A stretch of 64,000 bases of DNA from Euglena gracilis (lineage: Eukaryota), in the NCBI GenBank assembly GCA_039621445.1, contig CP154954.1:24068954-24132953 (forward strand), in the 5' to 3' direction. How positions within the stretch are numbered: position 1 is the first letter of the stretch; every line of letters begins with the position of its first letter. A model generated the notes under the pieces. That model saw nothing but the letters and a program-made list of their open reading frames with translations, was not told the DNA's origin and searched no databases. The translations under genes and the position numbers were made by a program. Below are positions 1-64,000 of the stretch, piece after piece.

Positions 1-31
1 TATCTACTGGTGTATTAATTTCCCCGCAACT

Positions 32-540
32 CCCCGCCTGGCCTGAGATACGGCCTTTTTCGGTCCAAATGGCCGTTTTGTACACTTTTCCCACTGTCGA
101 CTCAGCCGTTTTAGGCCAAAAAAGTCGAAAAATCGAAAACAAATTTTTCGCCCAAAACCATGTTTTTTGGCCTCCCAGACACGGAAAAAGTGTTTTTGAG
201 CGTTTTTCGACCCGCCAGCGCCCCGTTTTGGTTCGCCAACCCGTCGTTGACTTTGGGTCAAAACCGGGTCAAAAAAGTCGAAAAAATCGAATTCTTTTTT
301 GCCTGAAACCATGTTTTTTGGGCCTCCCGGACCCGGAAAAACTGTTTTTGAGCCGAAAATGAGCGTTTTTCGACCCGCCAGTGTCCCGTTTTGGGCCGCC
401 AACCCGTTGACTTTGGGTCAAAACCGGGTCAAAAAAGACGGAAAAAATCGAGAAAATTCGGTTTCCCAAAATGATGTTTTTTTGGCTGGAAAAACTGTTT
501 TTGAGCCGAAAATGAGCTTTTTTCGCAGGCCGGGCCGGGG
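32..540. repeat. Probable non-autonomous TIR element with internal ~160-170-bp direct repeats
   Basis: ccccgcctggcctgaga (32-48) is an imperfect inverse of tcgcaggccgggccgggg (523-540). The block gagcgtttttcgacccgccag...gactttgggtcaaaaccgggtcaaaaaag occurs twice (~198-278, ~361-437). No convincing TSD. Confidence 0.4.
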
Positions 541-831
541 TCTCCCAAAGAGCTCAGCTCTACGTCACACCCTGGTCGCTGAGCTCTTATCTCTTTAGAG
601 TTAGAGCGAAGCTTACCACCGGGGCCGGAGACACCCCCTGCCCCCCCCCGCCCCCCCCCCGCCCCCCGCCCCCCCCCCTGAGTAGGCTCGGGCACCCAGG
701 CCTCTTACTCCTCTCGAGACCCCCTGGGTCCCGCTGCTGTCGCCCAGGCAGTAGGTCAGTGCCCAGCCGCGTTCGCCGCCCCCTTTTTCCCGCCGGGCAT
801 TCAGCTGGCCCCCCCAGGCCCTCATCCGGCA

Positions 832-2571
832 ATGGTTGCCAACGCCACGGCCCTCACCGGGTTACCACCCGCTGGCCTGGCTGTCTTCACCCCGGTACCC
901 TGCCCCCCGGCCAGATCCGACCCGAGCAAGCGGTACGTCTGCGCCTACCCCATCTGCTTACGGGCACACGAGAGCCGGGGGACACTGCTTACACATTTGA
1001 ACAGCGTGCTCCACGCACATCTGAGCCTACTCTGTGGAGACTACATCCGGGACCTGCGCGTCTGGTTTTGCCCACATTGTTGCCTGTTGTCGCCGCTCAC
1101 TGGTCTATGCGGTGGGAACTCCTGTGTCCTCATCATCTGGGACGAGCGTGTTGCCCGTCGCGCTCAAGCCATGCGAGACGGCCCCTCCGGCCCTGAACCG
1201 CGCGTGCCCCACGAGATTGCGATCGTGATGCCCGCCCCGCCCCGAGCGACGGCCCTGCCACTGGAAATTACCTTGGACTCCGCCAGCCCGCTCACTGTGC
1301 CCAACATTGAGGCCCTCTTCCGACTGCATTGCCCTCTGTTGCGACACACCCCCAGAGGGGCCAGGACCGCCCTGGGACATTGCTTGGCGGAACTGATTTG
1401 TCATCTTCTGTCTCGGGCCACCTGGTAATCGCTCTTTCGGTTTTTCGCTTTCACCCGTTTCTGCCTCCGCGCGGACACCCGCGGTGGTGCCTCGGAGAGA
1501 GCTCAAAGGGCGCTGCGTGATTTGGTCACGGACCGGGCTCTGCGGCTGCCCACCCTGTCCATCCCTGCTATTTGGACAGAACTCCCCGATTGCGAGAACA
1601 CCAGAATGGATCGCATGACCCGCAAACGGGAACGATCACCCGATCCTGAACTGGACCAGCCACCAACCGGGGGTTGTGACGAACACCTCCTGCGGTCCCT
1701 GCGCTCGCTGGTTACGGAGGGCGCCTTTTCCAAAGCGGGCGCCTTCTTAGCAAGGGGATCCATGACCCCCGCTCTGAAGCAGTCCTGTCTGCCTTGCGAG
1801 CCCTCCACCCACAGGGAGCAGGATTCCGGTGGGGCGACATGGAACGGCAGCTGGCCTCCGTACACTGCGACTGTTACGGCAATTCTCCCCCTGAGGACCG
1901 CCTATCGTCGCTCCGGAAGGTCGTACTCGGATTCCCACCCGGCAGCGCCCCTGGCCCTTCGGGCTTACGCCCCGCTCACCTCGCCGAGCTGGTTCGTGAC
2001 CGCGACAGTGGGAGTCCGCTCCAGCTCCTCCAGGCCCTTGATGACATGGTACAGCACTGTGTGCAAGGGTCCATACACCCTGTGGCCGCAGAATGGCTGT
2101 GCTCGGCCAACCTCTTCCCCCTTCGGAAGAAGGACGACGGGGTCCGCCCGGTCGCCGTTGGGGAGACCATCCGCCGGGTGATAGAGAAATGCATGTTGGC
2201 ATTGCCGGAGACGGTACAGGCAGGGATGAACATGCCGCCATTGCAGTCTGCCTTCGGCGGCAAAAACGCCTGCGAGCAGATTGGTATGTCCCTCCAGCAC
2301 CTCATTCTCGAACAGGGAGACAACCCGGATTGGGTGTTGTTGCAGGTTGATATCCGCAACGCGTTCAACTCTGTCCGGCGGACGGATATCTTGGACGCCG
2401 TCCGGCGACGAGCACCGCACCTTTTGCACTGGTGCCGCCTCTCATTGCAACCGACCAGACTGTTTGTTCGAGATAGTGAGATTTGGAGCACAGAAGGTGG
2501 GCAACAAGGCGCCCCTCTTGTCCCCCTTCTGTTTGCCATGGCCATTCATGACACGCTCCTGGCCACACCTG
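832..2571 (+). pseudogene. CRE-1 ORF part 1: C2H2 zinc finger and N-terminal part of RT
   Basis: CAYPIC...HLNSVLH zinc finger; SAPGPSGLRPAHL, KKDDGVRPVAVGETIRR, LQVDIRNAFN, GGQQGAPL. In-frame TAA at 1426-1428 and a frameshift near 1765-1790. Confidence 0.9.
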
Positions 2572-4036
2572 CAAGGTTCGGCAAATTTCGAAATTTTGGG
2601 AATTTTTCATTTCAATTGAAAAATTCGAAAAATTCGAATTTTTCGAAAATTTCAAAAATCGCGGAACGCGAATCTGGGTATTCCTAATTCATCAGAAATT
2701 GTTTTTTGTGAACTGTGCAGACAACTCTAAGATGCCAGCGGGATGCAGGAGCATATGGTGAATTTGCCAATTCTTTCAGTGAATGTACATTTTTCTCTGT
2801 TGCAGATCTCACGGCAAGAAATTACTCAAGTCTATCACGCTTGAAATGAACTTATTGGAAGGAGGTTGGTAATCTTGACCTGAGCATGTCCCTGCTAAAC
2901 TGCTCAGTTTGTATTACGGCCAACAACGTGTGCGTTTTCTGGTTCCTGTTGCTGTTCCTGTTTGCTTTTCAATGGCAAAGAACTGGCCAGTTTTGGGCCA
3001 GATTTGGTGGCCAGTTTTCGGCCATATGTGCTGGCCTGTTTTGGGCAGAAGTGCTGGCCAGTTTTGGGCCACATGCTGGCCAGTTTCGGGCCAGATTGGT
3101 GGCCAGTTTTGGGCCACAATTTTGGGCAGAAGTGCTGGCCAGTTTTGGGCCACATGCTGGCCAGTTTCGGGCCATATTGGTGGCCAGTTTTGGGCCACAG
3201 TTTTGGGCAGAAGTGCTGGCCAGTTTTGGGCCACATGCTCGCCAGTTTTGGGCCAGATTGGTGGCCAGTTGTGGGCCACAGTTTTGGGCACAAGTGCTGG
3301 CCAGTTTTGGGCCACATGCTGGCCGGTTTTGGGCCAGATTGGTGGCCAGTTTTGGGCCACAGTTTTGGGCAGAAGTGCTGGCCAGTTTTGGGTTAGATTG
3401 GTGGCCAGTTTTGGGCCACACGTGCTGGCCACTTTTGGGCAGGCTGGCCAGTTTTGGGCCACATGCTGGCCAGTTTTGGGCCAGATATAGAGAATGTTGG
3501 CGTACGGGCCAAATTTTCCCAGCCCTTTTTTGAAAATCCTGCCTCAAAAATTTCAAAATCACCCTTTTTCCATCATCTTGCAAACAAAACCTGCCAATTT
3601 TTCTGGCTGTTTTCAGGTTTGGCACCAATTTTTTCGGCTTTAAGTCCCCCCCCCCCGGTACGGGGTGGGGTTGTCTGGGGGACGGGGTTGGTTTTTTGTT
3701 CGTTTCATCGGGAGGGTTTCTTCCGAGTAAAGGTGGACTTCTGCAACAGCCGGGGGGCCGGCAACAAAAAAATCTTTTTTTTTGTCACCGACGGGATTTT
3801 CCGCAGACGGAAGGCAAAATTCATCTGAATTACCTGTCGATGGTGTTTTTCTTTCTTCGAGTACCTTGAAAAATGCCGTTATCCTTGGAAGGACTTTGGC
3901 CGGCGGCAGAAAAAAACACATCCCTGTTGCAGTGCTTCACCCTGTGGAATTTTTGGAAATTTTCCTCACGAAACATTCGAATAATTCAACCTTGAAAAAT
4001 TCGAATTATTTACGCGGAAAAATACGCCGAACCCTG
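2572..4036. mobile_element. Non-autonomous hAT-like DNA transposon inserted in CRE-1 RT
   Basis: Perfect 8-bp TSD CACACCTG (2564-2571 / 4037-4044). TIRs caaggttcggc / gccgaaccctg. Subterminal aaaattcgaa-type motifs at both ends. Confidence 0.85.
2980..3485. repeat. Minisatellite of ggccagttttgggcca-based units (higher-order unit ~80 bp) inside the hAT-like element
   Basis: More than 20 recurrences of ggccagttt(t/c)ggg / ttttgggc; this explains the repetitive ORFs in all six frames. Confidence 0.9.
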
Positions 4037-4044
4037 CACACCTG

Positions 4045-4110
4045 GAAGGGGAAATTCCTTCTGGTATCTGGACGACGGGTCCATCCTGTCGGACGTGGTC
4101 AAGGCACACC
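4045..4110 (+). pseudogene. CRE-1 ORF part 2: RT catalytic WYLDDG motif
   Basis: tgg tat ctg gac gac ggg at 4062-4079, in frame with both neighbouring CRE-1 pieces after removing the insertions. Confidence 0.9.
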
Positions 4111-4245
4111 ATTCGGGCTTCGCACACTCTGGGGGTGAGATCCTGCTTTGTGTGCCGGCTGTTTTGTTGTTGGTGTTCTTTTTGTCGGGGTGCTTCTACT
4201 GCTTTTTGGTGCCGGAGTTGGCGGATATTAACGTCCTTCGACAAC
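4108..4245 (+). repeat. DIRS left inverted terminal repeat
   Basis: 4131-~4225 is the reverse complement of ~16940-17005 + 25195-25225. 4108-4140 is the reverse complement of ICR 16714-16746. Confidence 0.85.
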
Positions 4246-4251
4246 ATCAAA

Positions 4252-6081
4252 ATGACAACGTACGCAGAAATCTTGACATCAGAGGATGAAACAGTATTCA
4301 ACAATTCGTGGAGCGAGCTATTCTTCAACGAGGGCAAGGTGGCGAAACTATTGGCGGAATCGTCCCCGGAATCCCTCGTCGCCGTCATCGCGGCCGGGCA
4401 AAACAGGCTGGGAGGTGGATGGCACACGACGAAGTGCGCAAAGAAGGTCCACGAGTTGACCCAGGTGGCGATGGTATCCAGCCAAGTCGGAGACTACAGG
4501 AATTATTTCTTGTACTCGGTGGCGTTAGCAGGAAGTGTGGAGGTACCCCTGATAGACTTGGGGCAGACAGCGGGGGACGTGGCGTTCAAGTTGTCTGATC
4601 GTTGGCTGGAGAAGAGTTCGAAGAAAGACAAAGGGATGACGCAGAGAGCGGAGCGGTCCGCGATGGAGGAGGACGGAGAAGACGAGGAGGACAACGACAA
4701 CGACGACGCGGAAGAACGGCTCCCCTGGCAGGAGGAACTGGCGCCACTGGCGCCAGAGCTGGCAGCGTGCCTTCGGCACGTCGAAAAAGGAGTTAGACTC
4801 CCCTGGAAGATGGTGCTGGGGGAGCTGCCAAGGTATCAGGGGATAAAAATTAGAGCAGAGGATAATAATCATGGCTCAGACGGCAAAGGGGCCTGGGACA
4901 AGCAGCTGAAGGCATGGCAACAAAAGATGTTACACCTGGAAAGAATGGTGGCATGCCTGTACGGCAGTGTGGAGACAGACTATCAAATATTGGCACAACA
5001 ATTGTTTTTTGCTGTAGCAGAGCTGGAGCAGACGCTGCTGAAGGAGAGGAAGAAGTGCAGGATTCCAGGGGCAATCCCAAGTACAAACAACGGGCTGTTC
5101 TCTAAAGAAGATTTGGCTGTGGACAAAGCCCAATGGGCTCTGAATCAAGCAGGCTTGACAACAGCCTTCTCCAGACATTCTATGTCTCATTTTCTCATCC
5201 CCACAGGAAACAAAGGATTTAAGTTCAAGCTTGGCAAAGGCAAAGGCTATGGCAGCCAATTCAAGTCTGGGAGAGGAAAAGGCTATGGCAGCCTGTGGAA
5301 GAGCCCAGGATGGCAGAAGGGGTATAGATCCCCTGCTGAATCTTCCCTCTCCCCACTCATGTCCTCAGAAAAGGCAAGGGCAAAGCCTGAAGCATCAAAG
5401 ACCCCAAGAAGGGGTGAAGCCATCAAAGCCAGACCATCAAGGGAGTGGGGGAGAGACCCCCCAGCTGAGCTCCATGGCGGAGGAAATCCCCCTGCTGACC
5501 CCTGCCCTGAGACCATCCCCAGTCTGGCAAGGGCTCACGGGGACAGGGGCCTGGCCCACAACAAACTCCCCCCCAGAGGAATGGGAGAAAGGAATCCTTC
5601 AGGGCCTGGATTTCAAAGAAAGGGCATGGCTGGGGGTGCCTCTGTTTCAGAGACTAAGAAAATGTCTTCCATGGTGGCAGGAGAATGCAAATCAGTGGGT
5701 AGTAGCACTAATTCAAAAAGGTGTGCAACCAGACCACCCCCTACCCATGTGTCTGTCAACAAGACAGCAGCAAAAGTCAGCACAGGAAATCAGCCTGGCC
5801 TCCAAAATCTTGAGGGAGTACCAAGAAAGTGGGGCAACCAAAAAATTGCAAAATGCCCAAAACACTGCCCACCTCGTGCCATGGTTTGTGTTGTCCAAAC
5901 CAGAAGGGGAGGGGGTCAAGCATCGAATTATCACAGATTGTCGAGATCTAAATCAATTTTGCTGTCCAGAGAAGTTCACTTTGGAAAATATGTCCACAAT
6001 TTTCCCCACTCTGAAAAAAGGGGATTGGGCAGTCAAACTAGACTTGAAAGATGCATACTTTCATCTGGGGCTGGAAAATGA
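4252..6081 (+). CDS. DIRS ORF1 (putative gag-like protein)
   Basis: Long ORF starting just inside the left ITR, with an acidic tract and GKGKGYG repeats. The 3' part overlaps the RT frame. Called from position, not from a recognised motif. Confidence 0.6.
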   Translation: MTTYAEILTSEDETVFNNSWSELFFNEGKVAKLLAESSPESLVAVIAAGQNRLGGGWHTTKCAKKVHELTQVAMVSSQVGDYRNYFLYSVALAGSVEVPLIDLGQTAGDVAFKLSDRWLEKSSKKDKGMTQRAERSAMEEDGEDEEDNDNDDAEERLPWQEELAPLAPELAACLRHVEKGVRLPWKMVLGELPRYQGIKIRAEDNNHGSDGKGAWDKQLKAWQQKMLHLERMVACLYGSVETDYQILAQQLFFAVAELEQTLLKERKKCRIPGAIPSTNNGLFSKEDLAVDKAQWALNQAGLTTAFSRHSMSHFLIPTGNKGFKFKLGKGKGYGSQFKSGRGKGYGSLWKSPGWQKGYRSPAESSLSPLMSSEKARAKPEASKTPRRGEAIKARPSREWGRDPPAELHGGGNPPADPCPETIPSLARAHGDRGLAHNKLPPRGMGERNPSGPGFQRKGMAGGASVSETKKMSSMVAGECKSVGSSTNSKRCATRPPPTHVSVNKTAAKVSTGNQPGLQNLEGVPRKWGNQKIAKCPKHCPPRAMVCVVQTRRGGGQASNYHRLSRSKSILLSREVHFGKYVHNFPHSEKRGLGSQTRLERCILSSGAGK

Positions 6082-6308
6082 TTTCAAACGATTTGTCAGA
6101 ATTAAAGTGGGATCAGACCTGTGGGAGTTTCAGGGGGCCTGTTTTGGCCTACGCACCCTCCCAAAATTGTGGATGTCCCTAATGAAAGTTCTGCTAAAAC
6201 TGTGGAGGTCAAAGGGAATGCAGGTGTTCGTCTATTTGGACGACATCATTCTGTTTGGTTCAACAGAAAATTTGGTGAAAAAACATTTGCTGCAAATGCT
6301 GCACACAT
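5231..6308 (+). pseudogene. DIRS reverse transcriptase, 5' part
   Basis: RIITDCRDLN, AVKLDLKDAYFHL, CFGLRTLP, VYLDDIIL. Cut at MLHT by Gypsy copy 1. Confidence 0.92.
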
Positions 6309-6718
6309 TGAAAAGGTGGCTTTGGCTACCTTCCCCCCCCCCTGACCTCCCTGGGCAGTGGATGAAAGAGACCCCCTTTGCTCATGAAATAAAGGTGCAA
6401 GAGCCACTCACAACTGGCCCATGTGTGCTTCATGGGGGGGGCCTTCCACAAAGGAGCCTTCCCCAACGCCCCCCCCCCACCAACCGTCCCAACTTCCCCA
6501 GCACATTCTTACTGTGACGTTCCTGACTTTTTTTCGTGTACATATGCTCACCTCTGCACAGGCTGGTCTTTGTGTCTTCAAATGGTCATGTTTTATGCCT
6601 GCTGAAGTTTGTTGGTGAAAGCGACCGAAGGAGGATTAGAAAAACGTCGACGGAGAGGAGAGATCAAAAAAAGATCCTACGCAAGCTGAGTCCAAGAAGA
6701 AGGACTGAAAGCTTTACA
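6309..6718 (+). repeat. 5' LTR, Gypsy copy 1
   Basis: tgaaaagg...gctttaca, near-identical to 14196-14604. Confidence 0.97.
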
Positions 6719-6720
6719 GT

Positions 6721-6731
6721 TGGTAGCAGAG
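6721..6731 (+). promoter_or_regulatory. Primer-binding site complementary to the initiator tRNA-Met 3' end
   Basis: TGGTAGCAGAG 2 nt after the LTR; the same at 26350-26360 (+) and 24759-24769 (-). Confidence 0.85.
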
Positions 6732-7028
6732 AGGTATCCTCTACCTCGACTTGCTGTCCTATCCCACCCGTGGTCGCCGTCGTCGGAAGTCGTCGGAGGA
6801 GCGACACCGCCGAGAGCAACAAGAGGAGAAGAGAGCCTCCGAGGAGCCGCTCTGACCTTCCCTCTGACCGCCTGACTGGCCCCTGCCTGACCCACTCCTT
6901 TGTGGTCGGCCCCCAGTCAAAGCTTTTTACTAAGGCCAGCCGGACAAAGCCCACCCCCGGGGAGAGACAAAGAAAGAGAACCCTCTCAACTGTGAAAAGC
7001 CATAGCGTGAGCCTGTGAGCCCACCGCC

Positions 7029-10000
7029 ATGACTGAGTCACCACCGCCTGAACAAGAGCCTGAGCATCAGTCCACTCTACATGACATCGAGGAGAAGCTG
7101 AAGGACCTCGAGCTCAGAGTCTTCGGCCACGAGTCCAAGGACTCGTCAACCCCTCTCGTTTCCCCGTTCACACCCCACTCTTTTTGGGAGAAGAGGATTG
7201 AGAAGTTCAAGGGTAGCTTGGAGTTGAAAGAAAGTTCTGTGACAGCCAAATTCCCTCCTATCCCGTTGCCTTCGTTTGATGGTTCGGACCTTGAAGCCTT
7301 TTTGAAAGAGTTTGAACGTTGGTTGCGTCTTTCCGGTGTGAAAAGATCCCCAGAAGCTTTCCAGTTGGATTGGCTCATCCAATGTGTTGTTCCCAAGTAC
7401 AGAAAGGTTGTTGAAAAGGTTGTTGAGGAGCAGCCCCAGCTTGACAAAGTGCTTTTGGCATTGTCCCAACTGTTTCCGAAGCTCGAGAACGACCTTACGC
7501 TTCGGGAATCCCTTGACCATCTCCATCTCCAGTCCCTTTCAGCCACCCCAGATCCAGCCACAGTGAAAAGGTTGTTGGTTGAGTTTGAGGAGGTGACAGC
7601 CAGAATGTCAAAGGGAGCTTTGGGAGACCAGGAAAAGTACCTATACCTCTCCAAGAAAATTCACCCCAAGATGTTTTCTGAGTTGAGACAAGACAGGTAC
7701 TGCAAAAGGAGGACAGAAACTTATGAGGAATTGAAAGTTTGCTTGCTGGAAAAGGCCCAAGAAGATTGGTTGGAACGTCATCTTCAAAAGAAAATTTCGC
7801 TGCATACTCTCCAGGAAACACCCCAGCCACAAAAAGCCCAAGGAGACTTGCCCATGGTTGATTCCCAGGGTTCTTCATCTTCCAAGCCTTCAGCGTTTTC
7901 CCAGGTGCAAGGCAAAGGAAAAGGCAAAGGAGTTTACCCCAAAGGCAAAGGAAGTGGTCCTGCCAAAGGCAAGGGCAAAGGCAAGGGTTTTTCCCATGTG
8001 TAAGGTGTGCAAAGTCAGCCCAACCAACCTGGACCCCCTCAGTTGTCTGTTTCTCTTTGGTGCAAGTTTTGTGGAAAGAAAGGTCATTATGAGGACAAAT
8101 GTTGGACAAAACAAAAGGAGGAAAGAAAAGCCAAATAAAAGGAGAAAAGTTCACCCCCATCCTCACACACCTCCACACAACAACCCGATTCAGCCAAAAA
8201 GAGGAAAATTGACACACTCCACATCTTGAAAGGTACATCCCTCATCACCAATGTGACCATCAATGGGACATCCCTCAAGGCCATCATCGACAGTGGTGCA
8301 ACAACAAGTGCCATTGCCGGGAAATGTGTTCCACCAGGTGCAATCATCAGATCGATGGTTGTCCCCATCCAAGTTGGAAATGGTGATGTGATTTTTTCGG
8401 ATGGGATAGCCGAGCTCACTCTCCAATTTGGGGAGAGCATTTTGAAGCAAGAGGCGTTGGTCATCCAAACAAATGCCTTTGAAGCCGTTTTAGGCATGGA
8501 TGTTTTGACCAATGAAAAAGTGGGTGGTCTTTTGACACAACCCCCCCCTTGCAAGTTGCTCGTGGAAGGAAAAAAGTATCCTTTGATGGAAAATGATGGT
8601 TCAAGGATTCATCGGATTTACCGACTCTTCAAAAGGGAAAGTTACACACTTGTCCCCAATGTCAAAAAGGAAGTTCTTTCTCGTTTGGAAATGAACGATT
8701 TTGACATCGAGGTGGACCTATTCTCAAACCACAGGAATTTCCAAGAGGCTCGGTATTGTACGCGGGCGAACAACTCAGTTTTCTACGATTGGAGTCGGAT
8801 TGGAGAAAAGGAAAGTTCCATTTTGTGGGCGAATCCCCCTTTCTCGGTCCTCGACCGAGTTTTGACCAAGGTGGCCATGGAACCTCTCCGGATGGTTTTG
8901 GTTTGCCCAGATTGGGGAGATTGTTATTGGAGACAAATTTTGGAAAAGCTTTCCATTGCTCAAGTTCAAGTCCCCAATGGCATGGAAACGTACCGTTCCG
9001 ATTTTCAAGAAAAAGCATTGCCAGCCCCACAATGGAATACAATTGTTTCAGTTTTGGATTCCAAGTCGAAAAGCATCCCGATTTCGGAGTTGGACCCCAA
9101 GATCTTGAAATGGATTTTGAGGAAATGTCGGAAATGGGATTTGGAGCATTTGGTGAATGAACTCAAAAAGTACCCCAAAGTGAGTGTTGAGGGCATGGAA
9201 AGGGAGATTCAAGTGGATGTTGATGAAATCCCATTGTCTCCCCCCGTTTCACCCATCTCATCCTTGCCCCATGACTCTCTTTTTCAGATGGAGAAAAATA
9301 CAAGTGTCATCGAAGTGGGTGCGGAATTATCAATCGAAGTGAATTTGAGCTTCACCGAGAAGGACCACAAGCCACCAACAATGGTTTCAAATATTGAAGA
9401 ATTGGAGTTCAATGGAGCCGATGGTATGGAAGTCCGAGGTACCCCCTCTTCCCCCTTCACCGTTTCGGATCGAGAATTGTCCAAGGTGTGTGAAAGGCTT
9501 TTGCAACAAATTCCCGTTCCACAAAAAGATGGTTTGTTTGACAAGGAAACCGAGAATTTGCATGGTGATTTGCAAGGTGATCTTGCCCGTTTTGAAAAGG
9601 AACCCCAATTGAAAGTGCTCCTTGAAAAGTACATGGAAATTTTTGGTCCTCTCCCGAGTCCCGGCATGGGTTGTCAACTCGTCCAATGTGATTTGGAACT
9701 CAAGGATGAGTTCAAGGGGAGGGTGATCCGTGGCAAATGTTGGCCTATGAGCGAAAAGGATTCCATGGAAATTCACAAACAAGTGAATGAATTGGTGGAA
9801 AGTGGGTTGGTGGAGAGCTACCCCAAAGGAAAGACCCCAACCCATTGTTCTCCAACATTTTTGGTGGAAAAGAAGGAAAGCCAATCGAAAAGGATGGTGG
9901 GCCAATACAAAAAGGTCAACGACCATGTGAAAAGTCATTCGGCATTTTTACCAAACATGGAACAAATGGTCGAAAATTTGGCCCAATGTCGATAGAAATC

Positions 10001-13000
10001 AAAACTCGACCTGAGAAGTGGGTTTTGGCAAGTTGGTTTGAGTGAAAGGGCAAAAGAACTCACCGCATTTGTCACCCCGAATGGTCAAGTTTTGGCAATG
10101 GAATTGCATGCCTTTTGGAATTCAAGCCGCACCCGCAATTTTTCAAGAACTCATGGAAAGGGTGATTTCGGAAATGAAGGAAAATCCAAAGGTTGCAAAT
10201 TTGTTGGAACCGAAAAATGGCCAAAGGAAATGTTTTGTGGGAGCATTTTTCGATGATGTCAGGGTGGGAGCATCGACCATCCCCGAACATTTGTTTTTGT
10301 TGGAGGAACTTTTCAAAGTGGTGAAAAAGCACAAGCTCCGAATCAAGTTGACCAAGTGTGACTTTTTGAAAGAAAGCATTGAGTACCTTGGTTTTTTGGT
10401 TCAATGGGGATCATGTAGGCCAAGTGAGAAAAATTTTCAAGCTTTGGTGGATTTCAAAGTGAAAAGTTTGAAAGATCTCCGTGCTTTTTTGGGAGCTTGC
10501 AACTTTTTTCGTCGCCATGTGAAAGCATTCACATTTTCAAGTGCGGACTTGACCGATCTTCTCAAGAAAAATGCAAGATTTGTTTGGACCCAAAAAGAAG
10601 AAAAGCTCATCCAGGACATCAAGCAAAAACTTTTGAATGCGGTGCCCCTCGGGGTACCACGGTCATGTGGAGAAATGGTTGTCATTACCGATGCCTCCGA
10701 CCGGGGGGGAGGTGGAACGATTTTTCAATGGCAATCGTTGGACCCCTCTCAAGTCCCTCAAGGATTCACAACCCAAGGTATGTCCAAGGAAGGTGTGCTC
10801 ATTCACAATTACCCAAATGAATTTCGGTTGGTACCCATCGGGCATTGGAATTGGAAATGGTGCCCCACAAGATCCCGGTATTCCACCTTTGAACAAGAAC
10901 TTTTGGCCGGTGTGCTAATGTTTTCAACGCAAAGTCGAATTTTGCAAGGTTTGCCGGTTGTTTGGTTTTGTGATCATGAGGCCCTCAGGAATTTCTTGGA
11001 CAAAGAACCCCCCGTGAATCAAAGATTGAGACGTTGGTTTTGTTTTTTGGGTCAATTCAAGATAAATATTGTGCATACACCCGGAATGAAAAATGAGTGG
11101 TGTGATTGGTTGTCAAGGAGTCATTTTGACCAAAAGTTCAACGTTGAATTCGAAAATTTGGCAAAAGATGCATTCGAAAAGATGGACTCCCAATTGGATC
11201 TTTCTTTGCAAGTTTTGTCGTTTGAGATGAAAGACTTCAATTTTCCATTGGATTACCCATCGAGTGATTTTGCCGAGATTTGGGAAAAATTGGAACCATG
11301 GAAAGCTCAAGTCATCGATGATTGTTTGTGGTTCAAGGCCAAAGACAAACTTTTTTGTGAGCGAAAATTGGCCATCCCCAAGGAAAGTCTTCCCCAAGCG
11401 TCATCGTGGTTTCATCGAGCTCATGGTCATCCCGGTCCCGAGCGGACGCTTTGGTCATTTCTCCACAATTTACATTCATCCCTCTCAAGAAAGGATTTGT
11501 TCGGTTTGTTTCGGAATGTTTTGGGTTCGTGTGAAACATGTGTCATGTCAAAGCCAAGTTCACAAGCCGATCGTGGACTTTTGGGTTGTTTGCCAATTCC
11601 TCCCCTTTGCAACGACATCATTTTTCTCGATTTTGTCGCCCTTGATGAATTCAGTTCTTTTGATTACGCTTTGGGCATTGTGGATGGTTTGAGTCGTTTT
11701 GTTTGTACCTCCCATGCCATAAAGAAGTGACGGGTGAAAAAGTCTTGAAGATGATTTTGAAAGAATGGGTGGAAAAATTTGGTCGCCCCAACGAAGTTTT
11801 GAGTGATAATGACATTCGCTTCAAGTCAAGTTCCGGTTTTTACCAAGAGGCCATGAAATCACTCGGAATCAAGGTTTTGTTCTCTCTTCCGAGGCATCCT
11901 TCATCAAATGGGTTGATGGAAAGAGAAAATCGTTCGTTTGTGCAAACATTGAGATGTCTTGTGCACGAAACGGGTACAAAAGATTGGCCAAAGTTGCTTC
12001 CGTACGTCAATTTTCTGATGAACAGCCAGATTTCAAGTTCGACGGGAATGTCTCCATCGGAACTTTTCCTCGGTCGATCTCCATGGAAATTAGAAAGTGT
12101 TGGAGAACCGTGTGAAAGCCCATCTGTCGAAAATTGTATTTTGGAACAGCTTTTAATTCAAGAAAAGGAAAGTTTGAGGCTGAAACATCTCAGAAGTTTG
12201 GCGATGGAGCGGAAAAACAAGGTTCGGAAACCTGCCGTTTATGAAATTGGTCAATTTGTCCTCGTCCACAAGTCTCGATGGCCCCAGAGAAAAGTCGAAA
12301 AGATCGCCAGTCCATGGTTTGGACCCTACAAAGTTGTTCAAGTGCACTACAACTCTTTGCAAATTTTGGCATCTCCATCATTGGGAGGTTTGGTGAAAGT
12401 TTCGTTCTCCCAAGTGAAACACTGGAGTTCTGTCCATGACCCACACAATGACACTTCGTTTTTGTCAGAGGAGTGTGAGGAATTTGATGGTGCACAAACC
12501 CCTGCTTCATTCACAGGTCACACACACGACCGAGGAACAGGCGGCGAACAGCGAGGCGCAAGCGACGCACACAGAGGTGCACGCGACGAACGCACGACAA
12601 AACCAGAACACGACAGAACAAGGCCACAACAGGAAACGCGAGGCGAAAGGCCCAGAACAGCCGAACGAGCACGCGACGCACGGCCGAGCGCACGCGACGA
12701 ACCCCCAGAAAGACCAGAAGGACCCAACCCCCAGAAAGACCAGTTTTCTTCTAATTTTCCCTCTCAGATGGTTACCAGAAGCAAGTCCCGAGGGCCAGAA
12801 TCAAGTTTCAATTCAAAGAATTCAAATTTTGGAGTTGGTCGACCCAGAGGTGAATCGAAGAGAATTTGGCAGAAAAAGTCGGAGTTTGAGAAGGACAACC
12901 TGGAGGAGAGTGGTCCAGATGGACCTTTGCAGCAGGCTGCTGCAGAAGCTGCTGATCATCTTGAAGTTGATGTTTAAAATGTTGATGATCTTGCTGTTCA

Positions 13001-13454
13001 ACTTCCACAAGATGAACTTCAACATGATGGTGTTCTGGGGCCTGTGGCCCCAACACTGCAGCCCAGTGCTTCAGATTCTGTGCCTGTTTTCCCAGTTTCA
13101 CAGTCAGAACCAGAAAAAGTCAGCAGTTTTGCTTCAGAATGTGTTTCAGATTTGCCCAAAACAGCCAGACAGTTTTCAGAAATGGAGGCTGCAAAAATGG
13201 GTTTTTACAATGTTGAAGCCATTTTGGATCACAAGTTCAGAAATGGTTGGAGGTTTCTGACAAAGTGGGAGAATTACCCAGTGCATTCATCAACATGGGG
13301 ACCAGTCAGAAGTTTCATTTTGCCAGGTGGAAGAATGAACTCAGTTTTTCAGAATTACATTCATGACAGTGGTTTGCAAGAGGTTTTGAAGAAAGTGCAG
13401 AAGAATGTGAATACCCAACCCAGTCCAGTTTTCACAGTCAAACTGTTTCCATGA
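7029..13454 (+). pseudogene. Gypsy copy 1 polyprotein gag-PR-MTase-RT-RH-IN-chromodomain (disrupted)
   Basis: CKFCGKKGHYEDKC knuckle; IIDSGA protease; WANPPF; SKLDLRSGFWQ, PFG, FFDD; TDAS...EQELLA...CDH...DWLSR; HRAHGH...CETC, DDE, GPY; YNVEAILDH...KWENYP...STW. Stops at 8001, 8136, 9993 and 12975; frameshifts near 10090 and 11700. Confidence 0.93.
8640..9060 (+). other. Dam-like N6-adenine DNA methyltransferase domain between protease and RT (copy 1)
   Basis: VDLFSNHRN (8715) ... DWS ... LWANPPF (NPPF 8832-8843) ... VLVCPDWGDCYW. This is colinear with the DIRS MT in this window: DMFASPGN...VYANPPW...LVTPMWVSSPWW. Confidence 0.85.
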
Positions 13455-14184
13455 AATTTGGTGCCTTGGGCATCAGAAACTGACCCCAGCATGCACAACC
13501 AGCCAAAGAAAGCAGAATAACCCCTCTCTTTTCTAAGTGCCAGCCCAGCTGCTGAGGAGTAGAATGTCTGGGTGCAGAAGCCACAGGGCCAGAGGCACTT
13601 AGGTCTTGCACCTAAGAGTGTAATCAGCCTGAATTCGAGAGCCAAAAAGGCCAGGCCATGATTCTACCAACAAGTTCGCCAGCACCAGACCACCACCAAC
13701 AACAAGTCAATTGATCATCTTCATCATCGCGATCTTCTTCATCATGATCAATTTCAAGAAGTTTTCATGTTCAACAATTTGATGAAGATAGAGCTGTCGT
13801 ACACCATTTTGATGTTCGTTGACTTTGTTGTTCTTTGTCTTGATGTTCACTGTTGGACATGTTGTTCACGGTTCAGTTTGGATTTCAGATTGATGTTTGA
13901 GTATGGCTTTTCCCAGTTTTTGTGGAGAGAGAGAAAGGCCAGAGAGAGGGAGCAACCGGGAAAGAGAAAGAAAACCCCCCAGAGCCACAAACGACACAAG
14001 CTGGCTGGGGTAAAAAGTTTTTGACTTCTCTTCCACTGCCCCCTGACCAAAAAAAAAAGTTAACAATTGATGCCGATTTTACGGCCCACGTTCACGAGTC
14101 CAAAAAAAAAACGACGTTCGCCTGAGATTTCAGCCAAGTCTTTTGAGCCCCCTTTTTGTGTGCTCGGTGGTGCTTTGCTCCACC

Positions 14185-14195
14185 AAGGGGGGGAT
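14185..14195 (+). promoter_or_regulatory. Polypurine tract, Gypsy copy 1
   Basis: aagggggggat immediately before the 3' LTR; equivalents in copies 2 and 3. Confidence 0.8.
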
Positions 14196-14604
14196 TGAAA
14201 AGGTGGCCTTGGCTACCTTCCCCCCCCCTGACCTCCCTGGGCAGTGGATGAAAGAGACCCCCTTTGCTCATGAAAGAAAGGTGCAAGAACCACTCACAAC
14301 TGGCCCATGTGTGCTTCATGGTGGGGGGCCTTCCACAAAGGAGCCTTCCCCAACGCCCCCCCCCACCAACCGTCCCAACTTCCCCAGCACATTCTTACTG
14401 TGACGTTCCTAACTTTTTTTGGTGTACATATGCTCACCTCTGCACAGGCTGGTATTTGTGTCTTCAAATGGTCATGTTTTATGCCTGCTGAAGTTTGTTG
14501 GTGAAAGCGACCGAAGGAGGATTAGAAAAAGGTCGACGGAGAGGAGAGATCAAAAAAAGATCCTACGCAAGCTGAGTCCAAGAAGAAGGACTGAAAGCTT
14601 TACA
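14196..14604 (+). repeat. 3' LTR, Gypsy copy 1
   Basis: Direct repeat of 6309-6718. Confidence 0.97.
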
Positions 14605-14609
14605 CACAT

Positions 14610-15856
14610 TAGGGGAGGCTGGGTTCAAGGTCAGCAAGAAAAAGTCTGGGTTTACTCCCACACAAAGGCTACAACATTTGGGGTTCATCATAGACTTGGA
14701 AAAAGGTCAGCTGGAGGTGCCCCCACACAAATTAAAGACTATCAGAAAGGAACTGGGCAAGGTGGTGATGGCCCAAAAACTAAGTTGCAGAAAGATAGCC
14801 AGCATTCTGGGTCAAGTCAGAAGTTACCTCCCTGCTCTGCCATTTTTAAGACTGGTAACCCAGGAGCTTTTAAAGTTCAGCCAGATGCACCAAGAAAAGG
14901 GCTGGGATTTTTGCATCGACATTCCAGAAAGGCTGAAAGGGGAAATCAAAGTGCTGAAGGCATACTTGCAGCCAGGCCTGGGCAGGCCTTTCCTACAACA
15001 GGCAAAAAGGGTGCTCCATTCAGACTCCTCCACATGGGCATGGGGGGGAGTGGAATCCTCCCAAAATCAAATCATCCAAGAATTTTGGAGGGAGAAATAT
15101 TGTTTACATATAAATGTGAAACAGCTAATGGCAGCAGTTCAGACCGTAAAAGCATTTGCCCAGCCTGGGGAAACGGTGCTGTTAAACGTGGACAATCAAG
15201 TGGCACTGAGTTACCTCGCCAAATGGGGGGGAGGAAAACAACACCTCAATCAGATTTTGGAACCCCTGTTTCATTGGTGTTGGGAAAACCAAGTTCAACT
15301 GCAGGTCCAGTGGGTTCCTTCAGCAGCAATGTTGGCAGACCCCCTCACAAGGTGGGATCAAGACAGGGGGGATTATACCCTGTGCCCAAACCTGTTCACC
15401 CACATTTTGAAGTTTTTCAGAAAAGACATTGCTCCAGACACAGACATGTTTGCATCTCCAGGAAATGCAAAATTCCAAAAATTTGTAGCCAGATGGCCCC
15501 ACCACCAGGATTTTCTGGTGGATGCATTGAATTGCGACGTGACTTCAGACCAAGATGTTTATGCCAACCCCCCATGGAAAGTAATTTTTGCCTGGCTCAT
15601 CAGACTGAGACTGAACAAGCAGGTGAAATGTCTTTTGGTGACACCCATGTGGGTTTCGAGTCCATGGTGGCCCCTATTAATCAAAATGTCCAAACCAGGG
15701 ACAAGAATGTTGGTCTTACCCCCCAGGGAAGGCATTTTCAGCAATTGCTGGGGGCAATCAATGCCAAAGCCAAAGTGGCCCCTCGCTTGCACAGTGGTAT
15801 CAGGTTCCTTTTGGAACAGCAAAAAATGTCACATCAAGACATTGAAAATGTCCTGA
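14610..15856 (+). pseudogene. DIRS RT C-terminus, RNase H and Dam-like methyltransferase
   Basis: Rejoins as MLHT|LGEAGFKVSKKKS...QHLGFIID. RNase H: HSDSS, HINVKQL, NVDNQVAL, LADPLTR. MT: DMFAS (15443), YANPPW (NPPW 15566-15577). Confidence 0.92.
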
Positions 15857-16970
15857 GGAGTTTGGGACCCCTGAAGCGTTATGACAGTGCATTCAGCAAG
15901 CTGTTTGTAATTCTACAACAGAAAGGATTGGAGCCCTTGCAAGTCTCCAGGATGGAGCTGGCCACTGCCCTTTTGGACCTACACAAACTGTCACAAGCTG
16001 ATGCTCGATGTGCGTATGCCTCACTGCAGTATTTACCTGGGTTGGAGTCCATCAGATTTCATCCTTTACTGACAAAAGTAAAAAAGGAATGGAATCGTTC
16101 GGTGCAGAGGTATGCTGTTTTTTGGGACCCCCTACCCATTTTGCAAAAATTGCAGAGCAACACAAGGATCTCTGATATGTCCATCATGGAGTTGAGATGG
16201 AGAATCATTCTGTCTTTCAGACTTTTGGCTCTTCAAAGGGGGGTGGACATGGCCAGAACTCAGAGGACCATTTCAGTGGTGGAGGAAAAATTTTTCATTT
16301 TGGTCAGGAGAAAGGGTTGGCCTTCACCAAAGTGGGAGCAAGTGTTGAAGATTGATTCCCTTCATCTTTGAGTCCATATCATTTGATGACAGAATATGTG
16401 TAAAGAACATCTTTCATCCCCCAGGGTGCCCCTCTGTTGTGGAGTTTGGATGGCAAAAAACCCTTGTCTTCCAACAGAATCAACTCTTTGACAAAGGAGT
16501 TGTTGGACACTTTTGGCATTCCCATTTCCCACTGGAAAGCCCACAGCACAAGGGGGGCAGGAGTGTTGATGTACAAAAAGCTGGGATTGTCCAGTGAGGA
16601 GGTGTGCGAACTTGGGCAGTGGAAAAATGCCACCGCTTTTTCAGCCCATTACTTACGATTGTGGGCGGTGGATTCAGCAACGAAAAAATTTGAAAAAGGG
16701 GTAGTGCACAAAGTCTCACCCCCAGAGTGTGCGAAGCCCGAATGGTCGAGTACTCCCGGGAAGAATGACCAGGGAGGAAATGACCATGAGGGCGGAGCAC
16801 AAGAGGGGGGTGAGCCCACCCAACCCACCCGAAAAAGGAAAGCACCATCCTCAGGGGGGGGGGGGGGCAAAAACGCCCCTACACACAGGCCGGGGCCCCT
16901 GCGGTTCACCTTCGCCACGTCGGTGTCGGAGAGCACATCATCGCCAACTCCGGCACCAAAGTCGCAGTAA
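15826..16970 (+). pseudogene. DIRS tyrosine recombinase (frameshift near 16370)
   Basis: LALQRGVD (first Arg), KAHSTRGAG (HxxR), LGQWK...FSAHYLR (W and catalytic Tyr). Confidence 0.9.
16714..16814 (+). repeat. DIRS internal complementary region (ICR)
   Basis: First part is complementary to the left terminus (4108-4140); 16748-16814 is complementary to the right extension (~25217-25283). Confidence 0.9.
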
Positions 16971-17005
16971 GAAGCACCCTGCCAAAAAGAACACAAACAA
17001 CAAAA
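16925..17005 (-). repeat. DIRS right ITR, inner part (continues at 25195)
   Basis: cgccaactccggcaccaaa...aaaaagaacacaaacaacaaaa is the inverse of ~4161-4223. Confidence 0.85.
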
Positions 17006-20000
17006 TGTAAAGCTTTCAGTCCTTTTTGCTTGGACTCAGCTTGCGTAGGATCCTTCTTTTTTGAACTCTCCTCTCCGTCGACCTTTTTCCAAATCCTCCT
17101 TCGGTCGCTTTCACCAAAGCACTTCAGGAAGCATAAATCATTGTATGACAAAGCACTAAGACCAGCCTGTGCAGAAAGGTAAGACATATATACACCGAAA
17201 GGTCCGACACATCACAGTAGGAATGTTGCTGGGTATGGTTGGGCGGTTGGTGGGGGGGGCGTTGGGGAAGACTCCTTTGTGGAAGGCCCCCCCCCATGAA
17301 GGACATATGGGCCAATTGTGAAGTCAGGTTCTTGCACCTTTCTTTTATGAGCAAAGGGGGTCTCTTTCATCCACTGCCCAGGGAGGTCAGGGGGGGGGAA
17401 GGTAGCCAAAGCCACCTTTTCAATCCCCTCCCTTGGTGGAGCAAAGCGCCACCAAGCACACACAAAAGGGGGCTCAAAAGACTTTGGCTGAATTCTCAGG
17501 CGAGCGTCCTTTTTTTTTTTGGACTCGTGAACGTGGGCCGTAAAATCGGCATCAATTGTTCACTTTTTTTTTGTTTTTTTTTGTCAGGGGGCAGTGGAAG
17601 AGAAATCAAAAACTTTTTACACCAGCCAGCTTGTGTCGTTTATGGCTGTGGGGGGTTTTCTTTCTCTTTCCCGTTTGCTCTCTCTCTGGCCTTTCTCTCT
17701 CTCACAAAAACTGGGAAAAGCCATAATCAAACATCATTCTGAAATTCCAGTCTGAACTGTGAACAACATGTCCAACAGTGAACATTAAGACAAAGAACAA
17801 CAAAGTCAATGAACACGAAATTGGTGAACGACAGCTCTATCTTCATCAAATTGTTGAACATGAAAACTTCTTGAAATTGAACATGAGGAAGAAGATCGTG
17901 ATGATGAAGATGATCAACTGACTTGTTGTGGTTGGTGGTCAGGTGCTGGCGAACCTTTAGGTGCAAGACCTAAGTGCCTCTGGCCCTGTGGCTTCTGCAC
18001 CCAGACATCCTACTCCTCAGCAGCTGGGCTGGCACTTAGAAAAGAGAGGAGTTATTCTGCTTTCTTTGGCTGGTGGTGCATGCTGGGGTCAGTTTCTGAT
18101 GCCCAAGGCACCAAATTTCATGGAAACAGTTTGACTGTGAAAACTGGACTGGGTTGGGTATTCACATTCTTCTGCACTTTCTTCAAAACCTCTTGCAAAC
18201 CATTGTCCTGAATGTAATTCTTAAAAACTGAGTTCATTATTACACCTGGCAAAATTAAACTTCTGACTGGTTCCCATGTTGATGAATGCACTGGGTAATT
18301 CTCCCACTTTGTCAAAAACCTCCAACCATTTCTGAACTTGTGATCCAAAATGGCTTCAACATTGTAAAAACCCATTTTTGCAGCCTCCATTTCTGAAAAC
18401 TGTCTGGCTGTCTTGGGCAAATCTGAAACACATTCTGAAGCAAAACTGCTGACTTTTTCTGGTTCTGGCTGTGAAACTGAAATTGGCACAGAATCTGCAG
18501 AAAAATCTGCAGCACTGGGCTGCAGTGTTGGGGCCACAGGCCCCAGGACTCCTTCATGTTGAAGTTCTTCTTGTGGAAGTTGAACAGCATCATCATCAAC
18601 ATTTTGAACATCAACATTTTGAACATCAACAGCAAGTCCAACAGCAGCAGCTGCAGCAGCCTGCTGCAAAGGTCCATCTGGACCACTCTCCTCCAGGTTG
18701 TCTTTCTCAAACTCCAACTTTTTCTGCCAAATTCTCCTTGATTCACCTCCAAGTCGACCGACTTCAAACTTGATTTCTTTGACTTGAAACTTGATTCTGG
18801 CCCTCGGGCCTTGCTTCTGGTAACCATCTGAGAAGAAAAAGATTGGGGAAACTGGTCTTTCGAGGGTCTGGGTCCTTCTGGTCTTTCTGGTGGTTCGTCG
18901 CGTGCGCTCGGCCGTGCGTCGCGTGCTCGTTTGGCTGTTCTGGGCATTTCGCCTCGCGTTTCCTGTTCTGGCCTTGTTCTGTCGTGTTCTGGTTTTGTCG
19001 TGCGTTCGTCGCGTGCACCTCTGTGTGCGTCGCTTGCGCCTCGCTGTTCGCCGCCTGTTCCTCGGTCGTCTGTGTGACCTGTGAGTGAAGCAGGGGGCTG
19101 TGCACCATCAAATTCCTCACACTCCTCTGACAAAAACGAAGTGTCATTGTGTGGGTCATGGACAGAACTCCAGTGTATCACTTGGGAGAACGAAACTTTC
19201 ACCAAACCTCCCAATGATGGAGATGCCAAAATTTGCAAAGAGTTGTAGTGCACTTGAACAACTTTGTAGGGTCCAAACCATGGACTGGCGATCTTTTCGA
19301 CTTTTCTCTGGGGCCATCGAGACTTGTAGACGAGAACAAATTGACCAATTTCATAAACGGCAGGTTTCCGAACCTTGTTTTTCCGTTCCATCGCCAAACT
19401 TCTGAGATGTTTCAGCCTCAAACTTGCCTTTTCTTGAATCAAAAGCTGTTCCAAAATACAATTTTCGACAGATGGGCTTTCACATGGCTCTCCAACACTT
19501 TCGAATTTCCATGGAGATCGACCGAGGATAAGTTCCGATGGAGACATTCCCGTCGAACTTGAAATCTGGCTGTTCATCACAAAATTGACGTACGGAAGCA
19601 ACTTTGGCCAATCTTTTGTACCCGTTTCGTGCACAAGACATCTCAATGTTTGCACAAACGAACGATTTTCTCTTTCCATCAAACCATTTGATGAAGGATG
19701 CCTCGGAAGAGAGAACGAAACCTTGATTCCGAGTGATTTCATGGCCTCTTGGTAAAAACCGGAACTTGACTTGAAGCGAATGTCATTGTCACTCAAAACT
19801 TCGTTGGGGCGACCAAATTTTTCCACCCATTCTTTCAAAATCATCTTCAAGACTTTTTCACCCGTCACTTCTTTGTGGCATGGGAGGTACAAACAAAACC
19901 GACTCAAACCATCCACAATGCCCAAAGCGTAGTCAAAAGAACTGAATTCATCAAGGGCGACAAAATCGAGAAAAATGATGTCGTTGCAAAGGGAAGGAAT

Positions 20001-23000
20001 TCCACGATCGGCTTGTGAACTTCGCTTTGACATGACACATGTTTGACATGAACCCAAAACATTCCGAAACAAACCGAACAAATCCTTTCTTGAGAGGGAC
20101 GAATGGAAATTTTGGAGAAATGACCAAGGCGTACGTTCGGGACCGGGATGACCATGAGCTCGATGTAACCACGATGAAACTTGAGGGAGACTTTCCTTGG
20201 GGGATGGCCAATTTTCGCTCACAAAAAAGTTTGTCTTTGGCCTTGAACCACAAACAATCATCCATGACTTGAGCTTTCCATGGTTCCAATTTTTCCCAAA
20301 CCTCGGCAAAATCACTCGATGGGTAATCCAATGGAAAATTGAAGTCTTTCATCTCAAACGACAAAACTTGCAAAGAAAGATCCAATTGGGAGTCCATCTT
20401 TTCGAATGTAACTTTTGCCAAATTTTCGAATTCAACATTGAACTTTTGGTCAAAATGACTCCTTGACAACCAATCACAGCACTCATTCTTCATTCCGGGT
20501 GTATGCACAATCTTGATCTTGAATTGACCCAAAAAGCAAAACCAACGTCTCAATCTTCGATTCACGGGGGGTTCTTTGTCCAAGAAATTCTTGAGGGCCT
20601 CATGATCACAAAACCAAACAACCGGCAAACCTTGCAAAATTCGACTTTGCGTTGAAAAAATTAGCACACCGGCCAAAAGTTCTTGTTCAAAGGTGGAATA
20701 CCGGGATCTTGTGGGGCACCATTTCCAATTCCAATGCCCGATGGGTACCAACCGAAATTCATTTGGGTAATTGTGAATGAGCACACCTTCCTTGGACATA
20801 CCTTGGGTTGTGAATCCTTGAGGGACTTGAGAGGGGTCCAACGATTGCCATTGAAAAATCGTTCCACCTCCCCCCCGGTCGGAGGCATCAGTAATGACAA
20901 CCATTTCTACACACGACCGTGGTACCCCAAGGGGCACCGCATCCAAAAGTTTTTGCTTGATGTCCTGGATGAGCTTTTCTTCTTTTTGGGTCCAAACAAA
21001 CCTTGCACTTTTCTTGAGAAGATCGGTCAAGTCCGCACTTGAGAATGTGAATGCTTTCACATGGCGACGAAAAAAGTTGCAAGCTCCCAAAAAAGCACGG
21101 AGATCTTTCAAACTTTTCACTTTGAAATCCACCAAAGCTTGAATATTTTTCTCACTTGGCCTCCATGATCCCCATTGAACCGAAAAACCAAGGTACTCAA
21201 GGCTTTCTTTTCAAAATTGTGCTTTTTCACCACTTTGAAAAGTTCCTCCAACAAAACAAATGTTCGGGGTGGTCGATGCTCCCACCCTGACATCATCGAA
21301 AAATGCTCCCACAAAACATTTCCTTTGGCCATTTTTCGGTTCCAACAAATTTGCAACCTTTGGATTTTCCTTCATTTCCGAAATCACCCTTTCCATGAGT
21401 TCTTGAAAAATTGCGGGTGCGGCTTGAATTCTAAATGGCATGCAATTCCATTGCCACACTTGACCATTCGGGGTGACAAATGCGGTGAGTTCTTTTGCCC
21501 TTTCACTCAAACCAACTTGCCAAAACCCACTTCTTAGGTCGAGTTTTGATTTCTATCGACATTGGGCTAAATTTTCGACCATTTGTTCCATGTTTGGTAA
21601 AAATGCCGAACGACTTTTCACATGGTCCTTGACCTTTTTGTATTGGCCCACCATCCTTTTCGATTGGCTTTCCTTCTTTTCCACCAAAAATGTTGGAGAA
21701 CAATGGGTTGGGGTCTTTCCTTTGGGGTAGCTCTCCACCAACCCACTTTCCACCAATTCATTCACTTGTTTGTGAATTTCCATGGAATCCTTTTCGCTCA
21801 TTGGCCAACATTTGCCACGGATCACCCTCCCCTTGAACTCATCCTTGAGTTCCAAATCACATTGGACGAGTTGACAACCCATGCCGGGGATCGGGAGAGG
21901 ACCAAAAATTTCCATGTACTTTTCAAGGAGCACTTTTATTTGGGGTTACTTTCAAAACGGGCTAGGTCACCTTGCAAATCACCATGAAGATTCTCGGTTT
22001 CCTTGTCAAACAAACCATCTTTTTGTGGAACGGGAATTTGTTGCAAAAGACTTTCACACACCTTGGACAATTCTCCATCCGAAACGGTGAAGGGGGAAGA
22101 GGGGGTATCTCGGACTTCCATACCATCGGCTCCATTGAACTCCAATTCTTCATTGCTTGAAACCATGGTTGATAATGGTTGGTAGTCCTTCTCCGTGAAG
22201 CTCAAGTCAACTTCAATTGATAATTCGGCTCCAAGTTCGGTGACACTTGAGAATTTCTCCACCTGAAAAAGTGAATCATGGGGAAAAGATGAGATTGGTG
22301 AAACAGGGGAGACAACGGGATTTCATCAACATCCACTTGAATCTCCCTTTCCATGCCCTCCACACTCACTTTAGGGTACTTTTTGATTTCATTCACCAAA
22401 TGCTCCAAATCCCATTTCCGACATTTCCTCAAAATCCATTTGACGATATTGGGGTCCAACTCCGAAATCGGGATGCTTTTCGACTTGGAATCCAAAACCG
22501 AAACAATTGTATTCCATTGAGGGGCTGGCAATGCTTTTTCTTGAAAATCGGAACGGTACGTTTCCATGCCCTTGGGGACTTGAACTTGGGCAAAGGAAAG
22601 CTTTTCCAAAATTTGTCTCCAATAACAATCTCCCCAATCCGGGCAAACCAAAACCATCCGGAGAGGTTCCATGGCCACCTTGGTCAAAACTCGGTCGAGG
22701 ACCGAGAAAGGGGGATTCGCCCACAAAATGGAACTTTCCTTTTCTCCAATCCGACTCCGATCGTAGATAACTGAGTTGTTCGCCCGGGTACAATACCGAG
22801 CCTCTTGGAAGTTTCTGTGGTTTGCGAATAGGTCCACCTCGATGTCAAAATCGTTGATTTCCAAACAAAAAAGAACTTCTTTTTTGACATTGGGGACAAG
22901 TGTGTAACTTTCCCTTTTGAAGAGTCGGTAAATCCGATGAATCCTTGAACCATCATTTTCCATCAAAGGATACTTTTTTCCTTCCACGAGCAACTTGCAA

Positions 23001-25189
23001 GGGGGGGGTTGTGTCAAAAGACCACCAACTTTTTCATTGGTCAAAAAATCCATGCCTAAAACGGCTTCAAAGGCATTTGTTTGGATGACCAACGCCTCTT
23101 GCTTCAAAATGCTCTCCCCAAATTGGAGAGTGAGCTCGGCTGTCCCATCCGAAAAAATCACATCTCCATTTCCAACTTGGATGGGGACAACCATTGATCT
23201 GATGATTGCACCTGGTGGAACACGTTTCCGGGCAATGGCACGTGTCGTTGCACCACTGTCGATGATGGCCTTGAGGGATGTCCCATTGAAGGTCACATTG
23301 GTGATGAGGGATGTACCTTTCAAGATGTGTAGTGTGTCAATTTTCCTCTTTTTGGCTGAATCGGGTTGTTGTGTGGGGGTTTGTGAGGATGGGGGTGAAC
23401 TTTTCTCCTTTTCTTTGGCTTTTCTTTCCTCCTTTTGTTTTGTCCAACATTTGTCCTCATAATGACCTTTCTTTCCACAAAACTTGCACCAAAGAGAAAC
23501 AGACAACTGAGGTTGGTTGGGCTTACTTTGCACACCTTGCACATGGGAAAAACCCTTGCCTTTGCCCTTGCCTTTGGCAGGACCACTTCCTTTGCCCTTG
23601 GAGAAAACTCCTTTGCCTTTTCCTTTGCCTTGAACCTGGGAAAACCCTGAAGGCTTGGAAGATGAAGAAACCTGGGAATCAACCATGGGCAAGTCTCCTT
23701 GGGATTTTTGTGGCTGGGGTGTTTCCTGGAGAGTATGCAGCGAAATTTTCTTTTGAAGATGACGTTCCAACCAATGTTCTTGGGCCTTTTCCAGCAAGCA
23801 AACTTTCAAGTCCTCATAAGTTTCTGTCCTCCTTTCGTAGTACCTGTCTTGTCTCAACTCAGAAAACATCTTGGGGTGAATTTTCTTGGAGAGGTATAGG
23901 TACTTTTCCTGGTCTCCCAAAGCTCCCTTTGACATTCTGGCTGTCACCTCCTCAAACTCAACCAACAACAATTTCACTGTGGCTGGGTCGGGGTGGCTGA
24001 AAGGGACTGGAGATGGTCAAGGGATTCCCGAAGCGTAAGGTCGTTCTCGAGCTTCGGAAACAGTTGGGACAATGCCAAAAGCACTTTGTCAAGTTGGGGC
24101 TGCTCCTCAACAACCTTTTCAACAACCTTTCTGTACTTGGGAACAACACATTGGATGAGCCAATCCAACTGGAAAGCTTCTGGGGCACTTTTCACACCGG
24201 AAAGACACAACAAAGGTTCAAACTCTTTCAAAAAAGGCTTCAAGGTCCGAACCATCAAACGGAGGCAACGGGACAGGAGGGAGTTTGGCTGTCACAGAAC
24301 TTTCTTTCAACTCCAAGCTACCCTTGAACTTCTCAATCCTCTTCTCCCAAAAAGAGTGGGGTGTGAACGGGGAAACGAGAGGGGTTGACGAGTCCTTGGA
24401 CTCATGGCCGAAGACTCTGAGCTCGAGGTCCTTCAGCTTCTCCTCGATGTCATGTAGAGTGGACTGATGCTCAGGCTCTTGTTCAGGCGGTGGTGACTCA
24501 GTCATGGCGGTGCGCTCACAGGCTCACGCTATGGCTTTTCACACTTGAGAGGGTTCTCTTTATTTGTCTGTCCCCGGGGGTGGGCTTTGTCCGGCTGGCC
24601 TTAGTAAAAAGCTTTGACTGGGGGCCAACCACAAAGGAGTGGGTCAGACCGGGTCCAGTCATTTGGTCAGAGGGAAGGTCAGAGCGGCTCCTCGGCGGCT
24701 CACTTCTCCTCTTGTTGGTCTCAGCGGTGTCGCTCCTCCGACGGCTTCCGAAAACACTCTCTGCTACCAATTGTAAAGCTTTCAGTCCTTTTTGCTTGGA
24801 CTTAGCTTGTGTAGGATCCTTCTTTTCGAACTCTCCTCTCCGTCGACCTTTTTCCAAATCCTCCTTCGGTCGCTTTCACCAAAGCACTTCAGGAAGCATA
24901 AATCATTGTATGACAAAGCACTAAGACCGGCCCGTGCAGAAAGGTAAGACATATATACACCAAAAGGTCCGACACATCACAGTAGGAATGTTGCTGGGTA
25001 TGGTTGGGCGGTTGGTGGGGGGGGCGTTGGGGAAGACTCCTTTGTGGAAGGCCCCCCCCCATGAAGGACACATGGGCCAATTGTGAAGTCAGGTTCTTGC
25101 ACCTTTCTTTTATGAGCAAAGGGGGTCACTTTCATCCACTGCCCAGGGAGGTCAGGTGGGGGGGGAAGGTAGCCAAAGCCACCTTTTCA
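17006..25189 (-). mobile_element. Gypsy-Dam-chromodomain element, copy 2, inserted in the DIRS right ITR
   Basis: LTRs 24772-25189 (5') and 17006-17422 (3'); TSD CAAAA (17001-17005 / 25190-25194); PBS 24759-24769. Confidence 0.97.
18118..24505 (-). pseudogene. Gypsy copy 2 polyprotein (multiple frameshifts and small deletions)
   Basis: Same domain series. ORF 22202-23977 runs uninterrupted from gag through CCHC and protease into the NPPF MTase (22706-22717). The chromodomain STWEP lies in ORF 18118-18717. Confidence 0.92.
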
Positions 25190-25194
25190 CAAAA

Positions 25195-25284
25195 CAGCCG
25201 GCACACAAAGCAGGATCTCACCCCCCTCTTGTGCTCCGCCCTCATGGTCATTTCCTCCCTGGTCATTCTTCCCGGGAGTACTCA
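25195..25284 (-). repeat. DIRS right ITR, outer part plus right extension
   Basis: cagccggcacacaaagcaggatctcacccc is the inverse of ~4132-4161; the remainder is the inverse of the ICR. Confidence 0.9.
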
Positions 25285-25287
25285 ACC

Positions 25288-25930
25288 GGGCCCTGACTGG
25301 ACTTCACCACGGCCTAGGCCAACTGGGCTGTTCTTTGAACTTCACGAAGACCACGGTCTGGGGTCCCGAGACACGGCACATACCTTCCCTCCCCGAGGAT
25401 TCGGTGCTACGGCAGGCATCCATCATCCCGTATACGCCAGACTCCGGCGTCTCGGTCCTGGGTGTCCCAGTTCACCACCCGGCTTCTCGCGCCTTTGTTC
25501 GGCAGCAATTGGACAGTTGCATCTCCAAGAATGAACAGGCGTGCACCTTGCTGGGCTCGGTACGCGACCCGCAGGTGCAGCTGTCCTTGCTTCGCTTCTG
25601 CTTCGACGCGTGCAAGTTCAGCTCGCTGCTTCGTTGCTTCGCTGCTCACTGCGTTCCGTTCACAGACCTCCTGTCCCGCGCCGACAGCTGTCTCCGGTCC
25701 ACCTTACAACAGATCCTGGATTGCTCGGTATCGGACACTCAATGGGCCCAGGCTTCCCTCCCCCTACACCAGGGCGTGTTCGGCATACGGTTATCTGCCG
25801 ACAATGTGCTGCCTGCCCGCCTGAGTGCCCTGCTGTCTTGGATTACCTCTGCACCAACCTCCCTGGGTTTGGGCAACATCTCGCGGGCCCCGCTTGATGG
25901 CCTGTCAGAGCTTCTGTCCGGTTTACAAAC
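25288..25930 (+). pseudogene. CRE-1 ORF part 3: RT thumb region
   Basis: LNFTKTTVWGP, GVSVLGVPV, LSLLRFC, QWAQASLPLHQGVFGIR; colinear with CRE-2 ORF 37167-38708. Confidence 0.9.
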
Positions 25931-28900
25931 TGAAAAGGTGGCGTTGGCTACCTTCCCCCCCCCCTGACCTCCCTGGGCAGTGGATGAAAGAGACCCCCTT
26001 TGCTCATAAAAGAAAGGTGCAAGAACCTGACTTCAGAATTGGCCCATGTGTCCTTCATGGGGGGGGCCTTCCACAAAGGAGTCTTCCCCAACGCCCCCCC
26101 CAAACCGCCCAACCACATTCTCTACTGATTCTTACTGTGACGTTCCTGACTTTTTGGTGTGCATGTGTCTCACCTTTCTGCACAGGCTCGCCTTGGCGCT
26201 TTGTCAAACAATGTGTTTTATGCTTGTAGATTGGAAGTAAAAGTGCCACGAAGGAGGATTTGGAAAAAGGTCGAGAGAGAGGAGAGTTCAAAAAAAAGAA
26301 GGATTCTACGCAAGCTTATTCCAAGAAGAAGGACAAAAAGCTTTACAATTGGTAGCAGAGAGGTATCATCTACCTCGACTTGCTGTCCTATCCTACCCGT
26401 GGTCGCCGTCGTCGGAAGTCGTCGGAGAAGCGACACCGCCGAGAGCAACAAGAGGAGAAGAGAGCCTCCGAGGAGCCGCTCTGACCTTCCCTCTGACCGC
26501 CTGACTGGACCCTGCCTGACCCACTCCTTTGTGGTCGGCCCCCAGTCAAAGCTTTTTACTAAGGCCAGCCGGACAAAGCCCACCCCCGGGGAGAGACAAA
26601 GAAAGAGAACCCTCTCAAGTGTGAAAAGCCATAGCGTGAGCCTGTGAGCCCACCGCCATGACTGAGTCACCACCGCCTGAACAAGAGCCTGAGCATCAGT
26701 CCACTCTACAGGACATCGAGGAGAAGCTGAAGGACCTCGAGCTCAGAGTCTTCGGCCACGAGTCCAAGGACTCGTCAACCCCTCTCGTTTCCCCGTTCAC
26801 ACCCCACTCTTTTTGGGAGAAGAGGATTGAGAAGTTCAAGGGTAGCTTGGAGTTGAAAGAAAGTTCTGTGACAGCCAAACTCCCTCCTATCCCGTTGCCT
26901 TCGTTTGATGGTTCGGACCTTGAAGCCTTTTTGAAAGAGTTTGAACGTTGGTTGCGTCTTTCCGGTGTGAAAAGTGCCCCAGAAGCTTTCCAGTTGGATT
27001 GGCTCATCCAATGTGTTGTTCCCAAGTACAGAAAGGTTGTTGAAAAGGTTGTTGAGGAGCAGCCCCAGCTTGACAAAGTGCTTTTGGCATTGTCCCAACT
27101 GTTTCCGAAGCTCGAGAACGACCTTACGCTTCGGGAATCCCTTGACCATCTCCAGTCCCTTTCAGCCACCCCAGACCCAGCCACAGTGAAAAGGTTGTTG
27201 GTTGAGTTTGAGGAGGTGACAGCCAGAATGTCAAAGGGAGCTTTGGGAGACCAGGAAAGGTACCTATACCTCTCCAAGAAAATTCACCCCAAGATGTTTT
27301 CTGAGTTGAGACAAGACAGGTACTACAAAAGGAGGACAGAAACTTATGAGGACTTGAAAGTTTGCTTGCTGGAAAAGGCCCAAGAAGATTGGTTGGAACG
27401 TCATCTTCAAAAGAAAATTTCGCTGCATACTCTCCAGGAAACACCCCAGCCACAAAAATCCCAAGGAGACTTGCCCATGGTTGATTCCCAGGTTTCTTCA
27501 TCTTCCAAGCCTTCAGGGTTTTCCCAGGTGCAAGGCAAAGGAAAAGGCAAAGGAGTTTACCCCAAAGGCAAAGGAAGTGGTCCTGCCAAAGGCAAGGGCA
27601 AAGGCAAGGGTTTTTCCCATGTGCAAGGTGTGCAAAGTCAGCCCAACCAACGTGGACCCCCTCAGTTGTCTGTTTCTCTTTGGTGCAAGTTTTGTGGAAA
27701 GAAAGGTCATTATGAGGACAAATGTTGGACAAAACAAAAGGAGGAAAGAAAAGCCAAATAAAAGGAGAAAAGTTCACCCCCATCCTCACAAACCCCCACA
27801 CAACAACCCGATTCAGCCAAAAAGAGGAAAATTGACACACTCCACATCTTGAAAGGTACATCCCTCATCACCAATGTGACCATCAATGGGACATCCCTCA
27901 AGGCCATCATCGACAGTGGTGCAACAACAAGTGCCATTGCCCGGAAATGTGTTCCACCAGGTGCAATCATCAGATCGATGGTTGTCCCCATCCAAGTTGG
28001 AAATGGTGATGTGATTTTTTCGGATGGGATAGCCGAGCTCACTCTCCAATTTGGGGAGAGCATTTTGAAGCAAGAGGCGTTGGTCATCCAAACAAATGCC
28101 TTTGAAGCCGTTTTAGGCATGGATGTTTTGACCAATGAAAAAGTGGGTGGTCTTTTGACACAACCCCCCCCTTGCAAGTTGCTCGTGGAAGGAAAAAAGT
28201 ATCCTTTGATGGAAAATGATGGTTCAAGGATTCATCGGATTTACCGACACTTCAAAAGGGAAAGTTACACACTTGTCCCCAATGTCAAAAAGGAAGTTCT
28301 TTCTCGTTTGGAAATGAACGATTTTGACATCGAGGTGGACCTATTCTCAAACCACAGGAATTTCCAAGAGGCTCGGTATTGTACGCGGGCGAACAACTCA
28401 GTTATCTACGATTGGAGTCGGATTGGAGAAAAGGAAAGTTCCATTTTGTGGGCGAATCCTCCTTTCTCGGTCCTCGACCGAGTTTTGACCAAGGTGGCCA
28501 TGGAACCTCTCCGGATGGTTTTAGTTTGCCCGGATTGGGGAGATTTTTATTGGATACAAATTTTGGAAAAGCTTTCCATTGCTCAAGTTCAAGTCCCCAA
28601 TGGCATGGAAACGTACCGTTCCGATTTTCAAGAAAAAGCATTGCCAGCCCCACAATGGAATACAATTGTTTCAGTTTTGGATTCCAAGTCGAAAAGCATC
28701 CCGATTTCGGAGTTGGACCCCAAGATCGTGAAATGGATTTTGAGAAAATGTCGGAAATGGGATTTGGAGCATTTGGTGAATGAACTCAAAAAGTACCCCA
28801 AAGTGAGTGTTGAGGGCATGGAAAGGGAGATTCAAGTGGATGTTGATGAAATCCCATTGTCTCCCCCCGTTTCACCCATCTCATCCTTGCCCCATGACTC

Positions 28901-31900
28901 TCTTTTTCAGATGGAGAAAAATACAAGTGTCATCGAAGTGGGTGCGGAATTATCAATCGAAGTGGATTTGAGCTTCACCGAGTAGGACCACAAGCCAGCA
29001 ACAATGGTGTCAAATATTGAAGAATTGGAGTTCAATGGAGCCGATGGTATGGAAGTCCGAGGTACCCCCTCTTCCCCCTTCACCGTTTCGGATGGAGAAT
29101 TGTCCAAGGTGTGTGAAAAGCTTTTGCAACAAATTCCCGTCCCACAAAAAGATGGTTTGTTTGACAAGGAAACCGAGAATTTGCATGGTGATTTGCAAGG
29201 TGATCTTGCCCGTTTTGAAAAGGAACCCCAATTGAAAGTGCTCCTTGAAAAGTACATGGAAATTTTTGGTCTTCTCCCAAGTACCGGCATGGGTTGTCAA
29301 CTCGTCCAATGTGATTTGAAACTCAAGGATGAGTTCAAGGGGAGGGTGATCCGTGGCAAATGTTGGCCAATGAGCGAAAAGGATTCCATGGAAATTCACA
29401 AACAAGTGAATGAATTGGTGGAAAGTGGGTTGGTGGAGAGCTACCCCAAAGGAAAGACCCCAACCCATTGTTCTCCAACATTTTTGGTGGAAAAGAAGGA
29501 AAGCCAATCGAAAAGGATGGTGGGCCAATACAAAAAGGTCAAGGACCATGTGAAAAGTCGTTCGGCATTTTTACCAAACATGGAACAAATGGTCGAAAAT
29601 TTAGCCCAATGTCGATAGAAATCAAAACTCGACCTAAGAAGTGGGTTTTGGCAAGTTGGTTTGAGTGAAAGGGCAAAAAAACTCACCGCATTTGTCACCC
29701 CGAATGGTCAAGTGTGGCAATGGAATTGCATGCCATTTAGAATTCAAGCCGCACCCACAATTTTTCAAGAACTCATGGAAAGGGTGATTTCGGAAATGAA
29801 GGAAAATCCAAAGGTTGCAAATTTGTTGGAACCGAAAAATGGCCAAAGGAAATGTTTTGTGGGAGCATTTTTCGATGATGTCGGGGTGGGAGCATCGACC
29901 ATCCCCGAACATTTGTTTTTGTTGGAGGAACTTTTCAAAGTGGTGAAAAAGAACAAGCTCCGAATAAAGTTGACCAAGTGTGACTTTTTGAAAGAAAGCA
30001 TTGAGTACCTTGGTTTTTCGGTTCAATGGGCATCATGGAGGCCAAGTGAGAAAAATATTCAAGCTTTGGTGGATTTCAAAGTGAAACGTTTGAAAGATCT
30101 CCGTGCTTTTTTGGGAGCTTGCAACTTTTTTCGTCGCCATGTGAAAGCATTCACATTTTCAAGTGCGGACTTGACCGATCTTCTCAAGAAAAATGCAAGA
30201 TTTGTTTTGACCCAAAAAGAAGAAAAGCTCATCCAGGACATCAAGCAAAAACTTTTGGATGCGGTGCCCCTTGGGGTACCACGGTCGTGTGGAGAAATGG
30301 TTGTCATTACTGATGCCTCCGACCGGGGGGGAGGTGGAACGATTTTTCAATGGCAATCGTTGGACCCCTCTCAAGTCCCTCAAGGATTCACAACCCAAGG
30401 TATGTCCAAGGAAGGTGTGCTCATTCACAATTACCCAAATGAATTTCGGTTGGTACCCATCGGGCATTGGAATTGGAAATGGTGCCCCACAAGATCCCGG
30501 TATTCCACCTTTGAACAAGAACTTTTGGCCGGTGTGCTAATGTTTTCAACGCAAAGTCGAATTTTGCAAGGTTTGCCGGTTGTTTGGTTTTGTGATCATG
30601 AGGCCCTCAAGAATTTCCTGGACAAAGAACCCCCCGTGAATCAAAGATTGAGACGTTGGTTTTGTTTTTTGGGTCAATTCATGATCAAGATTGTGCATAA
30701 AAAAAAAAAAAAAAATGAGTGGTGTGATTGGTTGTCAAGGAGTCATTTTGACCAAAAGTTCAATGTTGAATTCGAAAATTTGGCAAAAGTTACATTCGAA
30801 AAGATGGACTCCCAATTGGATCTTTCTTTGCAAGTTTTGTCGTTTGAGATGAAAGATTTCAATTTTCCATTGGATTACCCATCGAGTGATTTTGCCGAGA
30901 TTTGGGAAAAATTGGAACCATGGAAAGCTCAAGTCATCGATGATTGTTTGTGGTTCAAGGCCAAAGACAAACTTTTTTGTGAGCGAAAATTGGCCATCCC
31001 CAAGGAAAGTCTTCCCCAAGCGTCATCGTGGCTTCATCGAGCTCATGGTCATCCCGGTCCCGAGCGGACGCTTTGGTCATTTCTCCAAAATTTCCATTCA
31101 TCCCTCTCAAGAAAGGATTTGTTCGGTTTGTTTCGGAATGTTTTGGGTTCGTGTGAAACATGTGTCATGTCAAAGCCAAGTTCACAATCCGATCGTGGAC
31201 TTTTGGGTTGTTTGCCAATTCCTCCCCTTTGCAACGACATCATTTTTCTCGATTTTGTCGCCCTTGATGAATTCAATTCTTTTGATTACGCTTTGGGCAT
31301 TGTGGATGGTTTGAGTCGGTTTTGTTTGTACCTCCCATGCCACAAAGAAGTGACGGGTGAAAAAGTCTTGAAGATGATTTTGAAAGAATGGGTGGAAAAA
31401 TTTGGTCGCCCCAACGAAGTTTTGAGTGATAATGACATTCGCTTCAAGTCAAGTTCCGGTTTTTACCAAGAGGCCATGAAATCACTCGGAATCAAGGTTT
31501 CGTTCTCTCTTCCGAGGCATCCTTCATCAAATGGTTTGATGGAAAGAGAAACTCGTTCGTTTGTGCAAACATTGAGATGTCTTGTGCACGAAACGGGTAC
31601 AAAAGATTGGCCAAAGTTGCTTCCGTACGTCAATTTTCTGATGAACAGCCAGATTTCAAGTTCGACGGGAATGTCTCCATCGGAACTTTTCCTCGGTCGA
31701 TCTCCATGGAAATTCGAAAGTGTTGGAGAACCGTGTGAAAGCCCATCTGTCGAAAATTGGATTTTGGAACAGATTTTGATTCAAGAAAAGGCAAGTTTGA
31801 GGCTGAAACATCTCAGAAGTTTGGCGATGGAGCGGAAAAACAAGGTTCGAAAACCTGCCGTTTATGAAATTGGTCAATTTGTCCTCGTCCACAAGTCTCG

Positions 31901-34249
31901 ATGGCCCCAGAGAAAAGTCGAAAAGATCGCCAGTCCATGGTTTGGACCCTACAAAGTTGTTCAAGTGCACTACAACTCTTTGCAAATTTTGGCATCTCCA
32001 TCATTGGGAGGTTTGGTGAAAGTTTCGTTCTCCCAAGTGAAACACTGGAGTTCTGTCCATGACCCACACAATGACACTTCGTTTTTGTCAGAGGAGTGTG
32101 AGGAATTTGATGGTGCACAAACCCCTGCTTCATTCACAGGTCACACACACGACCGAGGAACAGGCGGCGAACAGCGAGGCGCAAGCGACGCACACAGAGG
32201 CGCACGCGACGAACGCACGACAAAACCAGAACACGACAAGAACAAGGCCAGAACAGGAAACGCGAGGCGAAAGGCCCAGAACAGCCGAACGAGCACGCGA
32301 CGCACGGCCGAGCGCACGCGACGAACCCCCAGAAAGACCAGAAGGACCCAACCCCCAGAAAGACCAGTTTTCTTCTAATTTTCCCTCTCAGATGGTTACC
32401 AGAAGTAAGGCCCGAGGGCCAGAATCAAGTTTCAATTCAAAGAATTCAAATTTTGGAGTTGGTCGACCCAGAGGTGAATCGAAGAGAATTTGGCAGAAAA
32501 AGTCGGAGTTTGAGAAGGACAACCTGGAGGAGAGTGGTCCAGATGGACCTTTGCAGCAGGCTGCTGCAGAAGCTGCTGATCACCTTGAAGTTGATGTTCA
32601 AAATGTTGATGATCTTGCTGTTCAACTTCCACAAGATGAACTTCAACATGATGGTGTTCTGGGGCCTGTGGCCCCAACACTGCAGCCCAGTGCTGCAGAT
32701 TCTGTGCCTGTTTTCCTAGTTTCACAGTCAGAACCAGAAAAAGTCAGCAGTTTTGCTTCAGAATGTGTTTCAGATTTGCCCAAAACAGCCAGACAGTTTT
32801 CAGAAATGGAGGCTGCAAAAATGGGTTTTTACAATGTTGAAGCCATTTTGGATCACAAGTTCAGAAATGGTTGGAGGTTTCTGACAAAGTGGGAGAATTA
32901 CCCAGTGCATTCATCAACATGGGGACCAGTCAGAAGTTTCATTTTGCCAGGTGGAAGAATGAACTCAGTTTTTCAGAATTACATTCATGACAGTGGTTTG
33001 CAAGAGGTTTTGAAGAAAGTGCAGAAGAATGTGAATACCCAACCCAGTCCAGTTTTCACAGTCAAACTGTTTCCATGAAATTTGGTGCCTTGGGCATCAG
33101 AAACTGACCCCAGCATGCACAACCAGCCAAGAAAGCAGAATAACCCCTCTCTTTTCTAAGTGCCAGCCCAGCTGCTGAGAAGGAGGATGTCTGGGTGCAG
33201 AAGCCACAGGGCCAAGAGGCACTTAGGTCTTGCACCTAAGAGTGGAATCAGCCTGAATTCGAATGCCATTTTGGCCAGGCCATGATTCTACCATCAGGTT
33301 CGCCAGCACCAGACCACAAACCACAACAAGTCATCTGATCATCTTCATCATCATGTTCTTCTTCATCATGATCATTTTTCAGAAGCTGTTGTTGTTCACC
33401 ATTTTGATGAAGATAGAGCTGTCGTTCTTCATTTTGATGTTCGCTGACTTTGGTGTTCTTTGTCTTGATGTTCACTGTTGGACATGTTGTTCACGGTTCC
33501 GTCTGGAATTTCAGAATGATGTTTGATTATGGCTTTTCCCAGTTTTTGTGTGAGAGAGAAAGGCCAGAGAGAGAGCAAACGGGAAAGAGAAAGAAAACCC
33601 CCCCACAGCCACAAACGACACAAGCTGGCTGGTGTAAAAAGTTTTTGATTTCTCTTCCACTGCCCCCTGACCAAAAAAAAAACAACAAAAAAGTGAACAA
33701 TTGATGCCGCTTTTACGGCCCACGTTCACGAGTCCAAAAAAAAAAAGACCCTCGCCTGAGAATTCAGTCAAGTCTTTTGAGCCCGCTTTTTGTGTGCTTG
33801 GTGGGCTTTGCTTCACCAAGGGGGGGGATTGAAAAGGTGGCTTTGGCTACCTTCCCCCCCCCCCTGACCTCCCTGGGCAGTGGATGAAAGAGACCCCCTT
33901 TGCTCATAAAAGAAAGGTGCAAGAACCTGACTTCACAATTGGCCCATGTGTCCTTCATGGGGGGGGGGCTTCCACAAAGGAGTCTTCCCCAACGCCCCTC
34001 CCAAACCGCCCAACCACATTCTCTACTGATTCTTACTGTGACGTTCCTGACTTTTTGGTGTACATATGTCTCACCTTTCTGCACAGGCTGGCCTTGGTGC
34101 TTTGTTAAACAATGTGTTTTATGCTTGTGGATTGGAAGTAAAAGTGCCACGAAGGAGGATTTGGAAAAAGGTCGAGAGAGAGGAGAGTTCAAAAAAAAAG
34201 AAGGATTCTACGCAAGCTTAGTCCAAGAAGAAGGACAAAAAGCTTTACA
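25931..34249 (+). mobile_element. Gypsy-Dam-chromodomain element, copy 3, inserted in CRE-1
   Basis: LTRs 25931-26347 and 33830-34249; TSD CAAAC (25926-25930 / 34250-34254); PBS 26350-26360; PPT before 33830. Confidence 0.97.
26658..33078 (+). pseudogene. Gypsy copy 3 polyprotein (least disrupted)
   Basis: ORFs starting at 26658, 27849, 29004 and 29661 share one frame, separated by stops at 27759, 28983 and 29616. One extra base near 32238 shifts the chromodomain. NPPF at 28455-28466. Confidence 0.93.
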
Positions 34250-34254
34250 CAAAC

Positions 34255-35155
34255 CCGGCTGGGCGACGCCTTTGAACCAGTTCGGAAATGGATCGGGAGC
34301 GATGCGTTGTGCCCCGAGGACACTTCCCACCATGACCAAGCTTGGTGGAGTGAACAGCTACGGCTGGCCGCACGCCCGGCATTTCTGTCCGCTCTCAATG
34401 ATCGGGACCGGATTCGCTTTGAGCATCAACATAATTCTATCTGCTCGAGCTGGATCGGGGCCCGCCCATCCAAGGCGGCCGGGTTTGCCGTTGACGGAGC
34501 GTCTTTCCGCCTCATGCTAAAATGGCACCTAGGGTTGCCCATCATCCCCCTCAGTCTTGCCGGTTCCCCCTGCCCCCTCGGCTGCGGACAGGTCGTTGAC
34601 CCTTTTGGTTACCACGCCATGTGCTGCCACAAGAACAAATTGTGGGAACGTCACCATCGGGTACAGCACTTCCTGGGGACCCAGGTGCAGGCACGAGGTA
34701 TCCCGCATGCTCTGGAGATCTCGGTGGCCGCTGACCAGAAACGGGATGCGGACATCTTCCTTCCCCACTGGTCCGGCGATGCGTCCTGGGCCATTGATGT
34801 CGGCATCAACCACCCCTCCCCGCCCAGTGCCAGTTGGAGCCTCCCCGCCTGGTGGGAATTACTCCGCAGCAGAGCCCTTAAGAAAACCGCCAAATACGGA
34901 GGCCGCTGCCAAACCCGAGGTGCGCGGTTCTCCCCCATGATCCTCAGCGTATGGGGTTCCTTTGGGGGAGATGGCCAACGCGTATGGGAGGAACTACGGC
35001 AACGTCTTGGCGCCACTGCCTCCGGTGGCGCCCGGAATGTCTTCCTGGCTGAGCTACAACAGGGTCGGTCCTTGGCCCTGTTCTCTGGGGTGGCCACCCA
35101 ACTTGGGGCCCTCCTCATAACCAAGGAACTGGGTCACACCGTTGCTGCCTTCTGA
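34255..35155 (+). pseudogene. CRE-1 ORF part 4: CCHC knuckle and restriction-like endonuclease
   Basis: CPLGC...DPFGYHAMCC, ERHHRV, RDADIF...AIDVGI...KKTAKY, FSPMILSVWGSFG. Confidence 0.9.
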
Positions 35156-35460
35156 GCACGGCACCCTCCGCTCCCGGGTTTCCATACGCCCTGGCTCCTC
35201 ACGCTCCGTCCAATGATAATGGACATGGCTTCGGCCGGGCATTGAGCTTGCCACCCCGTTCCCCACTACACTGCCCCTCTCGCCGCACATCCTTCCCTCC
35301 ACCCCCTCCCCTCCCTCCCTCCCCACGCAGGGGACTGGCTACCTACACAGCGCCGTTCACTTGTCACCTAACCCCTACAACCTCTGCTTCTACCGCCGCC
35401 ATTCCCTTCTGTCTTCATGTGCGCACCCTGACTTTCCATGGGGCTTCCCCATCTGTTCAC

Positions 35461-35535
35461 TAGCCTTCCCCCCTGAACACCTCAAATCCAGTAGGCTGCG
35501 CCACTGGTCGGTGGATTTGGTTCGCCCCACCACCG
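35461..35535 (+). other. Conserved structured 3'-terminal motif of CRE-1
   Basis: Roughly 90% identical by eye to the reverse complement of 35851-35923. Stems ccagt-a-ggc/gcc-actgg and cggtgg/ccaccg. Confidence 0.7.
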
Positions 35536-35850
35536 CAGTAAAAAGATTCAATTCATTCGGGGGGTTATTTGTTTTCAATTCAAGGTGTTCACAGAACTCA
35601 CGGTGGGTAGCACTGCTTCACCCAAACCGTGCCCCGGGCCCAGGGAAACGTCTCTTTTGGCCCTCGCCACAAGAGGAACCCCCTTGTGACTCCCTGTGCC
35701 GCCACAGGTCGCGGGTAGCTTATAATGTGGGTGTAATGTACAAAAGATTGATGAGATATACTTGGTCAGGGTGCGGAGGTCAGTGGTTAGCGGAAGATGA
35801 GCAAAGGTCACCTTGTTATTTGTCTGTCTTATAAGTGATAAAAGCGAAAA

Positions 35851-35923
35851 CGGTGGTGGGGCGAGCCGAGTCCACCGACCAGTGGCACAGCCTACTGGAT
35901 TTGAGTGTTCAGGGGGAGGGCTA
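35851..35923 (-). other. Conserved structured 3'-terminal motif of CRE-2
   Basis: Homologous to 35461-35535. Confidence 0.7.
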
Positions 35924-36371
35924 TATACAGAAGCGGAAGCAGCGGCCAGTCTGAGGTACAGGTGAGGGCGTGTAAAGTCGAGCAGTCTTGGTAGCAGGGA
36001 AGACGGAGGGGCGAGGGGAAACTTGGCGGATGTTGTGTGAGGAGCGTTGGGGGGTGAGGGGCGGGGGGCGTGGTGGCTGGTGTGTGTGTGTGTTTGTGTT
36101 TTGTGTGTGCTTGTGGTTTTTTTTTTGGAGGGATGGGATGGGAGAGTGGTTGGTCAAATTGCTCACTCCGTTTCATATGGGCTATGGGTGGTGGGATCCA
36201 CCGCTCCAGATGGCTCCGCCACTGTTCCTCAAGCCAGCTGGCGGGCCACTTCTCTTGCCAATGTGAGACACAGGTTGTTGATGGTTGGGTATTGTTGTTT
36301 ACTTTTTGACGAGTTGTGGATGGTTTTAGGACAATTGTTTGTTCTGGGTCTAGGGATCGTAGTGGTCTTCT

Positions 36372-38790
36372 TTACAGACAATACGGCTGGTGTATGGTGT
36401 TGGTAACTTCTGGATCTGTGTCGTTGCCTGCATACCGTCCCCAGATTACTTGTCGCGCGATCTCTCGCGCAACAGTTATTGATAGAAGTTGCCATGTGTT
36501 GGCTTCAGTTTTGCGTTTTGACCATGCATCTTGTTGACCGAGGAGAAGTTTCATCAGTGTTGACATTAAGGTTAGCGCTTCTTGGCCTAGGCCGCCATAG
36601 CAGTCAACAACAAATGGAATGCAGGTCCATCCCATCCTCCTACAGGTGGCGTCATATTTTGAATGTTTTTCCTTCTCTTGGCGTTCATACCATTCGGTTA
36701 GTTCAGCTGTGTCACGCAACGGTCTGTACGGTGCTGCTGTGTGTCTCATTGTGATATCCACTGCTCCAGGACCATTGGCGTCAAGTCTGCTGATGAGGAC
36801 ATCGCCCGGGCGTGTTCTCTCTGGACCTCCTTGTTCTTTTTTTGCTGTAAACCCTGCATCATGTGCCAGTTGGAACACAAAGTCCTGGATTGCACCATGT
36901 CGCCGCGTGATGCCATTTGAGCTGCATCATACAAGGTGATTACCCAGGTTGTCCATTGGCTTGGTGCAGCGTGGGCACGTTGATCCCGTTGGTGGACAAA
37001 CTGGTGCTCCCAGTGACCACTTTAGAAATCCTTTGAATTCGGCAGAAGCGACCAATGTTTTCAGTCCACAGGATGGTGTGACAGAAGCCCAGGCCATTGT
37101 GTGGGGCCGCTGTTGGCTTGCGAACCGGACGGCGTCTTGACCGTGAAGGTTGGAGGATAATACCTTTTACCGTTGTTTCGCAAAGCACTCACCCCACCAC
37201 TTCTTTTGAATGTGAGGGCTTTGGGCTCCGTTCAGGAGTGATACATCCGCGGCCCATGTTTGCGTTGGGGGAGTTCCTTCGGGGATGGAGTTGGCAGAGG
37301 ACAGGCACTCCGCAGTGTCTTTCGGTACTCCTCGGTCTGCCAGGCCAAAGGTGCGTCTGCCATTGCTGACAAACGTCACAATGCCGGATATACGTGCCGG
37401 GAGACGTTCCAGCGATGGGTCCCGAATTCCGAGTCCGCCATGACGCACGGGCAGGGTGGCCTGAGCCCATTGGTTGTCATCGATTGGGGATCCAACAATG
37501 TTGCTCATTGTGTTCCTGATTTCTTTGGTCAACAGTGCACATGCGTCATTTGCCTGCCCCAGTTCTGTTGCACGCATGAGGTCATTAACTTTGCATGCAT
37601 CTAGGCATGATCGTAAGAGGCAGAACTGAATATGGGCTTGCGGCAGGTTCAAAAGGGCCCGGCAAGCTTTCTGCACACCTGTTGCACGTTCAGCCCACAC
37701 TTCCCCCGCAAAGCCACCGCTTTGTGGATGGCAAACCGAGATTCCCAGGGCCCGTATACCAGAATCGGGGGGGTAGTTCACGATTGGGACTGCACGAAGT
37801 GGGCTGTTTGGCGGCATTTCAGCACGATTGGCTTCTGTTGCTGCAGGGCCCCACATGCGGCATTTTTTTGTGTTGAGGTGTATGCCTAGTAGCGTCCCCT
37901 GTCGTTGAATTTCTGTAATTGCTGCATGTAATTGTGGGAGGGTTCCCAGGATGTGTCCATCATCCAAATACCACAATTGCAGTGGCACCACGTCTTGCAA
38001 GGACTCAACGAGAGATTGCAACGCCAAGGCGAATCCGGCTGGGCCACAAGGGTCACCTTGTTGTACGCCAGAGGCACTGCGAAGGTGTGATGACCCACAA
38101 AAGAGCGGGCTGTGTTCGGCGTAGCAGCTCTCGAACCAAACGTACGCCTCCGGGCAGCGTTTAGCCACTTCAGCAAGGACTGTCTTTCTTTTTACGCAAT
38201 TAAAAGCATTGCTGAAATCTACCTGTAACAAAGCCCAGGTGCTGTCCTGTTGCATGCGCAGGTGATTTACTTCTTGCTGAAGTCCCATAGCAATGAGTTC
38301 ACATGCCCCCTGGACCCCTACACCGCACTGTAGTGGCTGCAGTTCTTTAAGGCGGTCCCTGATTTTGGGGTGCCTCATCAAATATTTGCCCACCAATCGG
38401 CGCAGGCATTCCCCAGCCGCAATTGGTCGCGTGCCATCCTTCTTTGGGTCATGAATGGGGTTGGTATTGCCAAGCTCATCAAGGTTTTCGCTTGGATTGC
38501 AGGGTTTTCGAAGAGGAGTCAAACGGGCACCAGCGAAAATCCATGCCGCAGAGTTGTGGATTCCGTTTGTCAAACATGTTCGGACGAATTGGTCCAAAAT
38601 TGTGAGGAGTTGTTCTGATTGTGTCCCCAGGGGATCAGAGAGCATGTCTTTAAGATGATCTGGCCGAAGTCCGGACGGTCCTGGTGAGGACTCCTTCGGG
38701 AAAGACATGACTGCTTTCAGTATTTCAATTAGGCGCTCCCTGGTTGCATCTTCACTCAGGTCGAATTCGAGGCGAGGGAAGTACGGAGGC
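36372..38790 (-). pseudogene. CRE-2 RT-CCHC-RLE ORF (disrupted)
   Basis: SSPGPSGLRPDHL, RPIAAGECLRR, LQVDFSNAFN, GVQQGDP, WYLDDG; CPRC...DNLGNHLV*C, RRH, RPGDV...AVDIT...KHSKY. Frameshift near 37180 and a TGA in the knuckle. Confidence 0.9.
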
Positions 38791-39574
38791 AGATTTTGCC
38801 TTCCAGGTTGTCTGTCTTGTTATTTGTCTGGGTCGCGCAGATTAACCAAGATCAAGGTGTGAGGCTATTCTTATTTTTTTAAGTTTTCTTATTTTTTTGC
38901 GGAATTATTTTTTTTGCATCTGCGTCGTCAGTGGAACCTTTTTGGCCCATGTTTTTTTCTTCGAGAAGTTGTGGAAACATTCATGGAAGACAATTGTCTG
39001 TTGACACCCCATTTGGGGGGGGTGGCGTTCAATGTGCGTTGTCCTCCATTGGGGATGGGCCAAAATTTGGCCACTTTTTCAAAAAAAAATATGAAAAGAG
39101 TCACTTTTTTTTGGCAGTTTTTTTGGGTCGGGATGGAGATTTTTAAAGTTTTTTTTAAGTTGGAAAAATCAGCACAATTGTTTTTGGGCCATTTTGGGCG
39201 TCAAAGAATTTTTGTGACCCCCTGGGAGCCATGGCACGTGCAGTGCATGGGGGGGGGGGTGGCAAATGGGGTCAAACGGCGCGCCTGGTCCCCACAGTTT
39301 GGGTCAGCCATGTTGATCCAAAATTATTGGCGCAAAGTTTCAGAATTTTTTGAGTAATGTGAAAACCCCAGCCCCCCCCCCCCCCAGGGGATGGGGTTCA
39401 GGGGGTGCTGACTCAAAACGTGTCGGAAATTTCCAGTTCCAGTCGGTTTCACCTGACTCAACCTGACCCAAAAACCTTCAAATATTTTTTGGCCAAGAAC
39501 CCCCCCCCCCCGCTTCCATTCAAGGATGTTGTTTCCTTCACTGAATTTTGACGCCATTCGTCGGAAAGGATGGC

Positions 39575-39591
39575 TGTCTTTTTTTTTCCAG
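39575..39591 (+). promoter_or_regulatory. Polypyrimidine tract + AG, candidate spliced-leader trans-splice acceptor
   Basis: tgtctttttttttccag ending 5 nt before ATG 39597. An upstream cis-intron acceptor cannot be excluded. Confidence 0.5.
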
Positions 39592-39596
39592 GTGAG

Positions 39597-39966
39597 ATGG
39601 CTTTCACCGCAAAGCGTGAGCATCACCCAGCATTGCCCCTATACCTTTTAACTAACGCTCTTCTCTTCCTTGCCATCCTCCTTGGATTCATCGCACTGTT
39701 TGTGCCTTGGGCTCAAAAAGACGTCGCTGTTGGTTATCGTGCTTTTTCGTACCCATTCAAGACGTGCTATGTGCCAACAACCAGTCCAGTGCATCAAGAA
39801 ACTTGCATGGACAATGACTTTATTGCTGGCCCAAAGGGAGCTCCTGTGACAGCCGGTGACGCCACTTGCAAGACATTCATCATCACTGCTATCGCCCTGG
39901 GATTTTGCGGAGTGTTTGGTGGATTTTTGGTTTTCTTGTTTCTGATCTGGGTGATCGTCAGGCTTT
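39597..39966 (+). CDS. Exon 1 of a 251-aa tetraspan membrane protein (claudin/PMP22/amastin-like)
   Basis: TM1 ending ALFVPW, Cys-containing loop YPFKTC...TC...TC, TM2 FIITAIALGFCGVFGGFLVFLFLIWVIV. Confidence 0.8.
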
Positions 39967-41233
39967 GGGCAGGCTATTCCCTGCAAGGGACAGGAGCAAC
40001 TCATTCGGACTGTTCCGTTGGTTGATACTCGGAAGTGCATCAACTCCGTTAGTCAATCGGGTATTTGTTCACTGCTCGACCCCCACCCAAAATTTTTCAA
40101 GTCGTCGGGTTATTTGAAGGAGTAGGGTTAGGGCGACATGGCCATGCTCGACGCCCCTTCGACGCCTCACACGCGTCCCCCATGTTTTTAGCCCCAGTTG
40201 GGCAGCTCTTTGGGTTCGCTGGAGACACCAATCTAACAACGTTGAGCGGGAAATGTTCTGCTGTTTGCATAAGAATTGTAACCCCAACCCTGCTCCTTCA
40301 AAGAACGTCAGAAAATCTTTTTGGCCACGGGAAAACACCATCAGCAAACTTTTTTGCCTTTGGTTGGACTGGCGGGGATGCCCCCCCCCCGCACCATACA
40401 TACCATAATAGCCCTTCTTTATGTTCCACAGGGTTTGGCAAGGGTCTGGATGTTTCTGAAATGGAAAACTACAGAAGTCGTTTCAATCGACCACATGGTC
40501 GGCCTGACCACCATTTGGGGGGTGTTACCCCCGCGTCCCCCCCCCGTCCCCCCCCCTCCGCGTCCCCCCCACCCCCCCACGTCCCGGATTTTGGCCGGGC
40601 ACGTTTTTTCGACCAAAGGAAAATTACATACCGGAGGGGAAAAAATTGGATGCCGAAATAATTGATTGGGAAAAAATTGGCGTACAGAAATCCTGCCAAA
40701 TTTTTCCGGGCCTTTTTTGAAAATCCTGCCTCAAAATTTTGAAAATCACCCTTTTCCCAGTCATCTTGCATACAAAACCTGCCAATTTTTTCCGGGCCGT
40801 TTTCAGGTTTGGCACCAATTTTTTCGGCTTCCAATTTTGTCGGGTCTAATTTTATCTAGCTTCAATTCCCCCCCCCCCCCCGGTACAAATTTGGGTGACG
40901 CCAAAGAAAACGTGTGGGGGTGGTTGGTTGGGCCACGGTTCCCCCCCCCGGGTCCCATAACTGATGCCCCCCTTCTGAAGCAGCCAAAACGGGCAGGCAC
41001 ATTGAGCAATTTTGAAATTTTAAAGTTCCTGAGAAAGCCAATCCCCTGAACGTCCAAGTGCAATGAAATTTGGAAGGTGAAATAGGGCTCCGATTCCACG
41101 TCCATACGTCCATACAAAGTTTGGCCAGTTTTGGACATGGGGGGTCATTATGGGGGGTGTAAATTGACAGGGCGCCGGGCAATGCACGCGCGTTGCCTTG
41201 CTGCTTCTTTCCTTTTGTGAGTTGCCTGGTGCT
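39967..41233 (+). other. Euglenid-type non-conventional intron 1
   Basis: T|GGG CAG GCTATTC ... GAGTTGC CTG GTGCT|G. CAG at +4..+6, CTG at -8..-6, complementary ends; the join gives in-frame L-W-Y-R. Confidence 0.8.
40631..40883. mobile_element. Short TIR element flanked by TA (Tc1/mariner-like MITE); related sequence at ~3500-3660
   Basis: ta|ccggagggg...aattg / caattcccc...ccgg|ta. Internal tttgaaaatcctgcctcaaaa...ggtttggcaccaattttttcggctt is shared with 3530-3640. Confidence 0.55.
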
Positions 41234-41454
41234 GGTATCGCCCCATCAAATCTGCCATTGGTGCACAGATCTGCATCATTCTTGCTTGCATCTGCTGTGC
41301 ATTGTGTTGGATACTTTTCATCTGCTATGCCGAACGCACGTGCCGACCCTACACAATCTTCCCTGTGAAGGGTTATTCTTATGGGTTCATCCTCTTTATA
41401 TTTGCAACAGCGCTGTCCCTCGCCTCGGTTGTGACAGGTTTCATGGCCTTGATG
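41234..41454 (+). CDS. Exon 2 of the tetraspan protein (TM3-TM4)
   Basis: YRPIKSAIGAQICIILACICCALCWILFICYA...GYSYGFILFIFATALSLASVVTGFMALM. Confidence 0.8.
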
Positions 41455-42358
41455 GATCAGGGGCTGGAGCACCGCCTTAAGATTGCAAGCTAACCCCCCC
41501 CCCCAAATAACCTGGCGGGGTGCCAGGTTATTGGAACCAACTTTTGTCCCCCCCCCTGAGCATCATAAAGGAATTTTGCCTATAAAGGGGGGTGCCAAGT
41601 TACTGGAACCATATTTTTTGCCCTTCCCCCCGCCAAGTTATTCGACCCCTGCCACGAGCAAGGACCCCGCCAGGTTATTTGGGGATATTTTTTGCCAGTG
41701 TTTCTGAATTTTTATTTGTTGGCCCAAGCATGCAGTCACTAAACATCATTGGCAGGTGGCCGACGATCCCCCTCACAGGAACAAGAACATGGGGGGGACA
41801 GGCTGCTTCCTTTTTTTTTCATTTACCGCGGAGTACCCAAGGTGATTCCAGGCAAGACATCCAAAGGCCTTTTTAAAAAACTCAGAAGCCCCTCCCCCCC
41901 GAGAAGGATGGGTGGGCAGGCTTGGGAACTGCCCCTCGGGGGGGGGGTGGGGGGACTCAGGGTGCCAGTCCCTTTTCCCGGAGTGTCATGGCTACCTTAT
42001 ATATGTTTGCCCCAAGCCCAAATATTTTTGCCACCCGTCCCTGGTATTTTTGCCACCCCATCTAAATATTTTCGCCTCCCGTGTACACCTTTCTGCCCCC
42101 TGTTCCTTTTTTTTTGCCCCAAAGAGCCACAATGTCCAGTCAAAATGTTTCTGATTCCAGAGCCAGAGGCAGGTTGAAAGGGCATTACAATTTGCTGAAT
42201 GTTGAACACCATTTCTGCTGCATATCAGCAGCGATTTTTTTTACTCAAAGCAGCCTGATTTCTATACAAAAACCGACCGACACAAACAGATTCAGCAGGG
42301 ACGCCGGGCGCGAGCGAAGCGAGCGATTCAGCGCCCCTGCTGAATCGGTCGATTTTTC

Positions 42359-43411
42359 TAAAACCTATTTTGTCTGGGCCCGACGCCTGTCTTGAAATTC
42401 ATTCAACCGAACCGCCTGGACGGAAATATGGCCAAAAAAGTGGTTTTTGGCCCATTGACGGGCGCCTGAATGGAAACCGTTAGACATAAACGGGCGCCTG
42501 AATGGGAATCGACCGACATAAACGGGCGCCTGAATGGAAATCGACTGACATAAACGGATTCCGATGTCATGGAAATCGACCAACCTTTTGTGTGCTTTTC
42601 TGAATGCTTTTTTGTTCCATTTTGGGACATTGTCAATTTCAGCCTGAAGTCCGTTAATGTCGACCTTTTTTCTCATTTTTCTGAATACTTTTTTCTTCCA
42701 TTTTGACAGAATAGAATAATAACAATAGAAATTCCAACACAGGCGTGGAGCCCAGAAAACAGGCTAGTTTTAACAGTTGCCACCCCTCACCAGAAAGCTT
42801 TTCTTTCAGACGACCAACGATGACAACTGAATCGGGCCAAAAAATGATAATCTTAAGTTCCGTCCTTCCGTCCGTTCCATCCAAAATTCAGCCAGCTGTG
42901 ATCACCTGACCCCCCCCTCCAAAAAAATTCATCCAAATATGAAGGAAAATGACTCGAAACCCACCCAAATGCCTTCCAAAACCCCCAACCTGACCACCAT
43001 TGGTCAGTAGCCATGGTCGCTAGCGACCATGGCATGGTCACTAGTCGCTAGCGACCATGGTCGCTAGGGACCAGTCGCTAGCGACGACCAAAAAATATAT
43101 CACCAATTTCCCGCAATCAGTCGCAAAATTTGTTTTTTTGTCTGGTTCATAACGCCTCCAGAACCCCACAGGACCAAAAATGTCGAAAAAATAGGGAAAT
43201 CCAAAATGTCCAAAAGTCACTAAAAATTCCCAATCAGCAACAGATTTCAATGGAATGGAAATCGACCGACATAAACTGGCGCCTGAATGGAAATCGACCG
43301 ACATAAACGGGCGCCTGAATGGAAATCGACTGACATAAACAATTTCAGGCTGAAATCCGTTAATGTCAGCAGAATTTCAAGACAGGCGTCGGGCCCAGAA
43401 AATAGGTTTTA
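42359..43411. mobile_element. Non-autonomous TIR element with ~32-bp internal tandem repeats
   Basis: ~40-bp TIRs taaaacctatttt.tctgggcccgacgcctgtcttgaaattc and its inverse. aaacgggcgcctgaatggaaatcgaccgacat repeats at ~42460-42560 and ~43255-43340. Confidence 0.7.
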
Positions 43412-43539
43412 ACTGGTTTTCGCTTTTGGGTGGGAAAAAAACCGAGATGCTTACAGAGCTGTGAAAACTTCTCTTCGCCCTCCTGTGGCCTTTTTTTGTT
43501 TCAGATTTCCAGATCAGATTTCATTACATTTGTTTCAAC

Positions 43540-44831
43540 GGCTCATTGCGGGAAATTGGCCGTGGAACTTTTGGTGGTCGCTGGCGACCGGTCGCTAGCC
43601 ATGGTCGCTAGCGGCCGTTGGTCACGGTCAACCGACCATTGGTAGTCGGAGCGACCGGTCGCTAGCGACCACCCAAATTTCGACCCCCCCCCCCTCCAGA
43701 AAATTCGGGCCAGGAGGGGGGTGGGACACCCCCCCTCCCCCACCTAAACAGTGGCGCGGTCTGGGTGACCGAAAATTTTTGACCCCCCAAAAACGACCAA
43801 AAGTGCCATTTTGGGCACTTTTTGGCAAAAATGTGCCAAAAATGCAAAAAAAATTCGGCGCAAAGCGCGAAGGAAAAAATTGACCCTTTCAGGGGGGGGG
43901 TCCGGACCCCCCCCCCCCCCACCTGTCCTTATATCGAACCCTGCCCCCCCCCCATTGGGATGTAATACAAAACCCCCGTTGTACTGCAAAACGATGCTAC
44001 CAGGGCCAGACGCTCATGTAATGCCACGCGCACCGTAAACAAAACCGTCCCAAGGCGCCTTCGGCGCCCTTGGTCATCTAGCGGGGGGGGGCCCCCCCCC
44101 CCGCACCCCCCCCCCGCCCTCCAATAACAAAATCCCCTCCGGGGGGTAACCGACCCAGGGCCAGGCGCGCATGTAATGCCACGCGCACCGTAAACAAAAC
44201 AGTTCCAAGGCGCCTTCGGCGCCCTTGGTCGTCTAGCGGGGGGGGCGGGCCCCCCCCCCCCGCCCCCCCCCCCCCCGCCCTCCAATAACAAAATCCCCTC
44301 TGGGGGGAGTAACCGACCCAGGGCCAGGCGTGCATGTACCCTCACCCCCCCCTCCAGGCACCATGGGGCCCCAAAACGGCCACTCTGGGGGAGGGGACAC
44401 TTTGGGGGGGGGGAAAATTTTGGGCTTTGGCGCCAAACGAAAAGGGCCACTTTGAGGGGGGGTGTAAAGCAAATTTGACAAAAAAATTTGGCCACTCTGA
44501 GGGGGGGGTGAGGGTAATGCCACCCACCCCCCCACCCCCACCCCCCCCCCCCACCCCCCCCCCCCGCCTTCCAATGACAAAGTAACGTAAACATTGTAAA
44601 AGCAGAAAAAGGAACTTTTCATATAAAATTTCATGGCTTTCTCTGGGGGAAATTTTTCCTTCACAGGGGGGGGGGGGGCTTAAAAATTTTCTGAGAGGGG
44701 GGGGGTCGAATTTTTGGTGGTCGCTAGCGACCGGTCGCTCCGACCACCAACGGTCGCCAGAATTCGGTCGCTAGCGACCATGGTCGCTAGCGACCACCAA
44801 AAGTTCCATGGCCAATTTCCCGCTCGGAGCC
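43540..44831. mobile_element. Mutator-like non-autonomous element
   Basis: 9-bp TSD TGTTTCAAC (43531-43539 / 44832-44840); long TIRs ggctc...gcgggaaattggcc.tggaacttttggtggtcgct; ggtcgctagcgacc palindromic repeats. Confidence 0.82.
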
Positions 44832-45267
44832 TGTTTCAACAACCCCACCTTTTATTGAAGCGGAAATGCCATTACCACAAAAGCCGATGGACCTTAAAAT
44901 TTGTCCCATTCCAACCTTTCCCAAATGAGTTGCATTCAAGCCCTTTTGGGCTGTTTTCTCAAATGCAATTGGCGGTCAATGGACAATAAAACTCCACAAC
45001 CAACATGTGGTGTTGGGAAAAGTCAAAGGAGTTCTTGGACTTTTCCAAATGCCAAATTCTGGTTGTGGATGATTTTGAGTTCCTCTCTGTCTGAGGAGAG
45101 AATTCTCATGGGTGATTCCGACTTCTTTTGAAGTCATTGGTTTTGAGGCAGTGGGAAAGGGGGGGGCTTCCCCTTCTTATGAATCCGCTTATGACTTATG
45201 TGTTCACATATTTGTGCATTTTTTGTGCGAATAAGTAGTTTGTGTGCTTTACAGAGTGCATGTGTCT

Positions 45268-45660
45268 GTAAACCCCCCCCAAATAATAAACCCCCCCAGT
45301 TTATTATTTGGACACCTGAAGTCAGGGTCCAGGGGGGGGTTTATTATTTGGGGGGGGGTTTATTATTTGGGCAAAATTTTCGAAGGCAAAAATCGGCCCG
45401 AAAACCCCTCCACAGGCTCCAATGGTCACTTTTTTGGCATTTTTGGGCTTTTTTGAAAATTGGGTGCTTTTTTGGCACATTTTCTGCACCAATTTTTTCC
45501 ATTTTTGTGATTTTTTGGCAACATTTCTGTCAATTTTTGACTCTTTTTTTCTTTGGCTTCCCACCTGCTGGAGGGGGGGTTTATTATTTGGGCGGCCGAA
45601 GTCGGTCCTCGGGGGGGTTTATTATTTGGGGGGGGGTTATTATTTGGGGGGGGTTTATTA
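45268..45660. mobile_element. MITE family with aaaccccccc(c)aaataa ends; related copies at ~50207-50400, ~54820-55140 and ~62266-62370
   Basis: Inverted ccccccaaataataaacccccc / ggggggtttattatttgggggg motifs; boundaries approximate. Confidence 0.55.
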
Positions 45661-45795
45661 TTGTTCCTGCACGTGCTGACAATTCGAAACTTGCTGCAGA
45701 GAAATTCTTACAAAATTGAAATTTATAATTGTCAAAGGGCCCAAATATTTTGGGTTCAAGTGGTGCGTTGGTGGATGTGTTGTACATTGTACAAG

Positions 45796-47133
45796 CAGGG
45801 GCAGGGAGATATTCCGGTCCGGAATAAACCGGAATAAACCGGAATAGCGAAAACCGGAATAAACCGGAATAAACCGGAATAACCGGAATAAAAGTGCCAG
45901 CCAATGCCTTGAAAATTTTCTGCAAGACAAAGGCAATGAAGGTGAAGTTTGACATATTTTCAGGTTTCAAAACCACAAGAGCAACAAAGAGCGCAAGTGT
46001 AGCACAATTGGCTCTTGTTATCAGGAGCACACCTTCACTTTGCCTATTTCTCCCCCTGGTTGAATGCATTTTTTGTTTGGATTTTATCCCCCTTGTGGGG
46101 GGGGCTGTGCTTAGGGAATGTTTTCTTCCTGAGTTCCAAAGGGATATGAACCAGGACAATATCAACTCCAATTTTTGGGGCAGGAATCCCATTAAGCAAA
46201 GCGATGCATCCTTCAATCAGGGGGTAATAACACTCTTAGGCGGCCTGACTTGCATTTAAGTTTTGATTTTTGCATTGCGCTTAAGTGCAACGTTGCATTC
46301 TTTTTGAAACCCGGGGTTTCACCCTTTTGGCCCCTGAGGTTCCGTGGGGACCCTCCACGGTGACACGTGCATCATTTGCGTTCTTGGGACCCAGGAAACA
46401 GGCTCTTTTGGTGTTTTTAAGCCTGTGCTCCATTTTAAAGGGTTCAAAACCCCGGGTCTGAACGCCGGGCCACGTGAATTTCCCAAGCTTTAACTGTGTT
46501 CCCCAGATGGTGCTACACAGGCCAGGGGAATTTTGGCCTGTTATGTTGTTGTTTTTTAGACTCTGCGATCTTTCCATGAAGGTTTGCCAGCTGAGGTGTC
46601 CGCTTCGGCGCACAGTTTTAGACCAAGGACAGTGTTGTGGGCCAAAGTTTTAGGGGGGATTCTGGTTTATTCCGGTCAATTTCTGTCTGAATGGACTTAG
46701 GATTTTTTTGAAATGCAATTGGGCCGAGGCGCTCACCCGGGCTTCAGGAATAGGGATGCATTCCTTGGTTGCCCCGTCCAGCCAAGTGGTCACTTCGCAC
46801 TTGGTGATGCGGGTCTGCACACCACAGTAGACCCTGGCCTTTTCAGGAAAAACAAGCTAATGAAAATTGGGTCAACATGTGTTTTCATTGAGCATCTGTG
46901 AATTGCGCACGCTGCATAATGAAAACGCAAGAGTTATATTGCGCCACGGCACAATATAAATACAATTTTTTATGTCAAGAACTGTGTTTGGGCTGAGTTA
47001 AGGGGAGCCCAGGGGTGGGGACCACAGCGCCTTTGCCCCTTCGGCGCAAAAAAATTCCGGAATAAACCGGAATAAACCGGAATAAAACACCGGAATAAAA
47101 TTTTCGGCCGACCGGAATATCTCCCTGCCCCTG
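45796..47133. mobile_element. CAGGG-terminated non-autonomous TIR element
   Basis: 24-bp perfect TIR caggggcagggagatattccggtc; subterminal (ccggaataaa)n. No intact TSD. Confidence 0.7.
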
Positions 47134-47498
47134 ATTTAAGGTTCCACATCCTTTCCCATGCACGTTAGATGCCTTTGCAGCACCAGTGCCTAAAACGTGT
47201 ACCCATTTCCAAGTGCCAAGGGTCCTGGGAGTCCCGGGAGTTGTAATTGCCAGATGTGACGAAAAAAAACGAGGATTAGGGGCAAAGTTAACCAGGTCAA
47301 GGCACGAAAATTTGTAGCAGGGCCGGGGGGGTGAAAGGTTCCTGGCCTGGGGGCAGAAATTAGTAAGGTTAGCCATAAACGAGGAGGGGGGCTTGTCCCG
47401 GACCCCCTCTCTTGGAAAAAACCTGACGCAAACACGAAGCACCAGAAATTTTTTTTGCTGGGGTCGGTGAGGAATTGTGTGGTCCAGAGTCTGTTGCC

Positions 47499-47663
47499 AA
47501 GCTGAAGAATTATCAGCTGCTCTCCCTGGATGAACAAGAGAAGGATATTGATATGGACGTCCAGGCACCCCAAATGGACATTGTTTACCCAGAGTATTCT
47601 CCTCAGGGCGCTGTTCCAACACCTGTTGTCCAGTACCCCACCTACACCCCTGTTATTGACTAG
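47499..47663 (+). CDS. Exon 3 of the tetraspan protein (acidic, Pro/Tyr-rich cytoplasmic tail)
   Basis: KLKNYQLLSLDEQEKDIDMDVQAPQMDIVYPEYSPQGAVPTPVVQYPTYTPVID*. Total CDS 370+221+165 = 756 nt. Confidence 0.72.
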   Translation, partial: KLKNYQLLSLDEQEKDIDMDVQAPQMDIVYPEYSPQGAVPTPVVQYPTYTPVID

Positions 47664-48328
47664 TATGTGTGCTTTTGCATTGTGTTGAAGCGGGTGTTTC
47701 TCTGGGGTGGCTGAAAGTTCAGAAGGCAAATTCCTGGGTCCCCTCAAAAATAACCCTGGGGGGGTCCCGGGCCAGTGTGGGTTTTGGCGCGAAGCACTGA
47801 AAAATCTTTGGGAAATGGCCTTAGACGGCCGATTTGGGGGGGGGGACCCGGGGGGGGGTCCCACGCCGGGCTGGGGTGGGTTTGACCCTCCCCCGGTTCT
47901 TAAAGCCCGGGTCTTGAAGCCTGCAGGGGGGGGGACTGCAGGTCCCCCCGCCCCCTCCCCATTTCTCTTTCGCCATTCCTGTGTGTCAATATCTCAACGC
48001 GATGAAGTCCTGATTTTTGGCAGACTATTTTTCAATATTCAATGCAACAGTCAATTTAACACAACGTTTTACAATACGCTTTTTTTTGAGTGAATGAATC
48101 CAATCCTACTGCAGCTCAATTGGCAAGGCGTCTGTTTTCTGAAACAAATGTTTTGGAATCTGTTTGTTTTCATTGGTCTGATTTTTTTGGCAGTTGTGTT
48201 CAACTGTTCAATCAGAAAATATTTCACATTAATTTGCAACCCATTTGTAATGTGCTTGATGATTCTTCCTAATTGTTTTCAATGGTGCGTTGTGTTTTGG
48301 GGAGGGGACAAAATTTGGTCAAAAATAA

Positions 48329-50003
48329 GTGCCTGTTGGGGTTCAAACCGGGGCCAGCAAATGTGGAATCCTAAGTTTTGGTTACCTTAGCCTCCGGGGA
48401 GCCTCCGCGGAAGCCTCTGTGGAGGCTGGTTACCTTGGAGCCTCCGCGGAGGCTGGTAACCTTGGAGCGTCCGCGGAGGCTCCTCGGAGGGAACCACTGT
48501 TGTACAACCACTGTTGTACACAGGCCATGTCTGAAAATAGGAAAAATATTTTTACGGGTTGACGCCAATCTCCCTCCACACCCCTTCCTCCTGTTCCCCA
48601 CACTACTGCCCAGAGGAAGAGGAATTTTATTTTAATTTTTTCTCCCCCATCTCCACAAAAAAAACATTTTCCCCCATTTTTGCTGTGTATCCCCCAAAAA
48701 ATTTAAATTTTTTTAGACTCCAACACTGCCCACATCGCCACAAAGAACAAAGCTTTTCGCCCTCTCACACGCACCCATCCCCTCCATTTTCCACAAAAAG
48801 CGATTTCCATTGATGTGGTACAGACCGTTCACCCATTTTGCCGTTTACGCCATGTCCGCCAAACTTGTTGAAAACCATTCATCCATTTGATACAAAAACG
48901 CCATGTCCGCCTGATTTTGCTTTTACCGTTTACCGATTTGCTATTGACGCCATGTCCGCCAAACTTGTTGAAAACCATTATCCATTTGCTACAAAAACGC
49001 CATGTCCGCCTGATTTTTGCTTTTACTGTTTACCCGTTTGCTATTTACGTCATGTCCGCCAAACTTTGTCCACACAAAAGGATGTTGTCATTGGGGAGCG
49101 GGGGAGGGGGGCAGGGGGGAGAGGGGAAGGGGGGAGAGGGGGGGGGCGCGGGTGGGGGGGGGGAGGGGGCCGCAGGCCCCCTCCCCCCCCGGCAAGCACA
49201 AATGGACTCCACTTTGGGTGTCACCTGACCTTTTTTTTTTTTGCAACATCACATCCATGCTGACGTGCAGTTTGCTACCATCACCCCCCAAGTGACTGTT
49301 GGTTCACCTGGTGAAAACATTCAGTGCAATCCAGGATTAAAAGTTGTGGCAAATCCCAGTGGGATCACAATCTCAGGTACAATTTTGGCCTCTGGATAAT
49401 TTAGGTATTATTCTGGCTGAATAAATTCATTTTCGGTTTTGTTTAAGCTCAATGTTGCCTCCCAAAGTCCGTGAATTTCTTTACGTCTGTTAGTCTGGGA
49501 ATTAGTCCGTGAAGTAGTCCGTGAATGATTTTCCCCTCTGTGCAAATGGGCAGCAGATGATCTGCCACTGAGTGCAGTCACCGTGTTTGACATTGAAGAA
49601 TGTTTCTCTTTATAATACAAAAAAACAAACAAACAAACAAAAAAATTCCTGTTCAGTTGTATGTTCCCAACATGCTCCTGCAAAATTGGTTACCTTGGCC
49701 TCCGAGGAGCCTCCTCGGAGCCTCTGCGGAGGCTGGTTACCTTGGAGCCTCCGCGGAGGCTGGTTACCTTGGAGCCTCCGCGGAGGCTGGTCACCTTAGC
49801 CTCCGCAGAGGCTGGTTACCTTAGCCTCCGAGGAGCCTCCACAGAGGCTGGTTACCTTGAGCCTCCGCGGAGGCTCCGCGGTGCCTCCCCGGAGCCTCCT
49901 CGGAGGCAACCAAAAAGTTAGGATTCCACTTTTGCGGTAGACCCGTTCAAACCCAGGTTTTCCGCGTGACGGACAGAAGCTCTATCCACTGAGCCACAGT
50001 CAC
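48329..50003 (-). pseudogene. tRNA-like sequence (tRNA pseudogene or SINE head, Asp-like GTC loop) split by a Mutator-like insertion: 50003-49954 + 48349-48329
   Basis: Rejoined 71 nt: gtgactg tggctcagtgg atagagc ttctgtccgtcacgcgga aaac ctgggtttgaacccc aa caggcac, with A box, B box and an imperfect acceptor stem. Confidence 0.5.
48350..49944. mobile_element. Mutator-like non-autonomous element
   Basis: 9-bp TSD GTTCAAACC (48341-48349 / 49945-49953); TIR core gcaaa.gtggaatcctaa; subterminal gagcctccgcggaggctggttacctt repeats (related motifs at ~50065-50180 and ~63630-63730). Internal cgccatgtccgcc repeats at 48845-49065. Confidence 0.8.
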
Positions 50004-53000
50004 CTGCTTCTTCCACGTTTCTACTGAAATTTCTCTAACATAATTCTAAACGCCGTGACAAATTGGTCACCTGAGGCTCCGGGAATTCCCCCAGAGGCTG
50101 GTGACCCTTCCTGGAGCATCCCGGAGCCTCTATCCAGGTAACCTCCTCGGCAGGATTCCATTTTTGCGGCAGACCCGGGTTATCCAGCCATTCCTCTCAT
50201 TGTGAGTAAACCCCCCAAATAACACCCCCCCCCCCCGGTGTGTTATTTGGGCACCCGAACTGGGGGTCCAAGGAGGGGTGTGTTATTTGGGGGGGGGGGT
50301 TATTTTTACAGGGAAACCCAAAGGAAAACAGGGGGGGGGGGTTCTTTGGGCGCTCGAAATCGGCCCTAGAGGGGGGGGGGGGTTATTTGGGGGGGTTTAG
50401 TCCCCCCAAGGGAAATTATCGCCATTGAACGAACTCAGCATTGATCAAAGCCTGGAAACTACATTTAAATATCAAACCTGTCATTCAATGGTTTCATTTT
50501 ATTCTCAGATGGAGAAGATGGGAGCATTCACTGGTTGTTTTATGGGCAACAGCGACGATTCGAACCGGATGCTTCTGCGAAATTCACATTGCATTGGACA
50601 GGCATTATGCCATTCTTTTTGCGAAGTGAGTTCCTGCTGTCCAAATCTGCAAGGACGTGTCTCTCACAGACAACAAACAAACAAACACAACCAGCCACAA
50701 GAGATTTCTGTTTCATTTCTTTCTTCTGCTTCTTTTTTGAAAGTGGAATGTGCCACCCGACTTTCCCAGGTTTTGAGAAAAGGAGGGAGTCACGGCTTTG
50801 GATGAGGGGTTCGGACGATACCAGTGCGTCTGACCCTGGGTGATTGACTGGTGTTTTTTGTGGTCACTCTGCTGGTAGGTGGGGGTTGACCCCCACCTGG
50901 GTGATGGGTCAACCTCCTCCCCCACACAGCTTTCCCAACAGCCCTGTCCTGGGGGAAGGACAGAAAGGAAGGGGCGAAAGTGGTGAACCGGTGCCAAAGG
51001 CGCTGGGATTTTCTTTGGGACAGATTCATCTAACACCCATGACCCCCCCCACCGGGGGTGGGTGGGCTTTTGAGAGGGGGGGGGGTTTCGGGTTGCTTTG
51101 TGGGTCAGAACACCGGGGGGGGGTGAGGGGTCCCTGGCCACTCACCACGCAGCAAACTGGGCCAGAAGCGAAGTTAGCGCCGGCCATAAACAGACAAGAA
51201 GCCTTAGTGCAACTAAGGGGGGGGGGGAGGGGTCCGGGTCCGGGCCAGAGGTCCAAGTATGGTTTTTGGCGCAAAGCGCCGAAAATTTTCTGGGGAAGTG
51301 CCCAAATGGAGGGGGGTCCTCCATGGGAAACCTGGGACCAGGGTTCGATATATGGTTCCCCCACCCCCTCCTGGACTGGAATGGGGTTCCCCCCACCTGC
51401 AGGGAATTTCTTAAAGACCCCCCGGGAGGGTCCAGCCTATCCATCAAAATGTCGAGAAGGCAAAAATGGTTTAGAAAATTTTGTTTTTCATCGACCCAGC
51501 CCAGCCCCCCCCCCCAGCCCCGGACCGCGTTTCCAGCCAGCAGCCTTTTTGCCAGCCGGTGGAGTTGGATCAAGGCTGGGGGGCTGTGATGGAGGAAGCT
51601 GTGATGAGGGGAAGAAATGCAGGGATAGGTGAGCTGGGCAGCCCAGTTGGCTCGCCAGCCTGCAGCCGGCTGGCCCGGCCTCCGAGTAAAATAAAGTTGT
51701 GTCCAGCCCGGCCTCCAGCTGGGCTGGACCCAATTTTATTTCACTCGACCCCCGGGGGGGGGGCTCCCAGTCGGAGTTTGGGCTGCTGGCTGGATTTGAG
51801 CTGCTGGCTGGCTGGACCCCCCCCCTCCGGGGATAGGGTACCCTCCGGCTTAAGAAATTCCCTGCCCACCTGCCTTTGCTTTGAACCCTGCCTGGCACCC
51901 CCCAAGAAAGTTCTTTTTGATGCAGTGTGCCAAACATTTTGAGCAATGTGGCAAATTTCTTTTTCAAAATGTGCCCGAAATTGCATTTTGGGTCAATATT
52001 GTGCAAAAAGTTTGGGCCATGCCACTGTTTTGGTTGGGGGTGGCAGGGTTTGGCGTAAGGAGTAAGGCAAAATTCTTAAGGTTTTTATGGTGTTTTTAAA
52101 GGTTTTTTTGAAGGGGTTTTTAGACATTTCAAAAAATTTAAGTACTTTTATGGCGTCTATTTTCCAAGGGCGGCCAAAGAGCCATCCAGGCATTGAACCA
52201 ATGTTGGTCCTTTTTGAGTTTTTGGGGGGATAGACAGTGTTTCAGCGGTGCAGAAATCCTTGATTGTTTTTGCCGAGATTTTTCAAGTTCTTTTTTTGCT
52301 CAAAATTCGAACGTTTGTCGTGGACGAATTATTTTATGGTTTTTTAAATTTTTAAGGCCTTTTGGTCAAATTTTTTTTGAGGGTTTTTGAGGGTTTTTGA
52401 TGGCGCCTTAAAAATAATGCCTGCCTCCCACCTGCCAAGGGGAATCCTCGGAAGACACCCCCCAGGGGGGCAGAACGGGAATTGGCCACCCCCCCCCCCC
52501 CACCAGGCCACCATACCGGGCAAGAGGCCCAGGTTCGGGTTTCCCATCGGCGCGAAGCGCTGGAAAGTTTTTGGTAAATGCCTTTGAACGGCCCGATTTT
52601 GGGAGGGGGATCCTGTCTTAAAAAGAAAAGAAAAGAGGTCTTAAAAACAAAGCCTGGTCCGGCTCGACCCGGGACCGGTTGGGGGTCACCAGGACTCTCC
52701 AAAGGGCAGAGCCTCCTCTGTGCTTGCTCATCCAGAAAATGTTTTGATAAAATTCACAATTTTTTTTTGGGATTTTCAGCTTGTTATTACACAAAGTGAA
52801 ACCCGTGGAGGCCTGGCGCTTCACACAAGTCCAAAAAATCGGTCATCTGATGTTTGGCTGAGGGGGGGGGGTGTCCGGGAACCCCGATAGAACCAAATTT
52901 TTTTCTTCCCCAGCGCTTTGCGCTGGCAGACTTATGTTTTTATTATCTGTTTTGTCAATTTGGAGAAAAGGCCACCTGGAAAGGCAATTCTGGGCACTTG

Positions 53001-56000
53001 TTGAAGCCCCTCAAAATATTTTTTTCCAGCGCTTTGAGCTTTTTTTTTTCACCCAGGGGGCAGGGGGGGGTCGACCCCCCCCCCAGATCCAGGACCACCC
53101 CCCTCCCCCTCCCCCTTACCCTGCAGGTGTCCCGGACCTGTCTTCCTTCCCCCAACCGGGCTTAATTTTAAGGCGTGGCCACCCGGGGGGGTTCCTGGCG
53201 GGGGCTTTTTTTTTAAGCTGGAGGGGACCCCGCCCCCGGGTTCGCCGGGCTGGACCGAAAAAAATTTCGGCGCAAAGCGCCGAAAATTTTGGAAAGAAAG
53301 GGGCCAAAAATGACCAAAAATGCCCCCAGGGGGGGGGGGGCAGCCAGCATCTTTTTTTCCAGTTGGCACCTTTTTCCAGCTGGCCCGAGGGATTCCCCCC
53401 CTGGCACCTTAAGAAAATCTCTGGTTTTTGGGCAGGCACTCCAAGGCACCAAGGCACCAAGATCTGGCCCCCGGGGGAGGCCACATAGCAAAGTCGGCCC
53501 AGGCACTTCCGGTGCCGAAGGTGCTGGAAGCCCAGAAATGGCACGTATGTGTATTTAGGCATTTGAAGCAATGCCACCTGTGATGACCAGAGGTGTTTCC
53601 TGCTGCAAAATCAAAAGATTCTACAATTGGGGCCCAATTTTTCTGCAAATGCAATTTCTTGGCCAAAAAGTCCCAAAATAACAAAAAAAATCAAAATTGT
53701 TTGATCTTTTGGCCAATGAATAAATAAATTGAATGTTTTTGAATGAGCACGTTCCAAAAATTCATCCAAAAATACATCAAATCATGATCAAAACGTTGAA
53801 AATTCGTATTTTTTTCCTCGCAAAATTGGGTGCAAAATGCATGCAAATTTTTTTGTTGTTTTGTGCATTTTTTTCCACAAGAAAGGACAAATGCATTTCA
53901 AAAAAAAACACCATATCGAAACATGCACATATGTTGCATAAACTGTAATGCTGCATGTTGAGAAAAAATCGCTGGAGTTTTTTTTTTGGAAGTCTTGCAC
54001 ATCCCAGCATTTCCTGAAGGAATTCACATTGCGCGGCTTTGTGTTTATTTGCGAATTTGCATTTACGCTTTTTTTTGTTTTTTTGCGTCGCTTTTTTCTT
54101 GGGTCTACGTTGTCCCTCCCCCCTGCTCTGAGCGATATTCAAATCTTCCTGAAACTGTAGATGATATAGAGTGCCGGAAAATCAATACAAATCATTTGTT
54201 GTGGAAAAAAGGTTAAATAAATGCCCAAAAGGGCCCAACCCAGACAATTCTTCGCAGTCTGAAAGAGTCACGGAAAATCATTAATGACAATCAGGAATGA
54301 ATCAGAATGTCATTCCAAGGTGTTGCAGGAAAGCATTTCTCTCCATAAACTCCAAACTAATTTGAGTTGTACAATACAAGTGAAGCACTGTCTTCTGCTG
54401 CATGTCTCTTTTGGCAATATTGAATGTTTTTCTGGGTTTGATAGGAGGACAGCAAGTGGCTTGGTTTTTTTTTGAATTCACGATTGAGGTGACCCATCGT
54501 TGCCTGCCAAGAGCAAAGACAGTCACTGTGTCTAAAGAGAGTCGTTGTGTCTAAATTTGATGGCAGTTGTGGAAGATCCCCTCCGGCCCTGAATTCTCAT
54601 TTTGCACGTGACAAAAATGGTGATTCAGGGCTCAGTGCAGGGCAGCTTGGCCAAAGTAGTTGTTATGGGCAACAGCTTTTGATGGTCTGCACCATGCTGT
54701 GGAGAAGCACGGCTGTACGGGAATCCCCAACCCTGTCAGTGGTGGGTGAGGGGATTGTCCCACCACCATCCTGCTGGGTAGGGGGGGGCCCCCCCCCCCC
54801 CCCCGCCAGACCTTCCCGTAAACCCCCCCGCAAAATAAGACCCGGGTCTTATTTTTTGGGTCCGTTGCTGGAAACCTCCAGGGGGGGTCTTACTCTGGGG
54901 GGGGTCTTATTATTGGATTTTTTCTTGACCGACCAGGGCCTGAAAAAACAGCATTTTTCAGGTTCCCAAAAATATTAAATTTTTTTCTTTTGGCGTTTCG
55001 CGCCATGTGCAAATTGGCGTAAGTTGACATTTAGCATGTTTTCACCGTCTTCGGCGCTTCGCGCCGTCAGGGGGGGTCTTATTTTTGGATTTTTGCTCGA
55101 TCGGCCCAGGGGGGTCTTATTTTGGGGGGGGGTTATTTACTTTTGGCGTCGAAGGAATTTTTCCTCGTGGTGCGTGAGGGGGTCAATCCCCTCACCAGGC
55201 TTTTCTGCACAGCCCTGTGGACAAGTGCCCCCCATTTGTATTTTTAAAATTGTTTGTCGTTCATCCTGGCTTTGGTTTGTTGGCAATTTTGGTTGTGTTT
55301 TCAGGCAGTGCCAGGGGGAAAGATTTTTTTTCGTGACCCCGGGGGGGTGTCCGAACTGAGTTTTCTTCTTTTCAATGCTTGAAATTTTTGACCCAAAATG
55401 GACTTGGGGTGGGTGGGTCGGTCCAGACTACCATGTGTGGGGGGGGTGACTTGGTTTTCTGATGACTTTTTTGGCCAATGGTGGATTGGGGTGGGTGGGT
55501 CTGGCCAGCCAACCATTGGATTTTGAGACTACCCCCCACCCCGGGGGGGGGGGGGGGGTGACTGATTGGTTTTTTCACAGTGATTGACTGGTTTTCTGAA
55601 AGACCCCCCCCCCCGGCCGGGGGGTGGGGTTGAAAAATGAAAAGTGGCTGGCCTGGGGGCGCGGGAAATTTTTTGTGAGACGGCAAAAGTTTTTTGCAAA
55701 AGAGTGGCTCCGGGGGGGGGCGTGATTCCTTTTTTGGGAAAAAGTGGTTTTTTTTCCAGTACCCCCCCCCCCTCAGGCATTTGGGTTGCAGTACCCCCCC
55801 CCCCCTTGCCTATTTCTAATGACCCCCCCCCCGCTCTTAGCTTTGGGCCCCAAAAATCCCCTGCGCGCTTTTTATTTTTTTTTGGAAAAAATCCCCAGCC
55901 CCTGCTGGTTTTCCCCCCACAGCCAAAAAATTTTTCCTCCGGACCCCCCCCTGACCCCCCCCCCCATTTAGTTTTTCCAGTCTATTGGCTAGCTAGCCAA

Positions 56001-57532
56001 TCCAGCACCCCCCCCCCCCCCCGGGTCCTTGAGAAAATCCGGGCCCCCGCCTCCCCCCTGCGGTCGCTAAGGAATGGTATGGTCCTGACCCCCCCCCCCC
56101 TGGGTCCTAAAAAAAACTTCTGCGGGAGAGGGGGATTTGCTTGGCCTGGTTTTGTGGGGGGTGCAAGACGCTGCAATGTTCCAAGGGTGTGACATTTTGA
56201 TCCAGGGGGTGTGTCAGCAACACATTTCGAAAAATGCATCTAATTTTCATTCCAATTGGCGGAATGTGCAGCTGACATGGACCTTGGACCAATGGGGGGG
56301 AGAAGCAATTCCCCCCATCCAAGGTGCATTATGTCGTTGAACACACTCCTCATCCCATGGCATTTTTTCTGAATTACTGTGATTTTGGGACCACTTCATT
56401 GTCGACACCCTTTGGTCAGGGGGGGATTTCATCCTAAACCCCCTTTTTGTTGAGGTGTGTTGGCATATGCTGCCCTGGCGTTTGCCCGGAAGGGCTGAAC
56501 TGCTTGCTGCACGCCATTGTTGTTTGGGGATTGACCTGTCAGCTTCAACCAAGTGTTCGGACGAACTCCGGAAACTGCGCAGGTGGTCTGTGGATGACAT
56601 GAAAGTACCTCAGAAAAAGTAAGGTTTTTCATTTATGTTTTTTTTGCAGGCTTTTGTTTTATTTGCTGGACGCAGAAAAAAGCTATAAAAAGGGACTAGC
56701 TAGATCCCTTCCCAGGGCCTGACTGCAAAAGAAAAACTTCCTTCGGTGCTGTGTGCCAAGGTGGAAATGAGGGTTTAAAAGCGAGCCCCCACCATTGCTC
56801 AGCGAGCCTGGGGGGGAGCAGGGGGGGGGTCACTTTTCACTCTGAAAAAACCAGTCAGTCACTTTTTCCCATAAAAGCCAGTCAGTCATTTTACCCCCCC
56901 CCCCCCCGGAGGGGATCGGCCACTCTGGAATGATGAGGAGGCAATGAACATTTGCCAAAAAGTCTCAAAAAATCCAAAAAAATTCCGGCGCCGGCTCAAA
57001 GCGCCGGGCCGAAAATCAGTTGCCGCTGTTCCCCAAAATTGTTCAGGTGGGGTGGAGGTCCCCCCCCCCCCCACCTTCTGGACTGGAGGGGTCCAGACCC
57101 CCCACCTGCCCTTATATCGAAGCCTCGTCCCGACCCCCCTTGACTTTTGGGGTGGAACCCCTTCCTTCCCAAAAACAACAGCAATAAAAATCCCCTTTTC
57201 TTCACTTTTGAGCATATTCGACTTTGATGTTTTGGTGTTTTCCAATAAAATGAGTTGAAAATATTCAAAAAATGAGCATTTTGGCTAATTTTCGAAAAAT
57301 CAGGGATTTTCCAACAATTTGGTCTGGCATTCAGGCTTTTGCCGGTCCATAAGTCCGAAAATTTTCCCGGCCCCCCTTCAGTTTCAAGGTAGGAGCCCCC
57401 CCCCCCCCAAGGTTTCCCATGCATCCCTGCACCCGGGGGTGTTAAAAGGAAGCCTGACCCCGGCCCCGGGGGGGGGGGGGGGTCTAGCTGCTCCATTTTT
57501 TTTCGGTGTCTAGCAAAATCGGACCTCTGGGG

Positions 57533-57928
57533 CAGGGTTTGATATAAGGAGGGCGTACATGGTTTAGGTGGGGGGGGTGTCCCCCTCCCCCCCCCCCCCC
57601 CCTCCTGGCCCGCAGGGGGGTCCGGACGACCCCCCCCCCCACCTGCCAGGGGGGTCCGGACCGACCCTGGGGGGGTTCCCGGGACCCCCCCCCAAAAAGG
57701 GTCAATTTTTTCCTCTGGCGCTTCGCGCCGAAATTTTTTTGCATTTTTTGCACATTTTTGCCCAAAAAGTGCCCAAAATGGCACTTTTGGTCGTTTTGGG
57801 GGGTCAAAAATTTTCGGCCCGGCGCTTTGCGCCGGGCTGAAATTCGGTCACCCAGACCGCGCCACTGTTCAGGTGGGGGGGGGGGTCCGGACCACCCCCC
57901 CCCCCACCTGTCTTTATATCGAACCCTG
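57533..57928. mobile_element. hAT-like MITE (396 bp); related pieces at ~43720-43945, ~56950-57125 and ~62480-62795
   Basis: Perfect 8-bp TSD CTCTGGGG (57525-57532 / 57929-57936); TIR cagggtttgatataa / ttatatcgaaccctg. Confidence 0.85.
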
Positions 57929-58728
57929 CTCTGGGGTCTTTCAGCAACAGCCTGTTTACAAGACCCCTGACCAGGAGTGTGGGTTTAAGAAATTTAAAGT
58001 GCCGACCATTTTCAAAAAAAAAAAAAGGAAATGGCCCAGGAATATGAGCAGGGGGAGGAAAATGCAGATTTGTAGAATTTGCATCTTGTTGCAAAATGTT
58101 GGTAATCGGCATTCTTTTGGAGAATAAAATATTATTTTTTGTATTTTTTGCAAAGTTCGAATGACTTGGGCTATTCATCCAAGTTCAGGGCTGGGAGGTT
58201 ATTGCTCGGAAAAAGTTTTTTGGGTATTTGAGGGCAAAAAATCGCATTGTATTTGTCTTTAACAGATTGGATAAAATGTCGAAACTTTTCTTCCGGCACT
58301 GAAAATACCCCCCCCCTCATTTTCAAGTATGTTGCCAATTTTATGATGTTTGGGTATTTTCCACAAAAACAAACGCAAATACACAAATTCACTTTTTTTC
58401 AGTGCCCAACTCTGGAAAGCCAAAAACCTTGTCCATGAAGGTCAGAAACTTGTCCAAGAATCCTTTCTTTTGGAGTTGTTATGGCCAGGGGGGGGTTGTA
58501 TTCTGATTTCCCAGTTTGTCAAAAAGTTTAAGTCTGCACCTTTTGGCGCGTCATTTTGATTTATTTTTATTCATATTTGTTTTGTTTTGTTTTTTTTGTA
58601 TATTTTGAAAAAGTATGCAAGAAACTCTTTTGCATCTTTTTTAAAGAGGGAAACAAACAAAACCCAGAGTTTAAGAAAGCGTCAATAATGATGAAAAAGG
58701 AGGCTGTTATTTCATGTCCTGTCCAACC

Positions 58729-59013
58729 CAGGCTGTGCCGACCCCACCCCGGGGGGGGGGGTGCCTGCCTGGGCAGGCACTCCAAGGCACTCCTGATCCG
58801 ACCCCCCCCCCGGGGGGCACACGGCCAAAAGTGCCCCAGCACAGACCCCGGCGCCTTTGGCGCCGGGGAGCCAAAAAAATGGCCTATTTTCAAAGGAATA
58901 TGCCTGGGCACAGGCCGAAATCTGACCACGGGGGGGGGGGGTAGTGCCTGCCTGGGCGGGCACCCCAAGGCACTCCGGACTCCCCCCCCCGGGGTTGGTA
59001 AAAAAACAGCCTG
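58729..59013. mobile_element. hAT-like MITE (285 bp)
   Basis: TIR caggctgt / acagcctg; 8-bp TSD gtccaacc / gtccgacc (1 mismatch). Confidence 0.65.
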
Positions 59014-60558
59014 GTCCGACCTGGTGGGGGCATTTCTCAAGGGGCCCCCTTTGTAGGGTCGATATTAGAAGGATGTGCGGGGTGGAAGAAGGGTATCCCC
59101 CCACCTGCTTTTGCATCGAACCCTGAGGCACCACATAGGGGGTGCACTCAAATAAAGGCCAGCTCAGCCCGGCTTTGTCGAGACAACAGGCTTGGTGAAG
59201 GTTTTTTTTGCCAAAGAGTGGTGTTTCTGAGGGGGTTTCAAGGTTCTCTGAAAATCCCCCTAAGTGTAGGTGCACCAAAATCCAGCTGGGTTGGGGACCC
59301 AACCCAGCTGGATTTGGGTGCACCCCCACCTCCGAGGGTTTGATGTAAGGAGAGTGTGCACGGCGTTCACCCCCCAGGGGAGGGGTGAACATTTGGAATC
59401 CCCACAGGGCAAGAATTTTCCTTCGGACATTCCACGCCGAATTTCTTGCAGCAATTTTCCGAGTGTCTTTTTGCCCCAAAGGTGCCCAATTGCATTTTGG
59501 AAAAGTTGAACCCCGAAGTCCACAAAGTTGCAGGATTCCATTCAGGGCAGATGGGAAGTGGTCCGGCCTGGACGCCCAGCCCTCCCCCAACACCCAGGAA
59601 CCATTTTTGAAGGCGAAACTCTTCAAGGTTTTCTAAGGATTTTTCAGGCACATAATTTTAAGGCGTAATTTTCCAAGTTTGTCTCCTTTATGTTCTTTGT
59701 CAATGCTGGAGTTTTGTTGGAGTTTGGGCTAACGGGAGCGCAGAGACAAGTTTTTTTTGGCCTTGAGACCAGGCCTCTGTTTAAGGGCTCGAAGGGGTCT
59801 AGCTTGTGGGTGGTCTGTTAGGCTTCGAAGCCTGATTGGGACAAATAATTTGGGCTTATGGTGTCTTGGTTTTGGGTGTTTTGGGTGGGTGTGGTCAATT
59901 TATGTGAACTGGTTTCACCATTTCCGAGGACAGTTGGTGTCATGGTGATTGGAGCTGTCACTGCTCGTGAAATACTGTTTGTTGAGGCCAGGCTTCCTCT
60001 TCATCAATCATAAGGCATGGAATATTTCAGTCCATTGTTGCAATTTCAAAAATTGCGTTGCAAAAATCATCACCAAACCGATCTTTTGTGCGCTTTGCAG
60101 AATTCCAATTTGATTTGATTTGTTTTGCAAGTGCATTCCAAAAGTCCAAAACAGAAAGCATTTCATTGGCTTCACGAATAAAGTCAGTGGAGAAATTGAA
60201 ATCTGCAATTTTCCTGCAATTTCCCGCAATTCCGCAATTTTTCCGCATGAATCTGAGATGGAAGATGAAATGAGTTCCGGCATTTCTTGAACGTTTCACA
60301 AGGGAACCCAGGTGCTTTTTTTGTTATTTTGTTGCAAATTTGCCAAAATTTGCCAAAATTCACAAATTTTGAACAATATTGGCAATTTCTGTGCCCTTTT
60401 TAGGATTTTCCCTAATTTTTGCTGGAAATAATTTCGACTTAAATTTTTTTGCATCCTGGACCAGATTTTACCTCAGACCAAAGATTTCGGCAATTTTTTT
60501 TTGCCAATTTTGGATTTTTCACCCAAGAAATTTTGCATTTCCAGATCCATGCATGATC

Positions 60559-61389
60559 CAGGGTTTTTCACCGGTTCGTGCCACGAACAATCACGAACAA
60601 TCACGAACCAGCACGAACTTGAGATTTTGGCAAAATCACGAACAATCACGAACCATCACGAACAATCACGAACCTGATTTTTTTTGGTCACCCTTGCAGA
60701 AATGTCTTCTTCTGAGAATGACGGTGTTGTTCAATCAACCAAACAGAAAAGATAATGGAAGAGAGGTGGAAAAATGACTCCTCAAAAGCGTGCCGCCCAA
60801 GTGTCATACCTATCTTGTTTTTATTTCCCCCCTTTTGGCACGTTTTCCAGTTTGGTGGAGTGATGGAAGTGAGAGGTTTGGAAATGTGGTGCAGTGTTTG
60901 CCATGTTTCAGTGCACTGGGCTGAGAACACACATGCAAAGCAACATATTTCATTGTCAACTCACAAGGACAACCTCTTTCGCAAACCAAAGATTGTGGAA
61001 ACACCTGGTCTGAATTGATGAATGCACCCAAAGGGGCCCAGGCACAGGAAGGGGGGGGGGTCCCGCGGGACCCCCTGTCGAGTTCCGAACTCAACCAGAC
61101 AAGGGGGGAAGGGGGGTTTGGGACCCGAACTCGACTGCCTCCAAACGTGGTGGTATTTTGTTTTTTTCAATACATATTTTTGTATTTTTGCTTTCCCCAT
61201 TAACCTAAATATTTAGATTAAAAGAGACACAAGAAGCCAAAGTACAAGAGGAAACACCAATTTCGCCGAGGAAAACAGAAAACCGGGCGGTTTTTTGGAA
61301 GCACGAACAATCACGAACAATCACGAACAATCACGAAGAATCACGAACTGGATTTCAGGCTTCCTAGCACGAACCGGTGGTAAACCCTG
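60559..61389. mobile_element. CAGGG-terminated TIR element with (cacgaacaat)n subterminal repeats and a zinc-finger coding remnant
   Basis: TIR cagggttt..caccggttcgtgc / gcacgaaccggtg..aaaccctg. Flanking direct repeat catgatc (7 bp; 9 bp if the terminal C/G is assigned to the target). Confidence 0.75.
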
Positions 61390-64000
61390 CATGATCCCAT
61401 AATTGCCCAAATCATGTTTTTGGACCTTTTTGTTGGAAATAATTTGAATAACGGCCCAAAATTTATATCTATGTTGCAAAATGACCAAATTTGTGAATTA
61501 ATTCCCAAATCAGCAATTTCTGCATTTTTCCCTCAGTTCTTCCACAGTTTTTCCTCCGGTGTCGATACCCCCCTTGATAAATCCCTCTCTCCACATATCC
61601 CCCAACCAAAGGACCCCTGGCCTAACCAGGGGCCGGAACCACCACAAGGGGCGTCCAGGGGTCCCTGGTGCCCCCACCAGGGTGCGGGGGTACAATGAGG
61701 ATTTTTGGGCAAAATCCCGGGGGAGGGGTGTTATATGGGGGGGGGCTACCTCCCCCTTAGTTGCACGAAGGCTCCTTGTTTGTTTATGGCCAGTCGCTTA
61801 AAATCGCTTCTGGCCCAGTTTGCTGTGCGGTGAGCAGCCAGCACCACCTACACAACCTCCCCCCATCTCCCCCCTCCATTGTCCAAGACAGGCCACTGTT
61901 CATTGAATGTGCCGTTTTAACAGAGCACATTCCCCATTCGGGGGGGGGGGGGGGTGGATTTTGGGTCCCAGAAAATTTGAAATCCTCGTTTTTTGGTCAC
62001 TTGAGCCTCCAGGGAGCCTCCCCTGATCTCCCAGATTCCCGCCCCTCCCCCCCTGGCACAATGAAACAACTGACAACAAGACGCTTTTGTCCTGCTGTAA
62101 ACGGCAAAAAACGTCTTTGAACCACGCATTACATTGCATGGCGGACTTTGAAAACGACTCCGAACCACGGCATAAATAATTGCCCAATTCAATTGCCCAA
62201 TTCAACACTGTATTTCGCTTCCTCGTAGAAATGATCTGCCACAAAACTGGTTATTGAGCTTATGTTAACCCCCCCCCCCAAATAATACCCCCCCGGGGTA
62301 TTATTTTTTTTTCCCGAAGTCCCGGCCCCAGAGGGGGGGGGTAATATTTGGGGGGGGGGGGGGGGGGTTAGTTAGGGAGCCCCCCAGAGGCCTGCCTTTG
62401 CACCTCCTTAGCATGATTCTGCTTTTGCGTTGAGCTGGTTTTTTCTTCAGATGGAGGGGGGATCAGGCTTTGTTGTCTTCGGGGTGTTGGAAGGTGGGGG
62501 GGTCAGAACCCCCTTCGATCGGTCCGGGGGGGGGGGGGCACCCCCACCTGAACAGTGGCGCGGTCTGGGCGACCAATTTTCGGCCTGGCCAACACACCCA
62601 CCAAAAATGCCATTTTGGTCACTTTTTGGGCAAAATTTTTGTCAAAAATCACAAAAAGAACAAAGCGACGGAAGGAAAAACTTGATCTTTTGGGGGATCC
62701 CAGGAATCCTCTAAAAGTGGGTCTGGAGCCCGGACCCCCCGGAGGGTTACAACCCCCCCACCTAAACCCCATACACCCTCCTTTTATCGAACCCAGGTGG
62801 TTTTGGGGACCCAATTTAGGGGTCAATTATGGGGTCAAAAAAACTGGGTGTGGGGAAGCACAGGCCCTTTGGGGTTGGATACTGTCCCCCATTACAGGGA
62901 GCAAACCTGACCCTCATGCCATTCTGACCAGATGGCGGTGAACATCTTGTGATTTGCTTTCCAAACAACGTTGTCAATTGTTCACCGTTGCTGAACTCTT
63001 TGCGCATTTTCATGCTGAAATATAAAAAAGACCTCTTGAATCGGTTGGGGCAGGATTTTTTATTAACTATGCGTGCATCACCAATTTTTTTTGTGTAATT
63101 TTGTGTGTAACTACAAATGGATCATGTGCTAGCATTTATGAACTGGGTGTGATGGGGCGTGACGGACAAGTTTTGCCATTTTTTGCCATTTTTGGTCATT
63201 TTTATGGTTTTCTCGTAACTCCGTCTGGCCCGAGAAACGGCCATTTTTCGGCCATTTTGGGCCTTTTTGGACCTAAAAATTGCGAAATACCCATTTTTCT
63301 TCGGGAATGAAGCAGAAATTAAGCAAAAATTCCAAGACCTAAAGCTCTTGAAATAGCCCCAGATATGCCCAAACCCAAGTTGAAGGAGAAAGTGCACGAA
63401 AGGGCGGAGGCACCCAGACTCGAACCAGGATTGTCTGCATCAAACGCTAACTATGTGGGGGCAATTTTCTAGCTTGGCGCCAATTTTGCAACACCTCGTG
63501 GGGGGTTTGGTTTAATTTTTTGTGGGGGTTTGGGGGACACAAAAAAAGTTCTTTTTGGGGGGGGGGTTTGGGAGGGCATTTTTATTTTGGGTGGGGGGTC
63601 CCAGAAAATTTGGAATGCTCATTTTTGTTTACCTGGAGCCTCCACAGAGCCTCCCTGGAGGCTGGTTACCTGAGCCTCCCTGGAGCCTCCCTGGAGGCTG
63701 GTTACCTGAGGAGCCTCCCTGGAGCCTTTGTTTGACGTTGAAGGGTTTCATGACCATGTTTAAAAGAAAAATCCTTCCTGTTTCTTTTGAGCTCCATCCA
63801 GAATAATTTCTAAATAAAATTGATCTAATTTTTTTTTTTGCGGTGTCTTTTAACTCTCCCAAATCCTATTTTTTCCCGCTTTTTGAAACCCCAATTTTTT
63901 GGCACCAAATGCCGAATTTTTGTCTATTTCAGATAAACTCAATGGGAATTTGTTTGCGTCACAGTTTTAACCAATTGGAAAATTGCCTGGGTATTCTTCG

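What the first reader, a model, noticed from the sequence alone, without database searches (positions are those of the whole stretch)
6309..34249. Ty3/Gypsy family encoding a Dam-like N6-adenine methyltransferase between protease and RT, plus a chromodomain
Seen: three full LTR elements (6309-14604 +, 17006-25189 -, 25931-34249 +) each carry DLF(S/A)NxxN...DW/DR...WANPPF...VCPDW...W in frame after the DSGA protease. In copy 2, gag-CCHC-PR-MTase is one open frame. Each also ends in a chromodomain. Established: NPP(Y/F/W) is motif IV of amino-methyltransferases, and a Dam-like domain is a standard part of DIRS1-type elements, downstream of RNase H. I do not know it as a described component of integrase-encoding Ty3/Gypsy elements or at this position. 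Inference: the element may mark its own cDNA with 6mA (or 4mC) and use a chromatin reader for targeting, giving a writer-plus-reader retrotransposon.
Basis: partly seen in the sequence, partly recalled or inferred. Interest (0 to 1): 0.9.

Follow-up and report, generated by a model that had tools for sequence, protein, structure and literature searches.

The report
Gypsy retrotransposon carrying an adenine methyltransferase
Three decayed copies of a jumping gene of the Ty3/Gypsy type really do carry an extra, well-conserved adenine-methyltransferase domain plus a chromatin-reading domain, but this kind of element was described in a 2026 preprint, so it is a sound observation rather than a new one.

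Summary
The three LTR elements lie exactly at 6309-14604 (+), 17006-25189 (-) and 25931-34249 (+). Each has 412-420 bp TG..CA LTRs and its own 5-bp target duplication. The order is gag(CCHC)-PR-MTase-RT-RNaseH-IN-chromodomain.

The window's 181-aa insert scores below Pfam's Dam cut-off (25.5 against 28.1 bits). It nevertheless belongs to a large family: 634 representatives, of which 36 of 42 sampled match PF05869. It folds at pLDDT 96.5 into the minimal N6-adenine MTase core shared by small phage Dam enzymes and PCIF1/CAPAM.

NPP[FWY] is kept in 116 of 141 homologues. The domain diverges no faster than PR or RT, and dN/dS among the copies is about 0.3. Colinear relatives exist, one with an intact 1988-aa ORF.

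bioRxiv 10.64898/2026.05.21.726589 (May 2026) describes such 'DAM-LTRs', including chromodomain-bearing ones, and proposes the same writer-plus-reader idea. It found no activity in E. coli.

All three copies here are broken. Copy 1 sits inside a DIRS-like element that has its own Dam-like domain. The substrate (DNA, RNA or hybrid) and the host remain unknown.

The parts
6309..14604 (+). Copy 1, full-length LTR element (8296 bp); LTRs 6309-6718 and 14196-14604; TSD CACAT at 6304-6308 and 14605-14609; degraded
7011..8135 (+). Copy 1 gag with CCHC knuckle (one internal stop), followed by an in-frame TAA at 8136-8138
8214..8618 (+). Copy 1 aspartic protease (DSGA)
   Evidence: Pfam gag-asp_proteas 37.2 bits against a 28.2 cut-off
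8631..9173 (+). Copy 1 Dam-like N6-adenine MTase domain (181 aa; DLFSN..W..NPPF..PDW)
9459..12365 (+). Copy 1 RT-RNaseH-integrase (frameshifts near 9996-10091 and 11697-11700)
13173..13451 (+). Copy 1 chromodomain
   Evidence: tblastn 92% identity to the copy 2 chromodomain
17006..25189 (-). Copy 2, full-length LTR element (8184 bp); LTRs 24772-25189 and 17006-17422; TSD TTTTG (element strand); degraded
22202..24016 (-). Copy 2 single open frame: gag C-terminus with CCHC, PR (22931-23335) and Dam-like domain (22376-22918). The family-invariant Trp is Arg here
18121..18399 (-). Copy 2 chromodomain
   Evidence: Pfam Chromo 31.9 bits against a 25.1 cut-off
25931..34249 (+). Copy 3, full-length LTR element (8319 bp); LTRs 25931-26347 and 33830-34249; TSD CAAAC; degraded
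28254..28796 (+). Copy 3 Dam-like domain (PR at 27837-28241 upstream; in-frame TAA at 27759-27761 between gag and PR)
29619..31988 (+). Copy 3 RT-RNaseH-integrase in one open frame (ORF 29619-32378)
   Evidence: Pfam RVT_1, RT_RNaseH, Integrase_H2C2 and rve
32797..33075 (+). Copy 3 chromodomain
   Evidence: Pfam Chromo 26.5 bits against a 25.1 cut-off
5159..6308 (+). Context, not part of the LTR family: left half of a DIRS-like RT (YLDD) cut by the insertion of copy 1
   Evidence: Pfam RVT_1 52.2 bits; reading ..LHTL | TLGEAG.. resumes after the element
14605..15853 (+). Context: right half of the same DIRS-like ORF, comprising RT tail, RNase H region and its own Dam-like domain (about 15365-15832, ..YANPPW..), 23% identical to the LTR-element domain

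Best explanation
These are three independent, now-defective insertions of one high-copy Ty3/Gypsy (chromovirus-like) LTR retrotransposon family. Its polyprotein reads gag(CCHC)-PR-[Dam-like N6-adenine methyltransferase]-RT-RNaseH-IN-chromodomain, which makes it a 'DAM-LTR' element in the sense of the 2026 preprint. The extra domain is a complete minimal class-I SAM-MTase core of the phage-Dam (PF05869) / DIRS-MT / PCIF1 clade. It has a motif-I-like VDLF(A/S) strand and the motif-IV NPPF loop.

Shown: the domain is a stable, selected part of the pol reading frame across relatives that have diverged to 40-50% protein identity.

Inferred: it is made as part of Gag-Pol and packaged with RT. It is then either released by PR or left attached to a neighbouring domain. 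It transfers a methyl group from SAM to N6 of adenine in the element's own replication intermediates (cDNA or RNA:DNA hybrid), so new insertions carry 6mA. The C-terminal chromodomain, whose three aromatic-cage positions are present (identified from recalled HP1 knowledge), steers integration towards marked chromatin. That fits the nested TE-in-TE insertions seen here.
For: Anatomy.

Domain identity:
- Pfam Dam gives 22.8-25.5 bits for the window's own copy, against a cut-off of 28.1.
- Relatives pass the cut-off: P0159 29.9, P0047 36.3 and P0103 29.9 bits.
- 36 of 42 aligned family members match PF05869 at E<=0.01.
- 634 representatives match at E<=1e-3, and 170 at E<=1e-10.

Fold:
- The AlphaFold2 model has pLDDT 96.5 and pTM 0.91.
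- BFVD top matches are small phage DNA N6-adenine MTases: TMt up to 0.83 and rmsd 2.3 A over 138 columns, with 26 matches at E<=1e-3.
- The PDB top match is PCIF1/CAPAM: Foldseek E 5e-6, and VIA Z 9.3 with rmsd 2.9 A over 126 residues.
- T4 Dam scores Z 7.4, EcoDam 7.2 and M.TaqI 6.2.

Selection:
- NPP[FWY] is present in 116 of the 141 homologues that cover the motif, out of 152 examined.
- dN/dS among the three copies is 0.25-0.34.
- Of the 12 listed family variants inside the domain, 9 are synonymous, 3 of them in the N, P and F codons of NPPF.
- Against L001 and L002, the Dam domain is 51% and 42% identical. PR is 52/34%, RT-RH-IN 56/46% and gag 52/37%.

Architecture in relatives:
- L001 has one intact 1988-aa ORF reading gag-PR-Dam-RT-RH-IN-Chromo.
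- L002, P0159 and P0160 show the same order.
- 16 of the 19 homologues with at least 120 aa of N-terminal flank have PR upstream.

Abundance and transcripts: 6534 contigs of one DNA run lie on copy 1, and contigs of a metatranscriptome cover 27 of 30 bins, including 8783-9262.

Published model: the preprint reports DAM-LTRs enriched for 6mA in three species.
Against: No activity has been shown for any eukaryotic TE Dam. The preprint found no rise in 6mA when DIRS, DAM-LTR and adintovirus DAMs were expressed in dam-deficient E. coli. Iyer et al. 2016 judged DIRS1 MT domains inactive (passage). The window's own domain is below Pfam's gathering score, and a family profile found no PDB chain by sequence. 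The nearest solved structure is an RNA enzyme. All three copies here are dead, and copy 2 has Arg at the family-invariant Trp. RNA-library contigs may be DNA carry-over. Chromodomain targeting is inferred from three insertions into TE-rich DNA only.
Confidence: 0.85

Rival explanations
1. The domain is an active adenine-N6 methyltransferase whose real substrate is RNA, or the RNA:DNA hybrid or ssDNA of reverse transcription, rather than duplex DNA. It would then resemble its closest solved relative PCIF1/CAPAM. It could mark the element's genomic RNA or mRNA (affecting stability, translation, packaging or evasion of sensing) or the nascent minus strand.
For: PCIF1/CAPAM is the top PDB match by two methods. 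The next matches are rRNA adenine methyltransferases (KsgA, Erm, DIMT1). One family member matches Pfam PCIF1_WW at E 5.7e-6, and the DIRS-like copy in the window matches it weakly. Iyer et al. 2016 place the DIRS1 MT domains in the PCIF1 clade. The negative dsDNA result in E. coli would be explained, and the preprint itself raises a hybrid substrate.
Against: The domain lacks PCIF1's helical cap-binding domain and WW domain; only about 150 residues of catalytic core are present. The best structural matches in BFVD are small phage enzymes annotated as DNA N6-adenine MTases. The preprint reports more 6mA on DAM-LTR insertions. A shared fold does not show the substrate.
Confidence: 0.25
2. The domain is catalytically dead and is kept for a non-enzymatic role, such as nucleic-acid or SAM binding, a spacer or fold needed for polyprotein processing, or recruitment of the host 6mA machinery.
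For: Heterologous assays were negative. Iyer et al. 2016 held the view that DIRS1 MT domains are inactive. The region between strand 1 and strand 4 is reduced in the model, with no helices between residues 30 and 63.
Against: The catalytic tetrapeptide is kept in 116 of 141 homologues, with synonymous changes inside its codons. The motif-I-like D29 and F31, and N36, E39, N47, Y52 and W54, are invariant in the nine-sequence alignment A2. Small phage Dams have the same minimal core.
Confidence: 0.13
3. The Dam-like segment is not part of the Gypsy element. It would be a fragment of a DIRS element that landed inside it, or an assembly chimera; the window does contain a DIRS-like element with a Dam-like domain.
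For: Copy 1 is physically nested in a DIRS-like element with its own MT domain. The preprint warns of nested or chimeric cases in one lineage.
Against: The domain is in frame between PR and RT in all three copies, with no DIRS RT or RNase H next to it. Three independent insertions with different TSDs carry it. L001, L002, P0159 and P0160 have the same order, L001 in one intact ORF. It is only 23% identical to the neighbouring DIRS-like domain.
Confidence: 0.02

Closest known systems
DAM-LTR retrotransposons (Fernandez-Moreno et al., bioRxiv 10.64898/2026.05.21.726589, May 2026), especially the chromodomain-containing ones (Chlorophyta DAM-chromovirus-like clade, Euglena DAM-LTR group)
   Same: A Ty3/Gypsy-type LTR element with a DDE integrase that encodes a DIRS-related DAM domain with a conserved Asn-Pro-Pro pocket, together with a chromodomain. 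The proposed writer-plus-reader logic is the same.
   Different: The text I could read does not state a PR-DAM-RT position. It mentions DAM flanked by IN and RT for one clade, and an added DNMT for 'EpiLTRs'; no DNMT is present here. I could not place this family in their five lineages or their species list, because figures and supplements are not held and the host of the window is unknown.
DIRS1-type retrotransposon MT domain (Goodwin and Poulter; cited)
   Same: The motif set is the same (DxFA..N, NPP[FWY], P.W..W) and the two are homologous. The window's own DIRS-like copy aligns at 23% identity, E 2e-8.
   Different: In DIRS the domain follows RNase H, and the element uses a tyrosine recombinase. 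Here it lies between PR and RT of an element with LTRs, TSDs and an rve integrase.
Phage DNA N6-adenine methyltransferase family, Pfam PF05869 (Dam)
   Same: The minimal Rossmann core and NPPF-type loop are shared. Relatives pass the Pfam cut-off, and the best BFVD structural matches belong here (TMt up to 0.83).
   Different: The window's domain scores 25.5 bits against a 28.1 cut-off, and only profile positions 25-80 of 169 align by sequence. It is embedded in a polyprotein, and no activity has been shown.
PCIF1/CAPAM cap-specific mRNA adenosine N6-methyltransferase (PDB 6irw, 6irx)
   Same: It is the closest solved fold (Z 9.3, 19% identity, NPPF catalytic loop) and falls in the same clade according to Iyer et al. 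2016.
   Different: The WW domain and helical cap-binding domain are absent here. PCIF1 is a cellular RNA enzyme, not a TE-encoded domain.
Chromoviruses (chromodomain-containing Ty3/Gypsy elements)
   Same: The order is PR-RT-RH-IN with a C-terminal chromodomain. The insertions lie in TE-rich DNA.
   Different: These elements carry the additional MTase domain. RT phylogeny was not tested.
DNMT-carrying retrotransposons (de Mendoza et al. 2018, PMC5890265)
   Same: A retrotransposon polyprotein that has captured a DNA-methyltransferase-type domain.
   Different: Those carry C5-cytosine MTases, which have an unrelated fold and produce a different mark.

Membership tests
Ty3/Gypsy (Metaviridae-type) LTR retrotransposon | LTRs with TG..CA ends, short TSD, PBS after the 5' LTR and polypurine tract before the 3' LTR | tested here: met
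   412-420 bp LTRs, 5-bp TSDs in all three copies, TGGTAGCAGAG after the 5' LTR and a G-rich tract before the 3' LTR
Ty3/Gypsy (Metaviridae-type) LTR retrotransposon | pol order PR-RT-RNaseH-IN with a DDE (rve) integrase | tested here: met
   Pfam gag-asp_proteas, RVT_1, RT_RNaseH, Integrase_H2C2 and rve in that order
Chromovirus | Chromodomain at the C-terminal end of the integrase region | tested here: met
   Pfam Chromo 31.9 and 26.5 bits against a cut-off of 25.1; present in all three copies
Chromovirus | RT groups with the chromovirus clade in a phylogeny | not tested
DAM-LTR (2026 preprint) | DAM domain in the same element or ORF as LTR-type RT and integrase, and not a DIRS element | tested here: met
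   Copy 2 has gag-PR-Dam in one ORF, and relative L001 has the whole polyprotein in one ORF
DAM-LTR (2026 preprint) | Assignment to one of the five described lineages by DAM and RT trees | not testable with these tools
   Figures and supplementary sequences are not held; the host is not identified
Pfam PF05869 Dam | Score at or above the gathering cut-off of 28.1 bits | tested here: inconclusive
   The window's own domain scores 22.8-25.5 bits, below the cut-off. Homologues P0159 (29.9), P0047 (36.3) and P0103 (29.9) pass, and 36 of 42 members match at E<=0.01
N6-adenine (amino) methyltransferases | Class-I Rossmann MTase fold with (D/N)PP(Y/F/W) after strand 4 | tested here: met
   Model pLDDT 96.5, with strand 64-67 followed by NPPF. 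Matches to PCIF1, KsgA, T4 Dam, EcoDam, M.TaqI and phage Dams
N6-adenine (amino) methyltransferases | SAM binding and methyl transfer | not testable with these tools
   Needs biochemistry. The only published tests of TE Dams that I found were negative in E. coli
DIRS retrotransposon | Tyrosine recombinase instead of a DDE integrase; MT domain after RNase H | tested here: not met
   The three elements have an rve integrase and the MT lies between PR and RT. The separate DIRS-like fragment at 5159-6308 / 14605-15853 does have RT-RH-MT
PCIF1/CAPAM | WW domain and helical cap-binding domain flanking the MTase core | tested here: not met
   Only the core aligns: model residues 1-147 to chain residues 492-654 of 6irx. 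There is no WW hit in Pfam

The most novel reading that the evidence does not exclude
The PR-Dam-RT family is a distinct and very widespread DAM-LTR lineage: 634 representatives in public data, with PR directly upstream in 16 of 19 informative ones. Its methyltransferase would act not on duplex DNA but on the element's RNA or on the RNA:DNA / single-stranded intermediates of reverse transcription inside the particle, as its PCIF1-like core suggests. That would explain the negative E. coli assays and make it a retroelement-encoded epitranscriptomic or replication-intermediate writer.
Probability: 0.2. Interest if true: 0.7.

Novelty: already known. Interest (0 to 1): 0.33.

Why it matters
If TE-encoded Dam domains are active, retrotransposons would write an 'active chromatin' mark (6mA) on their own new copies, while a chromodomain reads histone marks for targeting. 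That would be a self-contained epigenetic toolkit. It bears on how mobile elements escape silencing and on the origin of eukaryotic adenine methylation.

This window adds a clean, fully delimited example. It also adds three things that help design the missing biochemical test:
- evidence of purifying selection on the domain
- a confident structural model linking the domain to both phage Dam and PCIF1
- a concrete DAM-LTR nested in a DAM-DIRS, a configuration that could confuse domain-window classifiers

Tried and rejected
- No whole genome is held for the window, so genome-wide copy analysis was not possible.
- No earlier notes of this scan exist.
- A family profile found no PDB chain by sequence at E<=10, and phmmer of the PR-Dam ORF found only protease structures.
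A nine-sequence alignment worked.
- One Pfam call failed on a frame containing stops and was repeated without that locus.
- Host identification failed. There are no tRNA or Rfam hits. Twenty further ORFs outside the three elements gave Pfam hits only to RVT_1 (2 ORFs) and, on one ORF (2969-3784, -), to Ins_beta and Galaxin_repeat (weak); the rest gave none.
- Run names are coded, and the Atlas look-up gave only scattered eukaryotic taxa.
- A literature search for the accession prefix of L001/L002 returned nothing relevant.
- BLASTP of the 152 homologues against the window's DIRS-like RT/RH found none. This is a weak test because DIRS elements are diverse.
- Sequence pieces after copy 2 and copy 3 (25190-25930, 34250-35155) gave no Pfam hit, so I do not claim that those copies also sit in the DIRS-like element.
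- dN/dS against L001 and L002 was not computed, because synonymous sites would be saturated at about 50% protein identity.
- The chimera or nested-fragment explanation was rejected (see rivals).

Full report
**Observation**

| Copy | Coordinates | Length | TSD | LTR pair identity |
|---|---|---|---|---|
| 1 | 6309-14604 (+) | 8296 bp | CACAT | 97.6% |
| 2 | 17006-25189 (-) | 8184 bp | TTTTG (element strand) | 97.4% |
| 3 | 25931-34249 (+) | 8319 bp | CAAAC | 96.7% |

Each copy has 412-420 bp LTRs that begin TG and end CA. Each has TGGTAGCAGAG after the 5' LTR and a G-rich tract before the 3' LTR. From memory, the first of these resembles an initiator-tRNA primer site.

Three different target duplications mean three independent insertions. 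The copies are 95.2-96.8% identical to each other. All of them carry stops or frameshifts, so none is autonomous.

The quoted peptide motifs are present in frame after DSGA in every copy. In copy 2, the gag C-terminus (CX2CX4HX4C), PR and the extra domain form one 604-aa open frame. A chromodomain closes each element: Pfam Chromo gives 31.9 and 26.5 bits against a 25.1 cut-off, and one search gives the coordinates in all three copies.

**What the extra domain is**

The window's own 181-aa segment (8631-9173) matches Pfam Dam PF05869 at E 1.2e-5 with 25.5 bits. That is below the 28.1 cut-off, and only profile positions 25-80 of 169 align. Taken alone this would be a lead, not a test.

An exhaustive phmmer search of 1.84 billion representatives found 634 proteins at E<=1e-3, 170 at E<=1e-10 and 17 at E<=1e-30. 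I aligned 41 of them with the query. Of the 42 sequences, 36 match PF05869 at E<=0.01, and one matches PCIF1_WW. Several relatives pass the Dam cut-off: P0159 at 29.9, P0047 at 36.3 and P0103 at 29.9 bits.

With that alignment, AlphaFold2 gives a very confident model (pLDDT 96.5, pTM 0.91). It is an alpha/beta sandwich. Strand 26-29 ends in VDLF, which is motif-I-like, and strand 64-67 runs into NPPF, which is motif IV.

Structural comparisons gave the following:
- In BFVD, the best matches are small phage proteins annotated as DNA N6-adenine methyltransferases. One example reaches TMt 0.83 with rmsd 2.3 A over 138 columns. Giant-virus PCIF1-WW proteins follow, and 26 matches have E<=1e-3.
- In the PDB, the best match is PCIF1/CAPAM, the cap-specific mRNA adenosine N6-methyltransferase. 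Foldseek gives E 5e-6, and VIA-align gives Z 9.3 with rmsd 2.9 A over 126 residues.
- rRNA adenine methyltransferases come next (Z about 8), then T4 Dam (7.4), EcoDam (7.2) and M.TaqI (6.2).

The tool warns that Z below 8 is common, so only the PCIF1 match stands out in the PDB. A family profile found no PDB chain by sequence. The domain is therefore a genuine amino-methyltransferase core of the phage-Dam / DIRS-MT / PCIF1 group. This agrees with the classification of Iyer et al. 2016 (PMC4738411; passages only).

**Is it maintained by selection?**

- Of the 152 homologues examined, 141 cover the catalytic tetrapeptide and 116 of these have NPP[FWY]: 108 NPPF, 7 NPPW and 1 NPPY.
- Among the three window copies, Nei-Gojobori dN/dS for the domain is 0.34, 0.26 and 0.25. 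The counts are small, with 4-11 synonymous and 4-11.5 non-synonymous differences per pair.
- Reads-derived contigs laid on copy 1 gave a table of the 40 best-supported variants, with 392 more not shown. Twelve of the 40 lie in the domain; nine are synonymous and three are not. Three of the synonymous changes fall in the N, P and F codons of NPPF itself.
- Against two colinear relatives from public contigs (L001, L002), the domain is 51% and 42% identical. It is no less conserved than PR (52/34), RT-RH-IN (56/46), gag (52/37) or the chromodomain (59/38).

**Architecture elsewhere**

L001 carries a single intact 1988-aa ORF with gag-PR-Dam-RT-RNaseH-IN-Chromo. L002, P0159 (1774 aa) and P0160 (1322 aa) show the same order.

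Among the 152 homologues, 25 show a PR-like segment upstream. Of the 19 with at least 120 residues of N-terminal flank, 16 do. The PR-Dam junction is therefore an old, stable feature of a large family and not an accident of these copies.

Weaker loci (L003, L005, L006; 23-27% identity) have a DIRS-type RT/RNase H directly upstream of the domain.

**Context in the window**

A fourth Dam-like domain turned up at about 15365-15832. It belongs to a DIRS-like RT-RNaseH-MT ORF. The RT of that ORF is cut at 6308 by copy 1 and resumes in frame after 14604.

The two Dam-like domains are only 23% identical, so the LTR family did not pick up its domain from this neighbour recently. The rest of the window holds more RT fragments and no recognisable host gene, tRNA or Rfam RNA.

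The family is extremely abundant in DNA runs of a coded organism. Its sequences also occur in contigs of a metatranscriptome, including a 480-nt piece across the domain. This hints at transcription, but DNA carry-over cannot be excluded.

**How it probably works**

Shown:
- The domain is translated as part of Gag-Pol.
- It has a complete and conserved adenine-N6 MTase core.
- It is under purifying selection.

Inferred:
- It travels into the particle with RT.
- It methylates adenines in the element's own replication products, so new insertions carry 6mA.
- The chromodomain directs integration to marked chromatin. Its three aromatic-cage positions appear to be present, a judgement made from recalled HP1 knowledge. 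Three nested insertions in TE-rich DNA fit this.

This is essentially the model of the 2026 preprint. That preprint reports more 6mA on DAM-LTR copies in two ichthyosporeans and in Euglena gracilis.

Two observations keep the substrate open. The preprint saw no rise in 6mA when TE Dams were expressed in dam-deficient E. coli, and the nearest solved structure is an RNA enzyme.

The main rivals are:
- an RNA or RNA:DNA-hybrid substrate (about 0.25)
- an inactive, structural or binding role (about 0.13)
- a nested-fragment or assembly chimera, which is effectively excluded

**Comparison with what is known**

Before 2026, Dam-like domains in eukaryotic retroelements were reported only for DIRS elements (passages in PMC5890265 and PMC6338049; PMC4738411).

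I made three full-text searches:
- retrotransposon + Dam + methyltransferase + DIRS + gypsy
- 'LTR retrotransposon' + 'adenine methyltransferase' + chromodomain
- 'DAM-LTR'

They found one work that describes the architecture: bioRxiv 10.64898/2026.05.21.726589. I read its Introduction, Results and Discussion and some Methods passages, but not its figures or supplements.

It reports DAM domains in non-DIRS LTR elements as a first. Chromodomain-containing LTR elements make up 30.9% of DAM-TEs, and it defines five DAM-LTR lineages. It proposes the same writer-plus-reader idea.

The text I saw does not say that DAM lies between PR and RT. I also cannot tell whether this family or its host is in their catalogue.

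**Verdict**

The functional inference is plausible but unproven. The novelty claim has been overtaken by a preprint.

I rate the kind as already known. What this analysis adds:
- exact anatomy of three copies
- selection evidence
- the breadth of the PR-Dam-RT family in public data
- a confident model linking the domain to phage Dam and PCIF1
- a worked example of a DAM-LTR nested in a DAM-DIRS

Interest is 0.33.

Noticed in passing
window 5159-6308 and 14605-15853 (+): A DIRS-like retroelement ORF (RT with YLDD, RNase H region, and its own Dam-like domain with YANPPW at about 15365-15832) is split by the insertion of copy 1. The reading ..LHTL | TLGEAG.. resumes across the empty site. A possible tyrosine-recombinase-like ORF overlaps downstream (14413-16368, no Pfam hit). 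A DAM-LTR nested in a DAM-DIRS could be mis-scored as a chimera by window-based domain pipelines.
   Followed up: partly
window, whole; elements 6309-14604, 17006-25189, 25931-34249: TpA depletion is extreme: observed/expected 0.19-0.21 inside the three elements, 0.33 for the whole window and 0.44 for 35000-64000. CpG o/e is 0.56. This explains the many long spurious ORFs in all six frames. The cause is unknown.
   Followed up: no
window 8136-8138 and 27759-27761 (+); the matching codon in copy 2 (-): Copies 1 and 3 have an in-frame TAA exactly between gag and PR, while copy 2 has GAA there. Relative L001 reads through in one ORF. This could be a readthrough-type gag/pol boundary or a mutation shared by the two closest copies.
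   Followed up: no
copy 2, within 22376-22918 (-): The Trp that is invariant in the 42-sequence family alignment is Arg in copy 2 (YDRSR against YDWSR). This is probably a post-insertion change in a dead copy.
   Followed up: partly
protein P0122 (959 aa): A relative with a Dam domain 29% identical also has a weak C5 DNA_methylase match (19.8 bits, cut-off 22). It is reminiscent of the dual-methyltransferase 'EpiLTRs' of the preprint.
   Followed up: no
window 1680-2687 (+) and 37167-38819 (-): There are two further reverse-transcriptase ORFs (Pfam RVT_1 39.6 and 50.1 bits). The whole window looks like a nest of retroelements, and no host gene was recognised.
   Followed up: no
window 6309-14604 laid on runs: The family is extremely abundant in the DNA run of the coded organism (6534 contigs laid). 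Contigs 90-99+% alike also occur in a leaf-litter metatranscriptome and in three runs guessed to be RNA. This hints at transcription, but DNA carry-over is not excluded.
   Followed up: partly
window 34250-35155 (+): An open frame directly after copy 3 has a Cys/His-rich motif (..CPLGCG..D..GYH...C..) and no Pfam match. It may belong to yet another mobile element.
   Followed up: no

Follow-up and report, generated by a model that had tools for sequence, protein, structure and literature searches.

CAG...CTG elements with 8-bp duplications in Euglena gracilis as candidate sources of non-conventional introns

Introduction

How the non-conventional introns of euglenids arise and how they are removed is a question about 30 years old. 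A 64,000-nt stretch of the Euglena gracilis genome (GCA_039621445.1, contig CP154954.1, positions 24,068,954 to 24,132,953; hereafter the window) raises it in a concrete form, as it contains both a gene with such introns and MITEs (miniature inverted-repeat transposable elements) with CAG...CTG ends and 8-bp target site duplications (TSDs). The introns were held, in a sequence-only reading of the window, to start 3 nt before a CAG and to end 5 nt after a CTG; as 3 + 5 equals the TSD length, hAT-like elements were proposed to be their source. Are these elements hAT transposons, would they be spliced, and do the introns nearby carry their traces?

That reading considered a mobile-element origin to have been suggested only in general terms, which understates the literature. 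The MITE hypothesis of 2014 predated any known euglenid transposon (PMC3935182), and a review of 2024 treats CAG/CTG as terminal inverted repeats (TIRs) and junction repeats as TSDs (PMC11282704). The MITE origin, the reading of CAG/CTG as TIR ends, and junction repeats called "TSD-like" have all been published before. Among the main texts of papers open without subscription, we found none linking hAT or its 8-bp TSD to the euglenid splice offsets, and none treating Euglena, hAT and non-conventional introns together.

hAT-type elements of the window

hAT transposons are recognized by an 8-bp TSD and YARNG termini, a pattern that CAGGG fits (PMC3014272). In the window, CAG...CTG elements flanked by 8-bp TSDs number six or more (Table 1). 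The two TSD copies are identical in 57533, 2572 and 51400 (elements are named by their first position), and also in 60559 with a one-base ambiguity of the end: the repeat beside CAG/CTG is 7 bp and reaches 8 bp if one terminal base is taken as flank. The copies match at 7/8 positions in 58729 and 51339, while 45796 has no TSD (3/8). The termini are CAGGG or CAAGG in six of the seven elements, the exception being 58729 with CAGGC. TIR lengths vary from 8 to 24 bp. The anatomy described earlier for 57533, 58729 and 2572, the last with CAA at its left end, is thereby confirmed.

Table 1. Coordinates of the elements and of the host-gene features, counted from the first nucleotide of the window.
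Feature	Positions	Strand	Structure	TSD or support
Non-autonomous element	2572..4036	.	1465 bp, CAAGGTTCGGC..GCCGAACCCTG; left CAA, right CTG	CACACCTG, 2564-2571 and 4037-4044
Predicted first coding exon	39570..39966	+		ORF continuity, no read coverage
Predicted non-conventional intron (intron 1 of the sequence-only reading)	39967..41233	+	GGG-CAGGC...GCCTG-GTGCT	ORF continuity
Non-conventional intron	41455..47498	+	6044 nt, GAT-CAG...CTG-TTGCC	RNA loose ends
Element	45796..47133	.	1338 bp, perfect 24-bp TIR (CAGGGGCAGGGAGATATTCCGGTC), subterminal CCGGAATAAA repeats	
Conventional intron	47663..50508	+	GT..AG	Joint reads 370, 386, 51 (X21, X22, X24); DNA contigs 0
Non-conventional intron	50620..54344	+	3/5 geometry, GAA/TTC replacing CAG/CTG	Joint reads 308, 315, 86
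MITE, 57533-family deletion derivative	51339..51890	.	79 bp; 552 bp with nested insert	CCTGGGAC / CCTGGCAC
MITE	51400..51864	.	465 bp, TIR window 14/14 (CAGGGAATTTCTTA)	CCCACCTG, 51392-51399 and 51865-51872
Non-conventional intron	54384..54527	+	144 nt, AGC-ACTGTCTT...AAGACAGT-CACT, 3/4 geometry	
Canonical non-conventional intron	54635..56482	+	GTG-CAGGGCAGC...GCTGCCCTG-GCGTT	Joint reads 253, 254, 55; DNA contigs 0
Left TSD copy of MITE 57533	57525..57532	.	8 bp	CTCTGGGG
MITE	57533..57928	.	396 bp, non-coding, CAGGG..CCCTG; ends CAGGGTTTGATATAAGG / reverse complement CAGGGTTCGATATAAAG, 17-bp TIR with 15/17 matches	
Right TSD copy of MITE 57533	57929..57936	.		CTCTGGGG, 8/8
MITE	58729..59013	.	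285 bp, CAGGCTGT..ACAGCCTG, 8 exact terminal TIR bases	GTCCAACC (58721-58728) / GTCCGACC (59014-59021)
Element	60559..61389	.	about 830 bp, CAGGGTTT..AAACCCTG	GCATGATC, 60551-60558 and 61389-61396

To see how often such structures occur by chance, we counted TSDs around 5749 inverted-repeat candidates with any termini. An exact 8-bp TSD was found in two, both of them CAGGG elements, compared with a mean of 0.13 and a maximum of 1 in 30 block-wise Markov simulations. Likewise, 2 of 1745 CAG..CTG pairs (TIR of at least 8/10) had an 8/8 TSD in register, and none did in each of eight shifted registers. TSDs matching at 7/8 positions are by themselves at chance level (6 real vs. 3.87 simulated), so that the assignment of 58729 and 51339 depends on extended or family TIRs. 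A search for the family TIR in metagenomes yielded 118 loci, none of which extended past the pattern (at best 9/15 further bases); these are chance hits.

The 57533 family is further represented by diverged copies or solo ends at 43713-43943, 51339-51890, 59097-59125, and 62541-62796; no partners of the solo TIR ends (43943, 52044, 59125, and others) were found in the search. MITE 51400 is nested, its insertion site being a subterminal motif of MITE 51339. As this motif is single in the other family copies, they provide an internal empty-site control for the insertion. Both lie within host intron 50620-54344, and 45796-47133 sits within host intron 41455-47498. An X1 DNA contig skipping 45786-47133 (1348 nt) was considered as an empty site and rejected, its shorter side of 21 nt being too short and repetitive. 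Element 2572-4036 contains tandem repeats and adjoins a LINE-like reverse transcriptase (RT) fragment. We discarded it as an exonic insertion, ORF restoration being unsupported: in tblastn with the window's LINE ORF, RT homology stops at 2549 and none was seen past 4044.

Like the hAT MITEs maize Ds1 (PMC3260210) and lizard hAT-N with its CAGGGGTCC.. TIRs (PMC3014272), the window elements combine an 8-bp TSD with CARGG (YARNG) termini, have short TIRs, are non-coding, and are 0.3-1.5 kb long. Unlike these, they include one family with CAGGC, and a Pfam scan of 33 window ORFs turned up no cognate hAT transposase, all domains being those of RT, protease, RNase H, and integrase. They also differ in the target site. 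hAT elements have a weak preference of the NTNNNNAN type (PMC3014272, Table 1), and T at position 2 together with A at position 7 occurred in none of the six TSDs compared (CTCTGGGG, GTCCAACC, CACACCTG, CCCACCTG, CCTGGGAC, and GCATGATC), a soft feature at this sample size. Taken together, 57525-57936 is very probably a hAT-type non-autonomous DNA transposon with its own 8-bp insertion duplication.

The host gene and its introns

The host gene occupies 39.6-56.6 kb of the plus strand and, according to RNA reads, has one GT-AG intron and four non-conventional introns. It was located via reads from runs chosen by species label. Sequence-only attempts at locating it were unsuccessful; both a GC3 screen and a scan for N3-CAG..CTG-N5 combined with ORFs (416 candidates) were too noisy. 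The product is predicted to be a small multi-pass membrane protein, and its exons match no Pfam family. It is the only gene in the window in which MITE copies making up whole introns can be looked for.

Two introns of this gene had been recognized from the letters. One of them, 41455-47498, is supported by RNA: loose-end reads (603/530/85) mark its 3′ end, and the 30-nt consensus of these reads is identical to 41425-41454. The other, 39967-41233, is predicted from ORF continuity; it does start with GGGCAGG, and it ends with CTGGTGCT. For the 54384-54527 intron, we infer the 3′ end from the loose-end consensus and an AAA/GGG variant at 54534-54536, which move it from the listed joint 54383>54537. 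CAG/CTG is missing from two of the five local non-conventional introns, 50620-54344 and 54384-54527, and the base following 54635-56482 is T rather than a purine.

Would the elements be spliced?

The published code of Euglena non-conventional introns is N3-CDG...CH'G-N5-6|R with paired ends (Nomura 2025, PMC12501133), and the arithmetic of 3 + 5 = 8 agrees with it. In experiments, the offset of 3 nt before CAG has zero tolerance, and that of 5 nt after CTG tolerates one more (PMC12501133). We found the motif, pairing and purine rules satisfied in 8 of the 14 combinations of element and orientation, including both orientations of 57533 and of 58729. Splicing of 57533 by the 3/5 rule would take out 404 nt and rejoin CTCTG with GGG, that is, the empty-site sequence, in either orientation; the claim that removal of the element plus 8 nt restores the site is thus correct. 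The terminal duplexes of the MITEs have energies of -15 to -54 kcal/mol, compared with -18 to -28 for the real non-conventional introns and -5.6 for the conventional one. A code-conforming copy such as 57533 would more likely than not be spliced if it lay in an exon.

The origin suggested by this geometry can be outlined as follows. A hAT-like MITE would insert in an exon, making an 8-bp TSD, and its inverted CAG...CTG ends would pair into a helix. Cleavage 3 nt beyond one TIR end and 5 nt beyond the other would hit both TSD copies at an equal offset, so that splicing would take out the element with exactly one TSD copy and bring back the pre-insertion sequence. Exonic insertions would in this way start life as precisely spliced non-conventional introns.

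The MITEs share N3-CAG...CTG-N5 and base-paired ends with euglenid non-conventional introns (PMC3935182, PMC4770533, PMC12501133), of which the host gene offers two RNA-supported examples, 41455-47498 and 54635-56482. Unlike these, 57533 lies outside any detected transcript, ca. 0.9 kb downstream of the final RNA-supported exon of the host gene (56483 to about 56620), in a region of near nil transcription where RNA depth consists mostly of poly-C/G loose-end reads. The joint expected from its removal, 57529/57934, is absent among the 15 of 1405 RNA joints listed. MITE 57533-57928 coincides with no intron detected in the window.

Traces of MITEs in the local introns

If young introns retain the TSD, the 8 nt outside their two ends should be similar. 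The identities of 4/8 for 39967-41233 and 2/8 for 41455-47498 reported earlier were reproduced, and 54635-56482 gave 2/8; over all five local non-conventional introns, the values are 4, 2, 1, 0, and 2 of 8. Their mean, 1.8/8, compares with 2 expected by chance, and there is no direct repeat at any joint, so an excess of 8-nt identity is not seen here. Only CAGG(G) is common to the intron ends and the MITE TIRs. Unlike these introns, 57533 is flanked by a perfect 8-bp repeat and is a member of a repeated family. The ends of the host introns are single-copy, with X1 contig depths of about 150-170 at 53509-53886 and 56125-56849, and the repeats lie in the intron interiors. The MITE copies are intergenic or internal to introns. 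No window element coincides with an intron, and no joint excising a MITE is present among the 15 of 1405 listed; with depth in the MITE bins of near 0-5, this absence counts neither for nor against excision.

The chance-level identity and the single-copy intron ends speak for coincidence, i.e. for generic hAT-like MITEs beside introns that came, for example, from break repair (Milanowski 2016) or from drift of conventional introns, with offsets set by the geometry of the enzyme. The absence of CAG/CTG from two of the five introns points the same way, as do the structured noncanonical introns that diplonemids have as well, with G/C-rich inverted ends (PMC12621601), and the tolerated N5-6 spacer, which weakens an exact "sum = 8" rule (PMC12501133). 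Coincidence would nevertheless need three independent matches to hAT by chance, namely the CAG/CTG termini, offsets that total 8, and the 8-nt repeats of the one documented new intron, that of gapC (PMC4770533), and it leaves the full experimental code satisfied in the MITE cases counted above; we regard it as less likely.

One gapC intron of E. agilis is a strain-specific, recent gain with eight-nucleotide direct repeats at its junctions, interpreted as break repair (Milanowski 2016, PMC4770533). Such repeats agree with what the sequence-only reading predicted for young introns. More generally, a leaning to pyrimidine|purine is described for both ends of non-conventional junctions, along with frequent repeats resembling TSDs (PMC11282704). 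Slidable introns make up about 93% of conventional vs. 69% of non-conventional introns by our arithmetic from PMC12501133, so high slidability is not specific to the latter.

Alternatively, the code could act as a filter: the 3/5 ruler would be older than the elements, and CAG..CTG insertions with 8-bp TSDs would persist since they are precisely removed, becoming introns whose offsets record no TSD. The 3/5 geometry with GAA/TTC at 50620-54344 suggests a reading of the helix over a reading of transposon ends, and CGG-CCG and CTG-CAG variants are spliced too (PMC12501133). As this leaves unexplained why the offset sum equals the TSD length of a superfamily sharing the motif, we consider it improbable.

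Discussion

On balance, we lean slightly towards hAT-type MITEs that comply with the code and whose exonic insertions are born as non-conventional introns. Of the proposal of hAT-like introners, the 8-bp TSD with YARNG termini, the code geometry and the gapC repeats stand; no MITE of the window coincides with a detected intron, and identity at the TSD positions is that of chance. Whether elements of this family type are a main source of non-conventional introns appears evenly balanced. More tentatively, euglenid non-conventional splicing as a whole might be precise excision of hAT-type MITEs at the RNA level by a ruler activity, with the CAGGG families of the window as the living source of the non-conventional introns (∼72% of E. 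agilis introns) and the gapC 8-nt repeat a hAT TSD rather than a break-repair scar.

An exonic maize Ds element, also a hAT, was reportedly removed as a de novo intron (Giroux et al. 1994), by spliceosomal and imprecise splicing. In the introners of Micromonas pusilla and other algae, fungi, and dinoflagellates, MITE-like ends and the TSD likewise yield splice sites, and the element is removed with one TSD copy (PMC11282704). These are, however, spliceosomal, with GT/GC-AG borders and a 3-nt TSD in M. pusilla (PMC11282704), whereas the proposed euglenid route would be non-spliceosomal and helix-measured and would place its two cuts within an 8-bp TSD, and no whole-intron copies were seen in the window. 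Closer in being non-GT-AG, with inverted ends and TSDs, are the introns of Amoebophrya and Fritillaria borealis, which are attributed to transposons as well; their TSDs are 3-5 nt, and their termini and lineages are different (PMC11282704).

The window thus provides concrete candidate source elements, whose ends and 8-base repeats are suited to clean excision from RNA; this supports a transposon origin of the introns and is no proof of it. It also offers a quantitative rule, identical outer 8-mers with sliding that ends at 8, which makes the MITE hypothesis quickly testable genome-wide and suits the existing GSL2 knock-in assay. If the proposal is false, the elements of the window are ordinary MITEs. 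If true, it would give a reason for the splice offsets of 3 and 5, and the euglenids would be a second, mechanistically distinct case of genome-scale intron creation by transposons.

MITE-like elements and their flanking duplications

The sequence-only reading proposed that CAG...CTG MITEs with 8-bp TSDs are ready-made nonconventional introns, and that hAT-like elements are the introners. The three elements it named (57533, 58729 and 2572, called by their start positions) had the ends and TSDs described, and systematic scans of the window yielded the others (Table). CCCACCTG, duplicated around 51400, belongs to the subterminal motif of the 57533 family and is single in the copies with ends at 57928, 43943 and 59125; this nested insertion serves as an internal empty-site control. 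One X1 DNA contig skips 45786-47133 (1348 nt; shorter side 21 nt), a possible empty or excised site.

To be included as a candidate, an inverted repeat could have any termini, with at least 11/14 matches, spacing of 50-6000 bp and non-palindromic flanks. A perfect 8-bp TSD flanked exactly two of 5749 candidates, each of them a CAGGG element; in 30 block-wise Markov simulations, exact TSDs numbered 0.13 on average and never more than 1. For the 1745 CAG..CTG pairs that had TIRs of at least 8/10, an 8/8 TSD occurred twice in register and in none of eight shifted registers. The 7/8 TSDs alone showed no excess over chance (6 vs. 3.87 simulated), and therefore 58729 and 51339 depend on extended or family-level TIRs.

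The ends of Ac/Ds are C/TAGGGATGAAA, with an 8-bp TSD (PMC3260210), and six of the seven elements start with CARGG. On structure, the elements are putatively assigned to hAT. No hAT transposase was found in the window, and a NTNNNNAN-type target preference was not seen in the six TSDs.

The region 1-39 kb is mostly Ty3/gypsy and LINE-like material. It includes two near-perfect large inverted duplications (∼12867-14590 vs. 17020-18729 and ∼22603-25115 vs. 26004-28569) involving Ty3/gypsy-type copies. In the four LINE-like fragments, which belong to one retroelement family, RVT_1 precedes a C-terminal region that is Cys-rich and endonuclease-like.

Host gene and its introns

Sequence-only searches of the window did not locate the host gene; RNA reads then revealed its transcript. 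Three RNA runs (X21, X22, X24) and one DNA-contig run (X1), placed on 43201-63200 only, showed a transcript on the + strand; its four joints are well supported, and all are absent from the DNA contigs. At 47499, reads with an unplaced 5' part begin (603, 530 and 85); the 30-nt consensus of that part exactly matches 41425-41454, which defines the intron 41455-47498. ORF continuity predicts a further upstream intron, 39967-41233, which is predicted only, as it lies outside the region covered by reads; within it, 40695-40830 (136 bp) has 91% identity to the interior of the 2572 element.

The predicted product is a small multi-pass membrane protein, for which a Pfam search matched no family. The stop codon TA|A is formed across the GT-AG junction (47660-47662/50509). 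Hence the 3' UTR seems to comprise the later exons, of which there are at least four, and to be interrupted by one conventional intron and three nonconventional ones. For the third joint, we infer a 3' end at 54527/54528, since GTGTCTGGG occurs in the loose-end consensus and the window's AAA at 54534-54536 reads GGG in the DNA run. Spliced RNA reads carry GTGTCTGGG and ∼69 covering X21 reads show A, which suggests two expressed alleles or paralogues. In the intron 50620-54344, the conventional-looking sites GTGAGT (50625-50630, 5 nt inside the 5' end) and TTGCAG (54323-54328, 16 nt inside the 3' end) are unused by reads. In each of the three RNA runs, many RNA molecules start or end at 62957-62962, together with an A>T difference at 62963. 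A separate transcript or a processed RNA seems to have its boundary there.

Table. Features of the window (joint reads are X21/X22/X24).
Feature	Position	Description	Orientations agreeing with splicing rules
Element 57533 (MITE)	57533-57928	396 bp, non-coding; starts CAGGGTTTGATATAAGG, end as reverse complement CAGGGTTCGATATAAAG, 15/17 identical; CTCTGGGG at 57525-57532 and 57929-57936	both
Element 58729	58729-59013	TSD GTCCAACC/GTCCGACC, 7/8	both
Element 2572	2572-4036	TSD CACACCTG, 8/8; left end CAA	
Element 51400	51400-51864	TIR window 14/14; TSD CCCACCTG, 8/8; nested in 51339-51890	-
Element 51339	51339-51890	79-bp deletion derivative of 57533 family; TSD 7/8	-
Element 60559	60559-61389	TSD 8/8 when one terminal base counted as flank	
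Element 45796	45796-47133	1338 bp; perfect 24-bp TIR starting CAGGGG; subterminal CCGGAATAAA repeats; TSD absent (3/8)	both
57533 family, diverged copies or solo ends	43713-43943, 59097-59125, 62541-62796		
Intron (predicted)	39967-41233	GGG-CAG...CTG-GTGCT; exact N3/N5	
Intron	41455-47498	GAT-CAG...CTG-TTGCC; exact N3/N5	
Intron	50620-54344	3/5 geometry; GAA/TTC in place of CAG/CTG	
Intron	54384-54527	perfect 8-bp stem; spacing 3/4	
Intron	54635-56482	GTG-CAGGGCAGC...GCTGCCCTG-GCGTT; exact N3-CAG...CTG-N5	
Joint, GT..AG	47662>50509	370/386/51	
Joint, nonconventional	50619>54345	308/315/86	
Joint, nonconventional	54383>54537	201/222/43	
Joint, nonconventional	54634>56483	253/254/55	
Exons after stop-codon junction	50509-50619, 54345-54383, 54528-54634, 56483 to about 56620		
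PR-RT-RNaseH-IN ORFs	8.1-13 kb, 18.3-24 kb (minus strand), 26.6-33 kb		
LINE-like fragments	34142-35155 (+), 36372-38819 (-), 1896-2549 (+), 25281-25985 (+)		

Splicing geometry

In published knock-in mutagenesis, nonconventional splicing required a 5' spacer of 3 nt and used a 3' spacer of 5 nt, with +1 tolerated; the code derived from this is 5'-N3CDG...CH'GN5-6|R (PMC12501133). When these offsets are applied to abcde|fgh-CAG...CTG-abcde|fgh, with the cut after position 5 of each TSD copy, the element plus 8 nt is lost (3+5=8), as the reading had stated. Its claim of splicing in either orientation also holds by this rule for 57533: the rejoined sequence would be CTCTG+GGG (+ strand) or CCCCA+GAG (- strand), and a purine comes next in each case. 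The motif, pairing and purine rules are satisfied in 8/14 element/orientation combinations; 2572 fails the motif because one end is CAA/TTG, and 60559 fails the purine rule. Terminal duplex energies were -15 to -54 kcal/mol for the MITEs, -18 to -28 for nonconventional introns and -5.6 for the conventional one. In stability, the MITE duplexes equal or exceed the duplexes of real nonconventional introns.

The layout claimed for two host introns, 3 nt before CAG and 5 nt after CTG, fits both 41455-47498 and the predicted 39967-41233 exactly, and the latter starts with GGGCAGG as reported. Identity between the 8-mers expected as TSD copies was reproduced at 4/8 for 39967-41233 and 2/8 for 41455-47498; over all five nonconventional introns it is 4, 2, 1, 0 and 2 of 8, which is the chance level. 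The local nonconventional introns have single-copy ends, and CAGG(G) is the sole overlap of these ends with MITE TIRs.

No MITE in the window has the boundaries of an intron. Introns enclose 51339/51400, 45796 and the 43.9-kb copy; 57533, 58729 and 60559 sit downstream of the last supported exon. No MITE-excising joint is among the 15 listed of 1405 joints; read coverage of the MITEs is low or of low complexity, and this counts neither way.

Relation to earlier proposals

The proposal that nonconventional introns derive from MITEs dates from 2014, a time when euglenid transposons were unknown (PMC3935182), and is restated by Nomura 2025 (PMC12501133). A 2024 review draws CAG/CTG at +4..+6/-8..-6 as TIRs, terms frequent junction repeats TSD-like and gives pyrimidine|purine as the consensus for each end (PMC11282704). 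Among open-access full texts and bioRxiv, we found no Euglena paper naming hAT, an 8-bp TSD or the 3+5=8 relation.

The most telling published item is gapC intron 4 of one E. agilis strain, described as the sole documented recently gained nonconventional intron. Its junctions carry eight-nucleotide direct repeats, reported to exceed those of every other intron analysed in that study and ascribed there to double-strand-break repair (Milanowski 2016, PMC4770533). Such repeats are exactly what the sequence-only reading predicts for a young intron.

The observation of CAG...CTG MITEs with TSDs is confirmed and extended, and the arithmetic is correct and grounded in published experiments. The derivation of nonconventional introns from hAT-like MITEs is plausible, and has better outside evidence behind it than the sequence-only reading knew, though it is unproven here. 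It represents no new type of system; it is a sharper, testable form of a known hypothesis.
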